Positions 1-37,925 of a stretch of DNA of 37,925 nt are shown one piece after another. The notes beneath the pieces are model-generated. The model saw only the letters and a program-made list of their open reading frames with translations. It ran no database searches and had not been told where the DNA came from. The stretch is from Rozella allomycis CSF55. Lineage: Eukaryota. The stretch covers positions 1-37,925 of the forward strand of contig KE561025.1 in assembly GCA_000442015.1 (NCBI GenBank). The letters are read 5' to 3'. The translations under genes were made by a program, and so were the position numbers. Positions within the stretch are counted from its first letter, which is position 1; each line of letters opens with the position of its first letter.

Positions 1-15
1 ATTTATGAGGATTAG

Positions 16-1314
16 GATACTATAAGCGCATGGAGCGACAGTAAAAAAGTTGAAATTCTCGAGGCGATGGGTCAATTGTATAAAGCCACTGATGTAGCTA
101 TTGATACTTTCAAAATATTGAGGGAAACTGACCCTGAGCGTCTTCCTTTGGCAAAAAAAGCAGCAGAACTAAATAGGAAGACGGGTGTATTGGATAAAAA
201 GTCGCAATGGTTTTTGGACTGGTGCGCAAGTGGCTACGATGCATTTTGTCTATTTTGCAAAGTTGGAAAGCCATCAAAAGATCTTTTAAAATGTGAAAAA
301 TGTAAAGTGGCCCATTATTGCAACGAAGAACACCAAGAAGAAGATTATCACGAATTTGTTTGCGAGGAATTGGCCTCCTCGGTCATATATCCAGATCTTG
401 CTTCGACGTGCCAACTGCTCAGTAAAAGTTTGAAACCACGGAAAATTCCTCTAGACGTTAATAATTGGGATGATTTCATGAAAAGAATAGGTTTGAATCC
501 TAATGTATTATTTCAGGAATCGTTGGCTGAGCTTGCGACAATGGTTAGGGTCTTGCGAAAACTTCATTTGGACAAGAAACCTAAAATCAATATTCATATT
601 ATCGGTGTTGAGGAGCATCGCGAAATACTTCAAATACCACTTTTTCTACATCTCCCTGTTTTAATCGGTTGTTCAATCAAGATTACCATGGTTGGCCCGA
701 TGTTACATTCGTCTCGAACAGTGCAGGGTATCGAATGTGTAAAATTGCCTTATCATATGTATGTCGAATCATCCAAGTATACAAAACCTGATGCGATAAT
801 TGCATTTCATCCTGGATTTCATGATATTTCCTACACGACATGGTCAGAAACGTTGGTGGATATCTTGACGTCAGAAATTCCTTTGATCATGACTTCATTT
901 TCTAAACATGATTTGGATAGCTCGAATAGAGTGATGGAAAGCCCTTTTATCCAAGCTAATCTTGTCGAGTCTTTTGTTAATCCTTTCGCGGCAGCGCCAT
1001 ATTTGTTTCCCGATTTGACTGTTTTAAGAAGAGACTGGTTTGTCAATATATATAAAGGCAGCAGAATGCCTATAGGAGTTATTCATTATACTAAGGCAAA
1101 GGAATGGAACACCATATTTGATTCACTTCAAATGATTCAATTAGTATACCCTCCGGAAACACGTCAGCTTATGCTTCTTGCTGCTTTGTGGGCTGATCAT
1201 GATCTATTTTTTAACAAAGATCTTGACCTTGCAATTCAATTACTTGAAAATTACGGTGTAATTGAACGATGGAAGATGCAATTGCAACAGAAACAAAGTG
1301 AAATGTCTGAATAA
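16..1314 (+). CDS. zf-MYND + MSS51-like C-terminal domain protein (probably 5'-partial)
   Basis: CxxC..CxxC..YC..H..H..C MYND finger (CLFC..CEKCKVAHYCNEEHQEEDYHEFVC) plus IHIIG/MVGP/PDAIIAFHPGF/TSFS motifs of the MSS51-like domain. The frame is open back to 16, preceded by TTAG (likely intron acceptor). Confidence 0.75.
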   Translation, partial: DTISAWSDSKKVEILEAMGQLYKATDVAIDTFKILRETDPERLPLAKKAAELNRKTGVLDKKSQWFLDWCASGYDAFCLFCKVGKPSKDLLKCEKCKVAHYCNEEHQEEDYHEFVCEELASSVIYPDLASTCQLLSKSLKPRKIPLDVNNWDDFMKRIGLNPNVLFQESLAELATMVRVLRKLHLDKKPKINIHIIGVEEHREILQIPLFLHLPVLIGCSIKITMVGPMLHSSRTVQGIECVKLPYHMYVESSKYTKPDAIIAFHPGFHDISYTTWSETLVDILTSEIPLIMTSFSKHDLDSSNRVMESPFIQANLVESFVNPFAAAPYLFPDLTVLRRDWFVNIYKGSRMPIGVIHYTKAKEWNTIFDSLQMIQLVYPPETRQLMLLAALWADHDLFFNKDLDLAIQLLENYGVIERWKMQLQQKQSEMSE

Positions 1315-1559
1315 ATTCCTATTCATTATTTTACGCATTGAATTTAAACTGAAGATTTTTAAGGGTCTTAATCTTATCAAAATGCAGGGATATTTTTTTG
1401 AAATAGTTGAATAGATTTATTGCAGGGACATTTTGATTTTCATACTTTCCATTAATGTTTTTCGTTTTTCAAAATATCTCACACAATGAAATTCAAATTT
1501 GGGTTCTTAATTTGATGCGGTTTTAAAGCTTAATTTCTTAGAAATTTACTGAGGGCTTG

Positions 1560-1960
1560 GTTCAGGGGTAAGCAATATATAATTGCAATATCATTGGGAC
1601 CTTGCAATGAATAACTGGGATTGGGAAAGCCTTCCAATTAATAACTGGGATATTGGCAATATTGGATATTAATAAAAGCATTGGGTAATAGCAAAGATAA
1701 AGATCAACAATTTATTCATTTTCCAATGGTTCTGGCTCATCATATAATCGCAATAATGTTTTCATATTCCATAAACGAAGATTGTACTTAAGAAATATCA
1801 ATATGTCAAGGTTCTTAGGAAGCATGCGCTTTCTCAAGTCTGTTATTGTTAACTTGGCAGCACTGAACAGACGCTCGACATGATTGGATGTTGGAGATAA
1901 ATACTTTAAATTTTGATAATTAGATAGACGTTGTTCCAAGGTGATTTTGACGAATGGATT
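1560..1960 (-). mobile_element. hAT-family DNA transposon remnant (C-terminal dimerisation domain at 1712-1939 plus repetitive end)
   Basis: PTSNHVERLFSAAKLTITDLRKRMLPKNLDILIFLK matches the hAT dimerisation motif. Downstream are short repeats (aataactggga x2, several attggg) and a CAGGG at 1563 resembling a hAT terminus. Confidence 0.75.
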
Positions 1961-2507
1961 CCCCTTTCTTTAATAATCAAATTCGGTTGATATATTAAAA
2001 AAATCTAAAGATCTGTTCATTTTTCAAAATAGGAAATATGGGAAGAAATGTCAAATGCATCAATTCCTATTACTCCCAGTTATTATGGAAATTTTTTCAT
2101 GGAGTATGTTTAGCTGATAAAAGAGCTGCAAGTTTTAGTAATGTTTTTGCGATGTATAAAAAAGTCAAGTTAAAAAAACAGTGTATCATACGTCACAGTG
2201 ACAGGCCTTGCCGTCTTTTTCGTGTTTATTCTTGAAACGGGAGATTTCGTGAAACTTCGGGGAAACGATTTTGTATTATATACATGAAGCCTTCAAACGA
2301 AACTGAAAATTAGGTCATATCCTTGGTTTGCTCAGAAAATTTCATTAATCAATAAAAGAGTTGATATATTCTAAAAAAAACTTTTTGCCCAACGGCCATT
2401 TGTCAATTACGCGAAACGATATCATTTCAATTTCAATTAATGCCAAATTATCAATATCTTAACTCCAAATATATTGCTATCTAGATTCAGCGTTTATTAC
2501 GTGGAAA

Positions 2508-3285
2508 TTATCCTAGAAGTTTTGTCAAAGATTTTGACTTAAATTTGCATAGCATCTTTTCTATTGTACATTTATTGTCATCATTTTCCTCCAATTCTGA
2601 ATTGATAGGAACACCCTTTACTGAGTAGAAAGGGCACTTGCTCGATGCACGCATATTTCCACTTGTTTCACAAAACGTCTGACAGATCTGGTATGGTGGC
2701 GTATATAAATGCAAAGATACACTTAATGTATCAGTATTATTTGATACTCGATGTAAGCCAATTTTGTCTGCTTTAGATGTATAAATGGCAAAATACCATG
2801 TATATAAACAGATTTGTCCTTGCTAAGATCTGTAGATGATACAAGATTCATTGGCTTATTGTCATCTTTCAAAGGCCACTCATATCTCGACTCTGTTAGT
2901 GTTCCCTCCAAAACTTTCATAATGCAATGCGACCCAGAATGATCATGAATTGGACTGTTGATATTAAAAATGCCATTTACCTTTGGGAATTTTTATCCCA
3001 TACTAAAAGAAGTAAATTATAACTTCCATTTCCATCGTCGACTAGGTTTCTTGTATATTTTCCCGGTATTAAATATGCGTATCGATCCCAATCACACCTT
3101 TTCGACTTGTATCCATTCATAATATTTAATAGTTCATTTATATCATCTTCAGAGAGCTCATTTATTCCTCTACTTCCCAACAAATTGGAGATTCGGTCCA
3201 CTAAATTGGGAAATGGATTCCCGTCGTCCATAGATACCAAACTCTGATATACGGATAAGGTTTTATCTTCGCAAACTTTACACAT
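2508..3285 (-). CDS. CDO1: Cysteine dioxygenase type I (3 exons)
   Basis: YTRNLVD, spliced SPIHDHSGSHC, YIHDKIGLHRV and SLHLYTPP motifs. Introns of 26 nt (2955-2980) and about 29 nt. Confidence 0.95.
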
Positions 3286-3393
3286 GAGAGAAATAGATGA
3301 AATTGATGTGGCGGTGCGGTACTACTGGGGAGACCAAAATAATTTTCTATTTTTAAATCATTTATTAAGAATATTATAATAATTATTAATACA

Positions 3394-3825
3394 CTATTTA
3401 CATTGACATATACAAGGCTGATAAGGAACATATGGTACAAATATTGGTTTGTCGACATACTGCTTTGAATATTGTTGTGCTGGAACTTGCTGCGGTGGCT
3501 TACTGCTCTGTAAAGGTCTTATTGGCTGACTGTTGAATGTATTAGATTGTTTTGATTGCTTTAAAGCCTCAATCTCAGTTATTTTCGTTTGGTATTTTTC
3601 CTTTTCATTGTCATCTGAGAAGAAGTCTGATATGATGTCACCAAATGTTATGTTCTTTTTGTCCATTTCATCAAATATGTCCATGACTTTATGCGCTATG
3701 TCTATTCCTACTGGTATCACTTCAGCAGCGATTGTGGCAGCACCAGCAATCAGGCCAGGTGCTATCAAATACACGTATTGGAGGTAAGTGGAAAGGTATA
3801 TCCATGTTAAGACACGTAGATTCAT
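3394..3825 (-). CDS. Hypothetical secreted/membrane protein, 143 aa
   Basis: Intronless ATG ORF with a hydrophobic N-terminus, Q/P-rich segment and Cys-rich tail (PCICQCK). Fits between CDO and ALG9. Confidence 0.6.
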   Translation of the reverse strand: MNLRVLTWIYLSTYLQYVYLIAPGLIAGAATIAAEVIPVGIDIAHKVMDIFDEMDKKNITFGDIISDFFSDDNEKEKYQTKITEIEALKQSKQSNTFNSQPIRPLQSSKPPQQVPAQQYSKQYVDKPIFVPYVPYQPCICQCK

Positions 3826-3940
3826 GTTTGAGTAACTATTGTTTGTGGATGCTTGCTCTATTTATATCCAAAGCAAAATTGTTTACTAAACAAACCATAT
3901 TTCCTGAAGGAGCTTAATCATACTAATCAGGGAAAATCCG

Positions 3941-5877
3941 CTAGTAAATATTATGTTTATTGTGCTTATAAAGGCAAATTTGCTTATACCGAAGTTTCTT
4001 TTTACCGTTAAATATATAGAACGACCTGTAGGGAAATTGAGAGGCTGCTGCATCGACTTCAGAGATGCAATTAACAACTGTAAAGTTTTCAGCCAAATCA
4101 TTGGCATTAAATGATGATATTTCGTCAGCATAGGTTCCTTTAGATCCCAATTCAGCCCGCGTTTCAGTTATAAAGAAATCGCAAGATTTTCTTTTACCCT
4201 ACATCATTTTCTAGAAATTATTATACGTATTGATCCAATTCTTCTCTGTTCAAATAATTTACTTTGCCAGAAGTTTCGTTGGTGGCAATAAAATACTTGG
4301 GAAGGAGTCCATGGAATCCTTCTCTAAGAAATACTAAACTGGAGTTATTTTGTAAATAGAAATGGCTTGGGAAGCGATACCTCTAAGTTTAATCAATGAA
4401 TGCTTACCATTCATTAGATAAACAAAGATTGGAAGAGTCAGGTACTAATTCGTACAGTGCTTTTGAATTATCGTAAAAATTTGTAACCGCCAAAATTCTT
4501 GAAGCGGAAAGGATTAAAAACAATACAATAATAATACTTCTAGTCTTTCTAAACAAAGAATTAAATGTTTTAAGCTTCAAATTATGAAAAAGTGCAGATA
4601 GGAAGAAAACAGATGAAGAGCCGTTAAAAGCCAACAAGGGGTATATTACAAATAGAAATCTTTCTTCCTTGTGAGCTTGAATTGAAAAGAATACAAATGC
4701 CCAGTAGAATGGGTACAACTTTAGACGTATAGCCTGATAAATATTTAGTTTCTTGAAAGAAGCGCGAGGTCGACTAATCATTTCAGGCAAAAACTAATTT
4801 CCTTGAAAGAACAAATTTACCGACAGCGGGAATGAGATTATTGCCAGTAGAAAGAAAACGTTAAAATTCAAAAGACAATTGAAAAAATAAAAATAGAAGG
4901 GTGATGTCCCATAGAGTTCCGGTCCTGCTCCTTCTGGCTTAAAAACATTATAAAACATTAAATTAAAAGCAGAAAAGGACCATCTGCCATAATAAGTGGA
5001 ATCTATAAAAACAGACGGCCACTAATTGCAGGAATTGATTCATATTACCACAAAGTAGAATAGAGAGATAAAACCGCAAATAAATGTCTGCTTTATCCTA
5101 TTAAACATCGCCCATTCAAAATCCAGATTGATAGTTAAATCTTTTTCATCAATCTTTTTGTCATTTAAAGTGATGTTATTATCTATTAGAACGCAAGTTG
5201 GGATATATAAAAGAGCAGGAAGAATTATGATCAACGCAAAGGGCCAGGCTACACAAATGCACATCACTGTGCATAGTAAAATCGGATTGAATCTTTGGCG
5301 GAACCAGTACCCGTAAATAAAGAACACAATAATCATCGACATCGTATTCGGTAGTAAAGCTAAGTGAAAATTATGAATCATTTATACCAGTTGAAGATAT
5401 AAAGTTACCCGCTGAAAACGCTAAACAATAAACCAAAGAATTTGCTATTTCTGGATGGATGTAGTTATAAACAGTTTCATAAAAGAAAGATTGCCCAAAA
5501 GCACATAATATTCCTGTAATTATTCTCAGTGCATAGAAAATCCCCATCTTGTTTTTGCTAAATGATTACTTTACTTTTGAAAGTCCAGTGACGGACAAAA
5601 ATGAGCCCACGATTTTGTAAATGCCCAAATACAAATAACTTCGTAATGCAAAATTTGGTGAATACTCCCATGTTTGCATACCCTTTCCAAAAAGCAGGAA
5701 ATGAAGGGGTTCCCAATAGTTGTACACTTCATCACAATCATCCATTGTCGCGAAATATGCGCAAATTATATTCACTATTGTGAAAAACAAAAATGATGAT
5801 TTCAAAATAGCTCGTGGCTTTGTTTTAGGAAGAGTAATCTGCTGAATAAAGTTCAAATACAGTTTAGTCTTGTCCAT
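3941..5877 (-). CDS. ALG9: Alpha-1,2-mannosyltransferase ALG9 (7 exons)
   Basis: DCDEVYNYWEPLH, QTWEYSP.FALRSY, GPELYG, HKEERFLF.IYP and EWYRFPS motifs. Six introns of 27-28 nt. Confidence 0.95.
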
Positions 5878-5921
5878 CACAATTTAGAAATTCTCAAAAA
5901 GGTTAATGGCAAAGATATTTA

Positions 5922-6605
5922 TTAAAAAAACGAAGAAGCTACTGAGACAGCTAGTACCATTGTTAATCCCACAAACATTCTACTGGCGTCACTACTTTGT
6001 TTTACATCTCCCACTGAGTCACTGTAATCAGCTGGAGTATTTTCTTCAGTTCCTGCAGTTGTCGTGGAGTTACTGTTGGCAGCATAGTTCGTATCATCCA
6101 TATTTGTGTGTTCAGGCTCGCTTCCAGTCTCAGATTTCGTAGTGCCAGTAGATTCATACAAGTCAGTTTGGCTTGACTCACCAGCATCATTTTGTTCAGA
6201 GTCATGTTGGGCTGACTCGTCTCCTACTTCGGCACCTGTTTCCTTTCCAGTTTCATCCTTGGCGCCAGTGTCCTTTTCCGTTTCATACTGGGCTGAACCA
6301 GTATCATCTTGGCCTTCGTCTTGTTTTGATTCGTTTTGAGCAGAATCAGGTGCATTTTCGTTCTGCGCGGAATCGTTTTCATGATCTTGATCGTATTGTT
6401 TAGCGTCCTTTGCATCGTCACAGTCTTCCTTCTTTCCCCCCTTGTGTCTATAACGATTACGGTTACCACGGTGGGCCTTGACGTATTTATTTACAATGCC
6501 TTTAACTTCAGTGGGTAGCTCTACTGCTTTATCATATGTTGGAGCTGCAGCAGTTGAAGTGGTTGCCATAGCGATAACGGCGAGGGAAAGTACAGACAAA
6601 CGCAT
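5922..6605 (-). CDS. Secreted, probably GPI-anchored acidic low-complexity surface protein, 227 aa
   Basis: N-terminal signal peptide MRLSVLSLAVIAMATTSTAA, D/E/T/S-rich body with SAQxE repeats, and a C-terminal SSDA followed by a hydrophobic tail. Confidence 0.8.
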   Translation of the reverse strand: MRLSVLSLAVIAMATTSTAAAPTYDKAVELPTEVKGIVNKYVKAHRGNRNRYRHKGGKKEDCDDAKDAKQYDQDHENDSAQNENAPDSAQNESKQDEGQDDTGSAQYETEKDTGAKDETGKETGAEVGDESAQHDSEQNDAGESSQTDLYESTGTTKSETGSEPEHTNMDDTNYAANSNSTTTAGTEENTPADYSDSVGDVKQSSDASRMFVGLTMVLAVSVASSFF

Positions 6606-6821
6606 GTTTGATATTATAGGAGTTCAAACCACCAGCTATATAGCTTTTAAGGGGTTCGTAATTATTGGTTACGTTTCAAATTATTGCAACATGTTTGCTA
6701 AAAATAAATTTATTGGGTTATTTTTGTGCCTCCAAACACTAATTTATTCATGGATCAATCAAAATAACGTATGTTCGACATGTAAAACGGTCTGAAAGGT
6801 TCAATGATCGTTGACGAGGCG

Positions 6822-8216
6822 TCAATGGGTAAATTTGATGAAAACACTTGGTAGTATTTATTAAACCATTTGTCGTTTGATTTTAACAAGAAACTTTTCT
6901 TCGAAAAGTCTTTTTTTCATTTAATTGTTTTTTTACCTGGCGAAAAGGTGCTATCGTAGAAATCTGTTAAAAAGTTAAATGTAAATTGAAAATATTGCGG
7001 ATGCTGTCTTAGGCATTCTATTATACATTCCAAAAATAAAACGATCAGGCATGCTGCAATTTCTTTAGCGTCCATTTTACGAGACAAGAAATACCAATCC
7101 TCTTCAAGAAGTGTAATAAATCCATTAGGTGTTCTGTAGAACGGATCAAGCAACAACTTTGAAAGAGAAACAACTATGCTGGTTAAATCAAGGCCATTTT
7201 CACAATGAACCAAAATGGAAGAACCTTGCTCGAAAATACTCTTTGCTATAAAATTAGAAGGGCGTAGAATGCTTTGGATATTTTTCAAGAAGCCCCCAGC
7301 ACTTTTATAGTACGAAGAAATTGATATGTCTTCATTGCTAAGACTCTCTAGGAATTTCGCATGCGTTTCGATAATAGTACTTGTGGATTCCAAGTTTGTA
7401 AAAAGCACCTTGTAAACCCAACGTAGATCCATTTACCCTGGATTGATACGCGCTTTCTTGTTCGATATTACCGTATTTCGAGGCATTTGATTTTGTGCGA
7501 AGATCTATTATAATTGTTTCGTTTCCAAGATTGGGAACCTTAAAATGATTGAAGGAGGCTAAAATTTGTTCGTCTTCTGGGCATCGATTTCCTTTGCCAT
7601 TAACCTTTATTTGAGACGATCTTATTAGACATCCCTAGCAATTATATCATCCATGAATATACTTGAGAGTTTGCGCAATAATATGCTAAGATTGGGAAGC
7701 ATCTGTCATTTCTAAAGTGAGCAGAAAACAATAAAATATTATCGGAAACATCTTTGGGTACTATAACATGACTAGGATAAACATTGCAAATCTATCTCAG
7801 AAATTGAATTGGAGGCAACCTTTAGGGCATTATTGTCAAGAATTCTCCATTCACTTTGATTACAAGACCATCTTTTGAAACAACTTGATATAATATTCTT
7901 CGAGTCATCTTTACTCACAGTGTCTTCTACTTCTTTTCGATTCACTAATTCTTCCATTTTGCCAGTTATGATGTTCTTTAAACAACTACAATCGTCTTCA
8001 GATGTGCAATAAATAGAAAATGGTGTCATTGTTTTCAGTTCAAATCTTATTTCTTTTTCACGTTGCTCAATCCTTACAATTTGGTCTAAAAACAACTGTA
8101 TTGATATGGCTAGTGGAAATTACGTGTTTTTCATTGAAAACCAAGGCATCCGGTAGTATATTTAGATCTGATTTTACTGGCTTTAACCTATGAAGTGGAT
8201 TGAAACTGACTAGCAT
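6822..8216 (-). CDS. Myotubularin-related protein, predicted catalytically inactive
   Basis: Spliced ICNVYPSHVIVP, LIRSSQ, LVHCENGLDLT, LLLDPFYRT.GF..L.E.DW and QHPQYFQF motifs. Five introns of 27-28 nt. Gene ends are approximate. Confidence 0.85.
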
Positions 8217-8301
8217 GGAAGACTTTGGAATTTTACAAATTACAACTTGATCTAAATGCCTATCAAAAGTAATGAAGTTTCAAATAAACGATCAAAAATG
8301 T

Positions 8302-9080
8302 TTATTTCGCCTTCTTATTCCTTCTTCCTGGATATATTAGTTGACGATACTGAAATTTCTGTACAATTACTTGAATTCGATCAGGAGGATCGCAATAACT
8401 ATCGCAATGTTTCTATGTGAATGGCAAAATTATAAAATACCTTTAACGATAAGCATGACTTGCATGGGTAAAGCTTTGATGGATCTGTACAAGTTTCTCG
8501 GTTTTCGTCTATCAATCCCTGTTTGAACATGACTTTATGTCTGACACCATTTTCGGTATTTTTTTGAAACTCCACAAGTTTCTTATTACTAAGGCTTTTA
8601 GCTCTACGGATGATTTTCGTTTGTAAGATACAATGCTTGTATCCAGAATTTCGGATCGTATTTTTCAAAGTCTCTCTGTCAAATGTGAGTGAATCGTATT
8701 TATGTTGTATAATCTAATATTAGTAAAAATGATAGTCATACCTTGCTTTTAATTATGGACTGCAGCATGATAAGAGAATGTGTTAATGTATTTAGTTTGT
8801 GCGAGACTAGTCTCATACGAATAATTGACTGGATTGCAATAACCAGATTTCTGCGCTCTCGCCATTTTGTTTGTATGAAAGATATGAGAAAGCAAAATCG
8901 CTTGTATTTCTTAGAAAAGTGTTCAATCCAAACCGACGGAGTAGTTGACGGGGACGGAGATACATGCCTATGTTGAAGACAATTGACATTGGGTAAATAA
9001 ACTTGGTATAGCTTATCTTTGTGTAAAGAAAACGTTGAAGTGGTAGAATCTATAATTGGAGAAAGTTCTAGACGTAACAT
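8302..9080 (-). CDS. IQ-motif-containing basic protein (3 exons)
   Basis: IQ-like motifs IAIQSIIRMRL and MLQSIIKSK. Two 28-nt GT-AG introns join ORFs 8736-9080 and 8399-8668 and a last exon ending TAA at 8302. Confidence 0.6.
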
Positions 9081-9157
9081 CTGATGTTAGAAAATTCGGG
9101 AAGGATATTTATTTTTGGAAACCAAATCCACTTTAAATATTAAACAAGGAAATAGTT

Positions 9158-11394
9158 TTATTTATACATAGCTTCTTCTAACGTGAGAAATCCTTCGCCT
9201 TTGCACATATTACTCATGGATTCATCTGAACGATCTAACAATCTTCTTAATTCTTCTTCACTTAACACTTGGCGAATATCTCTGTCGCCCTTTTGAATCA
9301 CCAATTTTTCGTTATCTTCAGCAGCCAATATCTGCGCCAATTCACCTAAAGAAGTTTGTTTTGGTCGAAATAGATGATCTCCTTTGAATCTCCCAGATTC
9401 TATCACAACCTTTTCCAACTTTCTTTTTGAACTTGCTGTTTCAATTATGTGGTGCTCAATTGATCTTGCAATGGCAAACCGAAATACTAGTACAGGTTTA
9501 GTTTGACCTATTCTATGCGCTCTATCTTGGGCCTGTAAATCCATTTGAGGATTCCAATCCGAATCGAAAATAATGACTGTATCTGCGCTTGTTAAATTAA
9601 TCCCTAACCCACCTGACCTTGTACTTAATAAGAAAATGCGTTTTGAAGAATCCGGATTATTAAACTCATTTATCTATTTTTTGATTATTTAAAGATTACC
9701 TCAGATTGCCTTTCCTTTTGACTAATTGTGCCATCAATCCTACAAAAATCGAAATTTCGCAAGTTGCAAAATTCTTCCAACAAGTCTAGCATTTTTGTCA
9801 TTTGGGAGAAAATTAGGACTTTATGGCCTTCTTGTTTAAATAACTCTTTCAGAATTTGGTCTAATAGAAGCATTTTCCCAGATGACATCACCAATCGTTC
9901 ATCAATGACTACTTCACCGTTTTCATCTTCAGGAATATCAAACAAATAAGGATGATCACATATTTTACGCAATTGAACGATTCTGTTTTGAAGCTTTAAG
10001 TTTTTAACTTCTAAAAGTGACGATAAAGGATTTCTTTTACTCTTGTCTAAAATCGGTTCATTTTCTTTGGATTCATCATCAGAAATAATTAAATGTTGCT
10101 GATTTTGGAAATATTCAAAATGAAGAAAACATATTTTTTTTACCTACATGAGACATTCTTCCTCTCTTTCGCCTCTTGTTTGGCTTGGCCTCTGAATCAT
10201 TGTCTCCAAAGTAGAGTTCTATGTCTAAAATATCATTTTCTGGTTTATCTCTTTCAGATTGAATCAATTCTCTCAAATCTTTATTCAAAATTGCATCATA
10301 ATATTCCTTTTGCTTCATTGTCATTGGGGCCAAAACTAAATATTCTTTCTTCTTTGGCATTTCTACCTCAACTTTAAAAATTTCTAAAATTTTGAATTTA
10401 CCATCAGATTTTAGGCGCCTCAGAAGAAATGGCTTTAAAACGGAATGAAGTTTGGAAACAATTGAATTTTCTTCCTCTTGAGAAATAATTTCTTCGTTTT
10501 CTTTATTTTCAAAATCAAACCTATAAAATACCAAAAGATAGAAATACCAAGACTGAAAAGATTGCAAATCATTGAAAACATCAGGCAACAAAAAGTTTAA
10601 CAAACTCCAAAGTTCTGACAAGTTATTTTGAAGTGGGGTTCCAGTAATTAACAAACGGTTATCAGAGTTTAGAGACTTCAATTCTCGAAACAATTTACAT
10701 TTATAATTCTTTAATCTGTGCCCTTCATCCACCACGAGATATTTCCAGACAGTTTTTTGCAAATATTTTCTATCATTCATTGCTATATCATATGACGTTA
10801 TAACCACTGGACAAGCCTTTTTCTTTTTCTCAAATCGTTTTCTTAGTTGGTTTCTTTCTCCTATATCTCCATGATAAACACATGTTGGAATAGTTGGTGC
10901 AAATCTGATTTAAACATATTGATTTTCTTACTTTTTAAATTCAGCTTCCCAATTGGCTATTGTTGATAATGGTGCAACTATTAAAAACGGACTTTAAAAT
11001 ATAACGATTAGTTTTTACCCTTTGACACCCTTTTCCCATAGGTATGCAATTAAAGAAATTGTTTGAATAGTTTTCCCAAGTCCCTTTAAACTTGATAAGA
11101 GTATTTTACCATCTCATCCGCAAGAATTCCATTTAATGCATTTTCCCACAATGAAATTAACCATTGCACACCCTTTATTTGATAATCTCTCAAAGTTCCT
11201 GCGAAAATACTGGGCTGTGAAAATTCTTCTCTTTCTTTAGAATCACTGCCGTCGGTATTCTATGCATATATGAAAAAAGATATGATAACCTTTTCTAAAA
11301 TGTCAGCTAAGAATTTAGAATATATCGAAGAACGTTCAATAACTACATTTAATGTCTCAAGCTTGCTCTTTTCATTTTCGCCGTCGACTGACAT
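9158..11394 (-). CDS. HELLS: SNF2-family chromatin remodeller HELLS/LSH/DDM1/IRC5 (9 exons)
   Basis: N-terminal [59 protein letters not shown] and [17 protein letters not shown] motifs. Confidence 0.92.
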
Positions 11395-11555
11395 TAAAAA
11401 CAAGAGGCTTGGTTTTCAGTGTTTCTAAATATATTATCCTGTGCGATGTTTATAATTCAATTTATGTAATTTCGTTTATATGTCGCTCAATTGATTCTAG
11501 AGTTTAGTACAATCTACAGCGCCACCTTCTGACCTTGATAACTGTCAAAATATAT

Positions 11556-12263
11556 ATGAGTTCTACTACAGCACCACCGCCTGTCAATCGACGCAATAAA
11601 CCCAATATAAATGTCATCAAAGCGAATAAAAATTATAAGCCAATAAATGCCGGAGAGTTAGAGATTTATGAAGGAGATATTCTTTGTGTAATAGATAACA
11701 GCAGTAATCAGCAATACTGGACATGTAAATGCGGTTCAAATATTGGTCTTGTTCCTGTATCTTATAGTAAAATGACTTGTTTTTGAAAATTAAAGTGCAC
11801 GAAGAGGCAGAAATGATTGAAAATCCTATGCATGAAGCCGCAAAGAGATGCAATTTTGAATTGGTAGAGGACTATATCAATATTGGCTTGTCTGTAAATG
11901 CATTAGACAAAAGTGGGTGTACCCCACTTCATTGGGCGTGTAGGTCCGGTTACAAAGATATCGTACAACTTTTGTTGTCTAATGGCTGTTTGCCAAACAC
12001 ACAAGTAAAAATTATAATACCATGTTAAGTTGAATAAAATGGGTGATACTCCTCTCCACTTGGCATCATATGGCGGTCATTCTGAAATTGCAAAGATCCT
12101 ATTACAATGTACCGACATTAATACAGAAACTCTAAACAATGAAGGAAAAACAGCTTTAGAGCTCGCGAAAAATGATTCTGTCGGGGCCATTATTCAAAAG
12201 CATGTAATGTCATTTAACCGTGAAGATTTAAATGAAAATGAGGAGCAATCAGACTTTGATTAA
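11556..12263 (+). CDS. OSTF1: Osteoclast-stimulating factor 1 homologue (Pro-rich, SH3, ankyrin repeats, acidic tail)
   Basis: PPP N-terminus, SH3 (EL...EGDIL..W..GLVP.SY), ENPMHEAAKR, VNALDKSGCTPLHWAC, NKMGDTPLH and a C-terminal EEQSD. Two introns. Confidence 0.88.
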
Positions 12264-12269
12264 ATAAAT

Positions 12270-13005
12270 TTATTTGCGTTTCCAGATTCCCAATTTCTCT
12301 TTGCCTTTTCTTTTCTCAAAGCTTTCGCAGTCTGTAAGACTTATCAAGACAAAATTCTCTTCAAGTAGTTGCTTGTAACTATAAAATAAATTCCCTTTAG
12401 TTTTACATTTCAATTGATAACGAGAATGGCGGACCACCTTCGTGATCAGACAAGGGATACATCAGCGTTACAAGTAACCCACTGGGTTTAATTAAAGAAC
12501 CCATTCTGGAAGCCCATTGATTTCTAAAACTCGGATCTAACGCACATAGAAATGTGTAATCAAAAACTACGTCAGCAGGATTTGGCAAGGAAAGTTCAAA
12601 AAAGTCGGCGGCAATAAATTCCAGTTCATTATTCGAAATAGCCAACGAATTTTGCCTCTAATTAGTATCGTTATATAATATTTCTACTTTTCTATTTTCC
12701 TCTATTATTGGTTCGTACAAATCAATGCCATAAATTTTTCGCTTCCCGTTTACCAGTTCAAAGCAATCCAAGGCCAATGAAATAAATAATTAATTATTAC
12801 TTGACCGCATCCTGGAACAACAAAAGTACCACTCTCGGGAAGGACATTTTGCTTTAAAAGGTCTATCAATGCAGGTGCCGCACTTGACATGTTCCATGGT
12901 GTTATTTGATTATCCCACATTACCTTCCAGGCTGAATAAAGTCAATGACGTATCATTACCTTCTTTAGGGCCATGTTTATCATGAATTTCTTTAATGCTA
13001 CTCAT
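12270..13005 (-). CDS. TPMT-family thiol/halide methyltransferase (HOL1-like; 5 exons)
   Basis: W...W...TPW, VVPGCG, ADFF, FDYTFLCAL.P..R..WA and GGPPF motifs. Confidence 0.9.
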
Positions 13006-13158
13006 TGATCAATACCTTGAAATTCAGAAATTGTCCAAAAGTAGTCCAAATAATAAAATGTGGAAAATTTGTAAAAGAATGATTAATTATCCATTTATTT
13101 AACTGAAATAGTGTGAGATTCCTGTCATGTTCCATTTTGTTGTTTGTGGCTGGGTGCA

Positions 13159-15070
13159 ATGGAAGAGGTTACTGAAAACGTTTATCCAATAGCTGTATTA
13201 ATAGACGAGCTTAAGCATGAAGATGTTGCAATTAGGCTTAACGCTATTCATAGACTGGGAACTATTGCACTAGCCTTGGGTGTTGAGAGAGCTAGGGACG
13301 AGTTGGTACCTTTTTTAGAAGGTAAATGATGTTCTTGTAAAATATAAGACTCAATGGATGACGAAGACGAAGTTTTGGTAGCTCTTGCAGAAGAAATAGG
13401 GAAATTAACTGACTACATTGGGGGCCCTACTTTTGCACATGTTTTGTTGTCACCATTGGAAATCCTTGCTGCAATTGAAGAACCTACAGTTAGAGATAAA
13501 GTATTTTTGTAACTTAAATATGAAAGGCTGTTGAATCTTTAAATGGAATTGTTAGTAGAATGCCCTCAAAGCAGATAGAAGATTTCTTTTTACCTTTAAT
13601 ACGACGATTGGCAGGTGGTGATTGGTTCACTACAAGAACAAGTGCTGCTGGTTTATTTGGTCATTGTTATGAGTTGGTATCTCCATCAATACAAGAAGAA
13701 ATGCGAAAACTATTTACTCAACTTTGCCAAGATGAAACACCGATGGTGCGTAGAGCAGCAGCAACTCACTTAACAGTATATTAATTTAAATTTTTGTGAT
13801 AGTCTTTGGTGAATAAATTGTCAAGAGATCATTTAATAAATGAATTTGTACCATTGGTGGCAATGATTGTACAAGACGATCAAGTAACTATTTTGTTTTT
13901 TTATTGAAAGGATTCTGTGAGACTACTTGCAATTGATGTGATAATTTCAATTTGCAACAATCTTACAATAGATCTGATCAAAAGCCACTTGCTTGTCTTG
14001 ATAAGAACTTTGATATCCGATAAAAGTTGGAGAGTTCGTTACATGTTTGCAGATAAATTTTCAAATCTATCAAAAGTGGTTGGAAAAGAATTGACTCATT
14101 CAGAATTGGCATCTCCATTTTCCATGTTATTAAAGGATTCAGAAGCGGAAGTGAGAACGGCTTCTTGTGGTCAACTCTCAAGTAGAATAATTTGTCCAAA
14201 TTTAAGCATAGGGCTTGGAGGGTTGATTGATGTGGAATACGTGAAAAAGTTGATTTTGCCCGTTGTGAAAGAATTAACGACTGATAACTCTCAGCATGTA
14301 AGAGCAGCGTTAGCTGACAACGTTGCTGGTTTAGCACCTCTTGTTGGAAAAGACTTGACAATAGAAATTTTATTGCCACTCTTTTTGCAATTATTGAAAG
14401 ATGAGTTTCCTGATGTGAGATTAAATATTATTTCAAAATTGGGTAGCGTCAATGAAAGTAATTTGGTCCTTTACGTGTTATAGTTATTGGAGTCAATTCC
14501 CTCTCTCATTCACTTTTCCCTGCCATCGTTCAACTCTCTGAAGATAAAAATTGGAGAGTTAGACTTGCGATTATTGAACATATCCCTTTACTTGCGTCTC
14601 AACTTGGAATGCAATTCTTCAATGAGAAATTATGTGGCTTATGCCTCGGATGGCTTGGTGATTCAGTTTTTGCAATCAGAGAAGCAGCCATCAAAAATCT
14701 AAAAGGCCTCGTAGATATTTTTGGAAATGATTGGGCCAAAACAAAAATTATTCCAAAAGTTTTAGACACTTTAAGTCAAGCTAGTTTCCTCTACCGAATG
14801 ACTGCAATACATGCAATCGTTAGCCTTTCTTCTGTTATGAGCCAAGAATCTGTTAATGAATATCTTTTGCCTGCTTTAGCTCAACTTCAAGCAGATCCAA
14901 TTCCAAATATCCGGTTCAATGTGGCAAAAGCTTTTGGCTCTCTGGCACCTCTATTCAAAGATCAAGAAGCCATCATTTCGCAAAAGATTAAACCATGCCT
15001 TCAAAAATTATCAGAAGATTTGGATAATGACGTTCGTTTCTATGCCAGGGAAGCTTTGACTATCTGTTAA
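13159..15070 (+). CDS. TPD3: Protein phosphatase 2A scaffold subunit A (HEAT repeats)
   Basis: [40 protein letters not shown] and [12 protein letters not shown] motifs. Six introns of 26-30 nt. Confidence 0.97.
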
Positions 15071-15097
15071 ATAAAATGTTTGAAAATGAATGTTTAT

Positions 15098-15730
15098 TTA
15101 GTATCCATATTGAGAAAGTTCTGATTGAACGTTTGAAATTTCTGCTTGCTTGTTGACAGCAGCCTTCTTCTTCAAAGCAAGAAGAGCCTTCTTGCGTTCG
15201 TAGAATGCCTTGGATTTTGTCTTTCTCTTTTCTTCCAAAGTCTTGACAACTTCTTGGTATTTCCATCCATATTCTTGTGAGAGTCTAGAGAGAACACAGA
15301 ATTTGCGACCAGGCTTCAAACGGAGAACACGGAGAGCATCTGGGACAACAACTCTCTTGACTTTATCATATGGGGATGGAACTCCTTCAAATACTTTCAT
15401 ACGTTCCAAAGCAGCTGCTCCACGAGCAGTCTTGTGTGGAATCATACCGCGAACAACTCTCCAGAATATTCTGCTTGGTGCGCGGAAGTGAAATGGACCA
15501 CGGGATGGATTTACAACGCAACGTTTTCTAACAAATTCTGCATACTTTAATTTGTTGCGGAAAAAGGATCCAGAAATGTTGATTTCTTCACAACGAACAA
15601 CAACAACTTTTTGACCTTTCAAAAGTTGTTTGGCAACAATAGATGCAAGACGTCCAAGCAAATGGCCTTTGCCGTCAATAATAACAGTCTCGTTAAATTA
15701 CTACACTCTATTTACCTTTTCAAAAGTCAT
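15098..15730 (-). CDS. RPL16: 60S ribosomal protein uL13 (L16/L13a)
   Basis: Spliced [21 protein letters not shown] and [12 protein letters not shown]. One 27-nt intron ending GAG. Confidence 0.98.
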
Positions 15731-15820
15731 TCCTTTTTGCAGGGGTTTTTCGAAAAAATAAAAATTTTCCAAAGAAAATTCAGAAATTTCATTTACACTT
15801 TAATGGAGTAGAACTAATGT

Positions 15821-18652
15821 TTATTGATCATATTTTGCTAAAAGTTTAAGAAGAGGGCGAATAGAAAGCCACCATTGGTCCTTTGGTCTGCGCATTTTTG
15901 CATCAGCCTCTTTTACCAAACTTTGCACTGGTGTGTAAACCACATGACCTTGTTGAATGCCCAAAACAACTGCACTATCTGAAGTAATATCTTTTCCAAG
16001 CCAATTTTCAATAAACTGCATAGAGAGTACAGCGAATCTGGTTCCTCTTATTCTGTCCATGGGACTTGGGATTCTACCTTGTTGCAAGTGACCAAGTACT
16101 GCTGTCTTGGAATCAAATAATGGAGTGCCTTCTTCTTGGAAAATGTTAGACAGGACTTCTGTTGTGTATGTATCGCTCACACTCTCATTGCGAAGAACAA
16201 TGCGACCGATTCTTTTGTCTTCATGAAAATGCTTTTTCAAATGATCCACATCGTTTGATATATCGTTCAATGTTATTCCTTCTTCATGGATGTAAGTTCT
16301 AACTGCACCTGAAGCCAAACCACCAAGAGTTGCCAAGTATCCGCATCTTCCTCCTTGAACTTCAACGACGAAAACTCTGTTTCTGGAAGCAGAAGCTGAA
16401 CACTTTATTGTATCACATGCCTCAACAATGGCATTTAATGCGGTGTCTGAACCAATAGAATATTCAGTACCTTTGAAGTTAGTAATAAAAATATAAAATA
16501 CCAGGAACATTATTAGATACAGTTGCAGGAATACAAACCATTGGAATGCAAAATGCAGGATAATTTGGCCTGTTTTCTTCAAGCTTCGCCAAAGACGTAT
16601 ACGCCTCAAACCCTCCGACAATAATCAAGCCTTGGATTCCAAATTTTTGCATTTGATAAGCGACCATTCCCAAGTTTTTGACTGGCAGTGTTCTGTTTAC
16701 ACCAAGCTCCGAACCTGCCTTCATTGTCCATCCGTCAACATCCATCCATTTCATTTCTTTGAAGTCTCCATTGATTAATCCATCAAATCCATTGTAGACA
16801 GCGTAAACAATATAGCCTTTATGAAGTCCGTACCGAACAGCTGCTCTTGTTGCTGCGTTCATGCCAGCGCAGGGAGCACCACAGTTTAATATCGCTATTT
16901 TCACCTAATGTTACAAATCAATATATCATTTACTGAAGTTTTTGATTCTTCTAAAACTTTCTTGTTTAAAACCAGAGACTCTGATATTTCATAAGCTGCA
17001 CGAAAGTCAGGATCACGGAGTTCAAACGCTCTTTTGAAGTCCTTGGCTTCGACTGCCTTTGCTACTGCAAGAGTCTATAAACCCATTAAAATCTTTTTAC
17101 CATTTGTACAGCTTCCATCAATGGAACACATGTTATTTTGTTTTCATTATAGGCAATCAATGGTGACGGCTTGTTTTCAGAAGATGACAACACTTCTTCA
17201 ACGGCTTTAGATCCTTGAAGGGTGGCCTATTATAGTGAAGTTGACTTTTTTTTACCAAAATCCTGTCAAAAGCTGTGGGGAATCCACCCCTTTGTACATG
17301 TCCTAATGTTGTGACTCTTGTATCATAGTTTAGTTTCTTTGAAAGAACGTCTTTTATTTTTTCACACTTAATTGGCTGGTTGTTTCTATCTAACGCTCCT
17401 TCTGACACAACAATAATGACTTTTCTTTTTCCAAGTTGACGATGCTTAATTAACCAAAACAATTTAATAATACCTTCTTAAGAACATCACACATATCTTC
17501 TTCCCACGTTTCTGCTGGAGGCGCTTCTGGTATAAACAACCAATCAGCGCCAGTAGCTAGTGAGGCCATTAATGCTAACCAACCACAATGTCTACCCATA
17601 ACTTCAATTATAAAAGCTCTTTGATGTGAGCTTGCTGTAGAAGATATTGAATCTATAGCTTCCACTATTCTATGAAGGGATGTATTGGCGCCAATGGTCA
17701 TTTCTGTTCCTACCATGTCATTGTCAATCGATCCAACCATTCCAACAATTGACAAGTGCTGGTGCCTTTTTGCCAAATCTGCGGTTATTTTTCCCGAGTC
17801 CACAAGTTCTTGCAACAATCCATTCCATTCACTTCTAAATATATCGGCACCTGTTAATGATCCGTCTCCCCCGTTAACAATCAAGCTATCAATTCCTAAA
17901 GACACTAAATTATAACACGCTTTTAATCTTCCTGATCTTTCCCTGAATTCTTTGCACCTAGCTGTTCCTATTGCAGTCCCACCCTTAACCTAAATGTTTT
18001 ACAATAGAATTACTGTCGACAAAATTCCAGCAACATCATTCCATTCCATTTTCTTAATTAATTCATTACCAGTAACCAATCCTTATTTGGATTATATTTT
18101 TTTGATACCTTGATAGCCTTCATAGACTGCATACGCATCGCACCCTTTAGCGATTGCTACACGCACAATAGCCCTTATAGAGGCATTCATTCCACATGAA
18201 TCTCCTCCAGACATTAAAAAAGCTACCTTGCGTTTAAAATCCGATTTTGCCTGCTGCTTAGAAGATGGACTTTCATTTTTGGTCTCCACCTTGTCAATAA
18301 GAGCCTTCTCGCTGAAAAGACTTTCTTTATTTGTTAATACTAATTTGGTTCCAATAGGATCATTAAAACTATAAATTTGCTGTCCGTTTTCTGCTGTTGA
18401 GTTGAATGAAACATTCATGCATTTTAACTTTTCTTCGATATTGGTTGCAGCAAAAACTAAGGTATCGTTTAGTGTTTTGCCGGACGAGGATACAACCCGT
18501 ATTTCCAATGATAATGGAGATGAGCTGAACAATGAGAGCTTGTAAATTGATTTTCCCTTTTCGACCAAACTGAAACCAAAGTCACTATAGAATTTAAGCA
18601 ACTTATCAACTTCATGAGCTTGGCAATCCAATTGAATATGGCTGAAGTTCAT
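15821..18652 (-). CDS. PFK: ATP-dependent 6-phosphofructokinase with fungal-type N-terminal glyoxalase-like domain (8 exons)
   Basis: [42 protein letters not shown] and the second half [10 protein letters not shown] ... LGHLQQG. About 140-aa N-terminal extension. Confidence 0.97.
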
Positions 18653-18950
18653 TGGTTAAAGTGGTCGATATTTCGTAAACAAAAACAAAAGGTTTAATAA
18701 ATACGATTATTCAAATAACTGTATATATTTAAAATATAAAAAAAATGGTAAAGCCTTGTTGGATTTGTTTTTTTGGTACTTGTCTTAGAGATCTGTACAA
18801 GAACAGTGAATTTGGGTAGCTTAATTTTGATAATAATGAAATGATTAGTCCCCATTTAAAACTTAAAACGTGAAATAAGTCAAAATAAGTGAGAAAGAAT
18901 GTTCAATAGTTTTTGGAGAGATTTAAAAACAGGTAGCTTTAATAATTTAT

Positions 18951-19841
18951 TCAATGCGACATTAATTTATACTTTCCTTCATGTCCAGTTTTGGTTACTT
19001 TTTTGCATTTCAAAAGAATAAACATTATAGATCTGACCATAGTTTCATCTAAGTTGTAACAAGTGGTTCTATTTACCAATCCCTGAAAACACATCACCCG
19101 GCAAAAATTCAGTAGTAAGAGGGAAGTTCACGCCACAGAGAATTCCATTCAATGTCTAAATTTGTAACATAATTAAAAAATTACTGATAATGATATCAAA
19201 TCTTTCAAATAATCGTCAATATCATTATACATGCTATTCGAAACTTCGATTTGTGTATGCCTCTGATCAATATTTGTAGTTAATTCTAAATCAAGATCTA
19301 GAGTCTTAGAGGAGACAGAGGTTAGGGTTTCACGTGATTTTAAAATAGCCAAAGAATGACTAGAAAGGCCTAGAGAATCAAGTCTCAAGGATCCCTCTGA
19401 GAAATCGGAACCATCGGAATCGAAACAAACAGAATTGTTTTGAACGGATTCTACAATCTCATCTTGAAAAGCTTTTTCATCATCATCTTGGATACATTTA
19501 TACTCATCAAATGGCTTATATCCATACGGTTTTAGATTGCTTTCAATTCCATCAAGGGTATCGTCGATATCCTTGCACTTTACGGACATGTTTTCATACA
19601 TTTCTTTAAATGTCTTTCTTCCAGTGCTTCCACTTAATATATCAATTTCAACCTTTTTTTCGTGTTCGTCAAGTAACTTTTCAAAAAGCCTCAAGCATGA
19701 TTGAGGTCGACTTAAGTTTTCCTCTTGCTCGACCAGAAATTGGCATTTTTCATTGAGCTTCTGTATTTTCTTTATATATTCAAAATAAGCTTCATCAAAT
19801 TCAGCTTCTAGATTGTCAATGAAACTCAAACCACCAAGCAT
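18951..19841 (-). CDS. SKA3: Ska3-like kinetochore protein (3 exons)
   Basis: N-terminal coiled coil ending LKPYGYKP, central LRLDSLGLS motif, and a C-terminal winged-helix-like domain reached through 29- and 28-nt introns. Recognised from memory of Ska3 motifs. Confidence 0.65.
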
Positions 19842-19877
19842 GCAAAGCCACAGTTCTCAGTGTGAGCTTTCATAAAA

Positions 19878-20898
19878 ATGTTTGGAAGTTCCAAATTTGA
19901 TCAAGAAGACTTTAACTTTCACAGATACCTTTTGGATTTGCCTTTATCCAAGGAACATGTATCTTTTAAAAATGCACCAGGAGGAAATAATGTAGGGTAC
20001 ATTGAAGGTTGGAGATCAATAAAATTGGCAAACGATATCTTTGGATTTAATGGCTGGTCCTCATCTATATTAGATTTAACTGTTGACTTTGTAATTGAAT
20101 TGATTCCGTCCAATTCTTAGATTGATGAAAAGGAGGGAAAATTCTCTGTTGGAGTATCTTGCCTTGTGCGCATATTTCTAAAGGATGGATCTTTTCATGA
20201 TGTAATATCGGAAACTTTAAACTAATTAGGATATTGGATACGGAAATGCTGAAAATATGAGATCCAAAGGTTTGGCCATCGAAAAGGCCAAGAAAGAAGC
20301 ATGCACAGACGCTGTAAAGAGATGCCTGAGAAATTTCGGTCAATCATTAGGAAATTGTTTGTATGATAAATCCTACGCTAGCATGATAAAAAGACCACAA
20401 AATAATAAGGGGTCAACGGAAGAGATGTTTACATCAGCTGATAATGCCAAAATAAAACGACCAAAGATAAATGAAAATATTAAAATTGACGCGAATGAAA
20501 AACCAAGGCTTGTTGATATTCCGACTATAGAAAACTCACATTTAAGGAAACTGTCGAAGCCATTAGAAAATACTACTCCTCTAGAATCAAAAAAGCAAGA
20601 TGCTAGATTTGCTTCAAGTGTAATTGGGTCAACAGAGAATCCTGTCCCAATCAGACTTGAAAACAAACCAATTCCGACCTATGAGAGCAAAAGAAGCATA
20701 ATAACTAATGGTTCGCCTAACGCGGAAAAAATGAGATATCCTCCAATAACTAATGATTCGCCTAACGCGGAAAAAATGAGATATCCTCCACCTGCATTAA
20801 AGTCAAATGCTTACGCTTCCTTGGAAAGTGTCAATGAATTTCATGTAAGCACATACAAATCATTTCCTGTTAATCCTACAACTCCTAGAAGGCCTTGA
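19878..20898 (+). CDS. RAD52: DNA repair protein Rad52 (3 exons)
   Basis: YIEGW...LANDIFGFNGWSSSI, LKDGSFH.DIGYG and EKAKKEACTDAVKRCLRNFG..LGNCLYDK motifs. Introns at 20091-20120 and 20202-20229. Confidence 0.95.
20701..20790 (+). repeat. 45-bp tandem duplication in the RAD52 tail (ITNxSPNAEKMRYPP x2)
   Basis: 20701-20745 and 20746-20790 differ at one base. Confidence 0.95.
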
Positions 20899-21013
20899 CG
20901 ATAATTACATCATATAATTAAAGTTTAGAGAGGCTCCACAATAAATAAATAAAGAATGTTATCAATTAATTTTTATTTTGCAATAAATACGTCGGAGATT
21001 TTGTTGATTGGGA

Positions 21014-21502
21014 ATGCTGTTGCATACTTTAACCTATTTAATCTCAATAATCGGAGTAGCTTTTTCAAAGGTCTATTTAACTATTGAAGCCTCAAATTAT
21101 GAGCCCTCGTCCACTGTTGAAATACCTGGGAACATAAAGACAACTTTTGTCCTTGACCAAGGAGCGTGCAGAAAGTCGAATTCTAAATTTGATGTTTCAC
21201 TTACATGGAATTATCCACCAAAGAATGGTGAATTGCATTTCTATGAAAACCAAGAAAAGAAGAAACGAGGTGAACCTTTTGCAATTGTCAAAGCACTTGA
21301 AACTACGTATATGCTTCCTCCTATTTGCGAATTAAAGAATGAAGAGCATAATGAATATGTTGTTAAAGTAAAGAAACCTGCGAATAGCATATTCCTTGGA
21401 GCTCAGTCTGTAATTGACTTTAAGTTTGAAGAAACGGAAACCAAAAAGAAGGTAATTTATTTCAAAGAAGGTAGTGCGTCTGGGTATAGGGGAAATAAAT
21501 AA
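21014..21502 (+). CDS. Hypothetical secreted protein, about 162 aa
   Basis: Signal-peptide-like MLLHTLTYLISIIGVAFS, intronless, beta-rich, with two Cys. Confidence 0.7.
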   Translation: MLLHTLTYLISIIGVAFSKVYLTIEASNYEPSSTVEIPGNIKTTFVLDQGACRKSNSKFDVSLTWNYPPKNGELHFYENQEKKKRGEPFAIVKALETTYMLPPICELKNEEHNEYVVKVKKPANSIFLGAQSVIDFKFEETETKKKVIYFKEGSASGYRGNK

Positions 21503-21522
21503 AAATGATTAATTGAATTTTC

Positions 21523-23619
21523 ATGAATTTCTTTGCACAACTTGCCAGCCAATTTACATCGCCATCAAAGACTATACAGCCGACTAATACCACTGTAGTA
21601 TTAAGCAAATTTCATAGAATATGGGATTTTATTTATAAATCGCTGTCGGTTGAATTAAGAAACAAAAACAATGTGATTCTTCACCACACCGATATACCTG
21701 CAAATTTTAGGGCTATTGTGGATATTTTGGTAGAGGAAGAAGCTAGAACAGATGTAGGGTCGACAGGGATTTGTATGGAATACCTTTTGAAGAATAATAT
21801 TCTGCAGCAACTTTTTGACATGTCTGAAAGAGATGTTCCAGAAGGAGTTTTAGGAGAAACAGTTAGATTGTTTACATCATTGATTGAAAATCTAAATGAT
21901 AAATTTTTGGTTCATTTGAATATTCATAGACCTACATTGCAATTGTTAAGCAAATGTGTTGAAGATCAAAAAATATCAATGAGATATGAAGATGAACTTG
22001 TAGAGCTTGTATTTTCAATATGTAATCGAATTCATTCATTTCCAGAACTTTTAACAATATTTTATAACGATTTGGATAGGAGAAGTAAATCGCAATCTAT
22101 TGAAAATTTAAATTCTAATAATTCAATGTATGGCGAGAATGAGTTTTTGCTTTTTTCATATTTGATGAGATTTATTTCTTCCGATGGTAAAAATGGTGAT
22201 TATGCACGAACGGGGATTCTTTTAATTTTGTCATTAAAAGTTTCTTCTGTGCAGAAATTTGTGATTAATTGCAGCGATTTATGTTCTCAAGTTAGTTTTC
22301 ATTTGCATGGACTTTTTGCTCAGCTCCCTAAAACAATTGACTATGAAATTGATTTATCAATGGAAGGATCAAGATTGAATTTAAATGATGAAGAAAGTTT
22401 CACGCAATTAGAAAAATCTGACAAAAATCTTTTGCTTTCTTTTTTAAATTTGTTGGATTTTGCTCAAAATATTTTAATTAAATCAAAATCATCTTTAATT
22501 TCTGAATTGTTGTGCGAATCAATTTCAGAAAACTTTTTAGAGAAAAATATGACGCCTTCATTTTTGCATTCCTCAGATTCAGATGGAACTTATTTATTAA
22601 TGGTTTATTATTCATTTCATATTGTTAAATTTGTTCATGAGGATAGTTTGTCTGAATTGTTCATCAACTATTTTCTTAAACGCGGGCCAGATTATTCTTC
22701 AAAAGGATGGTCAAAAATTGAATCTACTGATCTAAAAACTGTTGGGCTTCAACCTTTCTTCATCTCTAAACTGCAGAGTTCTACTGATATTGCAATTATT
22801 ACTCTCAAATTCTTATCTACCATGATCAAACTTCATTCTCCCTACGCACTCCCATTATTAATAAATGGATTAGTCGAGAACAAGGATGTTGTCAACGGTA
22901 CACCATTTTTATACCCAAGGTCATTCCATTTTTCTGTTTGTAAAGCCCTTGCAAACTTGCTAAATCCTGAAACTTTAGAAATGGGATATGATTCTCATGT
23001 CAGTGAAGCAAATTCTTCTATCGCTTTTCATTTGCAAAGAATAGCCCAAAAAGAAATTTCAGACACAAACACGCTGCCAAGCCAGGGTATATCATTCCTT
23101 CATCATCATCTTTCTTTCAGCAGAGAACTATCAAAAGAAGATTTAAAGTCTAGGTATGACATGTTAAAAAGAAGTAGTTGCACTCTCAATTCCTCGCCCT
23201 TTATAAATTCTATCCTCGATCAATTCAGCAAATTTTGGATGAAAAGCTCACAATTTAATACAGCACTAATTGATTTAATCGTAGAGCTTATATCTTGCCC
23301 TGAACCTTTGGTGTACATCGCTCTAATTGCTGGTTTTGAACAACATCAAAAATGCTTAATCCAGATTTTAAATACTTTGTTCAAAAGTCAATTGCCTCCT
23401 TTAGTAAATGGAGATAAAATATATGCTAAAAGTATTCAGGATTTATCTGCCGCCATCAAAGAACTCTACATAACAGGTATATTTCCAAGCGAAGAGGAGT
23501 TGTCAAAATACTCGCCATTGGCCAGAAATGTTATATTACTAGAAGAATTTGTTAAAAGACTTTTTGCTACTTTTGAAGCTCACGGCTTAGGATTCTACTG
23601 CTTGCCCTTTTACGACTAG
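21523..23619 (+). CDS. FHIP/FAM160 (RAI16-like, FTS-Hook-interacting) protein
   Basis: IVDILVEEE...GICMEYLLKNNIL, LCxRI...PELL.IF, FLLFSYL, GDYARTGIL and C-terminal NVILLEEFVK.L.A motifs. Confidence 0.85.
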   Translation: MNFFAQLASQFTSPSKTIQPTNTTVVLSKFHRIWDFIYKSLSVELRNKNNVILHHTDIPANFRAIVDILVEEEARTDVGSTGICMEYLLKNNILQQLFDMSERDVPEGVLGETVRLFTSLIENLNDKFLVHLNIHRPTLQLLSKCVEDQKISMRYEDELVELVFSICNRIHSFPELLTIFYNDLDRRSKSQSIENLNSNNSMYGENEFLLFSYLMRFISSDGKNGDYARTGILLILSLKVSSVQKFVINCSDLCSQVSFHLHGLFAQLPKTIDYEIDLSMEGSRLNLNDEESFTQLEKSDKNLLLSFLNLLDFAQNILIKSKSSLISELLCESISENFLEKNMTPSFLHSSDSDGTYLLMVYYSFHIVKFVHEDSLSELFINYFLKRGPDYSSKGWSKIESTDLKTVGLQPFFISKLQSSTDIAIITLKFLSTMIKLHSPYALPLLINGLVENKDVVNGTPFLYPRSFHFSVCKALANLLNPETLEMGYDSHVSEANSSIAFHLQRIAQKEISDTNTLPSQGISFLHHHLSFSRELSKEDLKSRYDMLKRSSCTLNSSPFINSILDQFSKFWMKSSQFNTALIDLIVELISCPEPLVYIALIAGFEQHQKCLIQILNTLFKSQLPPLVNGDKIYAKSIQDLSAAIKELYITGIFPSEEELSKYSPLARNVILLEEFVKRLFATFEAHGLGFYCLPFYD

Positions 23620-23647
23620 TATAAATTGCATTAGAATATTTTATTAA

Positions 23648-24041
23648 TCAATTTGCTTCTTCAATCTTCTTTATCAATTTTTTATTCTTCGATCTCATTA
23701 ATTTTTTTAATTTATTGGGGTTTTTAATCTATCCAACTAGCAAAAATATATTACCACTTGATACACTGCGGACTTTTGAGCATTCGCTAATCGCCTTTCT
23801 TCACGCTCTTTCTTCTCTTGTAATATCCTTTGTTTTTCTTCTTCTTTTTCTTGCTTCTTAAGAGCTTCCAATGCCTTCATCTGTTTTAATCTCTGCTTTT
23901 CCTCCATTCTTTTTTCATACGCCGACAAGCCAGCACCAACTTTTTTATTATTACGCACAATTCTTTCAGTTCTATATTTTATTTATCAACTATTTACATC
24001 GGGGTTAAATCTTTCCACTTTCTTATTTTTCTGCTCGGCAT
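23648..24041 (-). CDS. CGR1: Cgr1/CCDC86-family rRNA-processing coiled-coil protein (3 exons)
   Basis: MPS..RKWK start, YEKRME..K..K.LE and RRLANAQKSAVYQVIKNPNKLKKL. Two 26-nt introns. Confidence 0.85.
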
Positions 24042-24065
24042 TTTCAAAATTTATGTTCAGCCACC

Positions 24066-24503
24066 ATGGAAAACGAACATTCTCATTTTCAAACTATAAC
24101 CCAGCATTTTCATGAAAATAATATACCTTCACTAGCTTCATATTATTGCTCAGTGTTCAGATCCAGAAACCCAGAAACAGATCTGACTGATATTTGTCAG
24201 TCGTGCTCATCTGTATTTGTCCCAAACCAAAACTGTAAATTCACAATAGAAAGAAAAATAAGAAAAAATGCCATGGTAGTCCTGAAAGAAAGAAAAGTGA
24301 AGAATTGGTGTACATATCTTTGCAACATTTGCAATAAAGCAACTCAAACACCTGCCTGGTATCCTCAAAGGCAGAAAAAGGAAGCAACAAAGAATGAAAA
24401 AGTCAAAAAGAAAAAGAAAAAGAAAAGCATTTTTGATACCGTTGAACAAAAACAGAAAGCAACTTCTCATTTGTCGCTACAGGATTTTTTGACTTCACTA
24501 TAG
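24066..24503 (+). CDS. Rpr2/Rpp21/Snm1-like zinc-binding RNase P/MRP subunit
   Basis: CQSC..VFVP..NC and CNIC pairs, Lys-rich tail and terminal LQDFLTSL. Confidence 0.75.
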   Translation: MENEHSHFQTITQHFHENNIPSLASYYCSVFRSRNPETDLTDICQSCSSVFVPNQNCKFTIERKIRKNAMVVLKERKVKNWCTYLCNICNKATQTPAWYPQRQKKEATKNEKVKKKKKKKSIFDTVEQKQKATSHLSLQDFLTSL

Positions 24504-24544
24504 ACGAGGCATGTATATTAAGAACAAATTATAAAAAGTTTATG

Positions 24545-25720
24545 TTAAACCATTTTCTTTAGTTTTCTTTGGGTCTGGGATATTTTCAAGCCAGTTTTAT
24601 CCACGCCAATTTCCAAATTAGACAGCATTTTGTTTTGAATATCTTTTATCAAACAATTAAATTACTTACCTAATTCTTGGCCAATGCTTGATCCGATTTC
24701 CTTTTGTTTTTGAACGATACTGAGCAATTGGTCCAGGTTTTCATCTTGTTTAACCATCATTTGTCTTTGTAATTGAACTAGCCCGCTGTCATCGTAATTT
24801 TTTGTTTCATTGGTTTCCTGCGCAACTCCAAATACTCTTCTCGGACTTGCACTAGTGGCTGAAAAGGCAACTTTTGACTGGATTCCATCAAATGTCGGTG
24901 GAATAGGTTTGGTATGAAGTACAATTTTTCCAAGCTTTTCTATTTCATAATTTAACTCGTGAAGTTTGTCTTGTCTTCTAGATAGTTCATCTTTTGTTCT
25001 AGTAAAGGTTTCTTCGTAATGTTACATGTTTGCATCGGTAGAGTCAAGACTTTTCTTCAATTGATCAACTTTCACTGTTACTTCAGTGAATAGTGATTTG
25101 GCCTGAGATGTTAATGCGTACGCTTCAGACACATTTTCTCCAATTTTATCTCTCTCTGGAATATTAAAATCGACAATGGGTTACTAAAAAGAAGTTGTCG
25201 GATATCCACTATACTTCTCTCTAATTTTCTGAATTCAGTGATCCAGTTTCCATGAGAAATCGAAGAGTTTAGTTCTATCTTGACAATTAATAAGATTCAT
25301 TACGAATACCCTATGATCTGGAATGTTGAAGAATTCTTTCACAATTCTATTAAACCAAAAATCTTCGTGAAAAGGCCCGTAGGTTTTTAAAAGGCCATCA
25401 CAATATGCTTCTAATTTGACCCTTCGCTCCATCAATGTTTGAGTTGATGGCTTCAACAAAGTTTTTCGTGGAAGCTCTCTAGGTATATGATACCCCATCT
25501 CTTTTATCTGTGAAATTTGAAGATAATGTGTACTTGAGAATCAAACGTAACAAAATCACTGAATCGACGTAATACCACCCAGTTTCGCAAGCTTGAGGAA
25601 ATGTTGATTTCAAATGCCTAAAAATCACTTAATTATTGTACTTACAGTGTATGTTTTCTCATTTTCATGAATCTCTTGATATTTGGGTATGATTATCGAC
25701 TCCACTATCGGTTGCCGCAT
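24545..25720 (-). CDS. VAM7: Vam7-like PX-domain Qc-SNARE (7 exons)
   Basis: PX domain (VLRRFSDF, LPRK, MERRVKLEAY), RRVFG..QET and a SNARE motif (QDENLDQL...QKEIG..IGQEL..QN). No transmembrane segment. Confidence 0.9.
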
Positions 25721-25746
25721 TTCTTAAATTTTCGAATATCTCGATA

Positions 25747-25890
25747 ATGGATCGAGTAGTCGAAGAGAAACTAGCAGAACAAGAAAAACTAAAACAACAG
25801 ATTTTGAGAATGCAAACAAAGTATCAAAAAATGCGAACAGCTTTCGGAAAAGAAATGCGAGACAAAGTCAATGTAAATAAGGAAACATAA
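25747..25890 (+). CDS. Small coiled-coil protein, about 47 aa (may splice to an alternative 3' end)
   Basis: MDRVVEEKLAEQEKLKQQILRMQTKYQKMRTAFGKEMRDKVN.. fills the gap between VAM7 (divergent) and ARO8 (convergent). Confidence 0.5.
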   Translation: MDRVVEEKLAEQEKLKQQILRMQTKYQKMRTAFGKEMRDKVNVNKET

Positions 25891-25950
25891 CCAAAGCTAC
25901 CCTGTCTTCATCAAAATTGCAGACTAATTAACTAACAAAATTATTTATTT

Positions 25951-27427
25951 CTATGTTTTGTTGGAACTTTTAATAATTTTGCCAAGTCTCAACAAAGCTG
26001 TATCGATCTCTTCTTCCGTCGCTGTAGAAAAGGCCGCCCTTAGGAAGGGTGATTTATCGCCATGTGGCATAAATTCCTATCACTTGAGTATTAGTTTTTT
26101 ACACGACCGGGTATGAATATTACCTTTTCTTGAATAGCCTTTTCTTTGACCAAGCTCTCACTGTCGACTATTCCTAGAATTTTCATCCATATGAACATCC
26201 CTTTATGTGTTTAAAAGTTGCTTGTACCACATTTCGGTTCATTGAAACTGACTAGATTACCTAAATGCCTCCTTGATGCCTCCAGAAAGAGGTTCTTTTT
26301 GGATTCATAATATTGACTCGTTTGTTTGCAATGATCAAGAAAACCATTATGACCCCAAGTTTTAAGTAGTTTCAGCAAAATTGATTGAGATATTCCGCAA
26401 GGATGAATATTAGAGCACTATAGACAATTTTTATCTTCCTTGGTTACTTCTTCATGTAATATTATTCTGTCTATCAATGCTTTTGGCCCCGACGCAAACC
26501 CAATTCTTGCCCCGGCAGACAAAATTTTGCTGAAAGAGTCAAAACGCAGTACCCGACCTGATTGATCAAGTGAGAAATAGCTTGGTATAAGATTGTTGTA
26601 GTTATACTATTAATACAACGCCATGAATAATACTTGTAGGTAATAGTAGGGATCATCTTCTATAATCAAAAAATCATACTCCTCTGCAAGTTTTAGCACT
26701 TCCAGCCTCTGTTGTAAATTTGTGGAGCAACCAGTTGGATTTCCGCCATTGGGTACTGTATAGAGTATCTTGGGCCTTCTTTGACTCGCATCCCAATTTG
26801 ATAGTTTCTCTTTAAGTGCATTAGGACAAATACCGTTCTTGTTTGTGTGAATTTCTATATTCACATAAACTTTATTCCTTTACCAACCATTCTACAACCT
26901 ATTGGTCTCAAGACAGCGAGAGTGCCGCTATAGGTCGGAGTTTCTAACAATACCGAGTCTTCGGAGGTCAAAAACATTTCAAAAGCCTATTAAAAGTGAT
27001 TTTACATATTGCCTTTGAAACTCCATCTTGACTTCCATTTGTCACACACATAGACCAATCATCTGATTTAGGCCGATGAAGTTGATTTTGAAGTTCACGG
27101 AGCCATTCTAAAAGCTCCATGTATCCCGCCAGAAAGGAATCAAAAGAATATTTTTACCGTGTTGGAATATTGTAATGCTCTCTTTGTTTCTGTTCTGTCT
27201 AGCTTTATGGTTTCCCCACTCTTTAAACTGAAAGATATCGAATCAATTGGGAACTTATTAGGATCCGGACTCCCTCCTCCCAGAGAAATCTGCGGAAAGA
27301 ACTCTTAATCGCTTACCATGCCTGGAATAAGGAGTAATGGTTGCAGTGCACGTATTGCGGATGGTTGCCTAAGTTTGGCAACGGAGTTTAAATATTTTGA
27401 ATAGTCGATCTTTCTTGAGATCATCAT
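25951..27427 (-). CDS. Class I PLP aminotransferase, ARO8/AADAT (aromatic/2-aminoadipate/kynurenine) type (9 exons)
   Basis: RQPSAIRAL, ISLGGG.P, ALQYS, NGSQDG, YTVPNGGNPTG, IEDDPYY, RFDSFSKILSAG.RIG and GMFIW motifs. Confidence 0.95.
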
Positions 27428-27579
27428 TTTGTTTTGGTTTTAATGAACTGTTTTAGATTTTTAGCCAATTTTGTAATATAATTACAGTTTATTATATAAT
27501 GAGCAATAAATGAATACATTTAACTGAAACATTGTAGGTTTAATTGGTTATTATGACTTAATATGAACTTGATCTTGAT

Positions 27580-28323
27580 ATGTGTTACTCTATTCGACTT
27601 TTATTCAACCTTTGCCTTTTTCCTAAGCCTTTCAGGTTCGAGTATTTCTTTTTCCTTGCATTCCTCAAGCAAAATATGAAAAGCTTTGGTATTCGTACTT
27701 ACTTGAGAAATGTGGTTTTCAGAATTATCTATCTTTAAAGCCACGATGTTACACTATATTTTATCATAAAATATCATTCTTACTTTTGTTATAAAATCTC
27801 TGGTGAAGCTTTTCGTGTTTCTGGTTGGCCACATGGCGATATTTCGGAATTTCAGTGCGCTTTGCAAGAGACTCAAACATTAAAAAAGAAAGTCTTTGTA
27901 GTTTGTAGTGTCAGAACTGAGAATTATATTCACCATTTAATTATGCTCATTGATGTTTTACAAGATTTACAATGTTATGAACTGGGTAACGATGCTGGAT
28001 ATTTACAATGCATTTGATATTTAGAGATAACAGATACTTTTTGAATTTCTTCTATCGGTTACAAACTTGTAGATAAGGTAGATGACAATAAGTTCCAGTT
28101 CAGTCAACTTACACTGAGGAAAGGAACGATAAACATTAAATTCTGTAATGAAACTTGAGTTTCCTGGAGTGCCTTTGAAACTTTGGATCTCGTGTTTTTA
28201 ATTATCAGCCATTCGGAAGGAGGCGAATGGAGAAACCCGCCAGACAAGCTAATTTTAGCTTAGCTAAATCGCACATGTCATTTTTATAATGAAATTCCAG
28301 TGTCACGTTATTTATTAATTTAA
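27580..28323 (+). pseudogene. Probable decayed coding sequence of unknown family
   Basis: Frame +1 reads as protein-like for about 245 codons with only five internal stops (27736, 28015, 28042, 28156, 28261). A minus-strand spliced model could not be completed. Confidence 0.35.
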
Positions 28324-28457
28324 ACCTCAAAATAGTTTATACTTTGGCTTATTGGGAATTACCTCCATAAATTGAATAACTGAAAAAAGGGAATATACGG
28401 TATGATGTAAGATATTTAATATGCGTTTGTTATTCAGATTGCTTTGGTTTATTTATG

Positions 28458-30457
28458 TTAAATATTGAGATTAACCACGACTTTTTTCTTCTTTGGCCTA
28501 TTAAAATGACTTAAATTCTCCTCTGGCTCTGTTGCAGTAAATTTAGATGTTAGTTCTTCTACTTCATTCGACTTTGACGTTTGTTGCAAAATGTCTAAAT
28601 TGATTAAGTTGCTATTAATGTTCGCATTATATTCTGAGTTTAGATATGAAGGCATGTCGAACATATTTTCGAGACTTAGCTGTTTCTTAATTGAATAGAT
28701 GAAGAATTGGGTAACCCAGTCACATGCTCGACTAAAATTCTTTTCCAGAGAAATAAGTATCAAGCTTTGAGTTTCGGAATCAATTTTCATGGATATTTTG
28801 GAGTAGACTTTTAAAGCATACAAGACTCCCTCCGTTTTCTTGATTGCTAAGCATGAAAATATGAAATCAACGGGATCTGCTAAATTCTCGTGATTAAATG
28901 AAAGAAACGACATCATATACTCTAATATGATGAAATTTTTTTCATTGCCAGAAATAATCAATGGACTATTTCGAATAACACTTATCTAAATCAAAATTTA
29001 ATTAATGATTTATACAAAAAGATTAATGTAATATTCAATATTGGAATAATCAATCATGCTCATCACAGATGATATCTTTTCTTTGATTTCAGACCCTAAA
29101 AGCATGTCTTGTAAAGAAACCGATGAAAAATTACCTTTGATCTCTGCTAGTTTGCATAAAGTAAAAATTTTGAATTTATCGTCGTGAATAAAATCCAAAA
29201 GAGACAAAATTTGGCGTCCGATTTGATTTGTTGTCGATGGACTTTGACCGTCCAACTTTTGCATAAAATGTTCGATGATTGTTTTTGAATTTGAAGGGTT
29301 GGAAACATAATAAATTAAATCAATTGCCATTAGTTTAATTGTTTCATCTTCATGATTCGTCAATTCAATGAGCCTGTGGAAAACTTTCATTTCTGAAGAG
29401 ACCAATCCTTTGTCATGTACAAATAACAATTTAAAATTTAGCAAACCAACGTAGATAAGGTTTGTATCATGATCAGAAATGAATTGCTCCAGTTTACGAA
29501 TAGAAACCTTGATTATCTTTGGGTCTGCAATACCAATTTTGAACACTGTTGCAATACATTCCACAACTAAAGAAACTGAAGCATGGTTGCAGATTAAATT
29601 TGTCAAGGGCTCTTCCAATTTCTTTATTAATCTTGTCTCTAATTTTGATAGCTTAGTAAGCTCTATAGAATAAACCATCTTTTTACTATTTTCATAATCT
29701 TTATTAATGCCCAACTTGGAGTTTGATTATCAATCAGGAAACTGAATAAAACGGGTACCATTGTCATGAAATGACTAGGTTTAACATCAACAAGTTCGCA
29801 AATTGTGTTTATCAAATTAATAATACCTTTCAATCATCAAAAAGCAAACATTATACCATTTTTCTCCTTGACTTTCTCTTTCAATGTCGGTAAAATTTGT
29901 TCTATCAATTGTTCATCTTCTTTGATTAAATAATACAATGCAGCTATGGCTTTTTTTCTTATTGTAAATTTTGTGTGGTTGAGCAATGAACAAACTTGTG
30001 AAACTATTTCAGTTATTATGTTGCGGTCTGCCCATGAACACACAGCATTGAGGGCCAACGACACTTCATTAGCATTTCCTGCTAAATCTTTTCGCAATAA
30101 ATTAACGGCCAAAATTAATATGTTTTGATTGCCGTAGAAACTTCTTTCAGATGCTATATATCCTTGTTTCTTAATCTGAAGATTGCAATGACTCATAACT
30201 TGAATTATGTCAAATAATGCCCAATCTAAATTGTAAAATTCTATCATTCGTAACTATTAATCTGCATTGATAAACCTTACATATGCAATCTTTAGAACAG
30301 CTGTTGCTTTAGTAGAAGTGTCAGTGCTCTTCAATTCGTTTCTTATTTCTTCGAATGACTTTTCAATATAAGCCCTCTCATATTCTTTATCTTTATTTAA
30401 CCTGAGTCCCCTAATTAACTCATTTAGATCTTTTTGAAATAATGCTGAGACTTTCAT
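28458..30457 (-). CDS. APL5: AP-3 complex delta subunit, divergent and short (5 exons)
   Basis: LFQKDLNELIRGLR, IRNELKS.D...KATAVLKIAY, W.LIKI.K, LETRLIKKL.EPL and FISD.D.NL.YVGL motifs. Confidence 0.9.
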
Positions 30458-30738
30458 TTCGCAAAATTGGAAAACTGTCGTAATGAGGCTCACCATTACG
30501 GCTTTATAAATCTAAATGAATGAAATAGAAAGAAACTTAGTTAAGAATAAACGTAAGTCGTATGAGAACGGATAATTTATTTAATATCTCCGAGCCTTTT
30601 AACTCGGTTTGTTCTATTAATAGTATTTTACTCTTTTTAAGAGATCCATCAATTGTTAACATTAATGACTATTCAATTCATGTTATTTATCATTAGTTGA
30701 ACATTATTAGGCTAGTTTGGATTATGATCTCCAAAAAG

Positions 30739-30879
30739 ACTTCCAGGACCCCCCTAGGGTGAGTTTCAACATAGTTCGAGATTTTCAACAATGAACGTCA
30801 GATTTATGTTAAGGACTTCGAATGGAATCTCAGGGTATTAATTGTGACTCAGATCTGAGACAAAACTTCCAGGACCCCC
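30739..30879. repeat. Direct repeat acttccaggaccccc x2, 126 bp apart, in a long intergenic region
   Basis: Copies at 30739-30753 and 30865-30879, with weaker similarity in the flanks. Confidence 0.7.
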
Positions 30880-31593
30880 TAAGAGGTAAAGTATGACAAA
30901 AACTATGAAGAGCTACGGATTACAACATTACTATGAAAGTCATCCGCTTCATTATAGGACACCCACCAATTGTTTTAATTTAACATTCAGAATTTGTGAC
31001 TCTTGTACATAAACATGGCGGCCATTGAGATATCAATTTCAATTTTCTGCCAAATATCAGACAATTGCTTTAGCATGCATTCAGCATTGAAATAATTATA
31101 CCATGAATTATTATAAGCTATAACATATAAGAAATTTTGGAGAGCTACTCCGTGATGTGATGAATTGTTAAATGCTTATCTATCTCTTTATAAAACCTAA
31201 ATTGTTCACGATGCTTGGAAGGAAACTTTGGGCCATGGTATTGGGATGATAAATATTTGTTGTACTTAAATAGAGAATTATGAATTCTAAGAAGGTCAAG
31301 TAAAATAGGTGGGAAGCAAAATAGTTGGCTCGAAATAAAATGCTAATTACACATAATATTTTTAGATTGTTTTAAGTTTATAGTTAATTGCATGTTTTAA
31401 ATCTTAAATGGCTTCAATGAAGGATTTATAGCATTAGCCTAATGTTGAGAACACTGTACACAGGGACATGGGGGCACGGAGCAATGCTAAATTGTCTTTA
31501 GATTTGTAAAGTCTTTGTTCTCCAAGTCCATCGAGAAAAATCCGCTCGTGAGTAACAACTAATCCACGTGGCCGTGGCAACCAAAACATTGGG

Positions 31594-34500
31594 ATGAGCA
31601 ACTTGACCTTAAAAATCAACTACCCTGAATCCAACATAACCAAAGCCCTCCAAGTACTACACTTGAAGTAAATTCACACAGTTTCCATCTGATTATTTTG
31701 TCAACGATTGCATCAAGGAGATCAAGGAGAAATTCAACGAAACCGATCTGAGCAATGATTACGGACTATACTGTGTTGGCCAGAAGAAATGGCTTGTAAA
31801 CAACAGGACACTAGCGTTTTATGATTTGAAAAATGGTGATATTTTAGAGTTTAAAAAGAAGCACCGGCCGATGCGCGTCAAGATGCTTGACAGCACACTC
31901 AAGACTGTATTGATTGATGAATCCTGCACTGTTAGCGAGCTTGTAAAGATTGTATGCAACAAGATTGGTAATCGCGTATAATTGGTTGTGTCTAGGGATA
32001 ACAGCATTTGAAGAATACTCATTCTGTGTTGAACTATCTAACGACGAAAGATCGACGCGCCAGAAGCACGAAAAATACGAGAGAAAAGAATACAGTAAAA
32101 AGGTATTTACGATTTGACAGCTAAATGGCTGAGCCCTGAAAAGACGCTTCGCGAGCAGCTGGTGCAAGATGCGGATGTGATAATCCTCAAGCGCAAGTTT
32201 TTCTTTTCTGACCAGAACATTGACCGGAACGATCCTATCCAGCTGAACTTGCTGTTTGTGCAATCCAAGGAGAGTGTGATTTCTGGCGAGTACCCATGTA
32301 GCGAGGAGGAGGCTGTGCAATTGGCGGCGTTGCAGGTGCAGGCAGTGTTTGGCAACTATGATGGTGATAAATGCAAGCCTGGGTTTCTCGAGTACGCATG
32401 ATGGTTGTTTCTTTCTAGGTTGAAGGACTATTTGCCCGAGGTGTATCGCCGAAAAGAGGTTGAAAAGAAGATTTATGGCGAGTATAAAAAGATATGCGGG
32501 ATGTCCGAGCTGAATGCAAAGTACCGGTATGTGCAGCAGTGCCGGTTGCTGCGAACGTATGGGGTGACGTTTTTCCAGGTCAAGGAGAAGCTGGCGAAGA
32601 AGACAAAGTTTACGCCTGCGTTGATGGGGGTTACAAAGGAGAATATACTGAGGGTTGATATCGAGAGCCGGGAGATATTGCAGGTGTGGCCGTTGACTAG
32701 TTTGAAAAGATGGGCTGCGACGCCTACGAGGTAAGAGATGGGATTTGTGTGGATTGTAGTTTTACGTTGGATTTTGGGGACTATGATGCGTGTTACCAGG
32801 TGGAGACACATGATGGGGAGGATATTTCACAGTTGATTGGGGGATATATTGATATGATTATTAGAAAGAAGAGGGAGAATGATAAGACTGGGGAGCTTGA
32901 AGGAGAGGAAATGGCAATGTATGAAGAGACGATAGAGATTGCGCAACCGTCTAGAGCTACGAATAACAATAGTTCGAGTGTGAAGAGACGAGCGGATGAA
33001 AAGGATGTTGCTGGAATTGCAAGTTTAGAAAATAGTGAAATGAAGTATTCGTCTTTGTCGATTTCAAAGGCTAAGCATAATTTGAAGTTTGTGAGTAATG
33101 AAGAAGAAAATAAGGGAATGGTTGAAGGAATTAATAAACAAGCATTGCAGTTGTTTATAGAGGATCAAATTAAGAGATGTGAAGAAGAGGAAGAAAATCT
33201 TTTAAAATTAGTTGATGAGGATATTTCTGAATTTGTGACTGAAGAATGGAAAGAGAGTGTGTATAAACTAAAGATGCATGAACTGGAGTATCGAATAAGC
33301 AATCAAATTGAATCAGTTTGTGGAATTTTAAATGAACTGAATCTAATGGAGCCGAATTATGAGACATTGAAGAATCAGATAGAGAGTATTTGTGATGAAT
33401 CATTGTTTAAGAGTATTGAAGCCAAAGTTGGTGTTGAAAAAGAATTTAGCCAAACTTTTGGTAATCTTTTAAATAGCACGAAAATATTTTTGAAAGAGAT
33501 TGAAGAGAATTTGAATGGAAAAAGTAATGGAGAGCAATTAAGGTTGGTGGCTGATGAGATTGGAGGGTTGAGTAGAGAATTAATATTAAAGAGAGAAGAG
33601 GAAATAGAATTTGGAGCGATTAATGAGATGATGGAGATGTTTGATAAAAGTTGTGAAAGGATGGAGAATAAAACGCCTGATTCTGGTAGAAAGGCAGAGA
33701 TTAAAGGAATAGCTAGTTTGTTGAAAGAGAGTGTTGAGAATTTTAAAACAATTTTGAATGTTTCAAGGGGATTTAATGAAAAGGAAGGAATTAAGAAGAG
33801 AGTTGAAGAGGGAATTGTTTTAGTTAACGATGGGATTGATTGTTGTTTGGAGAGGAATGTGATGAATAAAGAAACTTCAAATAGTTTAACAAGGGTCATA
33901 AATGATTTAACTTTAACAGAATCTACTAGTGAATCTATTGGTGAATCAAAGAAAGCATTAAAGAGAGGATCTAATGTTGAAGATGAAAATGAGAAAAGAT
34001 TGAAAATAAAATTGAATGAAATTTATGCATTGAGTAATCAAATTGGCACTTCAAATGATAAGAACTTTATCTACTTGTTGAAAGAGAAAACAATAAACTT
34101 TTCCAATGAATTGAAAGCATTTGGAATTGAAAAGGATGTATTTGAAAGAAACAGAATAAACTTTGTTTGTAAAAAGATTAATGAATTAATTGAAGAAATT
34201 GATGAAAAAGATTTTAGTAAATTTCAGAAACAATTTTCAAATTTGTTAATTTTTAATAAAGAAAAAGATTTGGTAAATTTGGTTGAAAAAATGATTGAAA
34301 ATATTCAAATTAATAAAAGAGATTTGAATGATTTTGAAAAAGTTTGTTTAATTAAAATGATAGAGTATGTTAAAGATGAAAATGTTGATGGGATTTTAAA
34401 AGAAAAGAATAATTTTATTGAAAATTTTAAAGATGAAAAAGATTTGAATAAAGATTTGAAATTGTTTGAAGAAATTTGTGAATTGATTGAGAATAATCAA

Positions 34501-37500
34501 AGTTTAGAATTAATTTTAGAAAACATTAAAAGTTTAGCAGAAAATAATAAATTGTTAAAGGGAGAGAGTAAATCGTTAAAGGGAGATAGTAAATCTTTAA
34601 ATAAAATAATTCTGAATCTTTGGAATTCACTCAACAATGCATCATCCACTATTTCCACTTCTACATCCACTATTGCTACTTCTACATCTGCTATCAATCC
34701 TTCAATGTCTAATTCTTCTTCTCCATCAGAAATATTTAATAGTTTGGTTCTGTTAAATCAAATAAAACCAAATAAAGAATTAAATATTTCAGTTTTAAAA
34801 TTTGTTAAACAAGGGGTATTTGAAAAAGAAAAGATTGAAAATATTCTTTTAAATTTAGCAGAAAAGAATTCAGAGAATTTAGTAGTTGACCAAGTTTTAA
34901 ATGAAATCGATGCTTTGAATGTAGATTTAAACATTCAAGGGAATGAACAAGTAAATGAAAAGAATAAATTGTCAACGTTGATTTTAAAATTTAATTATTC
35001 ATTAGAAAATTTCAAAGAAGAATTCATCAATGTTTCCAAGGCATCAACTAAGGCATCAAATGAGCAATCAACTTCTAATTTTACTACTAATTCAACTGAA
35101 CAATCGAATGATTTGAATGCATTGAGTTTAAGCGCTTCTTCTCTTGTAAACAATTTAATAAATTTAAACAACATAAATTTAAATGATTCTAATTATAAAA
35201 ATAGATTGATTAAATTGAAAGATAAATTGTTGATAGAATTTACAGATCTGAATAACCCTTTAAAACAAAAATCAAATCTAAATTTAGATTATGAAATTTC
35301 AGAAATTGTTAAATTTTCTAATTCAAATGAAATTGATTCTTGTTTAATAAAGAATGAAAAATTATTAAAAGAAACTTTGAATAATAATATTGCCACTATG
35401 AATAAATCATTTAAAGATCTATTAAATGAGATTATTAATCAAATACAGACTTTAAGTGAGACTGGAGTTGAAACCGCAATTGAAACTAGTACTAATTCAA
35501 CTATTACTATTTCTTGGCTTTCAAATGGTTTGTATTTCTTGAATGAAAATGTTAAAAATTTGGTTTACTTGATTGGAGTTTCAGATAAAGATTCAATTAA
35601 AGCCACAATAGATCCAAATTTAATAAATTTGAATGAAAATATTTTATTTTTGAAAAGATTAAATTTCTATGAAAATCCATTTAATAAAATTAAAGAAATA
35701 GCAAAACCAATCTCATCTATTTGTGAATTTCTCAAATTAGATTTAAAGAATAAGAATTATTTAAAATCAATTTCAACTACAACATCCAATTTGATTAAAA
35801 GGGTTATGAGTGATTCTTCAAATTCTTCAAATAAACAAATTTCATTACAGACAAAATCTCTTTATGAATTTCTATTAAATGAATTGGAAGATTTGAAATT
35901 AAATTTAAAAGAAAATTCAACCAAAGCAATTTTTAGTCCAAATTCAATTTTAAAGCAACAATCTTTAATTGATCATTTTCAGTCTATTATAATTTCTTTT
36001 AATGATTTATTAAACAATCAAAGGAAGGGATTAAATGAAATTAATGTTTCAGATCTTTTAGTTTTATTAAATGATTTGCCAAATGTTATTATTTCTTCTA
36101 TCAATAAAGAATATTCTGATTCTATTTCAATCATCAATCAAAGTTCCAATAGAAACAATGAAAGGAACATTGAAACTAGTTCCAATAAAAGTACTAATAG
36201 AAGTAGCAATGGAAGTTCAAATAGAAGTAGTAATAGAAACTCTATCAATTCTTCTTTCAAGTCCAACAATTTAAACACTTCAACTCTTTGTTCACTAATA
36301 CATGAAATTGATCCATCAAATAATATTTCATTTCTTTCCATTGCTCAACCTTTGACTGAACTAATTAATTCAAATTCTAATGATGTTGTAAATTCTAATG
36401 ATGTTTTAAATAATTCATTGTCTTTTCTTAATGAATGGTATCAATTTCTATTAAATCCAACATTTGATATTTCTCAATTCAATCAATCAAGAGAATTATT
36501 AATAAATTCAATTCAATCTATTCAATCTGAATTAAATAACATGCAAAATGTCGATATTATTCAATTAATCAACAATGCAGACTCTCTCAATTCTTCGCGT
36601 GATACTCAATTTACGCTTGATAAAGTTGAAGATTTAATTAATAAATTCTCTCAATTGTTTACTTGTGAGAATCAAACAGCTCAACTCTCTTCCATTAAAT
36701 CTTCTTACATTAATCTATTCAACGCTTCAAATTCAAATACAAAATTATCTGAAATTGTTAAAGAAATTGGTTATTCTTTATCAAGTGTTATGAATTCATT
36801 AAAAGATAAAAGAAAATTATCAAAATTAGTTTCTGAAATTTCACAAAATTTAGTTGAATTAAAAACTTCAATTATTGAATCTGAAAGCGATCCAACTAGA
36901 ATAAATAATCAAAATAATCAAAATGAAAATGGTAAATTTATTTGTTTATTGTAAGTAGAATTAATTGATGAATTATCCAACGCCATTTTAGATCTTGAAA
37001 CGTTACTAGTTTTTGCCAAAGCAAATCAATTGCAAGTTTTAAACACAAATTTTGATTCTTCTCATTTAATTGAAGAAATTCAAATAAAATCTGAAATTAT
37101 TTTTGAAAATTTAAATTCAAATCTTTCTGAAGATTCATTAGTGAAAATTATTCAAACTTCAATTGAATTGAAAAATATTTTTAAAAAATTTGTTTTAAAT
37201 CTTCAAAATCAAAAATTTCAAATTCAATCTTTAAATCTATTTTTAATCTTTTTAAAATCTTTAGACTCTTCAATAGAATCCTCTTCTGCTCATCTTGGAG
37301 AATTTATTCAATTTTTGCAATTGAAATTAAATGAATCAGAAAATTCGATTGAAAATTTATTGTTTGAAATTCAAAATGAAATACAAAATGGCTTAAATTT
37401 TCTCTTTTCAGATTCAATTCTAGATGGATTTTGTACCCCTGAAGATTTATGCAAAAAAGCTAAAATTTTCACTTCAATTTCTGCCAATCTAATAAATTTA

Positions 37501-37925
37501 AACAAAAACGAATCTGAAATTTATTCTCTTCTCTCTTTGGCCAAAACTGAAATTAAAGATTTCCTAAATCTATCAAAATTAATCTCTCAAATCATTCCTC
37601 TAAACGATTCTCTCAATTTTAAAAATGAAATTTCAAATTGTTTAAATTTATTCATTTCTTTAATCCAAAATTTAAATTCTAAAAACAAATTCAATATAGC
37701 TAAAGAATTGGTCTCTTCAATAAATCAAATCATTTCATTCGCTTCTCTAATTTCAGATCATCAAAACCCTCAACTAATAGCCGAACAAGAATTACTAGCA
37801 GCCGCTGCTTCAATTGAACTCGCTGCAAAGAAACTGGCAAGTCTAGCGCCAAAAATTAACATTCCAATCGAAGAAATTCAATCTCTAGAATTCGATCAGC
37901 AAATATTCCATGCCGCCAATTCCAT
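31594..37925 (+). CDS. TLN: Talin (F0-F3 FERM head, divergent rod, start of I/LWEQ domain); runs off the window
   Basis: KHRPMRVKMLD..LKTVLIDES, LKRKFFFSDQNIDRNDPIQLNLLFVQ, LRTYGVTFF.VKEK, KRWAA...FTLDFGDY, ISQLIGGYIDMI, ILDLETLLVFA and IAEQELLAAAASIELAAKKL...FDQQI. Six introns of 26-29 nt. Confidence 0.95.

What the first reader, a model, noticed from the sequence alone, without database searches (positions are those of the whole stretch)
2955..36958. Ruler-like splicing: about 70 introns confined to 26-31 nt, with too-proximal AGs skipped
Seen (manual count): every intron I could place is 26-31 nt, mostly GTA donors, usually with no clear CTAAC branch point or pyrimidine tract. In ALG9 (4381-4407) TAG at 25 nt would create TGA, while GAG at 27 nt restores EWYRFPS. 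In AP-3 delta (29661-29686) TAG at 24 nt frameshifts, while GAG at 26 nt restores the motif. In PFK intron 2, TAG at 24 nt is bypassed for AAG at 30 nt. RPL16 also uses GAG. Inference: a hard minimum of about 26 nt and distance-based acceptor selection, which would explain tolerance of GAG and YTG ends. Tiny introns are established in microsporidia, ciliates and nucleomorphs, but here they are also abundant.
Basis: partly seen in the sequence, partly recalled or inferred. Interest (0 to 1): 0.75.

Follow-up and report, generated by a model that had tools for sequence, protein, structure and literature searches.

The report
Ruler-length tiny introns in Rozella
This stretch of a Rozella allomycis chromosome carries about 70 real introns that are all 26 to 31 bases long, with a likely branch adenosine fixed 23 bases from the intron start, which shows how a spliceosome can work at its minimum size.

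Summary
The window encodes proteins identical to annotated Rozella allomycis CSF55 proteins, a fungus-related parasite and sister lineage of microsporidia. I curated 68 introns in 16 genes. All are 26-31 nt (26:15, 27:20, 28:16, 29:8, 30:7, 31:2). Donors are GTA in 65 of 68. Every intron is forced by a frameshift or an in-frame stop.

A gene parse with no length prior already peaks at 26-31 (27 of 63). A fifth, in the myotubularin gene, is added.

New findings:
- An A sits at position +23 from the 5' end in 52 of 68 introns, against 31% in decoys. No such peak appears when introns are aligned at the 3' end.
- Skipped AGs at 24/25 touch that A.
- Two homology-proven TG acceptors and one GC donor keep the 26-28 nt length.

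No RNA data could be obtained. Ultra-short, ruler-like introns are known in ciliates, nucleomorphs, dicyemids and myxozoans. For Rozella I found only a passing remark.

The parts
2955..2980 (-). CDO intron 1, 26 nt, GTA..CAG
   Evidence: Pfam CDO_I coordinates gapless across the junction; frameshift if retained
2771..2796 (-). CDO intron 2, 26 nt (AAG), or 29 nt ending at 2768 (CAG)
   Evidence: Frameshift-forced. Pfam is gapless for the 29-nt version and one extra residue for the 26-nt version. Annotation P0125 uses 26.
5548..5574 (-). ALG9 intron 1, 27 nt
   Evidence: In-frame stop; Pfam continuity within 1 residue
5360..5387 (-). ALG9 intron 2, 28 nt
   Evidence: Pfam Glyco_transf_22 gapless, 129 to 131 with one split codon
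5022..5048 (-). ALG9 intron 3, 27 nt (alternative donor 5051 gives 30 nt)
   Evidence: In-frame stop; both versions lie in 26-31
4794..4820 (-). ALG9 intron 4, 27 nt
   Evidence: In-frame stop
4381..4407 (-). ALG9 intron 5, 27 nt, GAG acceptor; TAG at 25 skipped
   Evidence: The 25-nt version makes TGA. The 27-nt version gives EWYRFPS, as in P0123.
4199..4226 (-). ALG9 intron 6, 28 nt
   Evidence: Frameshift-forced; no canonical alternative within 30 nt
8096..8123 (-). Myotubularin-like intron 1, 28 nt
   Evidence: Frameshift-forced; no homology check
7792..7819 (-). Myotubularin-like intron 2, 28 nt, GTT donor; GAG at 24 skipped
   Evidence: The 24-nt version runs into a stop after 8 codons. 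The next exon starts at Pfam position 52 with its residue 1. No alternative.
7635..7662 (-). Myotubularin-like intron 3, 28 nt
   Evidence: Pfam Myotub-related gapless across the junction
7409..7436 (-). Myotubularin-like intron 4, 28 nt
   Evidence: Pfam continuity within 1 residue
6910..6936 (-). Myotubularin-like intron 5, 27 nt
   Evidence: In-frame stop, no alternative; last exon has no Pfam hit
11260..11289 (-). SNF2 helicase intron 1, 30 nt, GTT donor
   Evidence: In-frame stop, no alternative
11084..11109 (-). SNF2 helicase intron 2, 26 nt
   Evidence: Pfam SNF2-rel_dom 26 to 27, gapless
10992..11018 (-). SNF2 helicase intron 3, 27 nt
   Evidence: In-frame stop
10905..10931 (-). SNF2 helicase intron 4, 27 nt
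   Evidence: In-frame stop, no alternative
10116..10143 (-). SNF2 helicase intron 5: 28 nt GT..TTG, or 49 nt GT..AG from donor 10147
   Evidence: Undecided; it lies in an unconserved linker. This is the only place where an intron longer than 31 nt remains a live option.
9674..9699 (-). SNF2 helicase intron 6, 26 nt
   Evidence: Pfam Helicase_C 56 to 58 with one residue between, gapless
12932..12959 (-). TPMT intron 1, 28 nt
   Evidence: Gapless alignment to P0133 across the junction
12775..12800 (-). TPMT intron 2, 26 nt, GT..TTG (non-AG acceptor)
   Evidence: The TG model scores best against 97 of 104 homologues, with 4 ties. Alignment to P0133 is gapless. No AG alternative lies within 30 nt.
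12658..12687 (-). TPMT intron 3, 30 nt; TACTAAT with branch A at +26
   Evidence: In-frame stop, no alternative
12379..12406 (-). TPMT intron 4, 28 nt
   Evidence: Gapless alignment to P0133
15689..15715 (-). RPL13a/L16 intron, 27 nt, GAG acceptor
   Evidence: In-frame stops. The only start codon lies in the 5-codon first exon.
18082..18108 (-). PFK intron 1, 27 nt
   Evidence: Same as annotated protein P0001
17984..18013 (-). PFK intron 2, 30 nt AAG; TAG at 24 skipped
   Evidence: The 30-nt version is better against 118 of 119 homologues. The W..V.(5)GGT spacing occurs in 110 of 110 motif hits. Annotation P0001 uses 24.
17445..17473 (-). PFK intron 3, 29 nt
   Evidence: As P0001
17227..17255 (-). 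PFK intron 4, 29 nt
   Evidence: As P0001
17075..17100 (-). PFK intron 5, 26 nt
   Evidence: As P0001
16905..16933 (-). PFK intron 6, 29 nt
   Evidence: As P0001
16471..16501 (-). PFK intron 7, 31 nt; contains TACTAAC with its branch A at +23
   Evidence: As P0001; sequence
19156..19184 (-). Unnamed gene (19841-18951) intron 1, 29 nt
   Evidence: Frameshift-forced, no alternative; no homology
19049..19076 (-). Unnamed gene intron 2, 28 nt
   Evidence: Frameshift-forced; no homology
23972..23997 (-). Cgr1-like intron 1, 26 nt
   Evidence: Frameshift-forced
23729..23754 (-). Cgr1-like intron 2, 26 nt
   Evidence: Frameshift-forced
25618..25645 (-). PX/SNARE (Vam7-like) intron 1, 28 nt
   Evidence: Frameshift-forced
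25508..25533 (-). Vam7-like intron 2, 26 nt
   Evidence: Frameshift-forced
25279..25309 (-). Vam7-like intron 3: 31 nt, or 25 nt from donor 25303, same acceptor
   Evidence: Undecided; the two differ by two residues in an unconserved linker
25156..25184 (-). Vam7-like intron 4, 29 nt
   Evidence: Frameshift-forced; a 23-nt alternative exists
24999..25025 (-). Vam7-like intron 5, 27 nt
   Evidence: In-frame stop
24643..24669 (-). Vam7-like intron 6, 27 nt
   Evidence: In-frame stop, no alternative
27290..27316 (-). AADAT/Aro8-like intron 1, 27 nt
   Evidence: In-frame stop. Exon 2 aligns from its residue 1 to chain 2qlr_A residue 34.
27130..27157 (-). AADAT-like intron 2, 28 nt, GT..CTG (non-AG acceptor); the next AG would give 43 nt
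   Evidence: Numbering in 2qlr_A is gapless. Exon 2 reaches residue 77 and exon 3 starts at 78.
26987..27012 (-). AADAT-like intron 3, 26 nt, GC..AG donor
   Evidence: Exon 3 ends at 2qlr_A residue 123 and exon 4 starts at 124
26855..26883 (-). AADAT-like intron 4, 29 nt (alternative 26895, 26 nt)
   Evidence: Exon 4 aligns to 2qlr_A through residue 33 of 34, which favours the 29-nt version
26607..26633 (-). AADAT-like intron 5, 27 nt
   Evidence: In-frame stop
26418..26447 (-). AADAT-like intron 6, 30 nt
   Evidence: In-frame stop, no alternative
26201..26227 (-). AADAT-like intron 7, 27 nt
   Evidence: In-frame stop
26077..26102 (-). AADAT-like intron 8, 26 nt
   Evidence: Frameshift-forced
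30254..30280 (-). AP-3 delta intron 1, 27 nt
   Evidence: In-frame stop
29827..29856 (-). AP-3 delta intron 2, 30 nt
   Evidence: In-frame stops, no alternative
29661..29686 (-). AP-3 delta intron 3, 26 nt, GAG acceptor; TAG at 24 skipped
   Evidence: The 24-nt version stays in a frame that stops after 7 codons. Pfam Adaptin_N starts at residue 1 of the next exon.
28986..29015 (-). AP-3 delta intron 4, 30 nt
   Evidence: In-frame stop, no alternative
11767..11795 (+). SH3-ankyrin gene intron 1, 29 nt
   Evidence: Frameshift-forced
12005..12032 (+). SH3-ankyrin gene intron 2: 28 nt GT..TTG, or 25 nt GT..AAG
   Evidence: Undecided; the two differ by one residue in an ankyrin loop
13322..13348 (+). 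PP2A-A intron 1, 27 nt
   Evidence: In-frame stop
13501..13526 (+). PP2A-A intron 2, 26 nt
   Evidence: Frameshift-forced
13776..13802 (+). PP2A-A intron 3, 27 nt
   Evidence: In-frame stop
13884..13910 (+). PP2A-A intron 4, 27 nt
   Evidence: In-frame stop
14458..14483 (+). PP2A-A intron 5, 26 nt
   Evidence: Frameshift-forced
20091..20120 (+). Rad52 intron 1, 30 nt
   Evidence: In-frame stop; Pfam continuity within 2 residues
20202..20229 (+). Rad52 intron 2, 28 nt
   Evidence: Pfam Rad52_Rad22 gapless, no alternative
31654..31681 (+). Talin intron 1, 28 nt
   Evidence: Frameshift-forced, no alternative. Exon 2 starts at FERM_f0 position 18 after a 20-residue exon 1.
31968..31995 (+). Talin intron 2, 28 nt
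   Evidence: Frameshift-forced
32095..32120 (+). Talin intron 3, 26 nt
   Evidence: Frameshift-forced
32392..32418 (+). Talin intron 4, 27 nt
   Evidence: In-frame stop
32731..32759 (+). Talin intron 5, 29 nt
   Evidence: Pfam IRS/PTB coordinates gapless across the junction; no alternative
36932..36958 (+). Talin intron 6: 27 nt TAG, or 24 nt AAG
   Evidence: Undecided; both are in frame and the region is low-complexity

Best explanation
These are ordinary U2-type spliceosomal introns of Rozella allomycis that have shrunk to the smallest size its spliceosome can handle. Geometry therefore does most of the site selection.

Proposed mechanism:
- The 5' site is reduced to G|GTA(A).
- The branch adenosine sits about 23 nt from the intron start, with only a weak yUnAy-like context.
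- The second step uses the first AG that lies at least 3 nt beyond that A, which puts the 3' end at position 26 to 31.
- An AG ending at 24 contains the branch A itself, and one ending at 25 starts one base after it. Neither can reach the active site, so both are passed over.
- If no AG lies in the 26-31 window, a YTG in the window is used rather than a distant AG.
- There is no polypyrimidine tract.

Shown here: the lengths, the forced reading frames, the skipped AGs, the TG and GC ends, and the positional A.

Inferred: that A+23 is the branch point, that selection is steric, and that the introns are efficiently spliced.
For: - Identity: a PFK exon is 100% identical to a protein named as Rozella allomycis CSF55. 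P0121's longest contig has the window's length.
- Lengths: all 68 curated introns are 26-31 nt, and all are forced by frameshift (41) or in-frame stop (27).
- Unambiguous subsets: the 16 introns with no canonical alternative within 30 nt are all 26-30 nt. The 43 with no alternative of 31 nt or less are all 26-31 nt.
- A prior-free parse peaks at 26-31.
- A at +23: 52 of 68, against an interior A frequency of 34.5% (binomial 1.9e-12). It is 15 of 15 in 26-nt introns and 8 of 8 in 29-nt introns. The strongest interior A when aligned at the 3' end is 35 of 68. Decoys show 66 of 210.
- Branch consensus: PFK intron 7 carries TACTAAC with its branch A exactly at +23. TACTAAC-like sites (5 or more of 7 matches) put the A at 23 or 24 in 7 curated introns, against 2 of 210 decoys.
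- Skipped AGs: ALG9 (25), AP-3 delta (24), myotubularin (24) and PFK (24). There are no internal AGs at or beyond 26.
- TG acceptors and the GC donor keep 26-28 nt.
- Pyrimidine content at positions 7-20 is 53%, against 48.5% in decoys.
- Precedents: in Stentor the putative branch A sits 5 nt from the 3' end (PMC9505925, passages read). In myxobolids and Dicyema, weakly conserved As move away from the AG as introns lengthen (PMC13644364, whole text read).
Against: - No RNA or lariat data. No RNA run holding this sequence was listed, so splicing itself, its efficiency and the branch site are untested.
- 16 of 68 introns lack A at +23. One is the best-proven TG intron (27130-27157), whose last A is at +18.
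- The branch consensus is weak. Only 8 curated introns have a TACTAAC-like site in the 3' half.
- CDO intron 2 may use the CAG at 29 instead of the AAG at 26 (Pfam is gapless for 29), which would break 'first AG'.
- SNF2 intron 5 may be 49 nt. Vam7-like intron 3 and SH3-ankyrin intron 2 may be 25 nt.
- In-frame introns without a stop would be invisible to my method.
- The sample is one 38-kb window.
- Two public annotations choose differently at some sites. P0001 uses 24 nt in PFK, and P0121 uses introns of 105-148 nt.
Confidence: 0.65

Rival explanations
1. A pure 5'-anchored ruler. The 3' site is measured directly from the 5' splice site by the spliceosome, for example by a fixed path length through the complex. 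The A at +23 is not the branch point but part of 3'-site recognition or a by-product, and the real branch lies further upstream.
For: - The intron with the best-proven TG end has no A after +18 yet is 28 nt.
- Total length is more tightly constrained than any motif.
- The A+23 context is weak.
Against: - TACTAAC in PFK intron 7 and TACAAC/TGTAAC-like sites place the canonical branch A exactly at +23.
- AGs ending at 24 are skipped, as expected if A23 is consumed in step one.
- Stentor offers a precedent for very short distances from branch to 3' end (PMC9505925, passages read).
Confidence: 0.12
2. The sharp 26-31 window is partly a curation artefact. Real splicing also uses 24/25-nt and longer introns, and some public gene models (PFK 24 nt; 105-148-nt introns in P0121) are right.
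For: - 19 of 68 introns have frame-compatible alternatives shorter than 26 nt, and 45 of 68 have alternatives longer than 31 nt.
- I resolved three ambiguous cases towards 26-31.
- CDO intron 2 is uncertain.
- The annotations differ at some sites.
Against: - The prior-free parse peaks at 26-31.
- The unambiguous subsets lie entirely in 26-31.
- The short alternatives are scattered over 8-25 nt without a peak.
- The long introns in P0121 delete residues that match Pfam Glyco_transf_22.
- PFK homologues reject the 24-nt version, 118 to 0 with 1 tie.
- The A+23 signal, which I did not use in curation, would not arise from wrong introns.
Confidence: 0.1
3. The TG acceptors and the GC donor are assembly or amplification errors, or allelic variants, in this contig. 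The true genome would have AG and GT there.
For: - The contig belongs to an assembly whose locus tags read ROZALSC1.
- Only one sequence was available for these sites.
- A second allele or copy with 98% identity exists for CDO, so sequence variation is present.
Against: - Three independent homology-proven non-canonical ends in 68 introns would each need an error hitting exactly a splice dinucleotide.
- Two further candidate TTG ends lie at the expected distance.
Confidence: 0.08

Closest known systems
Ultra-short introns of myxobolid myxozoans and Dicyema (Hadjez et al. 2026, PMC13644364, whole text read; Zverkov et al. 2019, PMC6543705, passages; Lu et al. 2019, PMC6736024, passages)
   Same: - The median is about 27 nt (Henneguya and Dicyema sp. 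27; here the median is 27-28).
- Intron density is high.
- The 5' site is reduced to GTa and the 3' site to AG.
- There is no polypyrimidine tract.
- Weakly conserved As lie further from the AG the longer the intron is, so they are fixed relative to the 5' end.
   Different: - The lineage is different: Holomycota, not animals.
- Here the positional A is a single sharp position (+23, 76%).
- The window is 26-31 nt with no shorter introns seen, whereas T. kitauei has a median of 22.
- TG acceptors and skipped proximal AGs were not reported in the text I read.
Microsporidian short introns, e.g. Encephalitozoon cuniculi (as described in Whelan et al. 2019, PMC6349667, passages read)
   Same: - It is the sister lineage of Rozella.
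- Introns are tiny.
- That paper notes in passing two putative introns of about 30 nt in Rozella S23 that lack the microsporidian 5' and branch motifs.
   Different: - Microsporidia have very few introns. Here there are 2.76 per kb of CDS, and PMC8476143 gives 2.5 per kb for Rozella.
- Per that paper, microsporidian introns have conserved motifs and mostly low splicing levels.
- Neither motifs nor efficiency could be shown here.
Stentor coeruleus 15-16-nt introns (PMC9505925, passages read)
   Same: - The length is fixed like a ruler.
- The donor is GUA.
- The branch consensus is weak, but a positionally fixed A lies a few nt from the 3' AG.
   Different: - In Stentor the A moves with the length (position 10 in 15-nt and 11 in 16-nt introns), so it is fixed to the 3' end.
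- Here it is fixed to the 5' end, and the distance to the 3' end varies from 3 to 8 nt.
AG scanning and exclusion of AGs too close to the branch point in yeast and mammals; TG as a rare alternative 3' splice site in mammals (recalled from the literature, not read here)
   Same: - The first suitable AG downstream of the branch is used.
- AGs within a few nt of the branch are sterically unusable.
- TG can replace AG.
   Different: - Here the permitted window is only about 6 nt wide and starts 3 nt after the putative branch A.
- TG seems to be used in place of a distant AG, not beside a near one.

Membership tests
U2-type (major) spliceosomal introns | GT (rarely GC) at the 5' end | tested here: met
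   GT in 67 of 68, GC in 1 of 68
U2-type (major) spliceosomal introns | AG at the 3' end | tested here: met
   AG in 64 of 68. Four end in YTG, two of them proven by homology.
U2-type (major) spliceosomal introns | Branch adenosine upstream of the 3' site that pairs with U2 | tested here: inconclusive
   A at +23 in 52 of 68. A few TACTAAC-like sites are centred there. No lariat data and no U2 sequence were available, as no genome is held.
U2-type (major) spliceosomal introns | Polypyrimidine tract | tested here: not met
   Pyrimidines are 53% against 48.5% in decoys. No position-specific T/C enrichment near the 3' end.
U2-type (major) spliceosomal introns | Removal from RNA, restoring the reading frame | not testable with these tools
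   Frame and homology are restored in silico for all 68. No RNA holder was listed and the one run laid gave nothing usable.
Ultra-short-intron regime (ciliates, nucleomorphs, dicyemids, myxobolids) | Median length at or under about 30 nt with a narrow distribution | tested here: met
   26-31 nt, mode 27; the prior-free parse peaks there
Ultra-short-intron regime (ciliates, nucleomorphs, dicyemids, myxobolids) | Splice signals reduced to GTA and AG | tested here: met
   Information content falls to near zero after +4 and before -2
Ultra-short-intron regime (ciliates, nucleomorphs, dicyemids, myxobolids) | High intron density | tested here: met
   2.76 introns per kb of CDS in the 16 intron-bearing genes. 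Six neighbouring genes have none.
Microsporidian-type introns | Very few introns, concentrated at 5' ends of ribosomal protein genes, with extended conserved 5' and branch motifs | tested here: not met
   68 introns spread through 16 genes of all kinds. No extended motifs.
U12-type (minor) introns | Extended 5' consensus (GTATCCTT or ATATCCTT) and a strong branch site | tested here: not met
   None of the 68 starts with GTATCC or AT

The most novel reading that the evidence does not exclude
Rozella's spliceosome picks the 3' splice site mainly by position rather than by sequence. Anchored at a branch A held 23 nt from the 5' site, it ligates at whatever acceptable purine-ending dinucleotide (AG, else YTG) lies 3-8 nt further on. 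It does this without a polypyrimidine tract or conventional U2AF-type 3'-site definition. On this reading Rozella is a natural, intron-rich 'minimal-geometry' spliceosome, one step before the spliceosome decay seen in microsporidia.
Probability: 0.35. Interest if true: 0.75.

Novelty: new member of a known kind. Interest (0 to 1): 0.6.

Why it matters
- The lower size limit of spliceosomal introns, and what sets it, is an open question. The 2026 survey I read (PMC13644364) lists ciliates, microsporidia, dicyemids and myxozoans as the lineages with introns shorter than 30 bp. It does not mention Rozella.
- An intron-rich relative of the intron-poor microsporidia with a 26-31-nt window, a positional branch A and tolerated TG ends would give a clean natural system. 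It could separate geometric from sequence constraints on splice-site choice.
- It would also show what the microsporidian ancestor's introns may have looked like.
- Practically, public gene models for this organism appear mis-spliced where pipelines expect AG ends or longer introns. P0121 fuses three genes. P0001 probably carries a two-residue insertion. AG-only models would lose conserved residues in the AADAT-like and TPMT genes.

Tried and rejected
- **First guess, a dicyemid or myxozoan** (animal-like gene set). Rejected by the 100% match to a Rozella allomycis protein.
- **RNA evidence.** No RNA holder was listed. The one run offered, X1, gave only 6 short pieces with loose ends and no usable joint.
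- **Unavailable sources.** No whole genome is held. The Rozella genome paper (Curr Biol 2013) is not held, so I could not check whether it states an intron length. Supplements of PMC13644364 were closed.
- **GT-AG-only dynamic-programming gene parses**.
  - They merged genes through long false 'introns'.
  - They produced 43, 47 and 59-104-nt introns at places where homology later showed 26-28-nt introns with TG or GC ends.
  - They also produced a 49-nt intron at SNF2 10147, where a 28-nt TTG reading is possible but remains undecided.
  - The self-trained parse over-called in-frame 27/30-nt introns inside exons (10547, 10401, 4694, 26785, 20154). I rejected 4694, 26785 and 20154 because they remove residues matched by homologues or Pfam, and I excluded 10547 and 10401 because they are not forced by a stop or frameshift.
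- **TPMT exon 3 alone** found nothing in PDB or Pfam. The question was settled with 104 homologues instead.
- **The CDO homologue search** returned only the organism's own protein, so 26 versus 29 nt stays open.
- **Rfam and tRNA scans of the window** found nothing, so no snRNA is available here.
- **Literature searches for a description of Rozella intron length** found only a passing remark in PMC6349667 and an intron density in PMC8476143.

Full report
**What the window is**

The window is AT-rich (GC about 34%) and reads in the standard code. Pfam scans of all stop-to-stop frames show these genes:
- an MSS51/zf-MYND gene
- cysteine dioxygenase (CDO)
- ALG9
- a myotubularin-like gene
- an SNF2 helicase
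- an SH3-ankyrin gene
- TPMT
- PP2A-A
- RPL13a/L16
- a double-domain PFK
- Rad52
- an RAI16-like gene
- Cgr1 and Rpr2
- an aminotransferase
- AP-3 delta
- talin

I first suspected a dicyemid or myxozoan, which are known for 22-27-nt introns (PMC13644364, whole text read). That was wrong. A PFK exon is 100% identical to a protein named '6-phosphofructokinase type C, partial [Rozella allomycis CSF55]'. The ALG9 exon hits 'ROZALSC1DRAFT_29775 [Rozella allomycis CSF55]', whose longest contig is 37,925 bases, the length of this window.

**Is the length peak real?**

- A dynamic-programming gene parse allowed any GT-AG intron of 12-150 nt at a constant penalty, with no length prior. It put 27 of 63 introns at 26-31 nt (26:7, 27:10, 28:3, 29:2, 30:4, 31:1). 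No other length exceeded 3 (iteration 0). Even spreading would give about 2.7 in a six-base window (my arithmetic).
- When the acceptor was restricted to 'the first AG at or beyond T from the donor', the total parse score was flat for T=20-26 and fell sharply from T=28.

**Curated set**

I went through each gene with frame maps and checked that every model runs from ATG to stop. This gave 68 introns in 16 genes.
- Lengths: 26:15, 27:20, 28:16, 29:8, 30:7, 31:2.
- Density: 2.76 introns per kb of CDS, close to the 2.5 per kb published for Rozella (PMC8476143, passages read).
- Donors: GTA 65, GTT 2, GCA 1.
- Acceptors: TAG 34, AAG 18, CAG 9, GAG 3, TTG 3, CTG 1.
- GC content of the introns: 26%.
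- All 68 are forced: 41 would shift the frame and 27 carry an in-frame stop.

Six neighbouring genes have no intron, including the 2.1-kb RAI16-like gene and the 1.25-kb MSS51-like gene.

My first and last introns (2955-2980 and 36932-36958) coincide with the span given in the finding.

**Homology checks of junctions**

Exon-by-exon Pfam coordinates are gapless across these junctions:
- CDO intron 1
- ALG9 intron 2
- myotubularin intron 3
- SNF2 introns 2 and 6
- Rad52 intron 2
- talin intron 5 (together)

They are within one or two residues at several more junctions. The annotated PFK protein P0001 maps exactly with seven introns of 27, 24, 29, 29, 26, 29 and 31 nt.

**Ambiguity, stated plainly**

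- 16 introns have no other frame-compatible GT-AG pair within 30 nt.
- 19 have an alternative shorter than 26 nt. These are scattered over 8-25 nt.
- 7 have another alternative in 26-31.
- 45 have one longer than 31.

The 16 unambiguous introns are all 26-30 nt. The 43 without any alternative of 31 nt or less are all 26-31 nt.

These sites remain undecided:
- Vam7-like 25279-25309 (31 or 25 nt)
- SH3-ankyrin 12005 (28 nt TTG or 25 nt AAG)
- talin 36932 (27 or 24 nt)
- SNF2 10143 (28 nt TTG or 49 nt AG)
- CDO 2796 (26 nt AAG or 29 nt CAG)

For CDO 2796, Pfam is gapless for 29, while annotation P0125 uses 26.

**The named cases**

- **ALG9, 4381-4407.** The TAG at 25 joins to give TGA. The GAG at 27 gives EWYRFPS, which matches the Pilobolus homologue P0123 and is close to P0124.
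- **AP-3 delta, 29661-29686.** The TAG at 24 keeps a frame that stops after seven codons. After the GAG at 26, the Adaptin_N match begins at residue 1 of the exon.
- **PFK intron 2.** Both the 24-nt and 30-nt versions are in frame. The 30-nt version scores higher against 118 of 119 homologues, with 1 tie. The spacing W..V.(5)GGT is found in 110 of 110 motif hits; the 24-nt version gives 7. The public model P0001 therefore probably carries a two-residue insertion.
- **RPL13a/L16, 15689-15715.** It ends in GAG and is forced, because the only start codon lies in a five-codon first exon.
- **A further case, myotubularin 7792-7819.** It skips a GAG at 24, which would run into a stop after eight codons. 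It uses the TAG at 28, after which the Pfam match starts at residue 1.

**Non-canonical ends**

GT-AG-only parsing gave 43- and 47-nt introns in the AADAT/Aro8-like gene. Homology shows otherwise.
- Exon 2 aligns to chain 2qlr_A residues 34-75 with two residues left over.
- Exon 3 aligns end to end with residues 78-123.
- Exon 4 aligns from residue 124.

The introns are therefore 27130-27157 (28 nt, GT..CTG) and 26987-27012 (26 nt, GC..AG).

In TPMT, a 26-nt GT..TTG intron (12775-12800) gives a model that scores best against 97 of 104 homologues, with 4 ties; an AG-based model is best against 3. Its alignment to P0133 is gapless.

So when no AG lies at 26-31, a TG inside the window is used rather than an AG 15-30 nt further on. 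This is the strongest evidence for an upper bound as well as a lower one.

**A positional adenosine**

- Aligned at the 5' end, position +23 is A in 52 of 68 introns. Interior A frequency is 34.5% (binomial 1.9e-12), and this is the only informative interior column.
- By length class: 15 of 15 for 26-nt introns, 13 of 20 for 27, 10 of 16 for 28, 8 of 8 for 29, 4 of 7 for 30, and 2 of 2 for 31.
- Aligned at the 3' end there is no such column. The strongest interior A is 35 of 68 at -4.
- Decoys were 210 non-curated GTA sites whose first AG at or beyond 26 lies at 26-31. They have A at +23 in 31%.
- Only 210 of 763 non-curated GTA sites have an AG in that window at all, against 64 of 68 curated donors.
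- I did not use this A in curation, so it also validates the set.
- PFK intron 7 contains TACTAAC with its branch A at +23. Sites matching TACTAAC in 5 or more of 7 positions put the A at 23 or 24 in 7 curated introns, against 2 of 210 decoys.
- Internal AGs occur up to position 20. There are none at 21-23, four at 24, two at 25 and none at or beyond 26. In all four cases at 24, the A of that AG is A+23 itself.

**Reading**

The simplest account is conventional U2-type splicing at minimal geometry:
- The branch A sits about 23 nt from the 5' site.
- Exon ligation occurs at the first AG at least 3 nt beyond it.
- The fallback is YTG.
- There is no polypyrimidine tract (53% pyrimidines against 48.5% in decoys).

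The rule 'first AG at or beyond 26' reproduces 64 of 68 curated acceptors, and the four misses are the TG ends. It reproduces 59 at T=24 and 50 at T=27. This test is partly circular for the three ambiguous in-frame cases.

Very short distances from branch to 3' end have a precedent in Stentor, where the A is at position 10 of 15 (PMC9505925, passages read). As that stay fixed relative to the 5' end were noted for myxobolids and Dicyema (PMC13644364).

**What is not shown**

- No RNA run holding this sequence was listed. The one run laid gave nothing usable.
- No genome is held. Genome-wide statistics, snRNAs and the splicing-factor inventory could therefore not be examined.
- Splicing efficiency and the branch site are inferred.

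**Literature**

My searches found, for Rozella, only two things. One is a remark that its S23 gene has two putative introns of about 30 nt lacking conserved motifs (PMC6349667, passages). The other is an intron density (PMC8476143). The Rozella genome paper of 2013 is not held and may state an intron length.

The phenomenon as such is known in other lineages: ultra-short introns, a narrow length range and reduced signals. I therefore file this as a new, under-recognised member of a known kind. It has three useful particulars: the sharp +23 A, the demonstrable skipping of adjacent AGs, and TG ends used inside the length window.

Noticed in passing
window 3397-6605, minus strand: The public protein P0121 (851 aa) fuses three genes: an acidic secreted protein (6605-5922), ALG9 (5877-3941) and a small membrane protein (3825-3397). 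It uses introns of 105-148 nt that delete residues matching Pfam Glyco_transf_22, plus an 18-nt intron.
   Followed up: yes
window 17984-18013, minus strand: The public PFK model P0001 uses the 24-nt version of intron 2. That inserts two residues absent from 110 of 110 homologue motif hits.
   Followed up: yes
window 8400-9100, minus strand: An uncurated gene without Pfam hits lies between the SNF2 and myotubularin genes. It has further candidate tiny introns: 9050-9078 (29 nt, GTT donor, A at +23), 8604-8631 and 8413-8440 (28 nt each), and 8714-8741 (28 nt with TACTAAT).
   Followed up: partly
window 6755-8216, minus strand: In the spliced translation, the myotubularin-like protein has Cys but no Arg in the place of the Cys-X5-Arg phosphatase loop. 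It may be a catalytically dead family member.
   Followed up: no
window 2508-3285, minus strand: The public CDO protein P0125 is 98% identical to the window's CDO, not 100%, and is recorded on a 27,481-base contig. A second allele or copy therefore exists.
   Followed up: no
window 27430-28458 and 30500-31590: These are two stretches of about 1 kb. In the first, frame maps show no long ORF on either strand. Neither stretch has a Pfam or Rfam hit or a tRNA, which is unusually long spacing for this dense window.
   Followed up: partly
window 32761-36930, plus strand: The talin rod region is a single 4.2-kb exon, rich in Asn/Ser/Glu low-complexity sequence. Its first 2 kb show a strong GC skew (0.45). 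Intron-rich and intron-free genes sit side by side: the RAI16-like gene (21523-23619) and the MSS51-like gene (67-1314) have no introns.
   Followed up: no
window 1715-1969, minus strand: A weak match to the hAT transposase dimerisation domain (E 0.00097, below the Pfam cut-off) may be a transposon remnant.
   Followed up: no
all 68 curated introns: Intron phase is skewed: phase 0 has 40, phase 1 has 19 and phase 2 has 9. All 27 introns whose length is a multiple of three carry an in-frame stop, but my method could not have seen ones without a stop.
   Followed up: partly

What the first reader, a model, noticed from the sequence alone, without database searches (positions are those of the whole stretch)
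12775..12800. Second GT-TG intron, inside SAM-binding motif I of the thiol methyltransferase
Seen: ...GGA TGC GGT CAA | gtaataattaattatttatttcattg | GCC TTG GAT TGC... is 26 nt with no AG, and the unspliced frame hits TAA. Splicing at TG gives VVPGCGQALDCFELVNGKRKIYGIDL, with normal spacing from motif I to G.D. The first in-frame AG would give a 59-nt intron and remove an 11-residue helix. This is independent support for TG acceptors. Caveat: Ala sits where the family usually has Gly.
Basis: partly seen in the sequence, partly recalled or inferred. Interest (0 to 1): 0.75.

Follow-up and report, generated by a model that had tools for sequence, protein, structure and literature searches.

The report
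Tiny Rozella intron ending in TG
A methyltransferase gene of the fungal parasite Rozella allomycis is interrupted by a typical 26-base intron that ends in TG instead of the near-universal AG, and only removal at that TG gives a normal protein; no RNA data exist yet to prove it.

Summary
The window is a Rozella allomycis CSF55 contig. On the minus strand, 12800-12775 is a 26-nt, AT-rich, GTAATA-initiated insert with no AG, lying inside motif I of a TPMT-family methyltransferase gene.

Cutting exactly at the TG gives a 207-aa protein that aligns without a gap to 7 homologues (294.9 bits). The 59-nt GT-AG alternative scores 264.7 bits. The public model, which skips a whole exon, scores 243.1.

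A second GT-TG intron (27157-27130, 28 nt) in the aminoadipate/kynurenine aminotransferase gene is equally well supported by solved human structures and 16 homologues.

My 62 hand-curated GT-AG introns in this window are all 24-31 nt, so the AG alternatives (59 and 43 nt) are far outside that range. Both TG introns have unusually strong pyrimidine tracts, T or C at -3 and G at +1.

No RNA evidence could be obtained. Against the reading: TG is never a sole acceptor in humans, the next AG is in frame in both genes, and Ala replaces a Gly found in 69 of 70 relatives.

The scan had already noted TG-ending introns on another piece of this genome (unchecked notes).

Verdict: probably a functional non-canonical 3' splice site, a new variant of a known kind.

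The parts
12270..13005 (-). TPMT-family (thiol/halide) SAM-dependent methyltransferase gene: 5 exons, 207 codons plus stop in my model
   Evidence: Pfam PF05724 on exon 4 (E 1.7e-18, 67.5 bits, cut-off 26) and on exon 2 (E 7e-6, 26.3 bits). The closest database protein is the Rozella allomycis CSF55 model P0001. The spliced model scores 294.9 bits against an HMM of 7 homologues.
12775..12800 (-). The finding: a 26-nt intron with a GT donor (GTAATA) and a TG at its 3' end (CATTG followed by exon base G), sited after the Gln codon of G-C-G-Q in motif I
   Evidence: GC 0.12. Length 26 against a curated range of 24-31. Pyrimidine fraction 0.75 in the 12 nt before the terminal dinucleotide; only 6 of 62 GT-AG introns reach this.
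12801..12931 (-). Exon 2, ending ...VVPGCGQ (first half of motif I)
12688..12774 (-). Exon 3 (29 codons, begins ALDCFELVNGK). It is absent from the public protein model P0001.
   Evidence: It is 48-52% identical to the three nearest homologues, the same as the rest of the protein (51-54%).
12742..12743 (-). First AG downstream of the donor: the alternative acceptor of a 59-nt in-frame intron
   Evidence: The length lies 19.9 SD above the curated mean. The pyrimidine fraction before it is 0.25, the lowest of all. The 33 nt it would remove have GC 0.48, which is exon-like.
12932..12959 (-). Intron 1 of the gene, 28 nt, GT-AG
12658..12687 (-). Intron 3, 30 nt, GT-AG
12379..12406 (-). Intron 4, 28 nt, GT-AG
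27130..27157 (-). Independent second GT-TG intron (28 nt, ends CTG followed by exon base G) in the kynurenine/alpha-aminoadipate aminotransferase gene
   Evidence: Exon 2 residues 1-42 align to residues 34-75 of PDB chain 2qlr_A, and exon 3 residue 1 aligns to residue 78, with nothing missing. HMM of 16 homologues: 558.6 bits for the TG cut against 542.0 for the 43-nt GT-AG alternative and 491.4 for the public model P0009.
10116..10143 (-). Possible third GT-TG intron (28 nt) in the SNF2-family helicase gene. It is unresolved against a 49-nt GT-AG alternative at 10099-10147.
   Evidence: The junction lies in an unconserved linker, so homology cannot decide. Length favours the TG reading (28 nt against 49 nt, 13.5 SD above the mean).

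Best explanation
The 26 nt at 12800-12775 (minus strand) are an ordinary ultrashort major-type spliceosomal intron of Rozella allomycis. Its 3' splice site is UG instead of AG, and exon ligation at that UG gives the productive mRNA of a TPMT-family methyltransferase.

Shown from sequence:
- The insert has the organism's usual donor, length and AT-richness.
- Base composition switches from intron-like to exon-like exactly at the TG.
- The protein is collinear with its relatives only if the cut is made there.
- A second gene in the window shows the same arrangement.

Inferred mechanism: the 3' site keeps G(-1) and a pyrimidine at -3. In the yeast post-catalytic spliceosome, G(-1) pairs with the first intron G, and the -3 pyrimidine is contacted by Prp8. 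Only the A(-2) contact with the branch adenosine is lost. In introns held to 24-31 nt, the geometry would place this position in the active site rather than the AG 33 nt further on. An unusually strong pyrimidine tract may compensate for the weak site. This resembles the 'BG' sites that yeast uses when the fidelity factor Prp18 is missing.
For: - Identity of the window. One search names the Rozella allomycis CSF55 model P0001 and a longest contig of 37925 bases, the window's length.
- Homology. Seven homologues read G-C-G-x-(G/C/S)-x-(D/E) straight through this point. Against an HMM of those seven, the TG model scores 294.9 bits. Cuts moved by 3 or 6 nt score 286.3-289.2. The 59-nt GT-AG model scores 264.7 and the exon-skipping public model 243.1.
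- Exon 3 looks constrained. It is 48-52% identical to the three nearest homologues, against 51-54% for the rest of the protein. The 11 residues that the AG cut would delete are 45-64% identical. The Rozella protein is no more divergent from those homologues than they are from each other.
- Intron features. 62 of 62 curated GT-AG introns from 17 genes are 24-31 nt long (mean 27.58, sd 1.58). The finding is 26 nt. Its donor GTAATA occurs in 3 of the 62, and GTAA in 42 of 62.
- Composition. Intron GC is 0.12 (curated mean 0.256). The next 33 nt have GC 0.48.
- Pyrimidine tract. The fraction is 0.75, which only 6 of 62 GT-AG introns reach. The second TG intron has 0.83, reached by 1 of 62.
- Independent second case. 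The intron at 27157-27130 is supported by PDB alignments and by an HMM of 16 homologues, all of which are gapless across the junction.
- TG at both homology-fixed ends has a chance of about 0.057 squared.
- Precedents read in papers: TG 3' sites verified in 36 human genes (PMC2374985 abstract and section 12). UUG, CUG, ACG and UGG sites, helped by poly(U) tracts, are used in prp18-delta yeast (PMC10711555 passages). The structural roles of G(-1), A(-2) and Y(-3) come from bioRxiv 10.1101/212811 passages.
- Unchecked notes of this scan report TG-ending introns in two genes on another piece of the same genome.
Against: - No RNA evidence of any kind. The splice itself has not been observed.
- In humans, TG was never the sole 3' site. 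AG-to-TG mutations activated neighbouring AGs rather than the TG, and TG-AG pairs lay at most 28 nt apart. Here the next AG is 33 nt away.
- In yeast, a U at -2 gives a strong second-step defect.
- In both firm cases the first downstream AG is in frame (33 and 15 nt). That is required if the AG is the real acceptor, and has only about a 1-in-9 chance otherwise.
- 40 of 61 curated GT-AG introns hold an unused TG within the 15 nt before their AG. TG must therefore be much weaker than AG.
- The first residue of exon 3 is Ala, where 69 of 70 metagenomic relatives and 5 of 7 close homologues have Gly. A weakened motif I would also fit a decaying gene.
- The curated intron set is my own. It came from scans limited to 20-36 nt and is not verified by RNA.
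Confidence: 0.65

Rival explanations
1. Dead acceptor. A recent A-to-T change destroyed a normal AG. The transcript is now spliced to the next AG (59-nt intron, 11 residues lost), skips exon 3 as in the public model, or retains the intron. The methyltransferase would then be crippled and on its way to becoming a pseudogene.
For: Human AG-to-TG mutants behave this way (PMC2374985 section 12). The next AG is in frame, so the open reading frame stays intact. The conserved Gly next to the junction is Ala. Rozella is a reduced parasite.
Against: The same TG lesion would have had to strike two intact, conserved genes within 38 kb, and more elsewhere according to unchecked notes. The gene has no other defect, and exon 3 is as conserved as the rest. 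The 59-nt and 43-nt products delete conserved segments and cost 30.2 and 16.6 bits. Such introns would lie 19.9 and 9.7 SD above the length of 62 curated introns and have the poorest acceptor context. Both TG introns carry above-average pyrimidine tracts, which a random lesion does not explain.
Confidence: 0.15
2. TG-AG tandem. The TG and the downstream in-frame AG are both used as alternative 3' sites, as in human TG-AG tandems. The AG would be needed for early intron recognition, and the TG isoform would be only one of two products.
For: This is the only arrangement in which TG sites were seen in humans. An AG lies 33 nt downstream here and 15 nt downstream in the aminotransferase gene, both in frame. 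The site has a pyrimidine at -3 and a purine at +1, as at human TG sites.
Against: The 33 nt exceed the 28-nt limit seen in humans. The AG isoform would lack the helix after motif I and is unlikely to be functional; this rests on the class I methyltransferase fold, recalled and not tested here. Its acceptor context is the worst of all those compared.
Confidence: 0.13
3. Sequence or assembly error. The true genome has AG at the intron end and the T is a miscall.
For: No independent DNA reads could be laid on the site.
Against: The same A-to-T miscall would have had to fall on position -2 of two introns out of about 65 in one window. The base is not in a homopolymer run.
Confidence: 0.04

Closest known systems
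TG 3' splice sites of human U2-type introns (GNAS; 36 genes in Szafranski et al. 2007, PMC2374985; Parada et al. 2014, PMC4176328)
   Same: GT donor of normal strength. TG at the 3' end with a pyrimidine at -3 and a purine at +1. An AG lies not far downstream.
   Different: The human sites are only alternative, never the sole site, and lie within 28 nt of the partner AG. They are extremely rare. Here the TG looks like the only productive site, and the next AG is 33 nt away in exon-like sequence. The intron is 26 nt long. By my gene models, TG ends make up 2 or 3 of 66 introns in this window.
Non-YAG 'BG' 3' splice sites used by S. cerevisiae spliceosomes that lack Prp18 (PMC10711555)
   Same: UUG or CUG sites with G kept at -1, helped by strong upstream poly(U) tracts, lying upstream of a normal AG.
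   Different: In yeast this is a mutant phenotype with low-level aberrant products. Here it would be the wild-type route to the functional mRNA. Whether Rozella has Prp18 could not be examined.
Ordinary GT-AG introns of Rozella allomycis (about 30 nt, as mentioned in PMC6349667; 2.5 introns per kb in PMC8476143)
   Same: Donor consensus, length (24-31 nt in this window) and AT-richness.
   Different: The terminal dinucleotide is TG, and the pyrimidine tract is stronger than in most of them.
TPMT / HOL-type thiol and halide methyltransferases (Pfam PF05724)
   Same: Pfam matches, collinear alignment with chytrid and other fungal homologues, and conserved motifs downstream.
   Different: Ala replaces the third Gly of motif I. 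The public Rozella model lacks 29 residues because it allowed only an AG acceptor.

Membership tests
Major (U2-type) spliceosomal intron, as represented by 62 curated GT-AG introns of this window | GT at the 5' end with the local GTA(A/T) consensus | tested here: met
   The donor is GTAATA. 62 of 62 curated introns begin GT, 42 of 62 begin GTAA, and 3 of 62 have the same hexamer.
Major (U2-type) spliceosomal intron, as represented by 62 curated GT-AG introns of this window | Length and base composition of the organism's introns | tested here: met
   26 nt against a range of 24-31 (mean 27.58, sd 1.58). GC 0.12 against a mean of 0.256 and a range of 0.13-0.44.
Major (U2-type) spliceosomal intron, as represented by 62 curated GT-AG introns of this window | AG at the 3' end | tested here: not met
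   The intron ends in TG and has no AG anywhere in its 26 nt.
Major (U2-type) spliceosomal intron, as represented by 62 curated GT-AG introns of this window | Recognisable branch-point motif at a fixed distance from the 3' end | tested here: inconclusive
   YTRAY occurs in only 23 of 62 introns examined, at scattered distances; one of those 62 was entered one base off. The finding has TTAAT with its A 15 nt from the 3' end.
Major (U2-type) spliceosomal intron, as represented by 62 curated GT-AG introns of this window | Removed from the transcript at exactly these bounds | not testable with these tools
   No RNA run that holds the stretch was listed. The one labelled run gave only short unrelated matches.
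Human-type TG-AG tandem alternative 3' splice site (Szafranski 2007) | Partner AG within 28 nt of the TG | tested here: not met
   The next AG is 33 nt downstream. In the second TG intron it is 15 nt downstream, which meets the limit.
Human-type TG-AG tandem alternative 3' splice site (Szafranski 2007) | Pyrimidine at -3 and purine at +1 | tested here: met
   T at -3 and G at +1 here. C at -3 and G at +1 in the aminotransferase intron.
Human-type TG-AG tandem alternative 3' splice site (Szafranski 2007) | Both isoforms are produced | not testable with these tools
   No RNA data.
U12-type (minor) intron | Conserved donor (A/G)TATCCTT; motif recalled, not taken from a call | tested here: not met
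   The donor reads GTAATAATT.
TPMT family methyltransferase (Pfam PF05724) | Significant match to the family profile | tested here: met
   Exon 4 scores 67.5 bits and exon 2 scores 26.3 bits, against a cut-off of 26.
TPMT family methyltransferase (Pfam PF05724) | Motif I P-G-C-G-x-G-x-D with Gly at the third glycine position | tested here: not met
   Rozella has Ala there. Gly is found in 69 of the 70 metagenomic loci that show the motif (80 loci examined) and Ala in 1. The 7 close homologues have G five times, C once and S once.

The most novel reading that the evidence does not exclude
Rozella allomycis has a naturally relaxed second-step spliceosome, a wild-type counterpart of prp18-delta yeast. 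It would accept UG, and perhaps any non-A base followed by G, as the sole constitutive 3' splice site in a few percent of its 24-31-nt introns. The site would be set by distance from the branch point and a poly-pyrimidine tract rather than by the AG. Public gene models that allowed only AG would then be wrong wherever such an intron occurs.
Probability: 0.3. Interest if true: 0.8.

Novelty: new variant of a known kind. Interest (0 to 1): 0.62.

Why it matters
The AG at intron ends is among the most constant signals in eukaryotic genes. TG ends are known only as rare alternative sites in humans and as error products in a yeast fidelity mutant.

If Rozella uses TG as the only productive acceptor in about 3-5% of its tiny introns, it would be a natural system for studying how the spliceosome chooses the 3' site when AG recognition is relaxed.

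There is also a practical consequence. The public Rozella models of both genes are wrong. The methyltransferase model lacks 29 residues. The aminotransferase model differs from mine at 6 places. Phylogenomic and metabolic inferences for this key lineage next to the Microsporidia inherit such errors.

Tried and rejected
- RNA evidence. No RNA holder was listed for 12240-13140. The one RNA run with the same species label (X1, contigs), laid on 9000-28999, gave only 10 short pieces with unrelated flanks and none on either TG intron. This says nothing either way.
- Whole genome. None is held for this window, so I could not count TG introns genome-wide or look for Prp18, Slu7 or U2AF35.
- Relatives' DNA. 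A metagenome scan with the family alignment returned 80 loci. The best was 44% identical, so there was no close Rozella relative and intron conservation could not be examined.
- Automatic gene finding. A codon-usage dynamic programme was too weak for short genes. It also proposed false non-AG introns, which I rejected on inspection:
  - 21484-21515 is intergenic.
  - 29799-29826 is coding sequence of the adaptin gene.
  - 32482-32507 (GT-CG) and 32654-32704 (GT-TG) contradict the FERM/IRS reading frame.
  - A 44-nt intron in the adaptin gene was replaced by a 26-nt GT-AG intron.
- All-dinucleotide scan. It listed 140 non-AG candidates, 12 of them TG. Only 27130-27157 and 10116-10143 survived inspection. 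Its read-through filter missed the finding itself.
- Branch-point motif. None is conserved.
- RNA structure around the three TG sites. Folding was no better than for shuffled sequence (z -0.69, 0.24 and 0.87).
- Cuts moved by 3 or 6 nt score 5.7-8.6 bits lower.
- U12-type intron, Ire1-type splicing and translational bypass were considered and dropped because the insert has the standard local donor, length and composition.
- Literature. Full-text searches found no paper on TG acceptors in Rozella. Passage searches in PMC7072748 and PMC10639083 found no mention of Rozella.

Full report
**What the window is.** The closest database protein to the gene's largest exon is 'S-adenosyl-L-methionine-dependent methyltransferase [Rozella allomycis CSF55]'. 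It is listed with a longest contig of 37925 bases, which is the window's length. The window is therefore a contig of this early-diverging fungal parasite. No whole genome is held for it.

**The observation.** On the minus strand the gene starts at ATG 13005 and has four short inserts:
- 12959-12932, 28 nt, GT-AG
- 12800-12775, 26 nt, GT-TG (the finding)
- 12687-12658, 30 nt, GT-AG
- 12406-12379, 28 nt, GT-AG

The 26-nt insert begins GTAATA, ends CATTG and holds no AG. Read through, the frame stops at TAA 12752-12750. The first AG after the donor ends at 12742. It would make a 59-nt in-frame intron. Every GT-AG connector between the two frames uses that same AG.

**Is the sequence after the TG really exon?**
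- Exons 2 and 4 match Pfam TPMT (PF05724).
- The public model P0001 (178 aa) joins ...GCGQ directly to RQNSL..., skipping 12774-12688. Seven homologues (chytrids, an Epichloe protein, unnamed environmental proteins) all continue G-C-G-x-(G/C/S)-x-(D/E)-... through this point.
- I built the alternative mRNAs from coordinates and scored them against an HMM of the seven homologues:

| Model | Bits |
|---|---|
| TG cut (26 nt) | 294.9 |
| Cuts moved by 3 or 6 nt | 286.3-289.2 |
| 59-nt GT-AG intron | 264.7 |
| Public exon-skipping model | 243.1 |

- With the TG cut, the alignment has no gap at the junction.
- Exon 3 is 48-52% identical to the three nearest homologues, against 51-54% for the rest of the protein. 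The 11 residues that the AG cut would delete are 45-64% identical. The Rozella protein is no more divergent from these homologues than they are from each other. There is no sign of decay apart from the points listed under 'Evidence against'.

**A second, independent case.** An all-dinucleotide scan for short GT-initiated inserts that join open frames, followed by inspection, turned up 27157-27130. This is a 28-nt insert ending CTG, in the kynurenine/alpha-aminoadipate aminotransferase gene.
- Residues 1-42 of the upstream exon (44 aa) align to residues 34-75 of the solved human enzyme 2qlr_A. Residue 1 of the downstream exon aligns to residue 78. Nothing is missing or extra.
- Against an HMM of 16 homologues:

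| Model | Bits |
|---|---|
| TG cut (28 nt) | 558.6 |
| Cuts moved by 3 or 6 nt | 547.7-552.8 |
| Only GT-AG alternative (43 nt, deletes AGYME) | 542.0 |
| Public model P0009 | 491.4 |

- All 16 homologues are gapless across the junction.
- The same gene also has a GC-AG intron at 27012-26987. It scores 558.6 bits against 545.2 for a GT-AG alternative.
- A third candidate lies in the SNF2 gene (10143-10116, 28 nt). It competes with a 49-nt GT-AG intron in an unconserved linker and stays open.

**How the TG introns compare with ordinary ones.** I curated 62 GT-AG introns from 17 genes. Several are fixed by homology, including the aminotransferase, PP2A, PFK, adaptin and talin-like genes.
- *Length.* All are 24-31 nt (mean 27.58, sd 1.58). 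The TG introns are 26 and 28 nt. Their AG alternatives (59 and 43 nt) are 19.9 and 9.7 SD above the mean.
- *Composition.* The TG introns have GC 0.12 and 0.25 (curated mean 0.256). The stretches between the TG and the next AG have GC 0.48 and 0.60, like exons (TPMT coding sequence 0.388).
- *Pyrimidine tract.* The pyrimidine fraction of the 12 nt before the terminal dinucleotide is 0.75 and 0.83, and 0.92 for the SNF2 candidate, against a mean of 0.556. Only 6, 1 and 1 of the 62 introns reach these values. The AG alternatives have 0.25 and 0.33, at the bottom of the range.
- *Flanking positions.* Position -3 is T or C and exon position +1 is G.
- *Chance.* TG makes up 79 of 1376 dinucleotides inside introns, so two TG ends have a chance of about 0.003.
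- *Caveat.* The curated set is my own. It came from scans limited to 20-36 nt and has no RNA support.

**Evidence against the TG reading.**
- No RNA could be brought to bear.
- In humans, TG sites are only alternative and never sole. They depend on an AG within 28 nt, and AG-to-TG mutations activate other AGs (PMC2374985 abstract and section 12). Here the AG is 33 nt away.
- A U at -2 is strongly defective in yeast (bioRxiv 10.1101/212811, legend of Fig. S6).
- In both firm cases the next AG is in frame. That would be necessary if the AG were the real acceptor.
- 40 of 61 ordinary introns carry an unused TG near their 3' end.
- The first residue of exon 3 is Ala, where 69 of the 70 metagenomic loci that show the motif (80 examined) have Gly and 1 has Ala. 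Close homologues have G five times, C once and S once.

**Most likely mechanism (inferred).** In the yeast P complex:
- the last intron G pairs with the first intron G;
- A(-2) pairs with the branch adenosine;
- Prp8 reads a pyrimidine at -3.

A UG site keeps two of these three contacts. Yeast lacking Prp18 uses UUG, CUG, ACG and UGG sites, especially behind strong poly(U) tracts and upstream of the normal AG (PMC10711555 passages). This is the same picture as the Rozella sites.

I therefore propose that in Rozella's length-constrained introns the site is chosen by distance and pyrimidine tract, with relaxed checking of position -2. Whether Prp18 or related factors are altered could not be tested.

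**Earlier notes of this scan.** These are unchecked leads, not evidence.
- On another piece of the same genome, TG-ending introns of about 28 nt were reported in PEPCK and a neighbouring kinase gene (e1-7125203).
- A CG-ending intron was reported in Vps41 (e1-7125044).
- In another fungus, an RNA-supported TG acceptor was reported (e1-7501445).

They agree with a genome-wide class of non-A-then-G acceptors. I could not test them.

**Novelty.** TG acceptors are known. An apparently sole, productive TG acceptor in 26-28-nt fungal introns is not described in the papers I could search. By my models the frequency is 2 or 3 of 66 introns in this window. I rate it a new variant of a known kind. My confidence that the TG is the productive site is 0.65.

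Noticed in passing
window 26987-27012 (minus): A 26-nt GC-AG intron in the aminotransferase gene. The GC donor model scores 558.6 bits against 545.2 for the GT-AG alternative, which deletes VSK.
   Followed up: yes
window 12270-13005 and 25951-27427 (minus): Both public Rozella protein models are mis-spliced. P0001 lacks the 29-residue exon 3. P0009 differs from my homology-guided model at 6 places: it adds FFPQ, lacks AGYME, VSK and VIFIPGR, and has two replacements at the C-terminus (IC for SS, FDEDRVALVMFPYLH for KT).
   Followed up: yes
window 10521-10547 and 10372-10401 (minus): Two introns in the SNF2 helicase gene have lengths that are multiples of three (27 and 30 nt) and no stop codon, so they hide inside one long open reading frame. 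I recognised them only from donor and acceptor signals and from recalled SNF2 motif spacing.
   Followed up: partly
window 12261-12272: The SH3-ankyrin gene (plus strand, stop at 12261-12263) and the methyltransferase gene (minus strand, stop at 12272-12270) converge, with only about six bases between their stop codons. Their 3' untranslated regions must overlap.
   Followed up: no
window 31667-37923 (plus): A talin-like gene. Its FERM and IRS-type PTB domains lie in an unusually GC-rich stretch (0.46 at 32-33 kb). They are followed by a low-complexity open frame of more than 1400 codons with GC 0.22-0.32 and strong GC skew, which has no Pfam match in its last 322 residues.
   Followed up: partly
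window 1715-1969 (minus): An isolated open frame with a weak match to the hAT transposase C-terminal dimerisation domain (PF05699, 19.3 bits, below the 21.4 cut-off). It is probably a transposon relic.
   Followed up: partly
window 12795-12806 with 12771-12777 (minus): In the minimum-energy fold, the last six exon bases before the donor pair with the last three intron bases plus the first three exon bases. This would bring the two splice sites together. The fold as a whole is no more stable than shuffled sequence (z -0.69).
   Followed up: partly

What the first reader, a model, noticed from the sequence alone, without database searches (positions are those of the whole stretch)
27130..27157. 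GT-TG intron in the ARO8/AADAT gene: non-canonical 3' splice site
Seen: on the minus strand ...TAT TCC AAC ACG | gtaaaaatattcttttgattcctttctg | GCG GGA TAC... The 28-nt segment contains no AG and shifts the frame. Removing it gives ALQYSNTAGYMELLEWL, matching the family motif ALQYSxTxG..EL..WL. The next in-frame AG would make a 43-nt intron and delete the conserved Gly. The gene is otherwise intact. Established: TG acceptors are very rare in spliceosomal introns and are mostly described next to an AG. Inference: this spliceosome accepts YTG as a stand-alone acceptor. This is the clearest of four cases in the window.
Basis: partly seen in the sequence, partly recalled or inferred. Interest (0 to 1): 0.85.

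Follow-up and report, generated by a model that had tools for sequence, protein, structure and literature searches.

The report
Tiny intron ending in TG
A 28-base intron in an amino-acid aminotransferase gene of the fungal parasite Rozella allomycis ends in TG instead of the near-universal AG, and two more introns nearby do the same, which suggests that this organism's splicing machinery tolerates TG ends, though no RNA data could be found to prove it.

Summary
The window is a Rozella allomycis CSF55 contig. On the minus strand, 27157..27130 is a 28-nt GTAAAA...TTTCTG segment with no AG. It lies between exons that match human KAT II/AADAT residues 34-75 and 78-123. Removing exactly these 28 nt gives ALQYSNT|AGYMELLEWL, gapless against 112 homologues.

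Contigs of two read sets from different samples (word depth about 343 and 275) agree with the window here, so assembly error is very unlikely.

It is not isolated. Of 69 curated introns (22-31 nt), 65 are GT-AG, 1 is GC-AG and 3 are GT-TG. The other two are in a TPMT-like gene (strong homology support) and a HELLS-like helicase gene (moderate support). All three have pyrimidine-rich 3' tails.

No RNA run holds the locus, so splicing at TG is inferred, not shown. "Stand-alone" is also unproven. An AG lies 15-33 nt downstream of each TG, in frame in two of three. In humans, TG sites work only beside an AG.

Public gene models use only canonical sites and lose conserved residues.

Verdict: probably a real TG acceptor (about 0.65), a new variant of a known rarity.

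The parts
27130..27157 (-). Intron 2 of the AADAT/ARO8-like gene: 28 nt, GTAAAA...CTG (GT-TG), no AG inside, 8 of 10 pyrimidines at positions -12..-3
   Evidence: Unchanged in contigs of runs X1 and X2.
27115..27129 (-). First 15 nt of exon 3, coding AGYME. This is the stretch that would be lost if the next AG (ending at 27115) were used, giving a 43-nt intron
   Evidence: Among 112 homologues, Gly is present in 108 and Glu in 104 at these columns.
27158..27289 (-). Exon 2 (44 aa, ISLGGG...ALQYSNT)
   Evidence: residues 1-42 align to human KAT II (2qlr_A) residues 34-75, so the exon ends at chain residue 77.
27013..27129 (-). Exon 3 (39 aa, AGYMELLEWL...GSQDGVSK)
   Evidence: residues 1-39 align to 2qlr_A residues 78-123, directly contiguous with exon 2.
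26987..27012 (-). Intron 3, 26 nt, GC-AG
   Evidence: It keeps GSQDGVSK|AFEMF as in homologues. The public model drops VSK to use a GT-AG site.
25951..27427 (-). Whole AADAT/ARO8-like gene: ATG at 27427, TAG at 25953-25951, 8 introns of 26-30 nt, 418 aa
   Evidence: The annotated protein P0001 comes from this contig.
12775..12800 (-). Second GT-TG intron (26 nt) in a TPMT-like methyltransferase gene. Joins ...VVPGCGQ to ALDCFELVNGKRKIYGIDL
   Evidence: Unchanged in X1, X2 and the divergent X7 contig.
10116..10143 (-). Third, less certain GT-TG intron (28 nt) in a HELLS/LSH-like SNF2 helicase gene. The alternative is a 49-nt GT-AG intron, 10147..10099
   Evidence: Only the TG reading supplies the family's V-x-Y motif.

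Best explanation
The 28 bases are a genuine ultra-short U2-type spliceosomal intron of the Rozella allomycis kynurenine/alpha-aminoadipate (ARO8-like) aminotransferase gene. Its 3' end is TG instead of AG.

Likely mechanism (inferred):
- The donor GTAAAA is the species' normal 5' site.
- The intron has the species' modal length (introns are 22-31 nt, mode 27), so the branch point sits only about 5-12 nt from the 3' end.
- The second catalytic step takes the dinucleotide at that short fixed distance.
- A pyrimidine-rich tail (8 of 10) and a pyrimidine at -3 help recognition, and U at -2 is tolerated in place of A.
- Cutting at TG yields the conserved protein (ALQYSNT|AGYMELLEWL).
- The in-frame AG 15 nt downstream may serve as an auxiliary or fallback site, as in human TG-AG tandems.

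TG acceptors seem to be a recurrent property of this genome: 3 of 69 curated introns in this window.

Shown: the sequence, its read support, exact homology contiguity and the recurrence. Inferred: that the RNA is actually cut at TG, and how.
For: 1. Exons 2 and 3 align to solved human KAT II at residues 34-75 and 78-123. Exon 2's last two residues fall at 76-77, so exactly the 28 nt must go.
2. With the 28-nt removal the protein aligns without a gap to 112 homologues of 330-520 aa. The AGYME columns carry G in 108/112, E in 104/112 and the following L in 109/112. At most 3 homologues have a gap there.
3. Logan contigs of runs X1 (word depth about 343) and X2 (about 275), from different samples and studies, cover 27130-27157 with no difference.
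4. The TPMT-like gene needs a 26-nt GT-TG intron. It gives VVPGCGQ|ALDCFELVNGKRKIYGIDLYEPII, which reads gapless against seven homologues, for example PGCGQGYDCFLLYNNKRNIVGVDLYEGVI. No AG lies between the donor and this exon. Pfam TPMT positions 5-48 end exactly at the Q.
5. In the HELLS-like gene the 28-nt GT-TG reading supplies V-E-Y. The V aligns with V in 57 (plus I in 10) and the Y with Y in 77 (plus F in 7) of 111 homologues, 19-20 of which are gapped there.
6. Census: 69 curated introns, of which 65 are GT-AG, 1 is GC-AG and 3 are GT-TG. I met no other non-AG ending. All are 22-31 nt long, whereas AG-only readings would need 43, 59 and 49 nt.
7. The three TG introns have 8, 8 and 9 pyrimidines at -12..-3, against a mean of 5.38. 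Only 5 of 66 AG introns reach 8 (Mann-Whitney p=0.003; the test was chosen after I saw the pattern).
8. In the TPMT-like gene, both differences in the divergent X7 contig (12568, 12837) are synonymous.
Against: - There is no RNA evidence at all. No listed run that holds the stretch is on record as RNA, and all laid runs were DNA contigs.
- In humans TG 3' sites were never the sole site of an intron, and AG>TG mutations activated nearby AGs rather than the TG (PMC2374985, section 12).
- In AADAT and the TPMT-like gene the next AG is in the same phase (+15, +33 nt). A gene surviving an acceptor mutation through a cryptic AG would look like this. By chance it would happen about 1 time in 9.
- AADAT and the TPMT-like gene may both be dispensable metabolic genes in an obligate parasite.
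- The HELLS-like case also has a canonical in-frame reading (49 nt), which the public model uses.
- I made the census by hand-guided curation of a single 38-kb window. My automatic scans could not separate TG from other endings.
Confidence: 0.65

Rival explanations
1. The acceptor was AG and mutated to TG. The spliceosome is strictly AG-dependent and now uses the next AG, removing 43 nt and producing a protein that lacks AGYME, as in the public model. This product may be partly functional or dead.
For: - The next AG is in the same phase in AADAT (+15) and the TPMT-like gene (+33).
- Human AG>TG mutants behave this way (PMC2374985, section 12).
- The public protein P0001 is modelled this way.
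Against: - The skipped 15 nt still encode the near-invariant Gly (108/112) and Glu (104/112) in frame.
- The 33 nt skipped in the TPMT-like gene still encode ALDCFELVNGK, matching homologues residue for residue.
- Three lesions of the same kind (A>T at -2) among 69 introns, with none of the other possible splice-site lesions, is unlikely for random decay.
- Introns of 43, 59 and 49 nt would be the only ones outside 22-31 nt.
- P0001 also departs from homologues at three other junctions. It adds FFPQ, drops VSK and drops VIFIPGR. So it is not evidence of real splicing.
Confidence: 0.25
2. The intron is not removed at all, or only rarely. The gene is a young pseudogene, or it is down-regulated by intron retention with a premature stop.
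For: Retention shifts the frame into a stop. The parasite has a reduced metabolism (general knowledge, recalled).
Against: - The other seven introns and all exons are intact, giving a 418-aa ORF that aligns over its whole length.
- The same feature occurs in two further, otherwise intact genes.
- Both X7 variants in the TPMT-like gene are synonymous.
Confidence: 0.07
3. A sequencing or assembly error: the true base at 27131 gives AG.
For: The window does differ from both read sets at three bases elsewhere in the same gene (25940, 25955, 25966).
Against: - X1 and X2 contigs, from two samples and two studies at word depths of about 343 and 275, show no difference at 27130-27157.
- The TPMT intron is identical in X1, X2 and X7, and the HELLS-like one in X1.
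- Either run may be the source of the assembly, so they are independent of the assembler but not of the strain.
Confidence: 0.02

Closest known systems
Human TG-AG tandem 3' splice sites in U2-type introns (Szafranski et al. 2007, PMC2374985; also GNAS, TSPYL2 and ARS2, cited in PMC4176328 and PMC1557818)
   Same: - GT donor of normal strength.
- TG at the 3' end with a pyrimidine at -3.
- An AG a short way downstream (15 nt here; the human limit is 28 nt).
- Flanking sequence probably matters.
   Different: - In humans TG is always the alternative partner of a used AG and never the sole site. It was found in 36 human genes, and about 0.01% of candidate TG motifs function.
- Here TG is the only end that gives the conserved protein.
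- It sits at the species' standard intron length.
- It occurs in 3 of 69 curated introns.
- In the TPMT-like gene the AG is 33 nt away, beyond the human limit.
Ordinary ultra-short GT-AG introns of Rozella allomycis
   Same: Same GTAA donor, same length class (28 nt, within 22-31) and same AT-rich make-up. Short introns of about 30 nt in this species are in print (PMC6349667, passage seen).
   Different: The 3' dinucleotide is TG, and the 3' tail is markedly more pyrimidine-rich (8 of 10 against a mean of 5.4).
Lineage-wide non-canonical splicing in tunicates (Oikopleura, Fritillaria), linked to divergent U2AF (PMC13326754; title and start of abstract seen in the listing)
   Same: Small genomes in which terminal intron dinucleotides have been relaxed across a lineage.
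   Different: In the tunicates the change is in the great majority of introns (the abstract says 95% escape the GT/AG rule) and involves other dinucleotides. Here about 4% of introns are affected, only at position -2 of the acceptor. No spliceosome gene could be examined.
U12-type (minor) introns with non-canonical ends
   Same: Rare GT-TG ends are recorded among U12-type introns (1 in mouse; PMC1557818 Table 2).
   Different: The donor here is GTAAAAAT, not the U12 consensus (recalled as [A/G]TATCCTT), and 28 nt is far below any U12 intron I know of.

Membership tests
U2-type spliceosomal intron | GT (or GC) at the 5' end with the species' donor consensus | tested here: met
   The donor is GTAAAA. 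Of the 69 curated introns, 46 start GTAA.
U2-type spliceosomal intron | AG at the 3' end | tested here: not met
   It ends CTG and has no AG anywhere inside. This missing feature is the finding itself.
U2-type spliceosomal intron | Length within the organism's intron length range | tested here: met
   28 nt. The range of the 69 curated introns is 22-31, with a mode of 27.
U2-type spliceosomal intron | Removal restores a continuous, conserved reading frame | tested here: met
   Contiguity 77|78 on human KAT II. Gapless against 112 homologues.
U2-type spliceosomal intron | Removed from the transcript at these exact borders | not testable with these tools
   No RNA holder was listed. All laid runs were DNA contigs.
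U12-type intron | Extended donor [A/G]TATCCTT and a matching branch-site box (consensus recalled, not from a call) | tested here: not met
   The donor is GTAAAAAT.
TG-AG tandem acceptor (Szafranski 2007) | TG with a pyrimidine at -3 and an AG within 28 nt downstream | tested here: met
   CTG, with the next AG ending 15 nt downstream. The criterion is from PMC2374985, section 12.
TG-AG tandem acceptor (Szafranski 2007) | Both the TG and the AG are used, giving alternative isoforms | not testable with these tools
   No RNA data.
Kynurenine/alpha-aminoadipate (KAT II / Aro8) aminotransferase, class I fold | Sequence similarity over the full length to characterised members | tested here: met
   Single exons hit PDB KAT II at E=1e-5 to 4e-4. 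Exon 5 has 264 relatives named AADAT/Aro8. One exon gave only a weak Pfam Aminotran_1_2 hit (E=0.003, below the cut-off).

The most novel reading that the evidence does not exclude
Rozella allomycis has relaxed the AG rule. Its spliceosome routinely completes splicing at pyrimidine-TG when this lies at the fixed short distance set by its 22-31-nt introns and follows a strong pyrimidine tract. Under this reading, a few percent of all its introns are constitutive GT-TG introns, and the public proteome, built with canonical sites only, is wrong at each of them.
Probability: 0.5. Interest if true: 0.75.

Novelty: new variant of a known kind. Interest (0 to 1): 0.6.

Why it matters
The AG at the end of introns is one of the most constant signals in eukaryotic genes. 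TG ends are known only as rare alternative partners of an AG in vertebrates.

A fungal-lineage parasite that uses TG as the productive end in several percent of its introns would be a natural system for two questions. How is the 3' site chosen in the second catalytic step? Which factors (the U2AF small subunit, Slu7, Prp18, Prp8) enforce AG?

It also has a practical side. In this window three public Rozella protein models (AADAT, TPMT-like, HELLS-like) lose conserved residues because gene finders allowed only canonical sites. The same error is likely elsewhere in this reference genome, which is widely used for early fungal and microsporidian comparisons.

Tried and rejected
- Whole genome: none is held, so there is no genome-wide count and no look at spliceosome genes.
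- RNA evidence: no RNA holder was listed. The one RNA run offered held next to none of the words. I laid four DNA runs instead. X5 and X7 do not cover AADAT intron 2.
- Automatic gene finding: I used a codon-score dynamic programme with free or alternative acceptors. It chained through non-coding DNA. TG (13 uses) was not enriched over AA, AT, TA or TT (20-24 uses), so this test says nothing either way. Its canonical output served only as a starting list and was corrected by hand in several places.
- Counting ORF-bridging GTA...NN segments by ending was not discriminating. With both flanks at least 20 codons, TG gave 139 and AG 153.
- Pfam on single short exons: 3 of 5 gave nothing, including both AADAT exons and TPMT exon B. 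PDB search of TPMT exon B gave nothing.
- Relatives in metagenomes: 41 loci, best about 45% identity over long stretches. None is a close rozellid. L010 has no intron at this position.
- A GT-TG candidate at 21484-21515 rests only on the scans that proved non-discriminating. The upstream ORF ends in a stop and the next ORF has its own ATG, so these read as two genes. One at 11757-11785 is displaced by a canonical 29-nt intron that keeps the end of the SH3 domain.
- Literature: five full-text searches were run. Those naming Rozella were. None found a paper on Rozella splice-site usage. The 2013 genome paper is not held. Frey and Pucker 2020 has no mention of Rozella or GT-TG in its main text. 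Supplements are closed and might hold per-species tables.

Full report
**What the window is.** A search with one exon of the gene returned a 420-aa protein, 100% identical over that exon. It is named "PLP-dependent transferase [Rozella allomycis CSF55]" and its longest contig is 37,925 bases, the length of this window. Pfam scans of 229 stop-to-stop ORFs of at least 50 codons show a dense row of ordinary eukaryotic genes:
- MSS51-like
- cysteine dioxygenase
- ALG9-like mannosyltransferase
- myotubularin
- an SNF2 helicase
- SH3-ankyrin
- TPMT-like methyltransferase
- PP2A subunit A
- RPL13a
- phosphofructokinase
- Rad52
- RAI16-like
- Cgr1
- the aminotransferase
- an adaptin
- talin

No whole genome is held.

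**The observation.** On the minus strand the aminotransferase gene runs from the ATG at 27427 to the TAG at 25953-25951. Eight very short segments interrupt it: 27, 28, 26, 29, 27, 30, 27 and 26 nt. Six are GT-AG. The third is GC-AG (27012..26987). Removing the eight gives an uninterrupted 418-aa protein.

**Is the 28-nt removal required?** Three results say yes.
- Exon 2 alone (44 aa) matches solved human kynurenine/alpha-aminoadipate aminotransferase (2qlr_A) from its first residue. Residues 1-42 align to chain residues 34-75 (E=1.2e-5), so its last residue falls at 77.
- Exon 3 alone (39 aa) matches the same chain, residues 1-39 to 78-123 (E=3.7e-4). The two exons therefore abut at 77|78.
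- In a MAFFT alignment with 112 homologues of 330-520 aa (115 rows in all: 114 of the 120 stored proteins, P0001 among them, plus my two readings), the junction ALQYSNT|AGYMELLEWL is gapless. The five residues after the junction fall on columns with A/S, G (108/112), I/V, P, E (104/112), followed by L (109/112). At most three homologues are gapped there.

The only AG-ended alternative is a 43-nt intron. It deletes AGYME.

**Is the T real?** Contigs of four public runs were laid on 9000-28999.
- A contig of X1 (20761-28999, word depth about 343) and one of X2 (25809-27509, about 275) cover the intron.
- They differ from the window only at 25940, 25955 and 25966.
- X1 and X2 come from different samples and studies. 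Either may be the source of the assembly, so this rules out an assembler error rather than giving strain-independent proof.
- X5 and X7 do not cover the site.

**It is not alone.** The break points of a canonical-only gene model led to two more cases.

(a) TPMT-like gene.
- At 12800..12775 the sequence is GGTCAA|GTAATAATTAATTATTTATTTCATTG|GCCTTG (26 nt).
- Pfam TPMT positions 5-48 end exactly on the Q before it.
- The next exon reads ALDCFELVNGKRKIYGIDLYEPIIEENRK.
- Seven homologues read PGCGQGYDCFLLYNNKRNIVGVDLYEGVIKQN, PGCGQGLDAFYLSNDQRSVVGLDLYPKIVEEN and so on. The junction GCGQ|ALDCF is gapless against them. The Asp four residues after GCG is present in 6 of 7, with Glu in the seventh (read from the sequences printed).
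- No AG lies between the donor and this exon. The next AG would make a 59-nt intron and delete 11 conserved residues.

(b) HELLS/LSH-like helicase gene.
- At 10143..10116 lies GTAAAAAAAATATGTTTTCTTCATTTTG (28 nt).
- A canonical 49-nt reading from a GTAGGT donor also keeps the frame, and the public model uses it.
- Only the TG reading supplies V-E-Y. In an alignment with 111 homologues of at least 500 aa, the V column holds V in 57 and I in 10. The Y column holds Y in 77 and F in 7. Between 19 and 20 homologues are gapped.
- I rate (a) strong and (b) moderate.

**Census.**
- I curated the introns of 18 genes by combining the canonical model, Pfam coordinates and manual reading.
- The result is 69 introns: 65 GT-AG, 1 GC-AG and 3 GT-TG. 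Lengths are 22-31 nt with a mode of 27. The donor is GTAA in 46 and GTAT in 16.
- I met no other non-AG ending.
- Many of the 69 rest on ORF continuity and typical signals only. Genes without recognisable relatives cannot be checked.
- For scale, an RNA-backed annotation of Ganoderma lingzhi lists 22 GT-TG among about 92,000 introns, 0.024% (PMC11590231, Table 1, seen as a passage).

**A shared feature.** The three TG introns have 8, 8 and 9 pyrimidines at positions -12..-3 and a pyrimidine at -3. The 66 AG-ended introns average 5.38, and only 5 reach 8 (Mann-Whitney p=0.003). I chose this test after seeing the pattern, so it is a lead and not a proof. It does suggest that these introns form a class and are not random fresh lesions.

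**What the public models do.** All three annotated proteins avoid the TG.
- P0001 takes the 43-nt intron.
- P0121 skips the whole 29-residue exon.
- P0129 takes the 49-nt intron.
- P0001 also inserts FFPQ, drops VSK at the GC-AG intron and drops VIFIPGR, all against the homologues.

These models follow canonical-site rules and are not evidence about real splicing.

**What argues the other way.**
- There is no RNA evidence. No listed holder of the stretch is on record as RNA.
- Szafranski et al. (PMC2374985; abstract and section 12 read) found human TG acceptors only as alternatives to an AG within 28 nt, never as the sole site. They note that AG>TG mutations activated neighbouring AGs.
- Here an AG follows at +15 (AADAT), +33 (TPMT-like) and +17 nt (HELLS-like). 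In the first two it is in the same phase. A gene living on after an acceptor mutation would look like this.
- Against that rival, the skipped stretches still encode conserved residues in frame. Three identical lesions with no other kind would be odd for decay. Both differences that the divergent X7 contig shows in the TPMT-like gene are synonymous.
- A reading that fits everything is a TG-AG tandem in which TG, at the standard distance, gives the productive mRNA and the in-frame AG is a tolerated alternative.

**Mechanism (inferred).**
- With introns of 22-31 nt, the branch point can lie only a few bases from the 3' end. Site choice in the second step is then mostly a matter of distance.
- A U at -2 could still pair with the branch adenosine. 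This rests on my recollection of post-catalytic spliceosome structures and comes from no call.
- A strong pyrimidine tract may compensate at the early recognition step.
- I could not examine U2AF, Slu7, Prp18 or Prp8, because no genome is held and sequences from memory are not accepted.

**Comparison and novelty.**
- TG acceptors are known (human GNAS, TSPYL2, ARS2 and the 36 genes of Szafranski et al.; passages).
- Very short introns in R. allomycis are in print (about 30 nt, PMC6349667, passage).
- My five full-text searches, of which named Rozella, found nothing on splice-site usage in Rozella. The 2013 genome paper and all supplements could not be read.
- I therefore class this as a new variant of a known kind. 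The TG is the productive end, sits at the species' normal intron length, and is present at a percent-level frequency.

**Verdict.** My probabilities:
- TG is really used: about 0.65.
- Only the downstream AG is used: about 0.25.
- Retention or decay: about 0.07.
- Sequence error: about 0.02.

Interest is 0.6. The decisive experiment is simple (RT-PCR across three junctions), and a positive result would matter for the mechanism of 3' site choice and for the annotation of this reference genome.

Noticed in passing
window 26987-27012 (-): Intron 3 of the same gene is GC-AG (GCAATA...AATAG, 26 nt). Homologues require it (GSQDGVSK|AFEMF). The public model drops VSK to use a GT-AG site instead.
   Followed up: partly
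window 25940, 25955, 25966: The window differs from the contigs of both X1 and X2 at these three bases, all read as T on the + strand. Two of them change the last residues of the aminotransferase (S>R, T>K). The window may carry errors here.
   Followed up: partly
window 9000-24000 (run X7): X7, from the same sample as X1, holds contigs that differ from the window at roughly 0.2-1.5% of bases, depending on the piece. They also skip 45 nt (20699..20745) in the repetitive C-terminal part of the Rad52 gene. This looks like a second haplotype or strain.
   Followed up: no
window 18694-18746: A short stretch between the PFK gene and its neighbour has several-fold higher depth in all runs. Many contigs have loose ends there and one base is inserted (18712). 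It looks like a dispersed repeat or an assembly joint.
   Followed up: no
window 10521-10547 (-): A 27-nt GT-AG intron without a stop codon is read through in the public HELLS-like model, which has [15 protein letters not shown] where relatives suggest QSW|FDF.
   Followed up: partly
window 12658-12800 (-): The public TPMT-like model (P0121, 178 aa) joins GCGQ directly to RQNSL. It skips a 29-residue exon that all seven homologues have.
   Followed up: yes
window 32000-37000 (+): The talin gene has a GC-richer 5' part with strong GC skew (0.45 in 32001-34000). It then runs as a 1417-codon open frame that looks low in complexity, rich in N, S, K and E.
   Followed up: no
window 1715-1969 (-): An isolated weak match to the hAT transposase dimerisation domain (E=0.001, below the Pfam cut-off). 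It is possibly a transposon remnant.
   Followed up: no

What the first reader, a model, noticed from the sequence alone, without database searches (positions are those of the whole stretch)
31594..37925. Full-architecture talin in a fungal-lineage genome, with the integrin-binding F3 motif intact
Seen: F0-F3 head including KRWAATPTSFTLDFGDY (the R-W-A strand that binds integrin NPxY tails in animal talin), a long rod and the start of the actin-binding I/LWEQ domain. Established: Dikarya lack talin and fungi lack integrins, while some zoosporic fungi and Amoebozoa keep talin. Inference: an integrin-independent adhesion or phagocytosis system binding an unknown NPxY/F-tailed receptor, possibly for crawling or host-cytoplasm uptake.
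Basis: partly seen in the sequence, partly recalled or inferred. Interest (0 to 1): 0.7.

Follow-up and report, generated by a model that had tools for sequence, protein, structure and literature searches.

The report
Rozella talin gene, divergent rod
This is the talin gene of the early-branching fungal parasite Rozella allomycis: its membrane-binding head is well conserved and its rod is unusually degenerate, which makes it an expected member of a family already known from zoosporic fungi that lack integrins.

Summary
Window 31594-37925 (+) encodes a 7-exon talin gene. It gives 2055 codons with no stop and is cut off by the contig end.

- **Head:** F0-F1-F2-F3 is clear (Pfam; talin-1/2 structures at E 1e-31; Foldseek E 4e-34). 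KRWAATPT|SFTLDFGDY is real once a 29-nt intron is spliced out.
- **C-terminus:** the last 321 residues match talin-1 2171-2351, the start of the I/LWEQ actin-binding domain. About 190 residues are missing.
- **Organism:** Rozella allomycis, so "fungal lineage" is right.
- **Inheritance:** a head tree puts it at the base of Holomycota, outside its host's lineage.

Novelty is low. At least 33 zoosporic-fungal or aphelid talins are already deposited, 15 of them named Talin-1. Talin without integrin in basal fungi is in print (PMC5042518; bioRxiv 10.1101/2020.06.12.142943). The R-W strand is invariant in all 28 aligned talins.

What is unusual:
- The rod has no Pfam match. It is 10-28% identical to the talin consensus, against 17-57% for seven comparison talins.
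- GC3 runs from 0.52-0.68 in the head to 0.14-0.20 in the rod, against 0.27-0.35 elsewhere on the contig.

The receptor and the function are untested.

The parts
31594..31653 (+). Exon 1: start codon and first strand of F0 (MSNLTLKINYPESNITKALQ)
   Evidence: Same N-terminus as deposited model P0124. Aligns to talin HMM positions 1-20.
31654..31681 (+). Intron 1, 28 nt, GT..AG
   Evidence: The splice is shared with P0124.
31682..31967 (+). Exon 2: rest of F0 and start of F1
   Evidence: Pfam FERM_f0 E 2.1e-19, RA_2 E 4.6e-6.
31968..31995 (+). Intron 2, 28 nt
   Evidence: Shared with P0001 and P0124.
31996..32094 (+). Exon 3: F1 with its basic loop
   Evidence: The AF2 model has pLDDT <50 at P0001 residues 138-150, which is the loop.
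32095..32120 (+). Intron 3, 26 nt
32121..32391 (+). Exon 4: end of F1 and first half of F2
   Evidence: Pfam FERM_M E 3.4e-13.
32392..32418 (+). Intron 4, 27 nt, in frame with a TGA
32419..32730 (+). Exon 5: second half of F2 and most of F3, ending ...LKRWAATPT
   Evidence: Pfam FERM_M and IRS-type PTB. Talin-2 and talin-1 F2F3 structures at E 1.5e-31 to 4.4e-29.
32731..32759 (+). Intron 5, 29 nt, splitting the F3 motif
32760..32886 (+). Start of exon 6: end of F3 (SFTLDFGDY...GGYIDMIIRKK)
   Evidence: Pfam IRS E 2.8e-5. Talin HMM alignment.
32887..33111 (+). Head-rod linker, predicted disordered
   Evidence: AF2 with alignment: pLDDT about 28 at P0001 residues 388-462.
33112..33588 (+). First rod bundle(s), still recognisable as talin
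   Evidence: Inside talin-HMM domain 1 (model 1-619 to HMM 1-639, E 1.5e-216). AF2 block means mostly 51-90, with one weak block of 45.
33589..36931 (+). Divergent, AT-rich, Asn/Ser/Ile/Lys-rich middle rod (rest of exon 6)
   Evidence: No Pfam hit. 10-28% identity to the talin consensus. Weak colinear HMM hits. Almost all helical in AF2, at low confidence. Frame kept open.
36932..36958 (+). Intron 6, 27 nt, holds the only in-frame stop
   Evidence: The same splice is in P0124 and P0126.
36959..37254 (+). Exon 7, first part: late rod
   Evidence: Weak HMM hit, model 1735-1806 to HMM 1961-2037.
37255..37925 (+). Exon 7, rest: conserved last rod bundles and first helix of the I/LWEQ (THATCH) actin-binding domain, cut by the contig end
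   Evidence: HMM domain 5, E 4.3e-28. Talin-1 2171-2351 at E 9.6e-8 and 2jsw. 34 hits at E<=1e-3 in the representative library; the rows whose names I have are talins.

Best explanation
This is the vertically inherited talin orthologue of Rozella allomycis.

**Shown.**
- It has a talin-type FERM head (F0-F1-F2-F3).
- It has a disordered linker and a long rod that is predicted to be all helical.
- It has the beginning of the C-terminal I/LWEQ/THATCH actin-binding domain.
- It sits on an ordinary nuclear contig among housekeeping genes.

**Inferred from what talin does in animals and Dictyostelium.**
- The head binds acidic membrane lipid and the short cytoplasmic tail of one or more adhesion receptors that are not integrins. 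It would do so through the R-W strand of F3.
- The C-terminus binds F-actin.
- The rod carries force between the two.
- In Rozella this would act in the wall-less stages: the zoospore on the host surface and the naked protoplast that engulfs host cytoplasm.

**The Rozella-specific twist.** Selection has kept the head, the first rod bundle and the last rod bundles. The middle rod has drifted towards AT-rich, low-complexity sequence while its reading frame and roughly its length were kept. It therefore probably serves mainly as a helical spacer or spring and not as a conserved docking platform.
For: **Identity as talin.**
- Pfam FERM_f0, RA_2, FERM_M and IRS on the head exons.
- PDB sequence hits are talin-2/talin-1 at E 1e-31, with kindlins only at 1e-7.
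- The AF2 model built with an alignment has head pLDDT block means mostly 73-93, with dips at the F1 loop and two shorter stretches.
- Its best Foldseek hits are talin heads (E 4e-34, 42-45% identity). Full-length talin cryo-EM models align over about 850-900 columns (E 1e-22 to 1e-20).
- My HMM of 31 talins scores 785 bits, with colinear domains.
- hhalign aligns 1924 columns.
- The C-terminal 321 residues hit talin-1 2171-2351 and 2jsw, and named talins at colinear positions.

**Organism and native status.**
- P0001 is named Rozella allomycis CSF55 and is 100% identical on the F2-F3 exon.
- P0124 lies on a contig of 37925 nt.
- The neighbours are PP2A-A, uL13, PFK, Rad52, an SNF2 helicase, adaptin and similar.
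- The 26-27 nt introns in uL13 and the SNF2 gene match the 26-29 nt talin introns.

**Vertical descent.** In the careful tree of 36 heads:
- The Holozoa/Holomycota split has 100/100 support.
- Rozella pairs with an unnamed 216-aa talin fragment (97/88).
- It lies outside the Blastocladiomycota clade of its host's lineage (100/100).

**Selection.**
- 1 stop in 1721 codons against 60-258 in the other frames.
- Head 55-61% identical to the consensus, rod 10-28%.

**Key residues.**
- The equivalents of talin-1 K316, K324, K357, R358 and W359 are kept, and L325 is F. I read this by hand from the alignment, with a numbering offset of 255.
- W359A blocks binding to the membrane-distal integrin site, and L325R blocks the membrane-proximal site (PMC4516797 passages).
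- The roles of the lysines are recalled, not read in a paper here.
Against: - No receptor, vinculin, paxillin or kindlin could be looked for, so the mechanism rests on analogy.
- About 190 C-terminal residues, which hold the core of the actin-binding domain and the dimerisation helix, are not on the contig. They were not found elsewhere.
- The middle rod matches no Pfam rod family. Its only fold prediction is of low confidence: pLDDT 38 from a single sequence.
- The ESM Atlas look-alikes of the rod are talin-rod clusters, but at scores of 0.76-0.77. The tool rates that as a lead only.
- The Rozella head sits on a long branch (1.06 against a median of 0.36), so its exact position in the tree is soft.
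- The GC3 anomaly of the gene is unexplained.
- Talin is also kept by osmotrophic chytrids, so keeping it says nothing specific about phagotrophy.
Confidence: 0.8

Rival explanations
1. Reduced talin. Only the head, and perhaps the C-terminal actin-binding end, still works. The rod has lost its conserved docking sites (vinculin-binding helices, second integrin-binding site, central actin-binding site) and is just a tether. The protein would then no longer build a talin-vinculin type adhesion complex.
For: - No rod Pfam family at E<=10.
- All 33 named zoosporic-fungal or aphelid talins carry PF21896 and PF01608, and most carry PF09141, PF21692 and PF21865.
- Rod identity to the consensus is 10-28%. 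The seven comparison talins tabulated range 17-57% over rod blocks 501-2300, and the two Blastocladiomycota range 18-46%.
- GC3 of 0.14-0.20 and an Asn/Ser/Ile/Lys/Leu/Glu fraction of 0.62-0.73 suggest drift with the mutation bias.
Against: - The frame is kept open over about 1700 codons at 22-26% GC.
- Rod length and order are colinear with other talins.
- The first and last bundles are conserved.
- Individual binding helices are short and could survive unseen by Pfam.
Confidence: 0.3
2. The region is an assembly chimera, a contaminant, or a recent transfer (for example from the host Allomyces). The jump in composition between head and rod would be explained that way.
For: - Head exons have GC3 0.52-0.68 and rod GC3 0.14-0.20, while 18 other ORFs of the contig have 0.27-0.35.
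- The gene sits at a contig end.
Against: - The head-rod junction is 1055/1057 identical in a second assembly's protein.
- The exon 6/7 junction is 186/188 identical in a third record.
- The composition changes gradually inside one exon, not at a breakpoint.
- The head introns are of the same 26-29 nt type as those of neighbouring genes.
- No database talin is more than 65% identical to the head exon.
- Rozella lies outside the 100/100 Blastocladiomycota clade.
Confidence: 0.03
3. A decaying pseudogene: a talin relic no longer expressed in a reduced parasite genome.
For: - Extreme rod divergence and low-complexity inserts.
- No expression data were seen.
Against: - No stop or frameshift in 2055 codons outside the GT..AG introns.
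- The chance of an open 1390-codon frame at this composition is about e^-139.
- The head is as conserved as in free-living relatives.
Confidence: 0.03
4. Another FERM or I/LWEQ protein, not talin: kindlin, a MyTH4-FERM myosin tail, or a Sla2/Hip1R-type endocytic adaptor.
For: - Kindlins also have F0 and an IRS-like F3, and they appear as weaker hits (E 4e-7; Foldseek E 1e-18).
- Sla2/Hip1R share the I/LWEQ domain.
Against: - Talin hits are 24 orders of magnitude better than kindlin hits.
- No PH, ANTH, motor or MyTH4 family was reported on the head exons.
- A FERM head and an I/LWEQ start more than 1600 residues apart, in one protein, is the talin layout.
Confidence: 0.02

Closest known systems
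Talins of zoosporic fungi and aphelids (for example Amoeboaphelidium protococcarum, Gonapodya prolifera, Allomyces javanicus, Spizellomyces, Piromyces; many named Talin-1 in GenBank)
   Same: - Same head, 49-54% identical over about 90% of the 420-residue query.
- Same order of head, linker, rod and I/LWEQ.
- Same lineage side in the tree.
- The hosts of these genes lack integrins according to PMC5042518.
   Different: - The Rozella rod has no Pfam rod family and 10-28% identity to the consensus.
- The protein up to the I/LWEQ start is about 275 residues shorter than the HMM.
- It has strong AT drift and low-complexity inserts.
- Its C-terminus is not available.
Animal talin-1/talin-2
   Same: - Head 42-46% identical, with the same fold.
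- R358/W359 equivalents kept.
- The end of the rod and the first I/LWEQ helix align to residues 2171-2351.
   Different: - No integrin partner is expected in a fungus (PMC5042518).
- L325 is F.
- Vinculin-binding sites, IBS2, and RIAM or KANK sites are not recognisable.
Dictyostelium talin A/B with SibA-type receptors
   Same: Talin working without canonical integrins, coupling a receptor with an NPxY tail to actin and transmitting force (PMC12686525 abstract and passages; PMC10846614 passages). This is the best functional analogue.
   Different: - No Dictyostelium sequence was compared here.
- No Sib-like protein could be sought in Rozella.
Sla2/Hip1R/End4 endocytic adaptors
   Same: They share the C-terminal I/LWEQ (THATCH) actin-binding domain (PMC11476202 abstract in the listing).
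   Different: They have an ANTH domain at the N-terminus. Here the N-terminus is a talin FERM head.

Membership tests
Talin | N-terminal atypical FERM head with an extra F0 lobe before F1-F2-F3 | tested here: met
   - Pfam FERM_f0, RA_2, FERM_M and IRS in that order.
- AF2 head pLDDT block means mostly 73-93, with dips at the F1 loop and two shorter stretches.
- Foldseek best hits are talin heads at E 4e-34.
Talin | F3 PTB-like lobe with the R358/W359 strand that binds NPxY tails | tested here: met
   - KRWAAT aligns to KRWAAS of talin-2 and talin-1.
- R and W are invariant in 28 of 28 aligned talins.
- The role of W359 comes from PMC4516797.
Talin | Flexible linker between head and rod | tested here: met
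   AF2 pLDDT about 28 with no secondary structure at P0001 residues 388-462. This is a prediction only.
Talin | Long rod of 4- and 5-helix bundles (13 bundles in animal talin, a number I recall) with vinculin-binding helices | tested here: inconclusive
   - About 1650 residues predicted almost wholly helical: 20 helices to model residue 1000 and 25 more to residue 1733 (low confidence).
- First bundle(s) and last bundles match the talin HMM.
- The middle gives no Pfam hit and only weak colinear HMM hits.
- The ESM Atlas gives a lead only.
- Vinculin-binding sites were not assessed.
Talin | C-terminal I/LWEQ (THATCH) actin-binding domain with a dimerisation helix | tested here: inconclusive
   - Only the first roughly 55 residues are on the contig. 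They match 2jsw residues 6-58 and talin-1 up to residue 2351.
- The remainder was not found.
Kindlin | PH domain inserted in F2 and no rod | tested here: not met
   - No PH family on the head exons.
- A rod of more than 1600 residues follows.
- Kindlin hits are far weaker than talin hits.
Sla2/Hip1R | N-terminal ANTH domain plus coiled coil before the I/LWEQ domain | tested here: not met
   The N-terminus is FERM and no ANTH family was found.
Integrin-mediated adhesion complex (talin with integrin, vinculin, paxillin, the ILK-PINCH-parvin (IPP) complex) | The partner genes are present in the same genome | not testable with these tools
   - No Rozella genome or proteome was on hand. The genome collection offered holds bacteria and archaea only.
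- PMC5042518 says basal fungi lack integrin, FAK and Src, but it does not name Rozella (0 occurrences).

The most novel reading that the evidence does not exclude
In Rozella, talin has been pared down to a minimal membrane-to-actin tether.
- The receptor- and lipid-binding head and the actin-binding end stay under strong constraint.
- The rod has lost the conserved docking sites for vinculin and other adaptors. It evolves almost freely as a low-complexity helical spring.
- This stripped-down talin would serve the phagocytosis of host cytoplasm by the wall-less parasite, through a receptor unrelated to integrins.

If true, it would be a natural experiment showing which parts of talin are indispensable.
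Probability: 0.25. Interest if true: 0.45.

Novelty: new member of a known kind. Interest (0 to 1): 0.25.

Why it matters
**Why it is mostly ordinary.** It confirms that talin reaches down to the Rozella branch of the fungal lineage. That fits the published view that the talin-actin coupling machinery predates animals, survives in zoosporic fungi without integrins, and was lost in Dikarya.

**Possible uses.**
- Rozella is a genome-reduced relative of Microsporidia that still engulfs host cytoplasm. Its talin is a candidate handle on how a fungus-like cell does phagocytosis.
- The contrast between a conserved head and a nearly free-running rod shows which parts of talin selection cares about when the animal partner set is absent.

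None of this changes current understanding.

Tried and rejected
- **Pfam on the rod at E<=10** found nothing: only the tail of IRS, plus one chance-level row for a viral cysteine-rich family at E 5.3.
- **AF2 on rod residues 1000-1733 from the single sequence** gave pLDDT 38. I used only its helix pattern and did not send it to fold search.
- **Search for the missing C-terminal end of the Rozella gene.**
  - The word-indexed search of proteins of 563-2000 residues found one weak, unnamed talin-like protein.
  - The exhaustive representative search found only a 191-aa overlapping fragment, P0126.
  - The length class near 177-562 residues was not searched with the word index.
- **Kang et al. 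2021** (Curr Biol, integrin-mediated adhesive complex) could not be read. It may already list Rozella.
- **Supplements** of the papers were not opened. Figure 2 and Supplementary Text 1 of the Prostak preprint may name more species.
- **Host-derived transfer** was considered and rejected on the tree. I did not run an AU test.
- **Complex prediction** was not used, because there is no candidate partner sequence.
- **Not examined.**
  - Genome contigs was not used because it holds only prokaryotes.
  - The antisense ORFs over the gene (305 aa at 31844-32761 and 215 aa at 33375-34022) were not examined further. All homology is on the + strand.

Full report
**What is there.** The window is an AT-rich eukaryotic contig (33.7% GC, no N). 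From 31594 to the last base, the + strand carries a talin gene.

I built the model from the sequence:
- seven exons;
- six GT..AG introns of 28, 28, 26, 27, 29 and 27 nt;
- 2055 codons with no stop, still open at base 37925.

The deposited model P0124 (2015 aa) sits on a contig of exactly 37925 nt, so the window is a whole contig and the gene is cut by its end. P0124 has the same start and the same six introns. It removes three more in-frame GT..AG stretches of 36, 39 and 45 nt from exon 6. Without RNA data I cannot say which version is right.

KRWAATPT ends exon 5 and SFTLDFGDY starts exon 6.

**Organism.** The F2-F3 exon is 100% identical to RKP18357.1, 'hypothetical protein ROZALSC1DRAFT_23311 [Rozella allomycis CSF55]', which UniRef names 'FERM domain-containing protein'.

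The other genes on the contig are ordinary nuclear housekeeping genes:
- an MSS51/zf-MYND protein and an ALG9-like mannosyltransferase;
- a myotubularin and an SNF2 helicase;
- the PP2A A subunit, ribosomal uL13 and phosphofructokinase;
- Rad52, a RAI16-like protein and an adaptin.

Two of them, uL13 and the SNF2 gene, show introns of 27 and 26 nt. That is the same tiny type as in talin, so the talin gene looks native.

**Head.** Four lines of evidence agree:
- Pfam finds FERM_f0, RA_2 (F1), FERM_M (F2) and the IRS-type PTB (F3) in order.
- The F2-F3 exon hits talin-2 and talin-1 structures at E 1.5e-31 to 4e-29, and kindlins only at 4e-7.
- I folded P0001 (1121 aa) with an alignment of 27 other talins. 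Head pLDDT block means were mostly 73-93, with dips at the F1 loop (41-53) and two shorter stretches. A 75-residue linker came out disordered, and the helices up to about residue 840 had moderate confidence.
- Foldseek against the PDB returned talin head structures first (E 4e-34, 42-45% identity over about 385 columns). Full-length talin cryo-EM models aligned over about 850-900 columns (E 1e-22 to 1e-20).

For key residues I read the alignment by hand, with a numbering offset of 255:
- The equivalents of talin-1 K316, K324, K357, R358 and W359 are kept.
- L325 is F.

W359A blocks binding to the membrane-distal integrin site and L325R blocks the membrane-proximal one (PMC4516797, passages read). 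The roles of the lysines are recalled, not read. R and W are invariant in all 28 talins I aligned, most of them fungal. An intact F3 strand is therefore the rule for talins of organisms without integrins, not a peculiarity of this gene.

**Rod and C-terminus.** An HMM of 31 talins (my choice from the 120 rows listed) matches the model colinearly:

| Rozella model residues | HMM positions | E-value |
|---|---|---|
| 1-619 | 1-639 | 1.5e-216 |
| 1833-2054 | 2093-2329 | 4.3e-28 |
| in between | colinear | weak only |

Further points:
- hhalign aligns 1924 columns at 26% identity overall (the output was cut off in view).
- The last 321 residues match human talin-1 2171-2351 (E 9.6e-8) and the C-terminal actin-binding chain 2jsw at residues 6-58.
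- In the exhaustive library search there were 34 hits at E<=1e-3. The rows whose names I have are talins, matched near positions 2070-2370 of proteins about 2500 residues long.
- The HMM has 2521 positions and the window stops at 2329. About 190 residues, the core of the I/LWEQ domain and the dimerisation helix, are therefore missing. I did not find them in another record.

**How divergent the rod is.**
- No Pfam rod family matches, even at E<=10.
- By my count, all 33 named zoosporic-fungal or aphelid talins among the 120 rows carry PF21896 and PF01608. Most also carry PF09141, PF21692 and PF21865.
- In 100-column blocks, Rozella is 55-61% identical to the talin consensus in the head. In the rod it is 10-28%, rising to 33% in the last full block.
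- Over rod blocks 501-2300, the seven comparison talins tabulated range 17-57%, and the two Blastocladiomycota range 18-46%.
- The rod is rich in Asn, Ser, Ile, Lys, Leu and Glu (fraction 0.62-0.73) and has microsatellite-like inserts.
- It is still under selection for an open frame. There is one stop in 1721 codons, inside intron 6, against 60-258 in the other five frames. The chance probability for the 1390-codon stretch is about e^-139.
- Predicted secondary structure is almost entirely helical. The tertiary model of the middle rod is not reliable (pLDDT 38).
- ESM Atlas look-alikes of residues 640-1780 are talin-rod, I_LWEQ and vinculin clusters at 0.76-0.77. The tool rates that as a lead only.

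**Descent.** I built a careful maximum-likelihood tree of 36 heads. The rows were Rozella, 28 Holomycota-side rows and 7 Holozoa used as outgroup, with no amoebozoan.
- Holozoa and Holomycota separate at 100/100.
- Rozella pairs with an unnamed 216-aa 'talin' fragment (97/88).
- It branches near the base, close to the aphelid, and outside the 100/100 clade of Sorochytrium, Allomyces and Blastocladiella.
- Its terminal branch is long (1.06 against a median of 0.36), so the exact position is soft.
- There is no sign of capture from the host lineage.
- A chimera is also unlikely. Two other records confirm the head-rod junction (1055/1057 identical) and the exon 6/7 junction (186/188 identical).

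**What is known already.**
- PMC5042518 (passages read) states that basal fungal phyla, but not Dikarya, encode focal-adhesion scaffold proteins including talin. It says they lack integrin, FAK and Src, and it proposes non-integrin anchors on the Dictyostelium SibA/SadA model.
- The Prostak et al. preprint (10.1101/2020.06.12.142943, passages read) states that talin is absent from Dikarya, is conserved in most chytrids, and may serve zoospore crawling.
- PMC12686525 (abstract and passages) shows that Dictyostelium talin A transmits force without integrins.
- Searches for Rozella with talin, Rozella with vinculin, and Cryptomycota with talin found no paper on talin in Rozella: only a 2009 paper on phagocytosis, seen as a listing and not opened, and the Prostak preprint, whose main text does not name Rozella.
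- Kang et al. 2021 could not be read.

Two things are unusual. One is the split between a conserved head and a nearly unrecognisable rod. The other is the compositional gradient of the gene, which I could not explain. The receptor, the partners, expression and the C-terminal end remain open.

Noticed in passing
window 31594-37925, compared with 18 ORFs across 16-30253: The talin gene is a compositional outlier in both directions.
- GC3 is 0.52-0.68 in the head exons and 0.14-0.20 in the rod. The 18 other ORFs on the contig have 0.27-0.35.
- The fall is gradual inside exon 6.
- Third positions are G-rich and almost free of C over codons 301-720. The sign flips after about codon 1440.
- GC skew reaches +0.49 at 33001-35000.

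The cause is unknown.
   Followed up: partly
window 31654-36958; also 15686-15712 (-) and 9669-9694 (-): The spliceosomal introns are tiny: 26-29 nt in talin (six introns), about 27 nt in uL13 and 26 nt in the SNF2 helicase gene. All are GT..AG. The uL13 and SNF2 borders were read by eye.
   Followed up: partly
window 33461-33496, 34138-34176, 34217-34261: The deposited model P0124 removes three extra in-frame GT..AG stretches of 36, 39 and 45 nt from the rod exon. They contain no stop and are longer than the six obligatory introns, so they may be over-predicted introns.
   Followed up: partly
P0001 residues 1076-1121 against window model residues 1074-1275: The protein from the second (single-cell) assembly skips about 165 residues of the window's rod. 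It then matches only 24 of 37 residues before its contig ends. This could be an assembly collapse, a gene-model artefact or a real length difference in the low-complexity rod.
   Followed up: no
window 5922-6623 (-): A 233-aa ORF with a hydrophobic N-terminus, a long acidic Ser/Thr/Asp/Glu-rich middle and a hydrophobic C-terminus, with no Pfam hit. It looks like a secreted or lipid-anchored surface protein.
   Followed up: no
window 31844-32761 (-) and 33375-34022 (-): Antisense open frames of 305 and 215 aa lie over the talin gene. They are probably a by-product of the purine-rich coding strand.
   Followed up: no
P0002 (216 aa, JGI/ENA record named 'talin'): This is the closest relative of the Rozella head: 65% identity on the F2-F3 exon, and sister to Rozella in the tree at 97/88. 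It is a short fragment from an unnamed source, perhaps another member of the Rozella lineage.
   Followed up: partly
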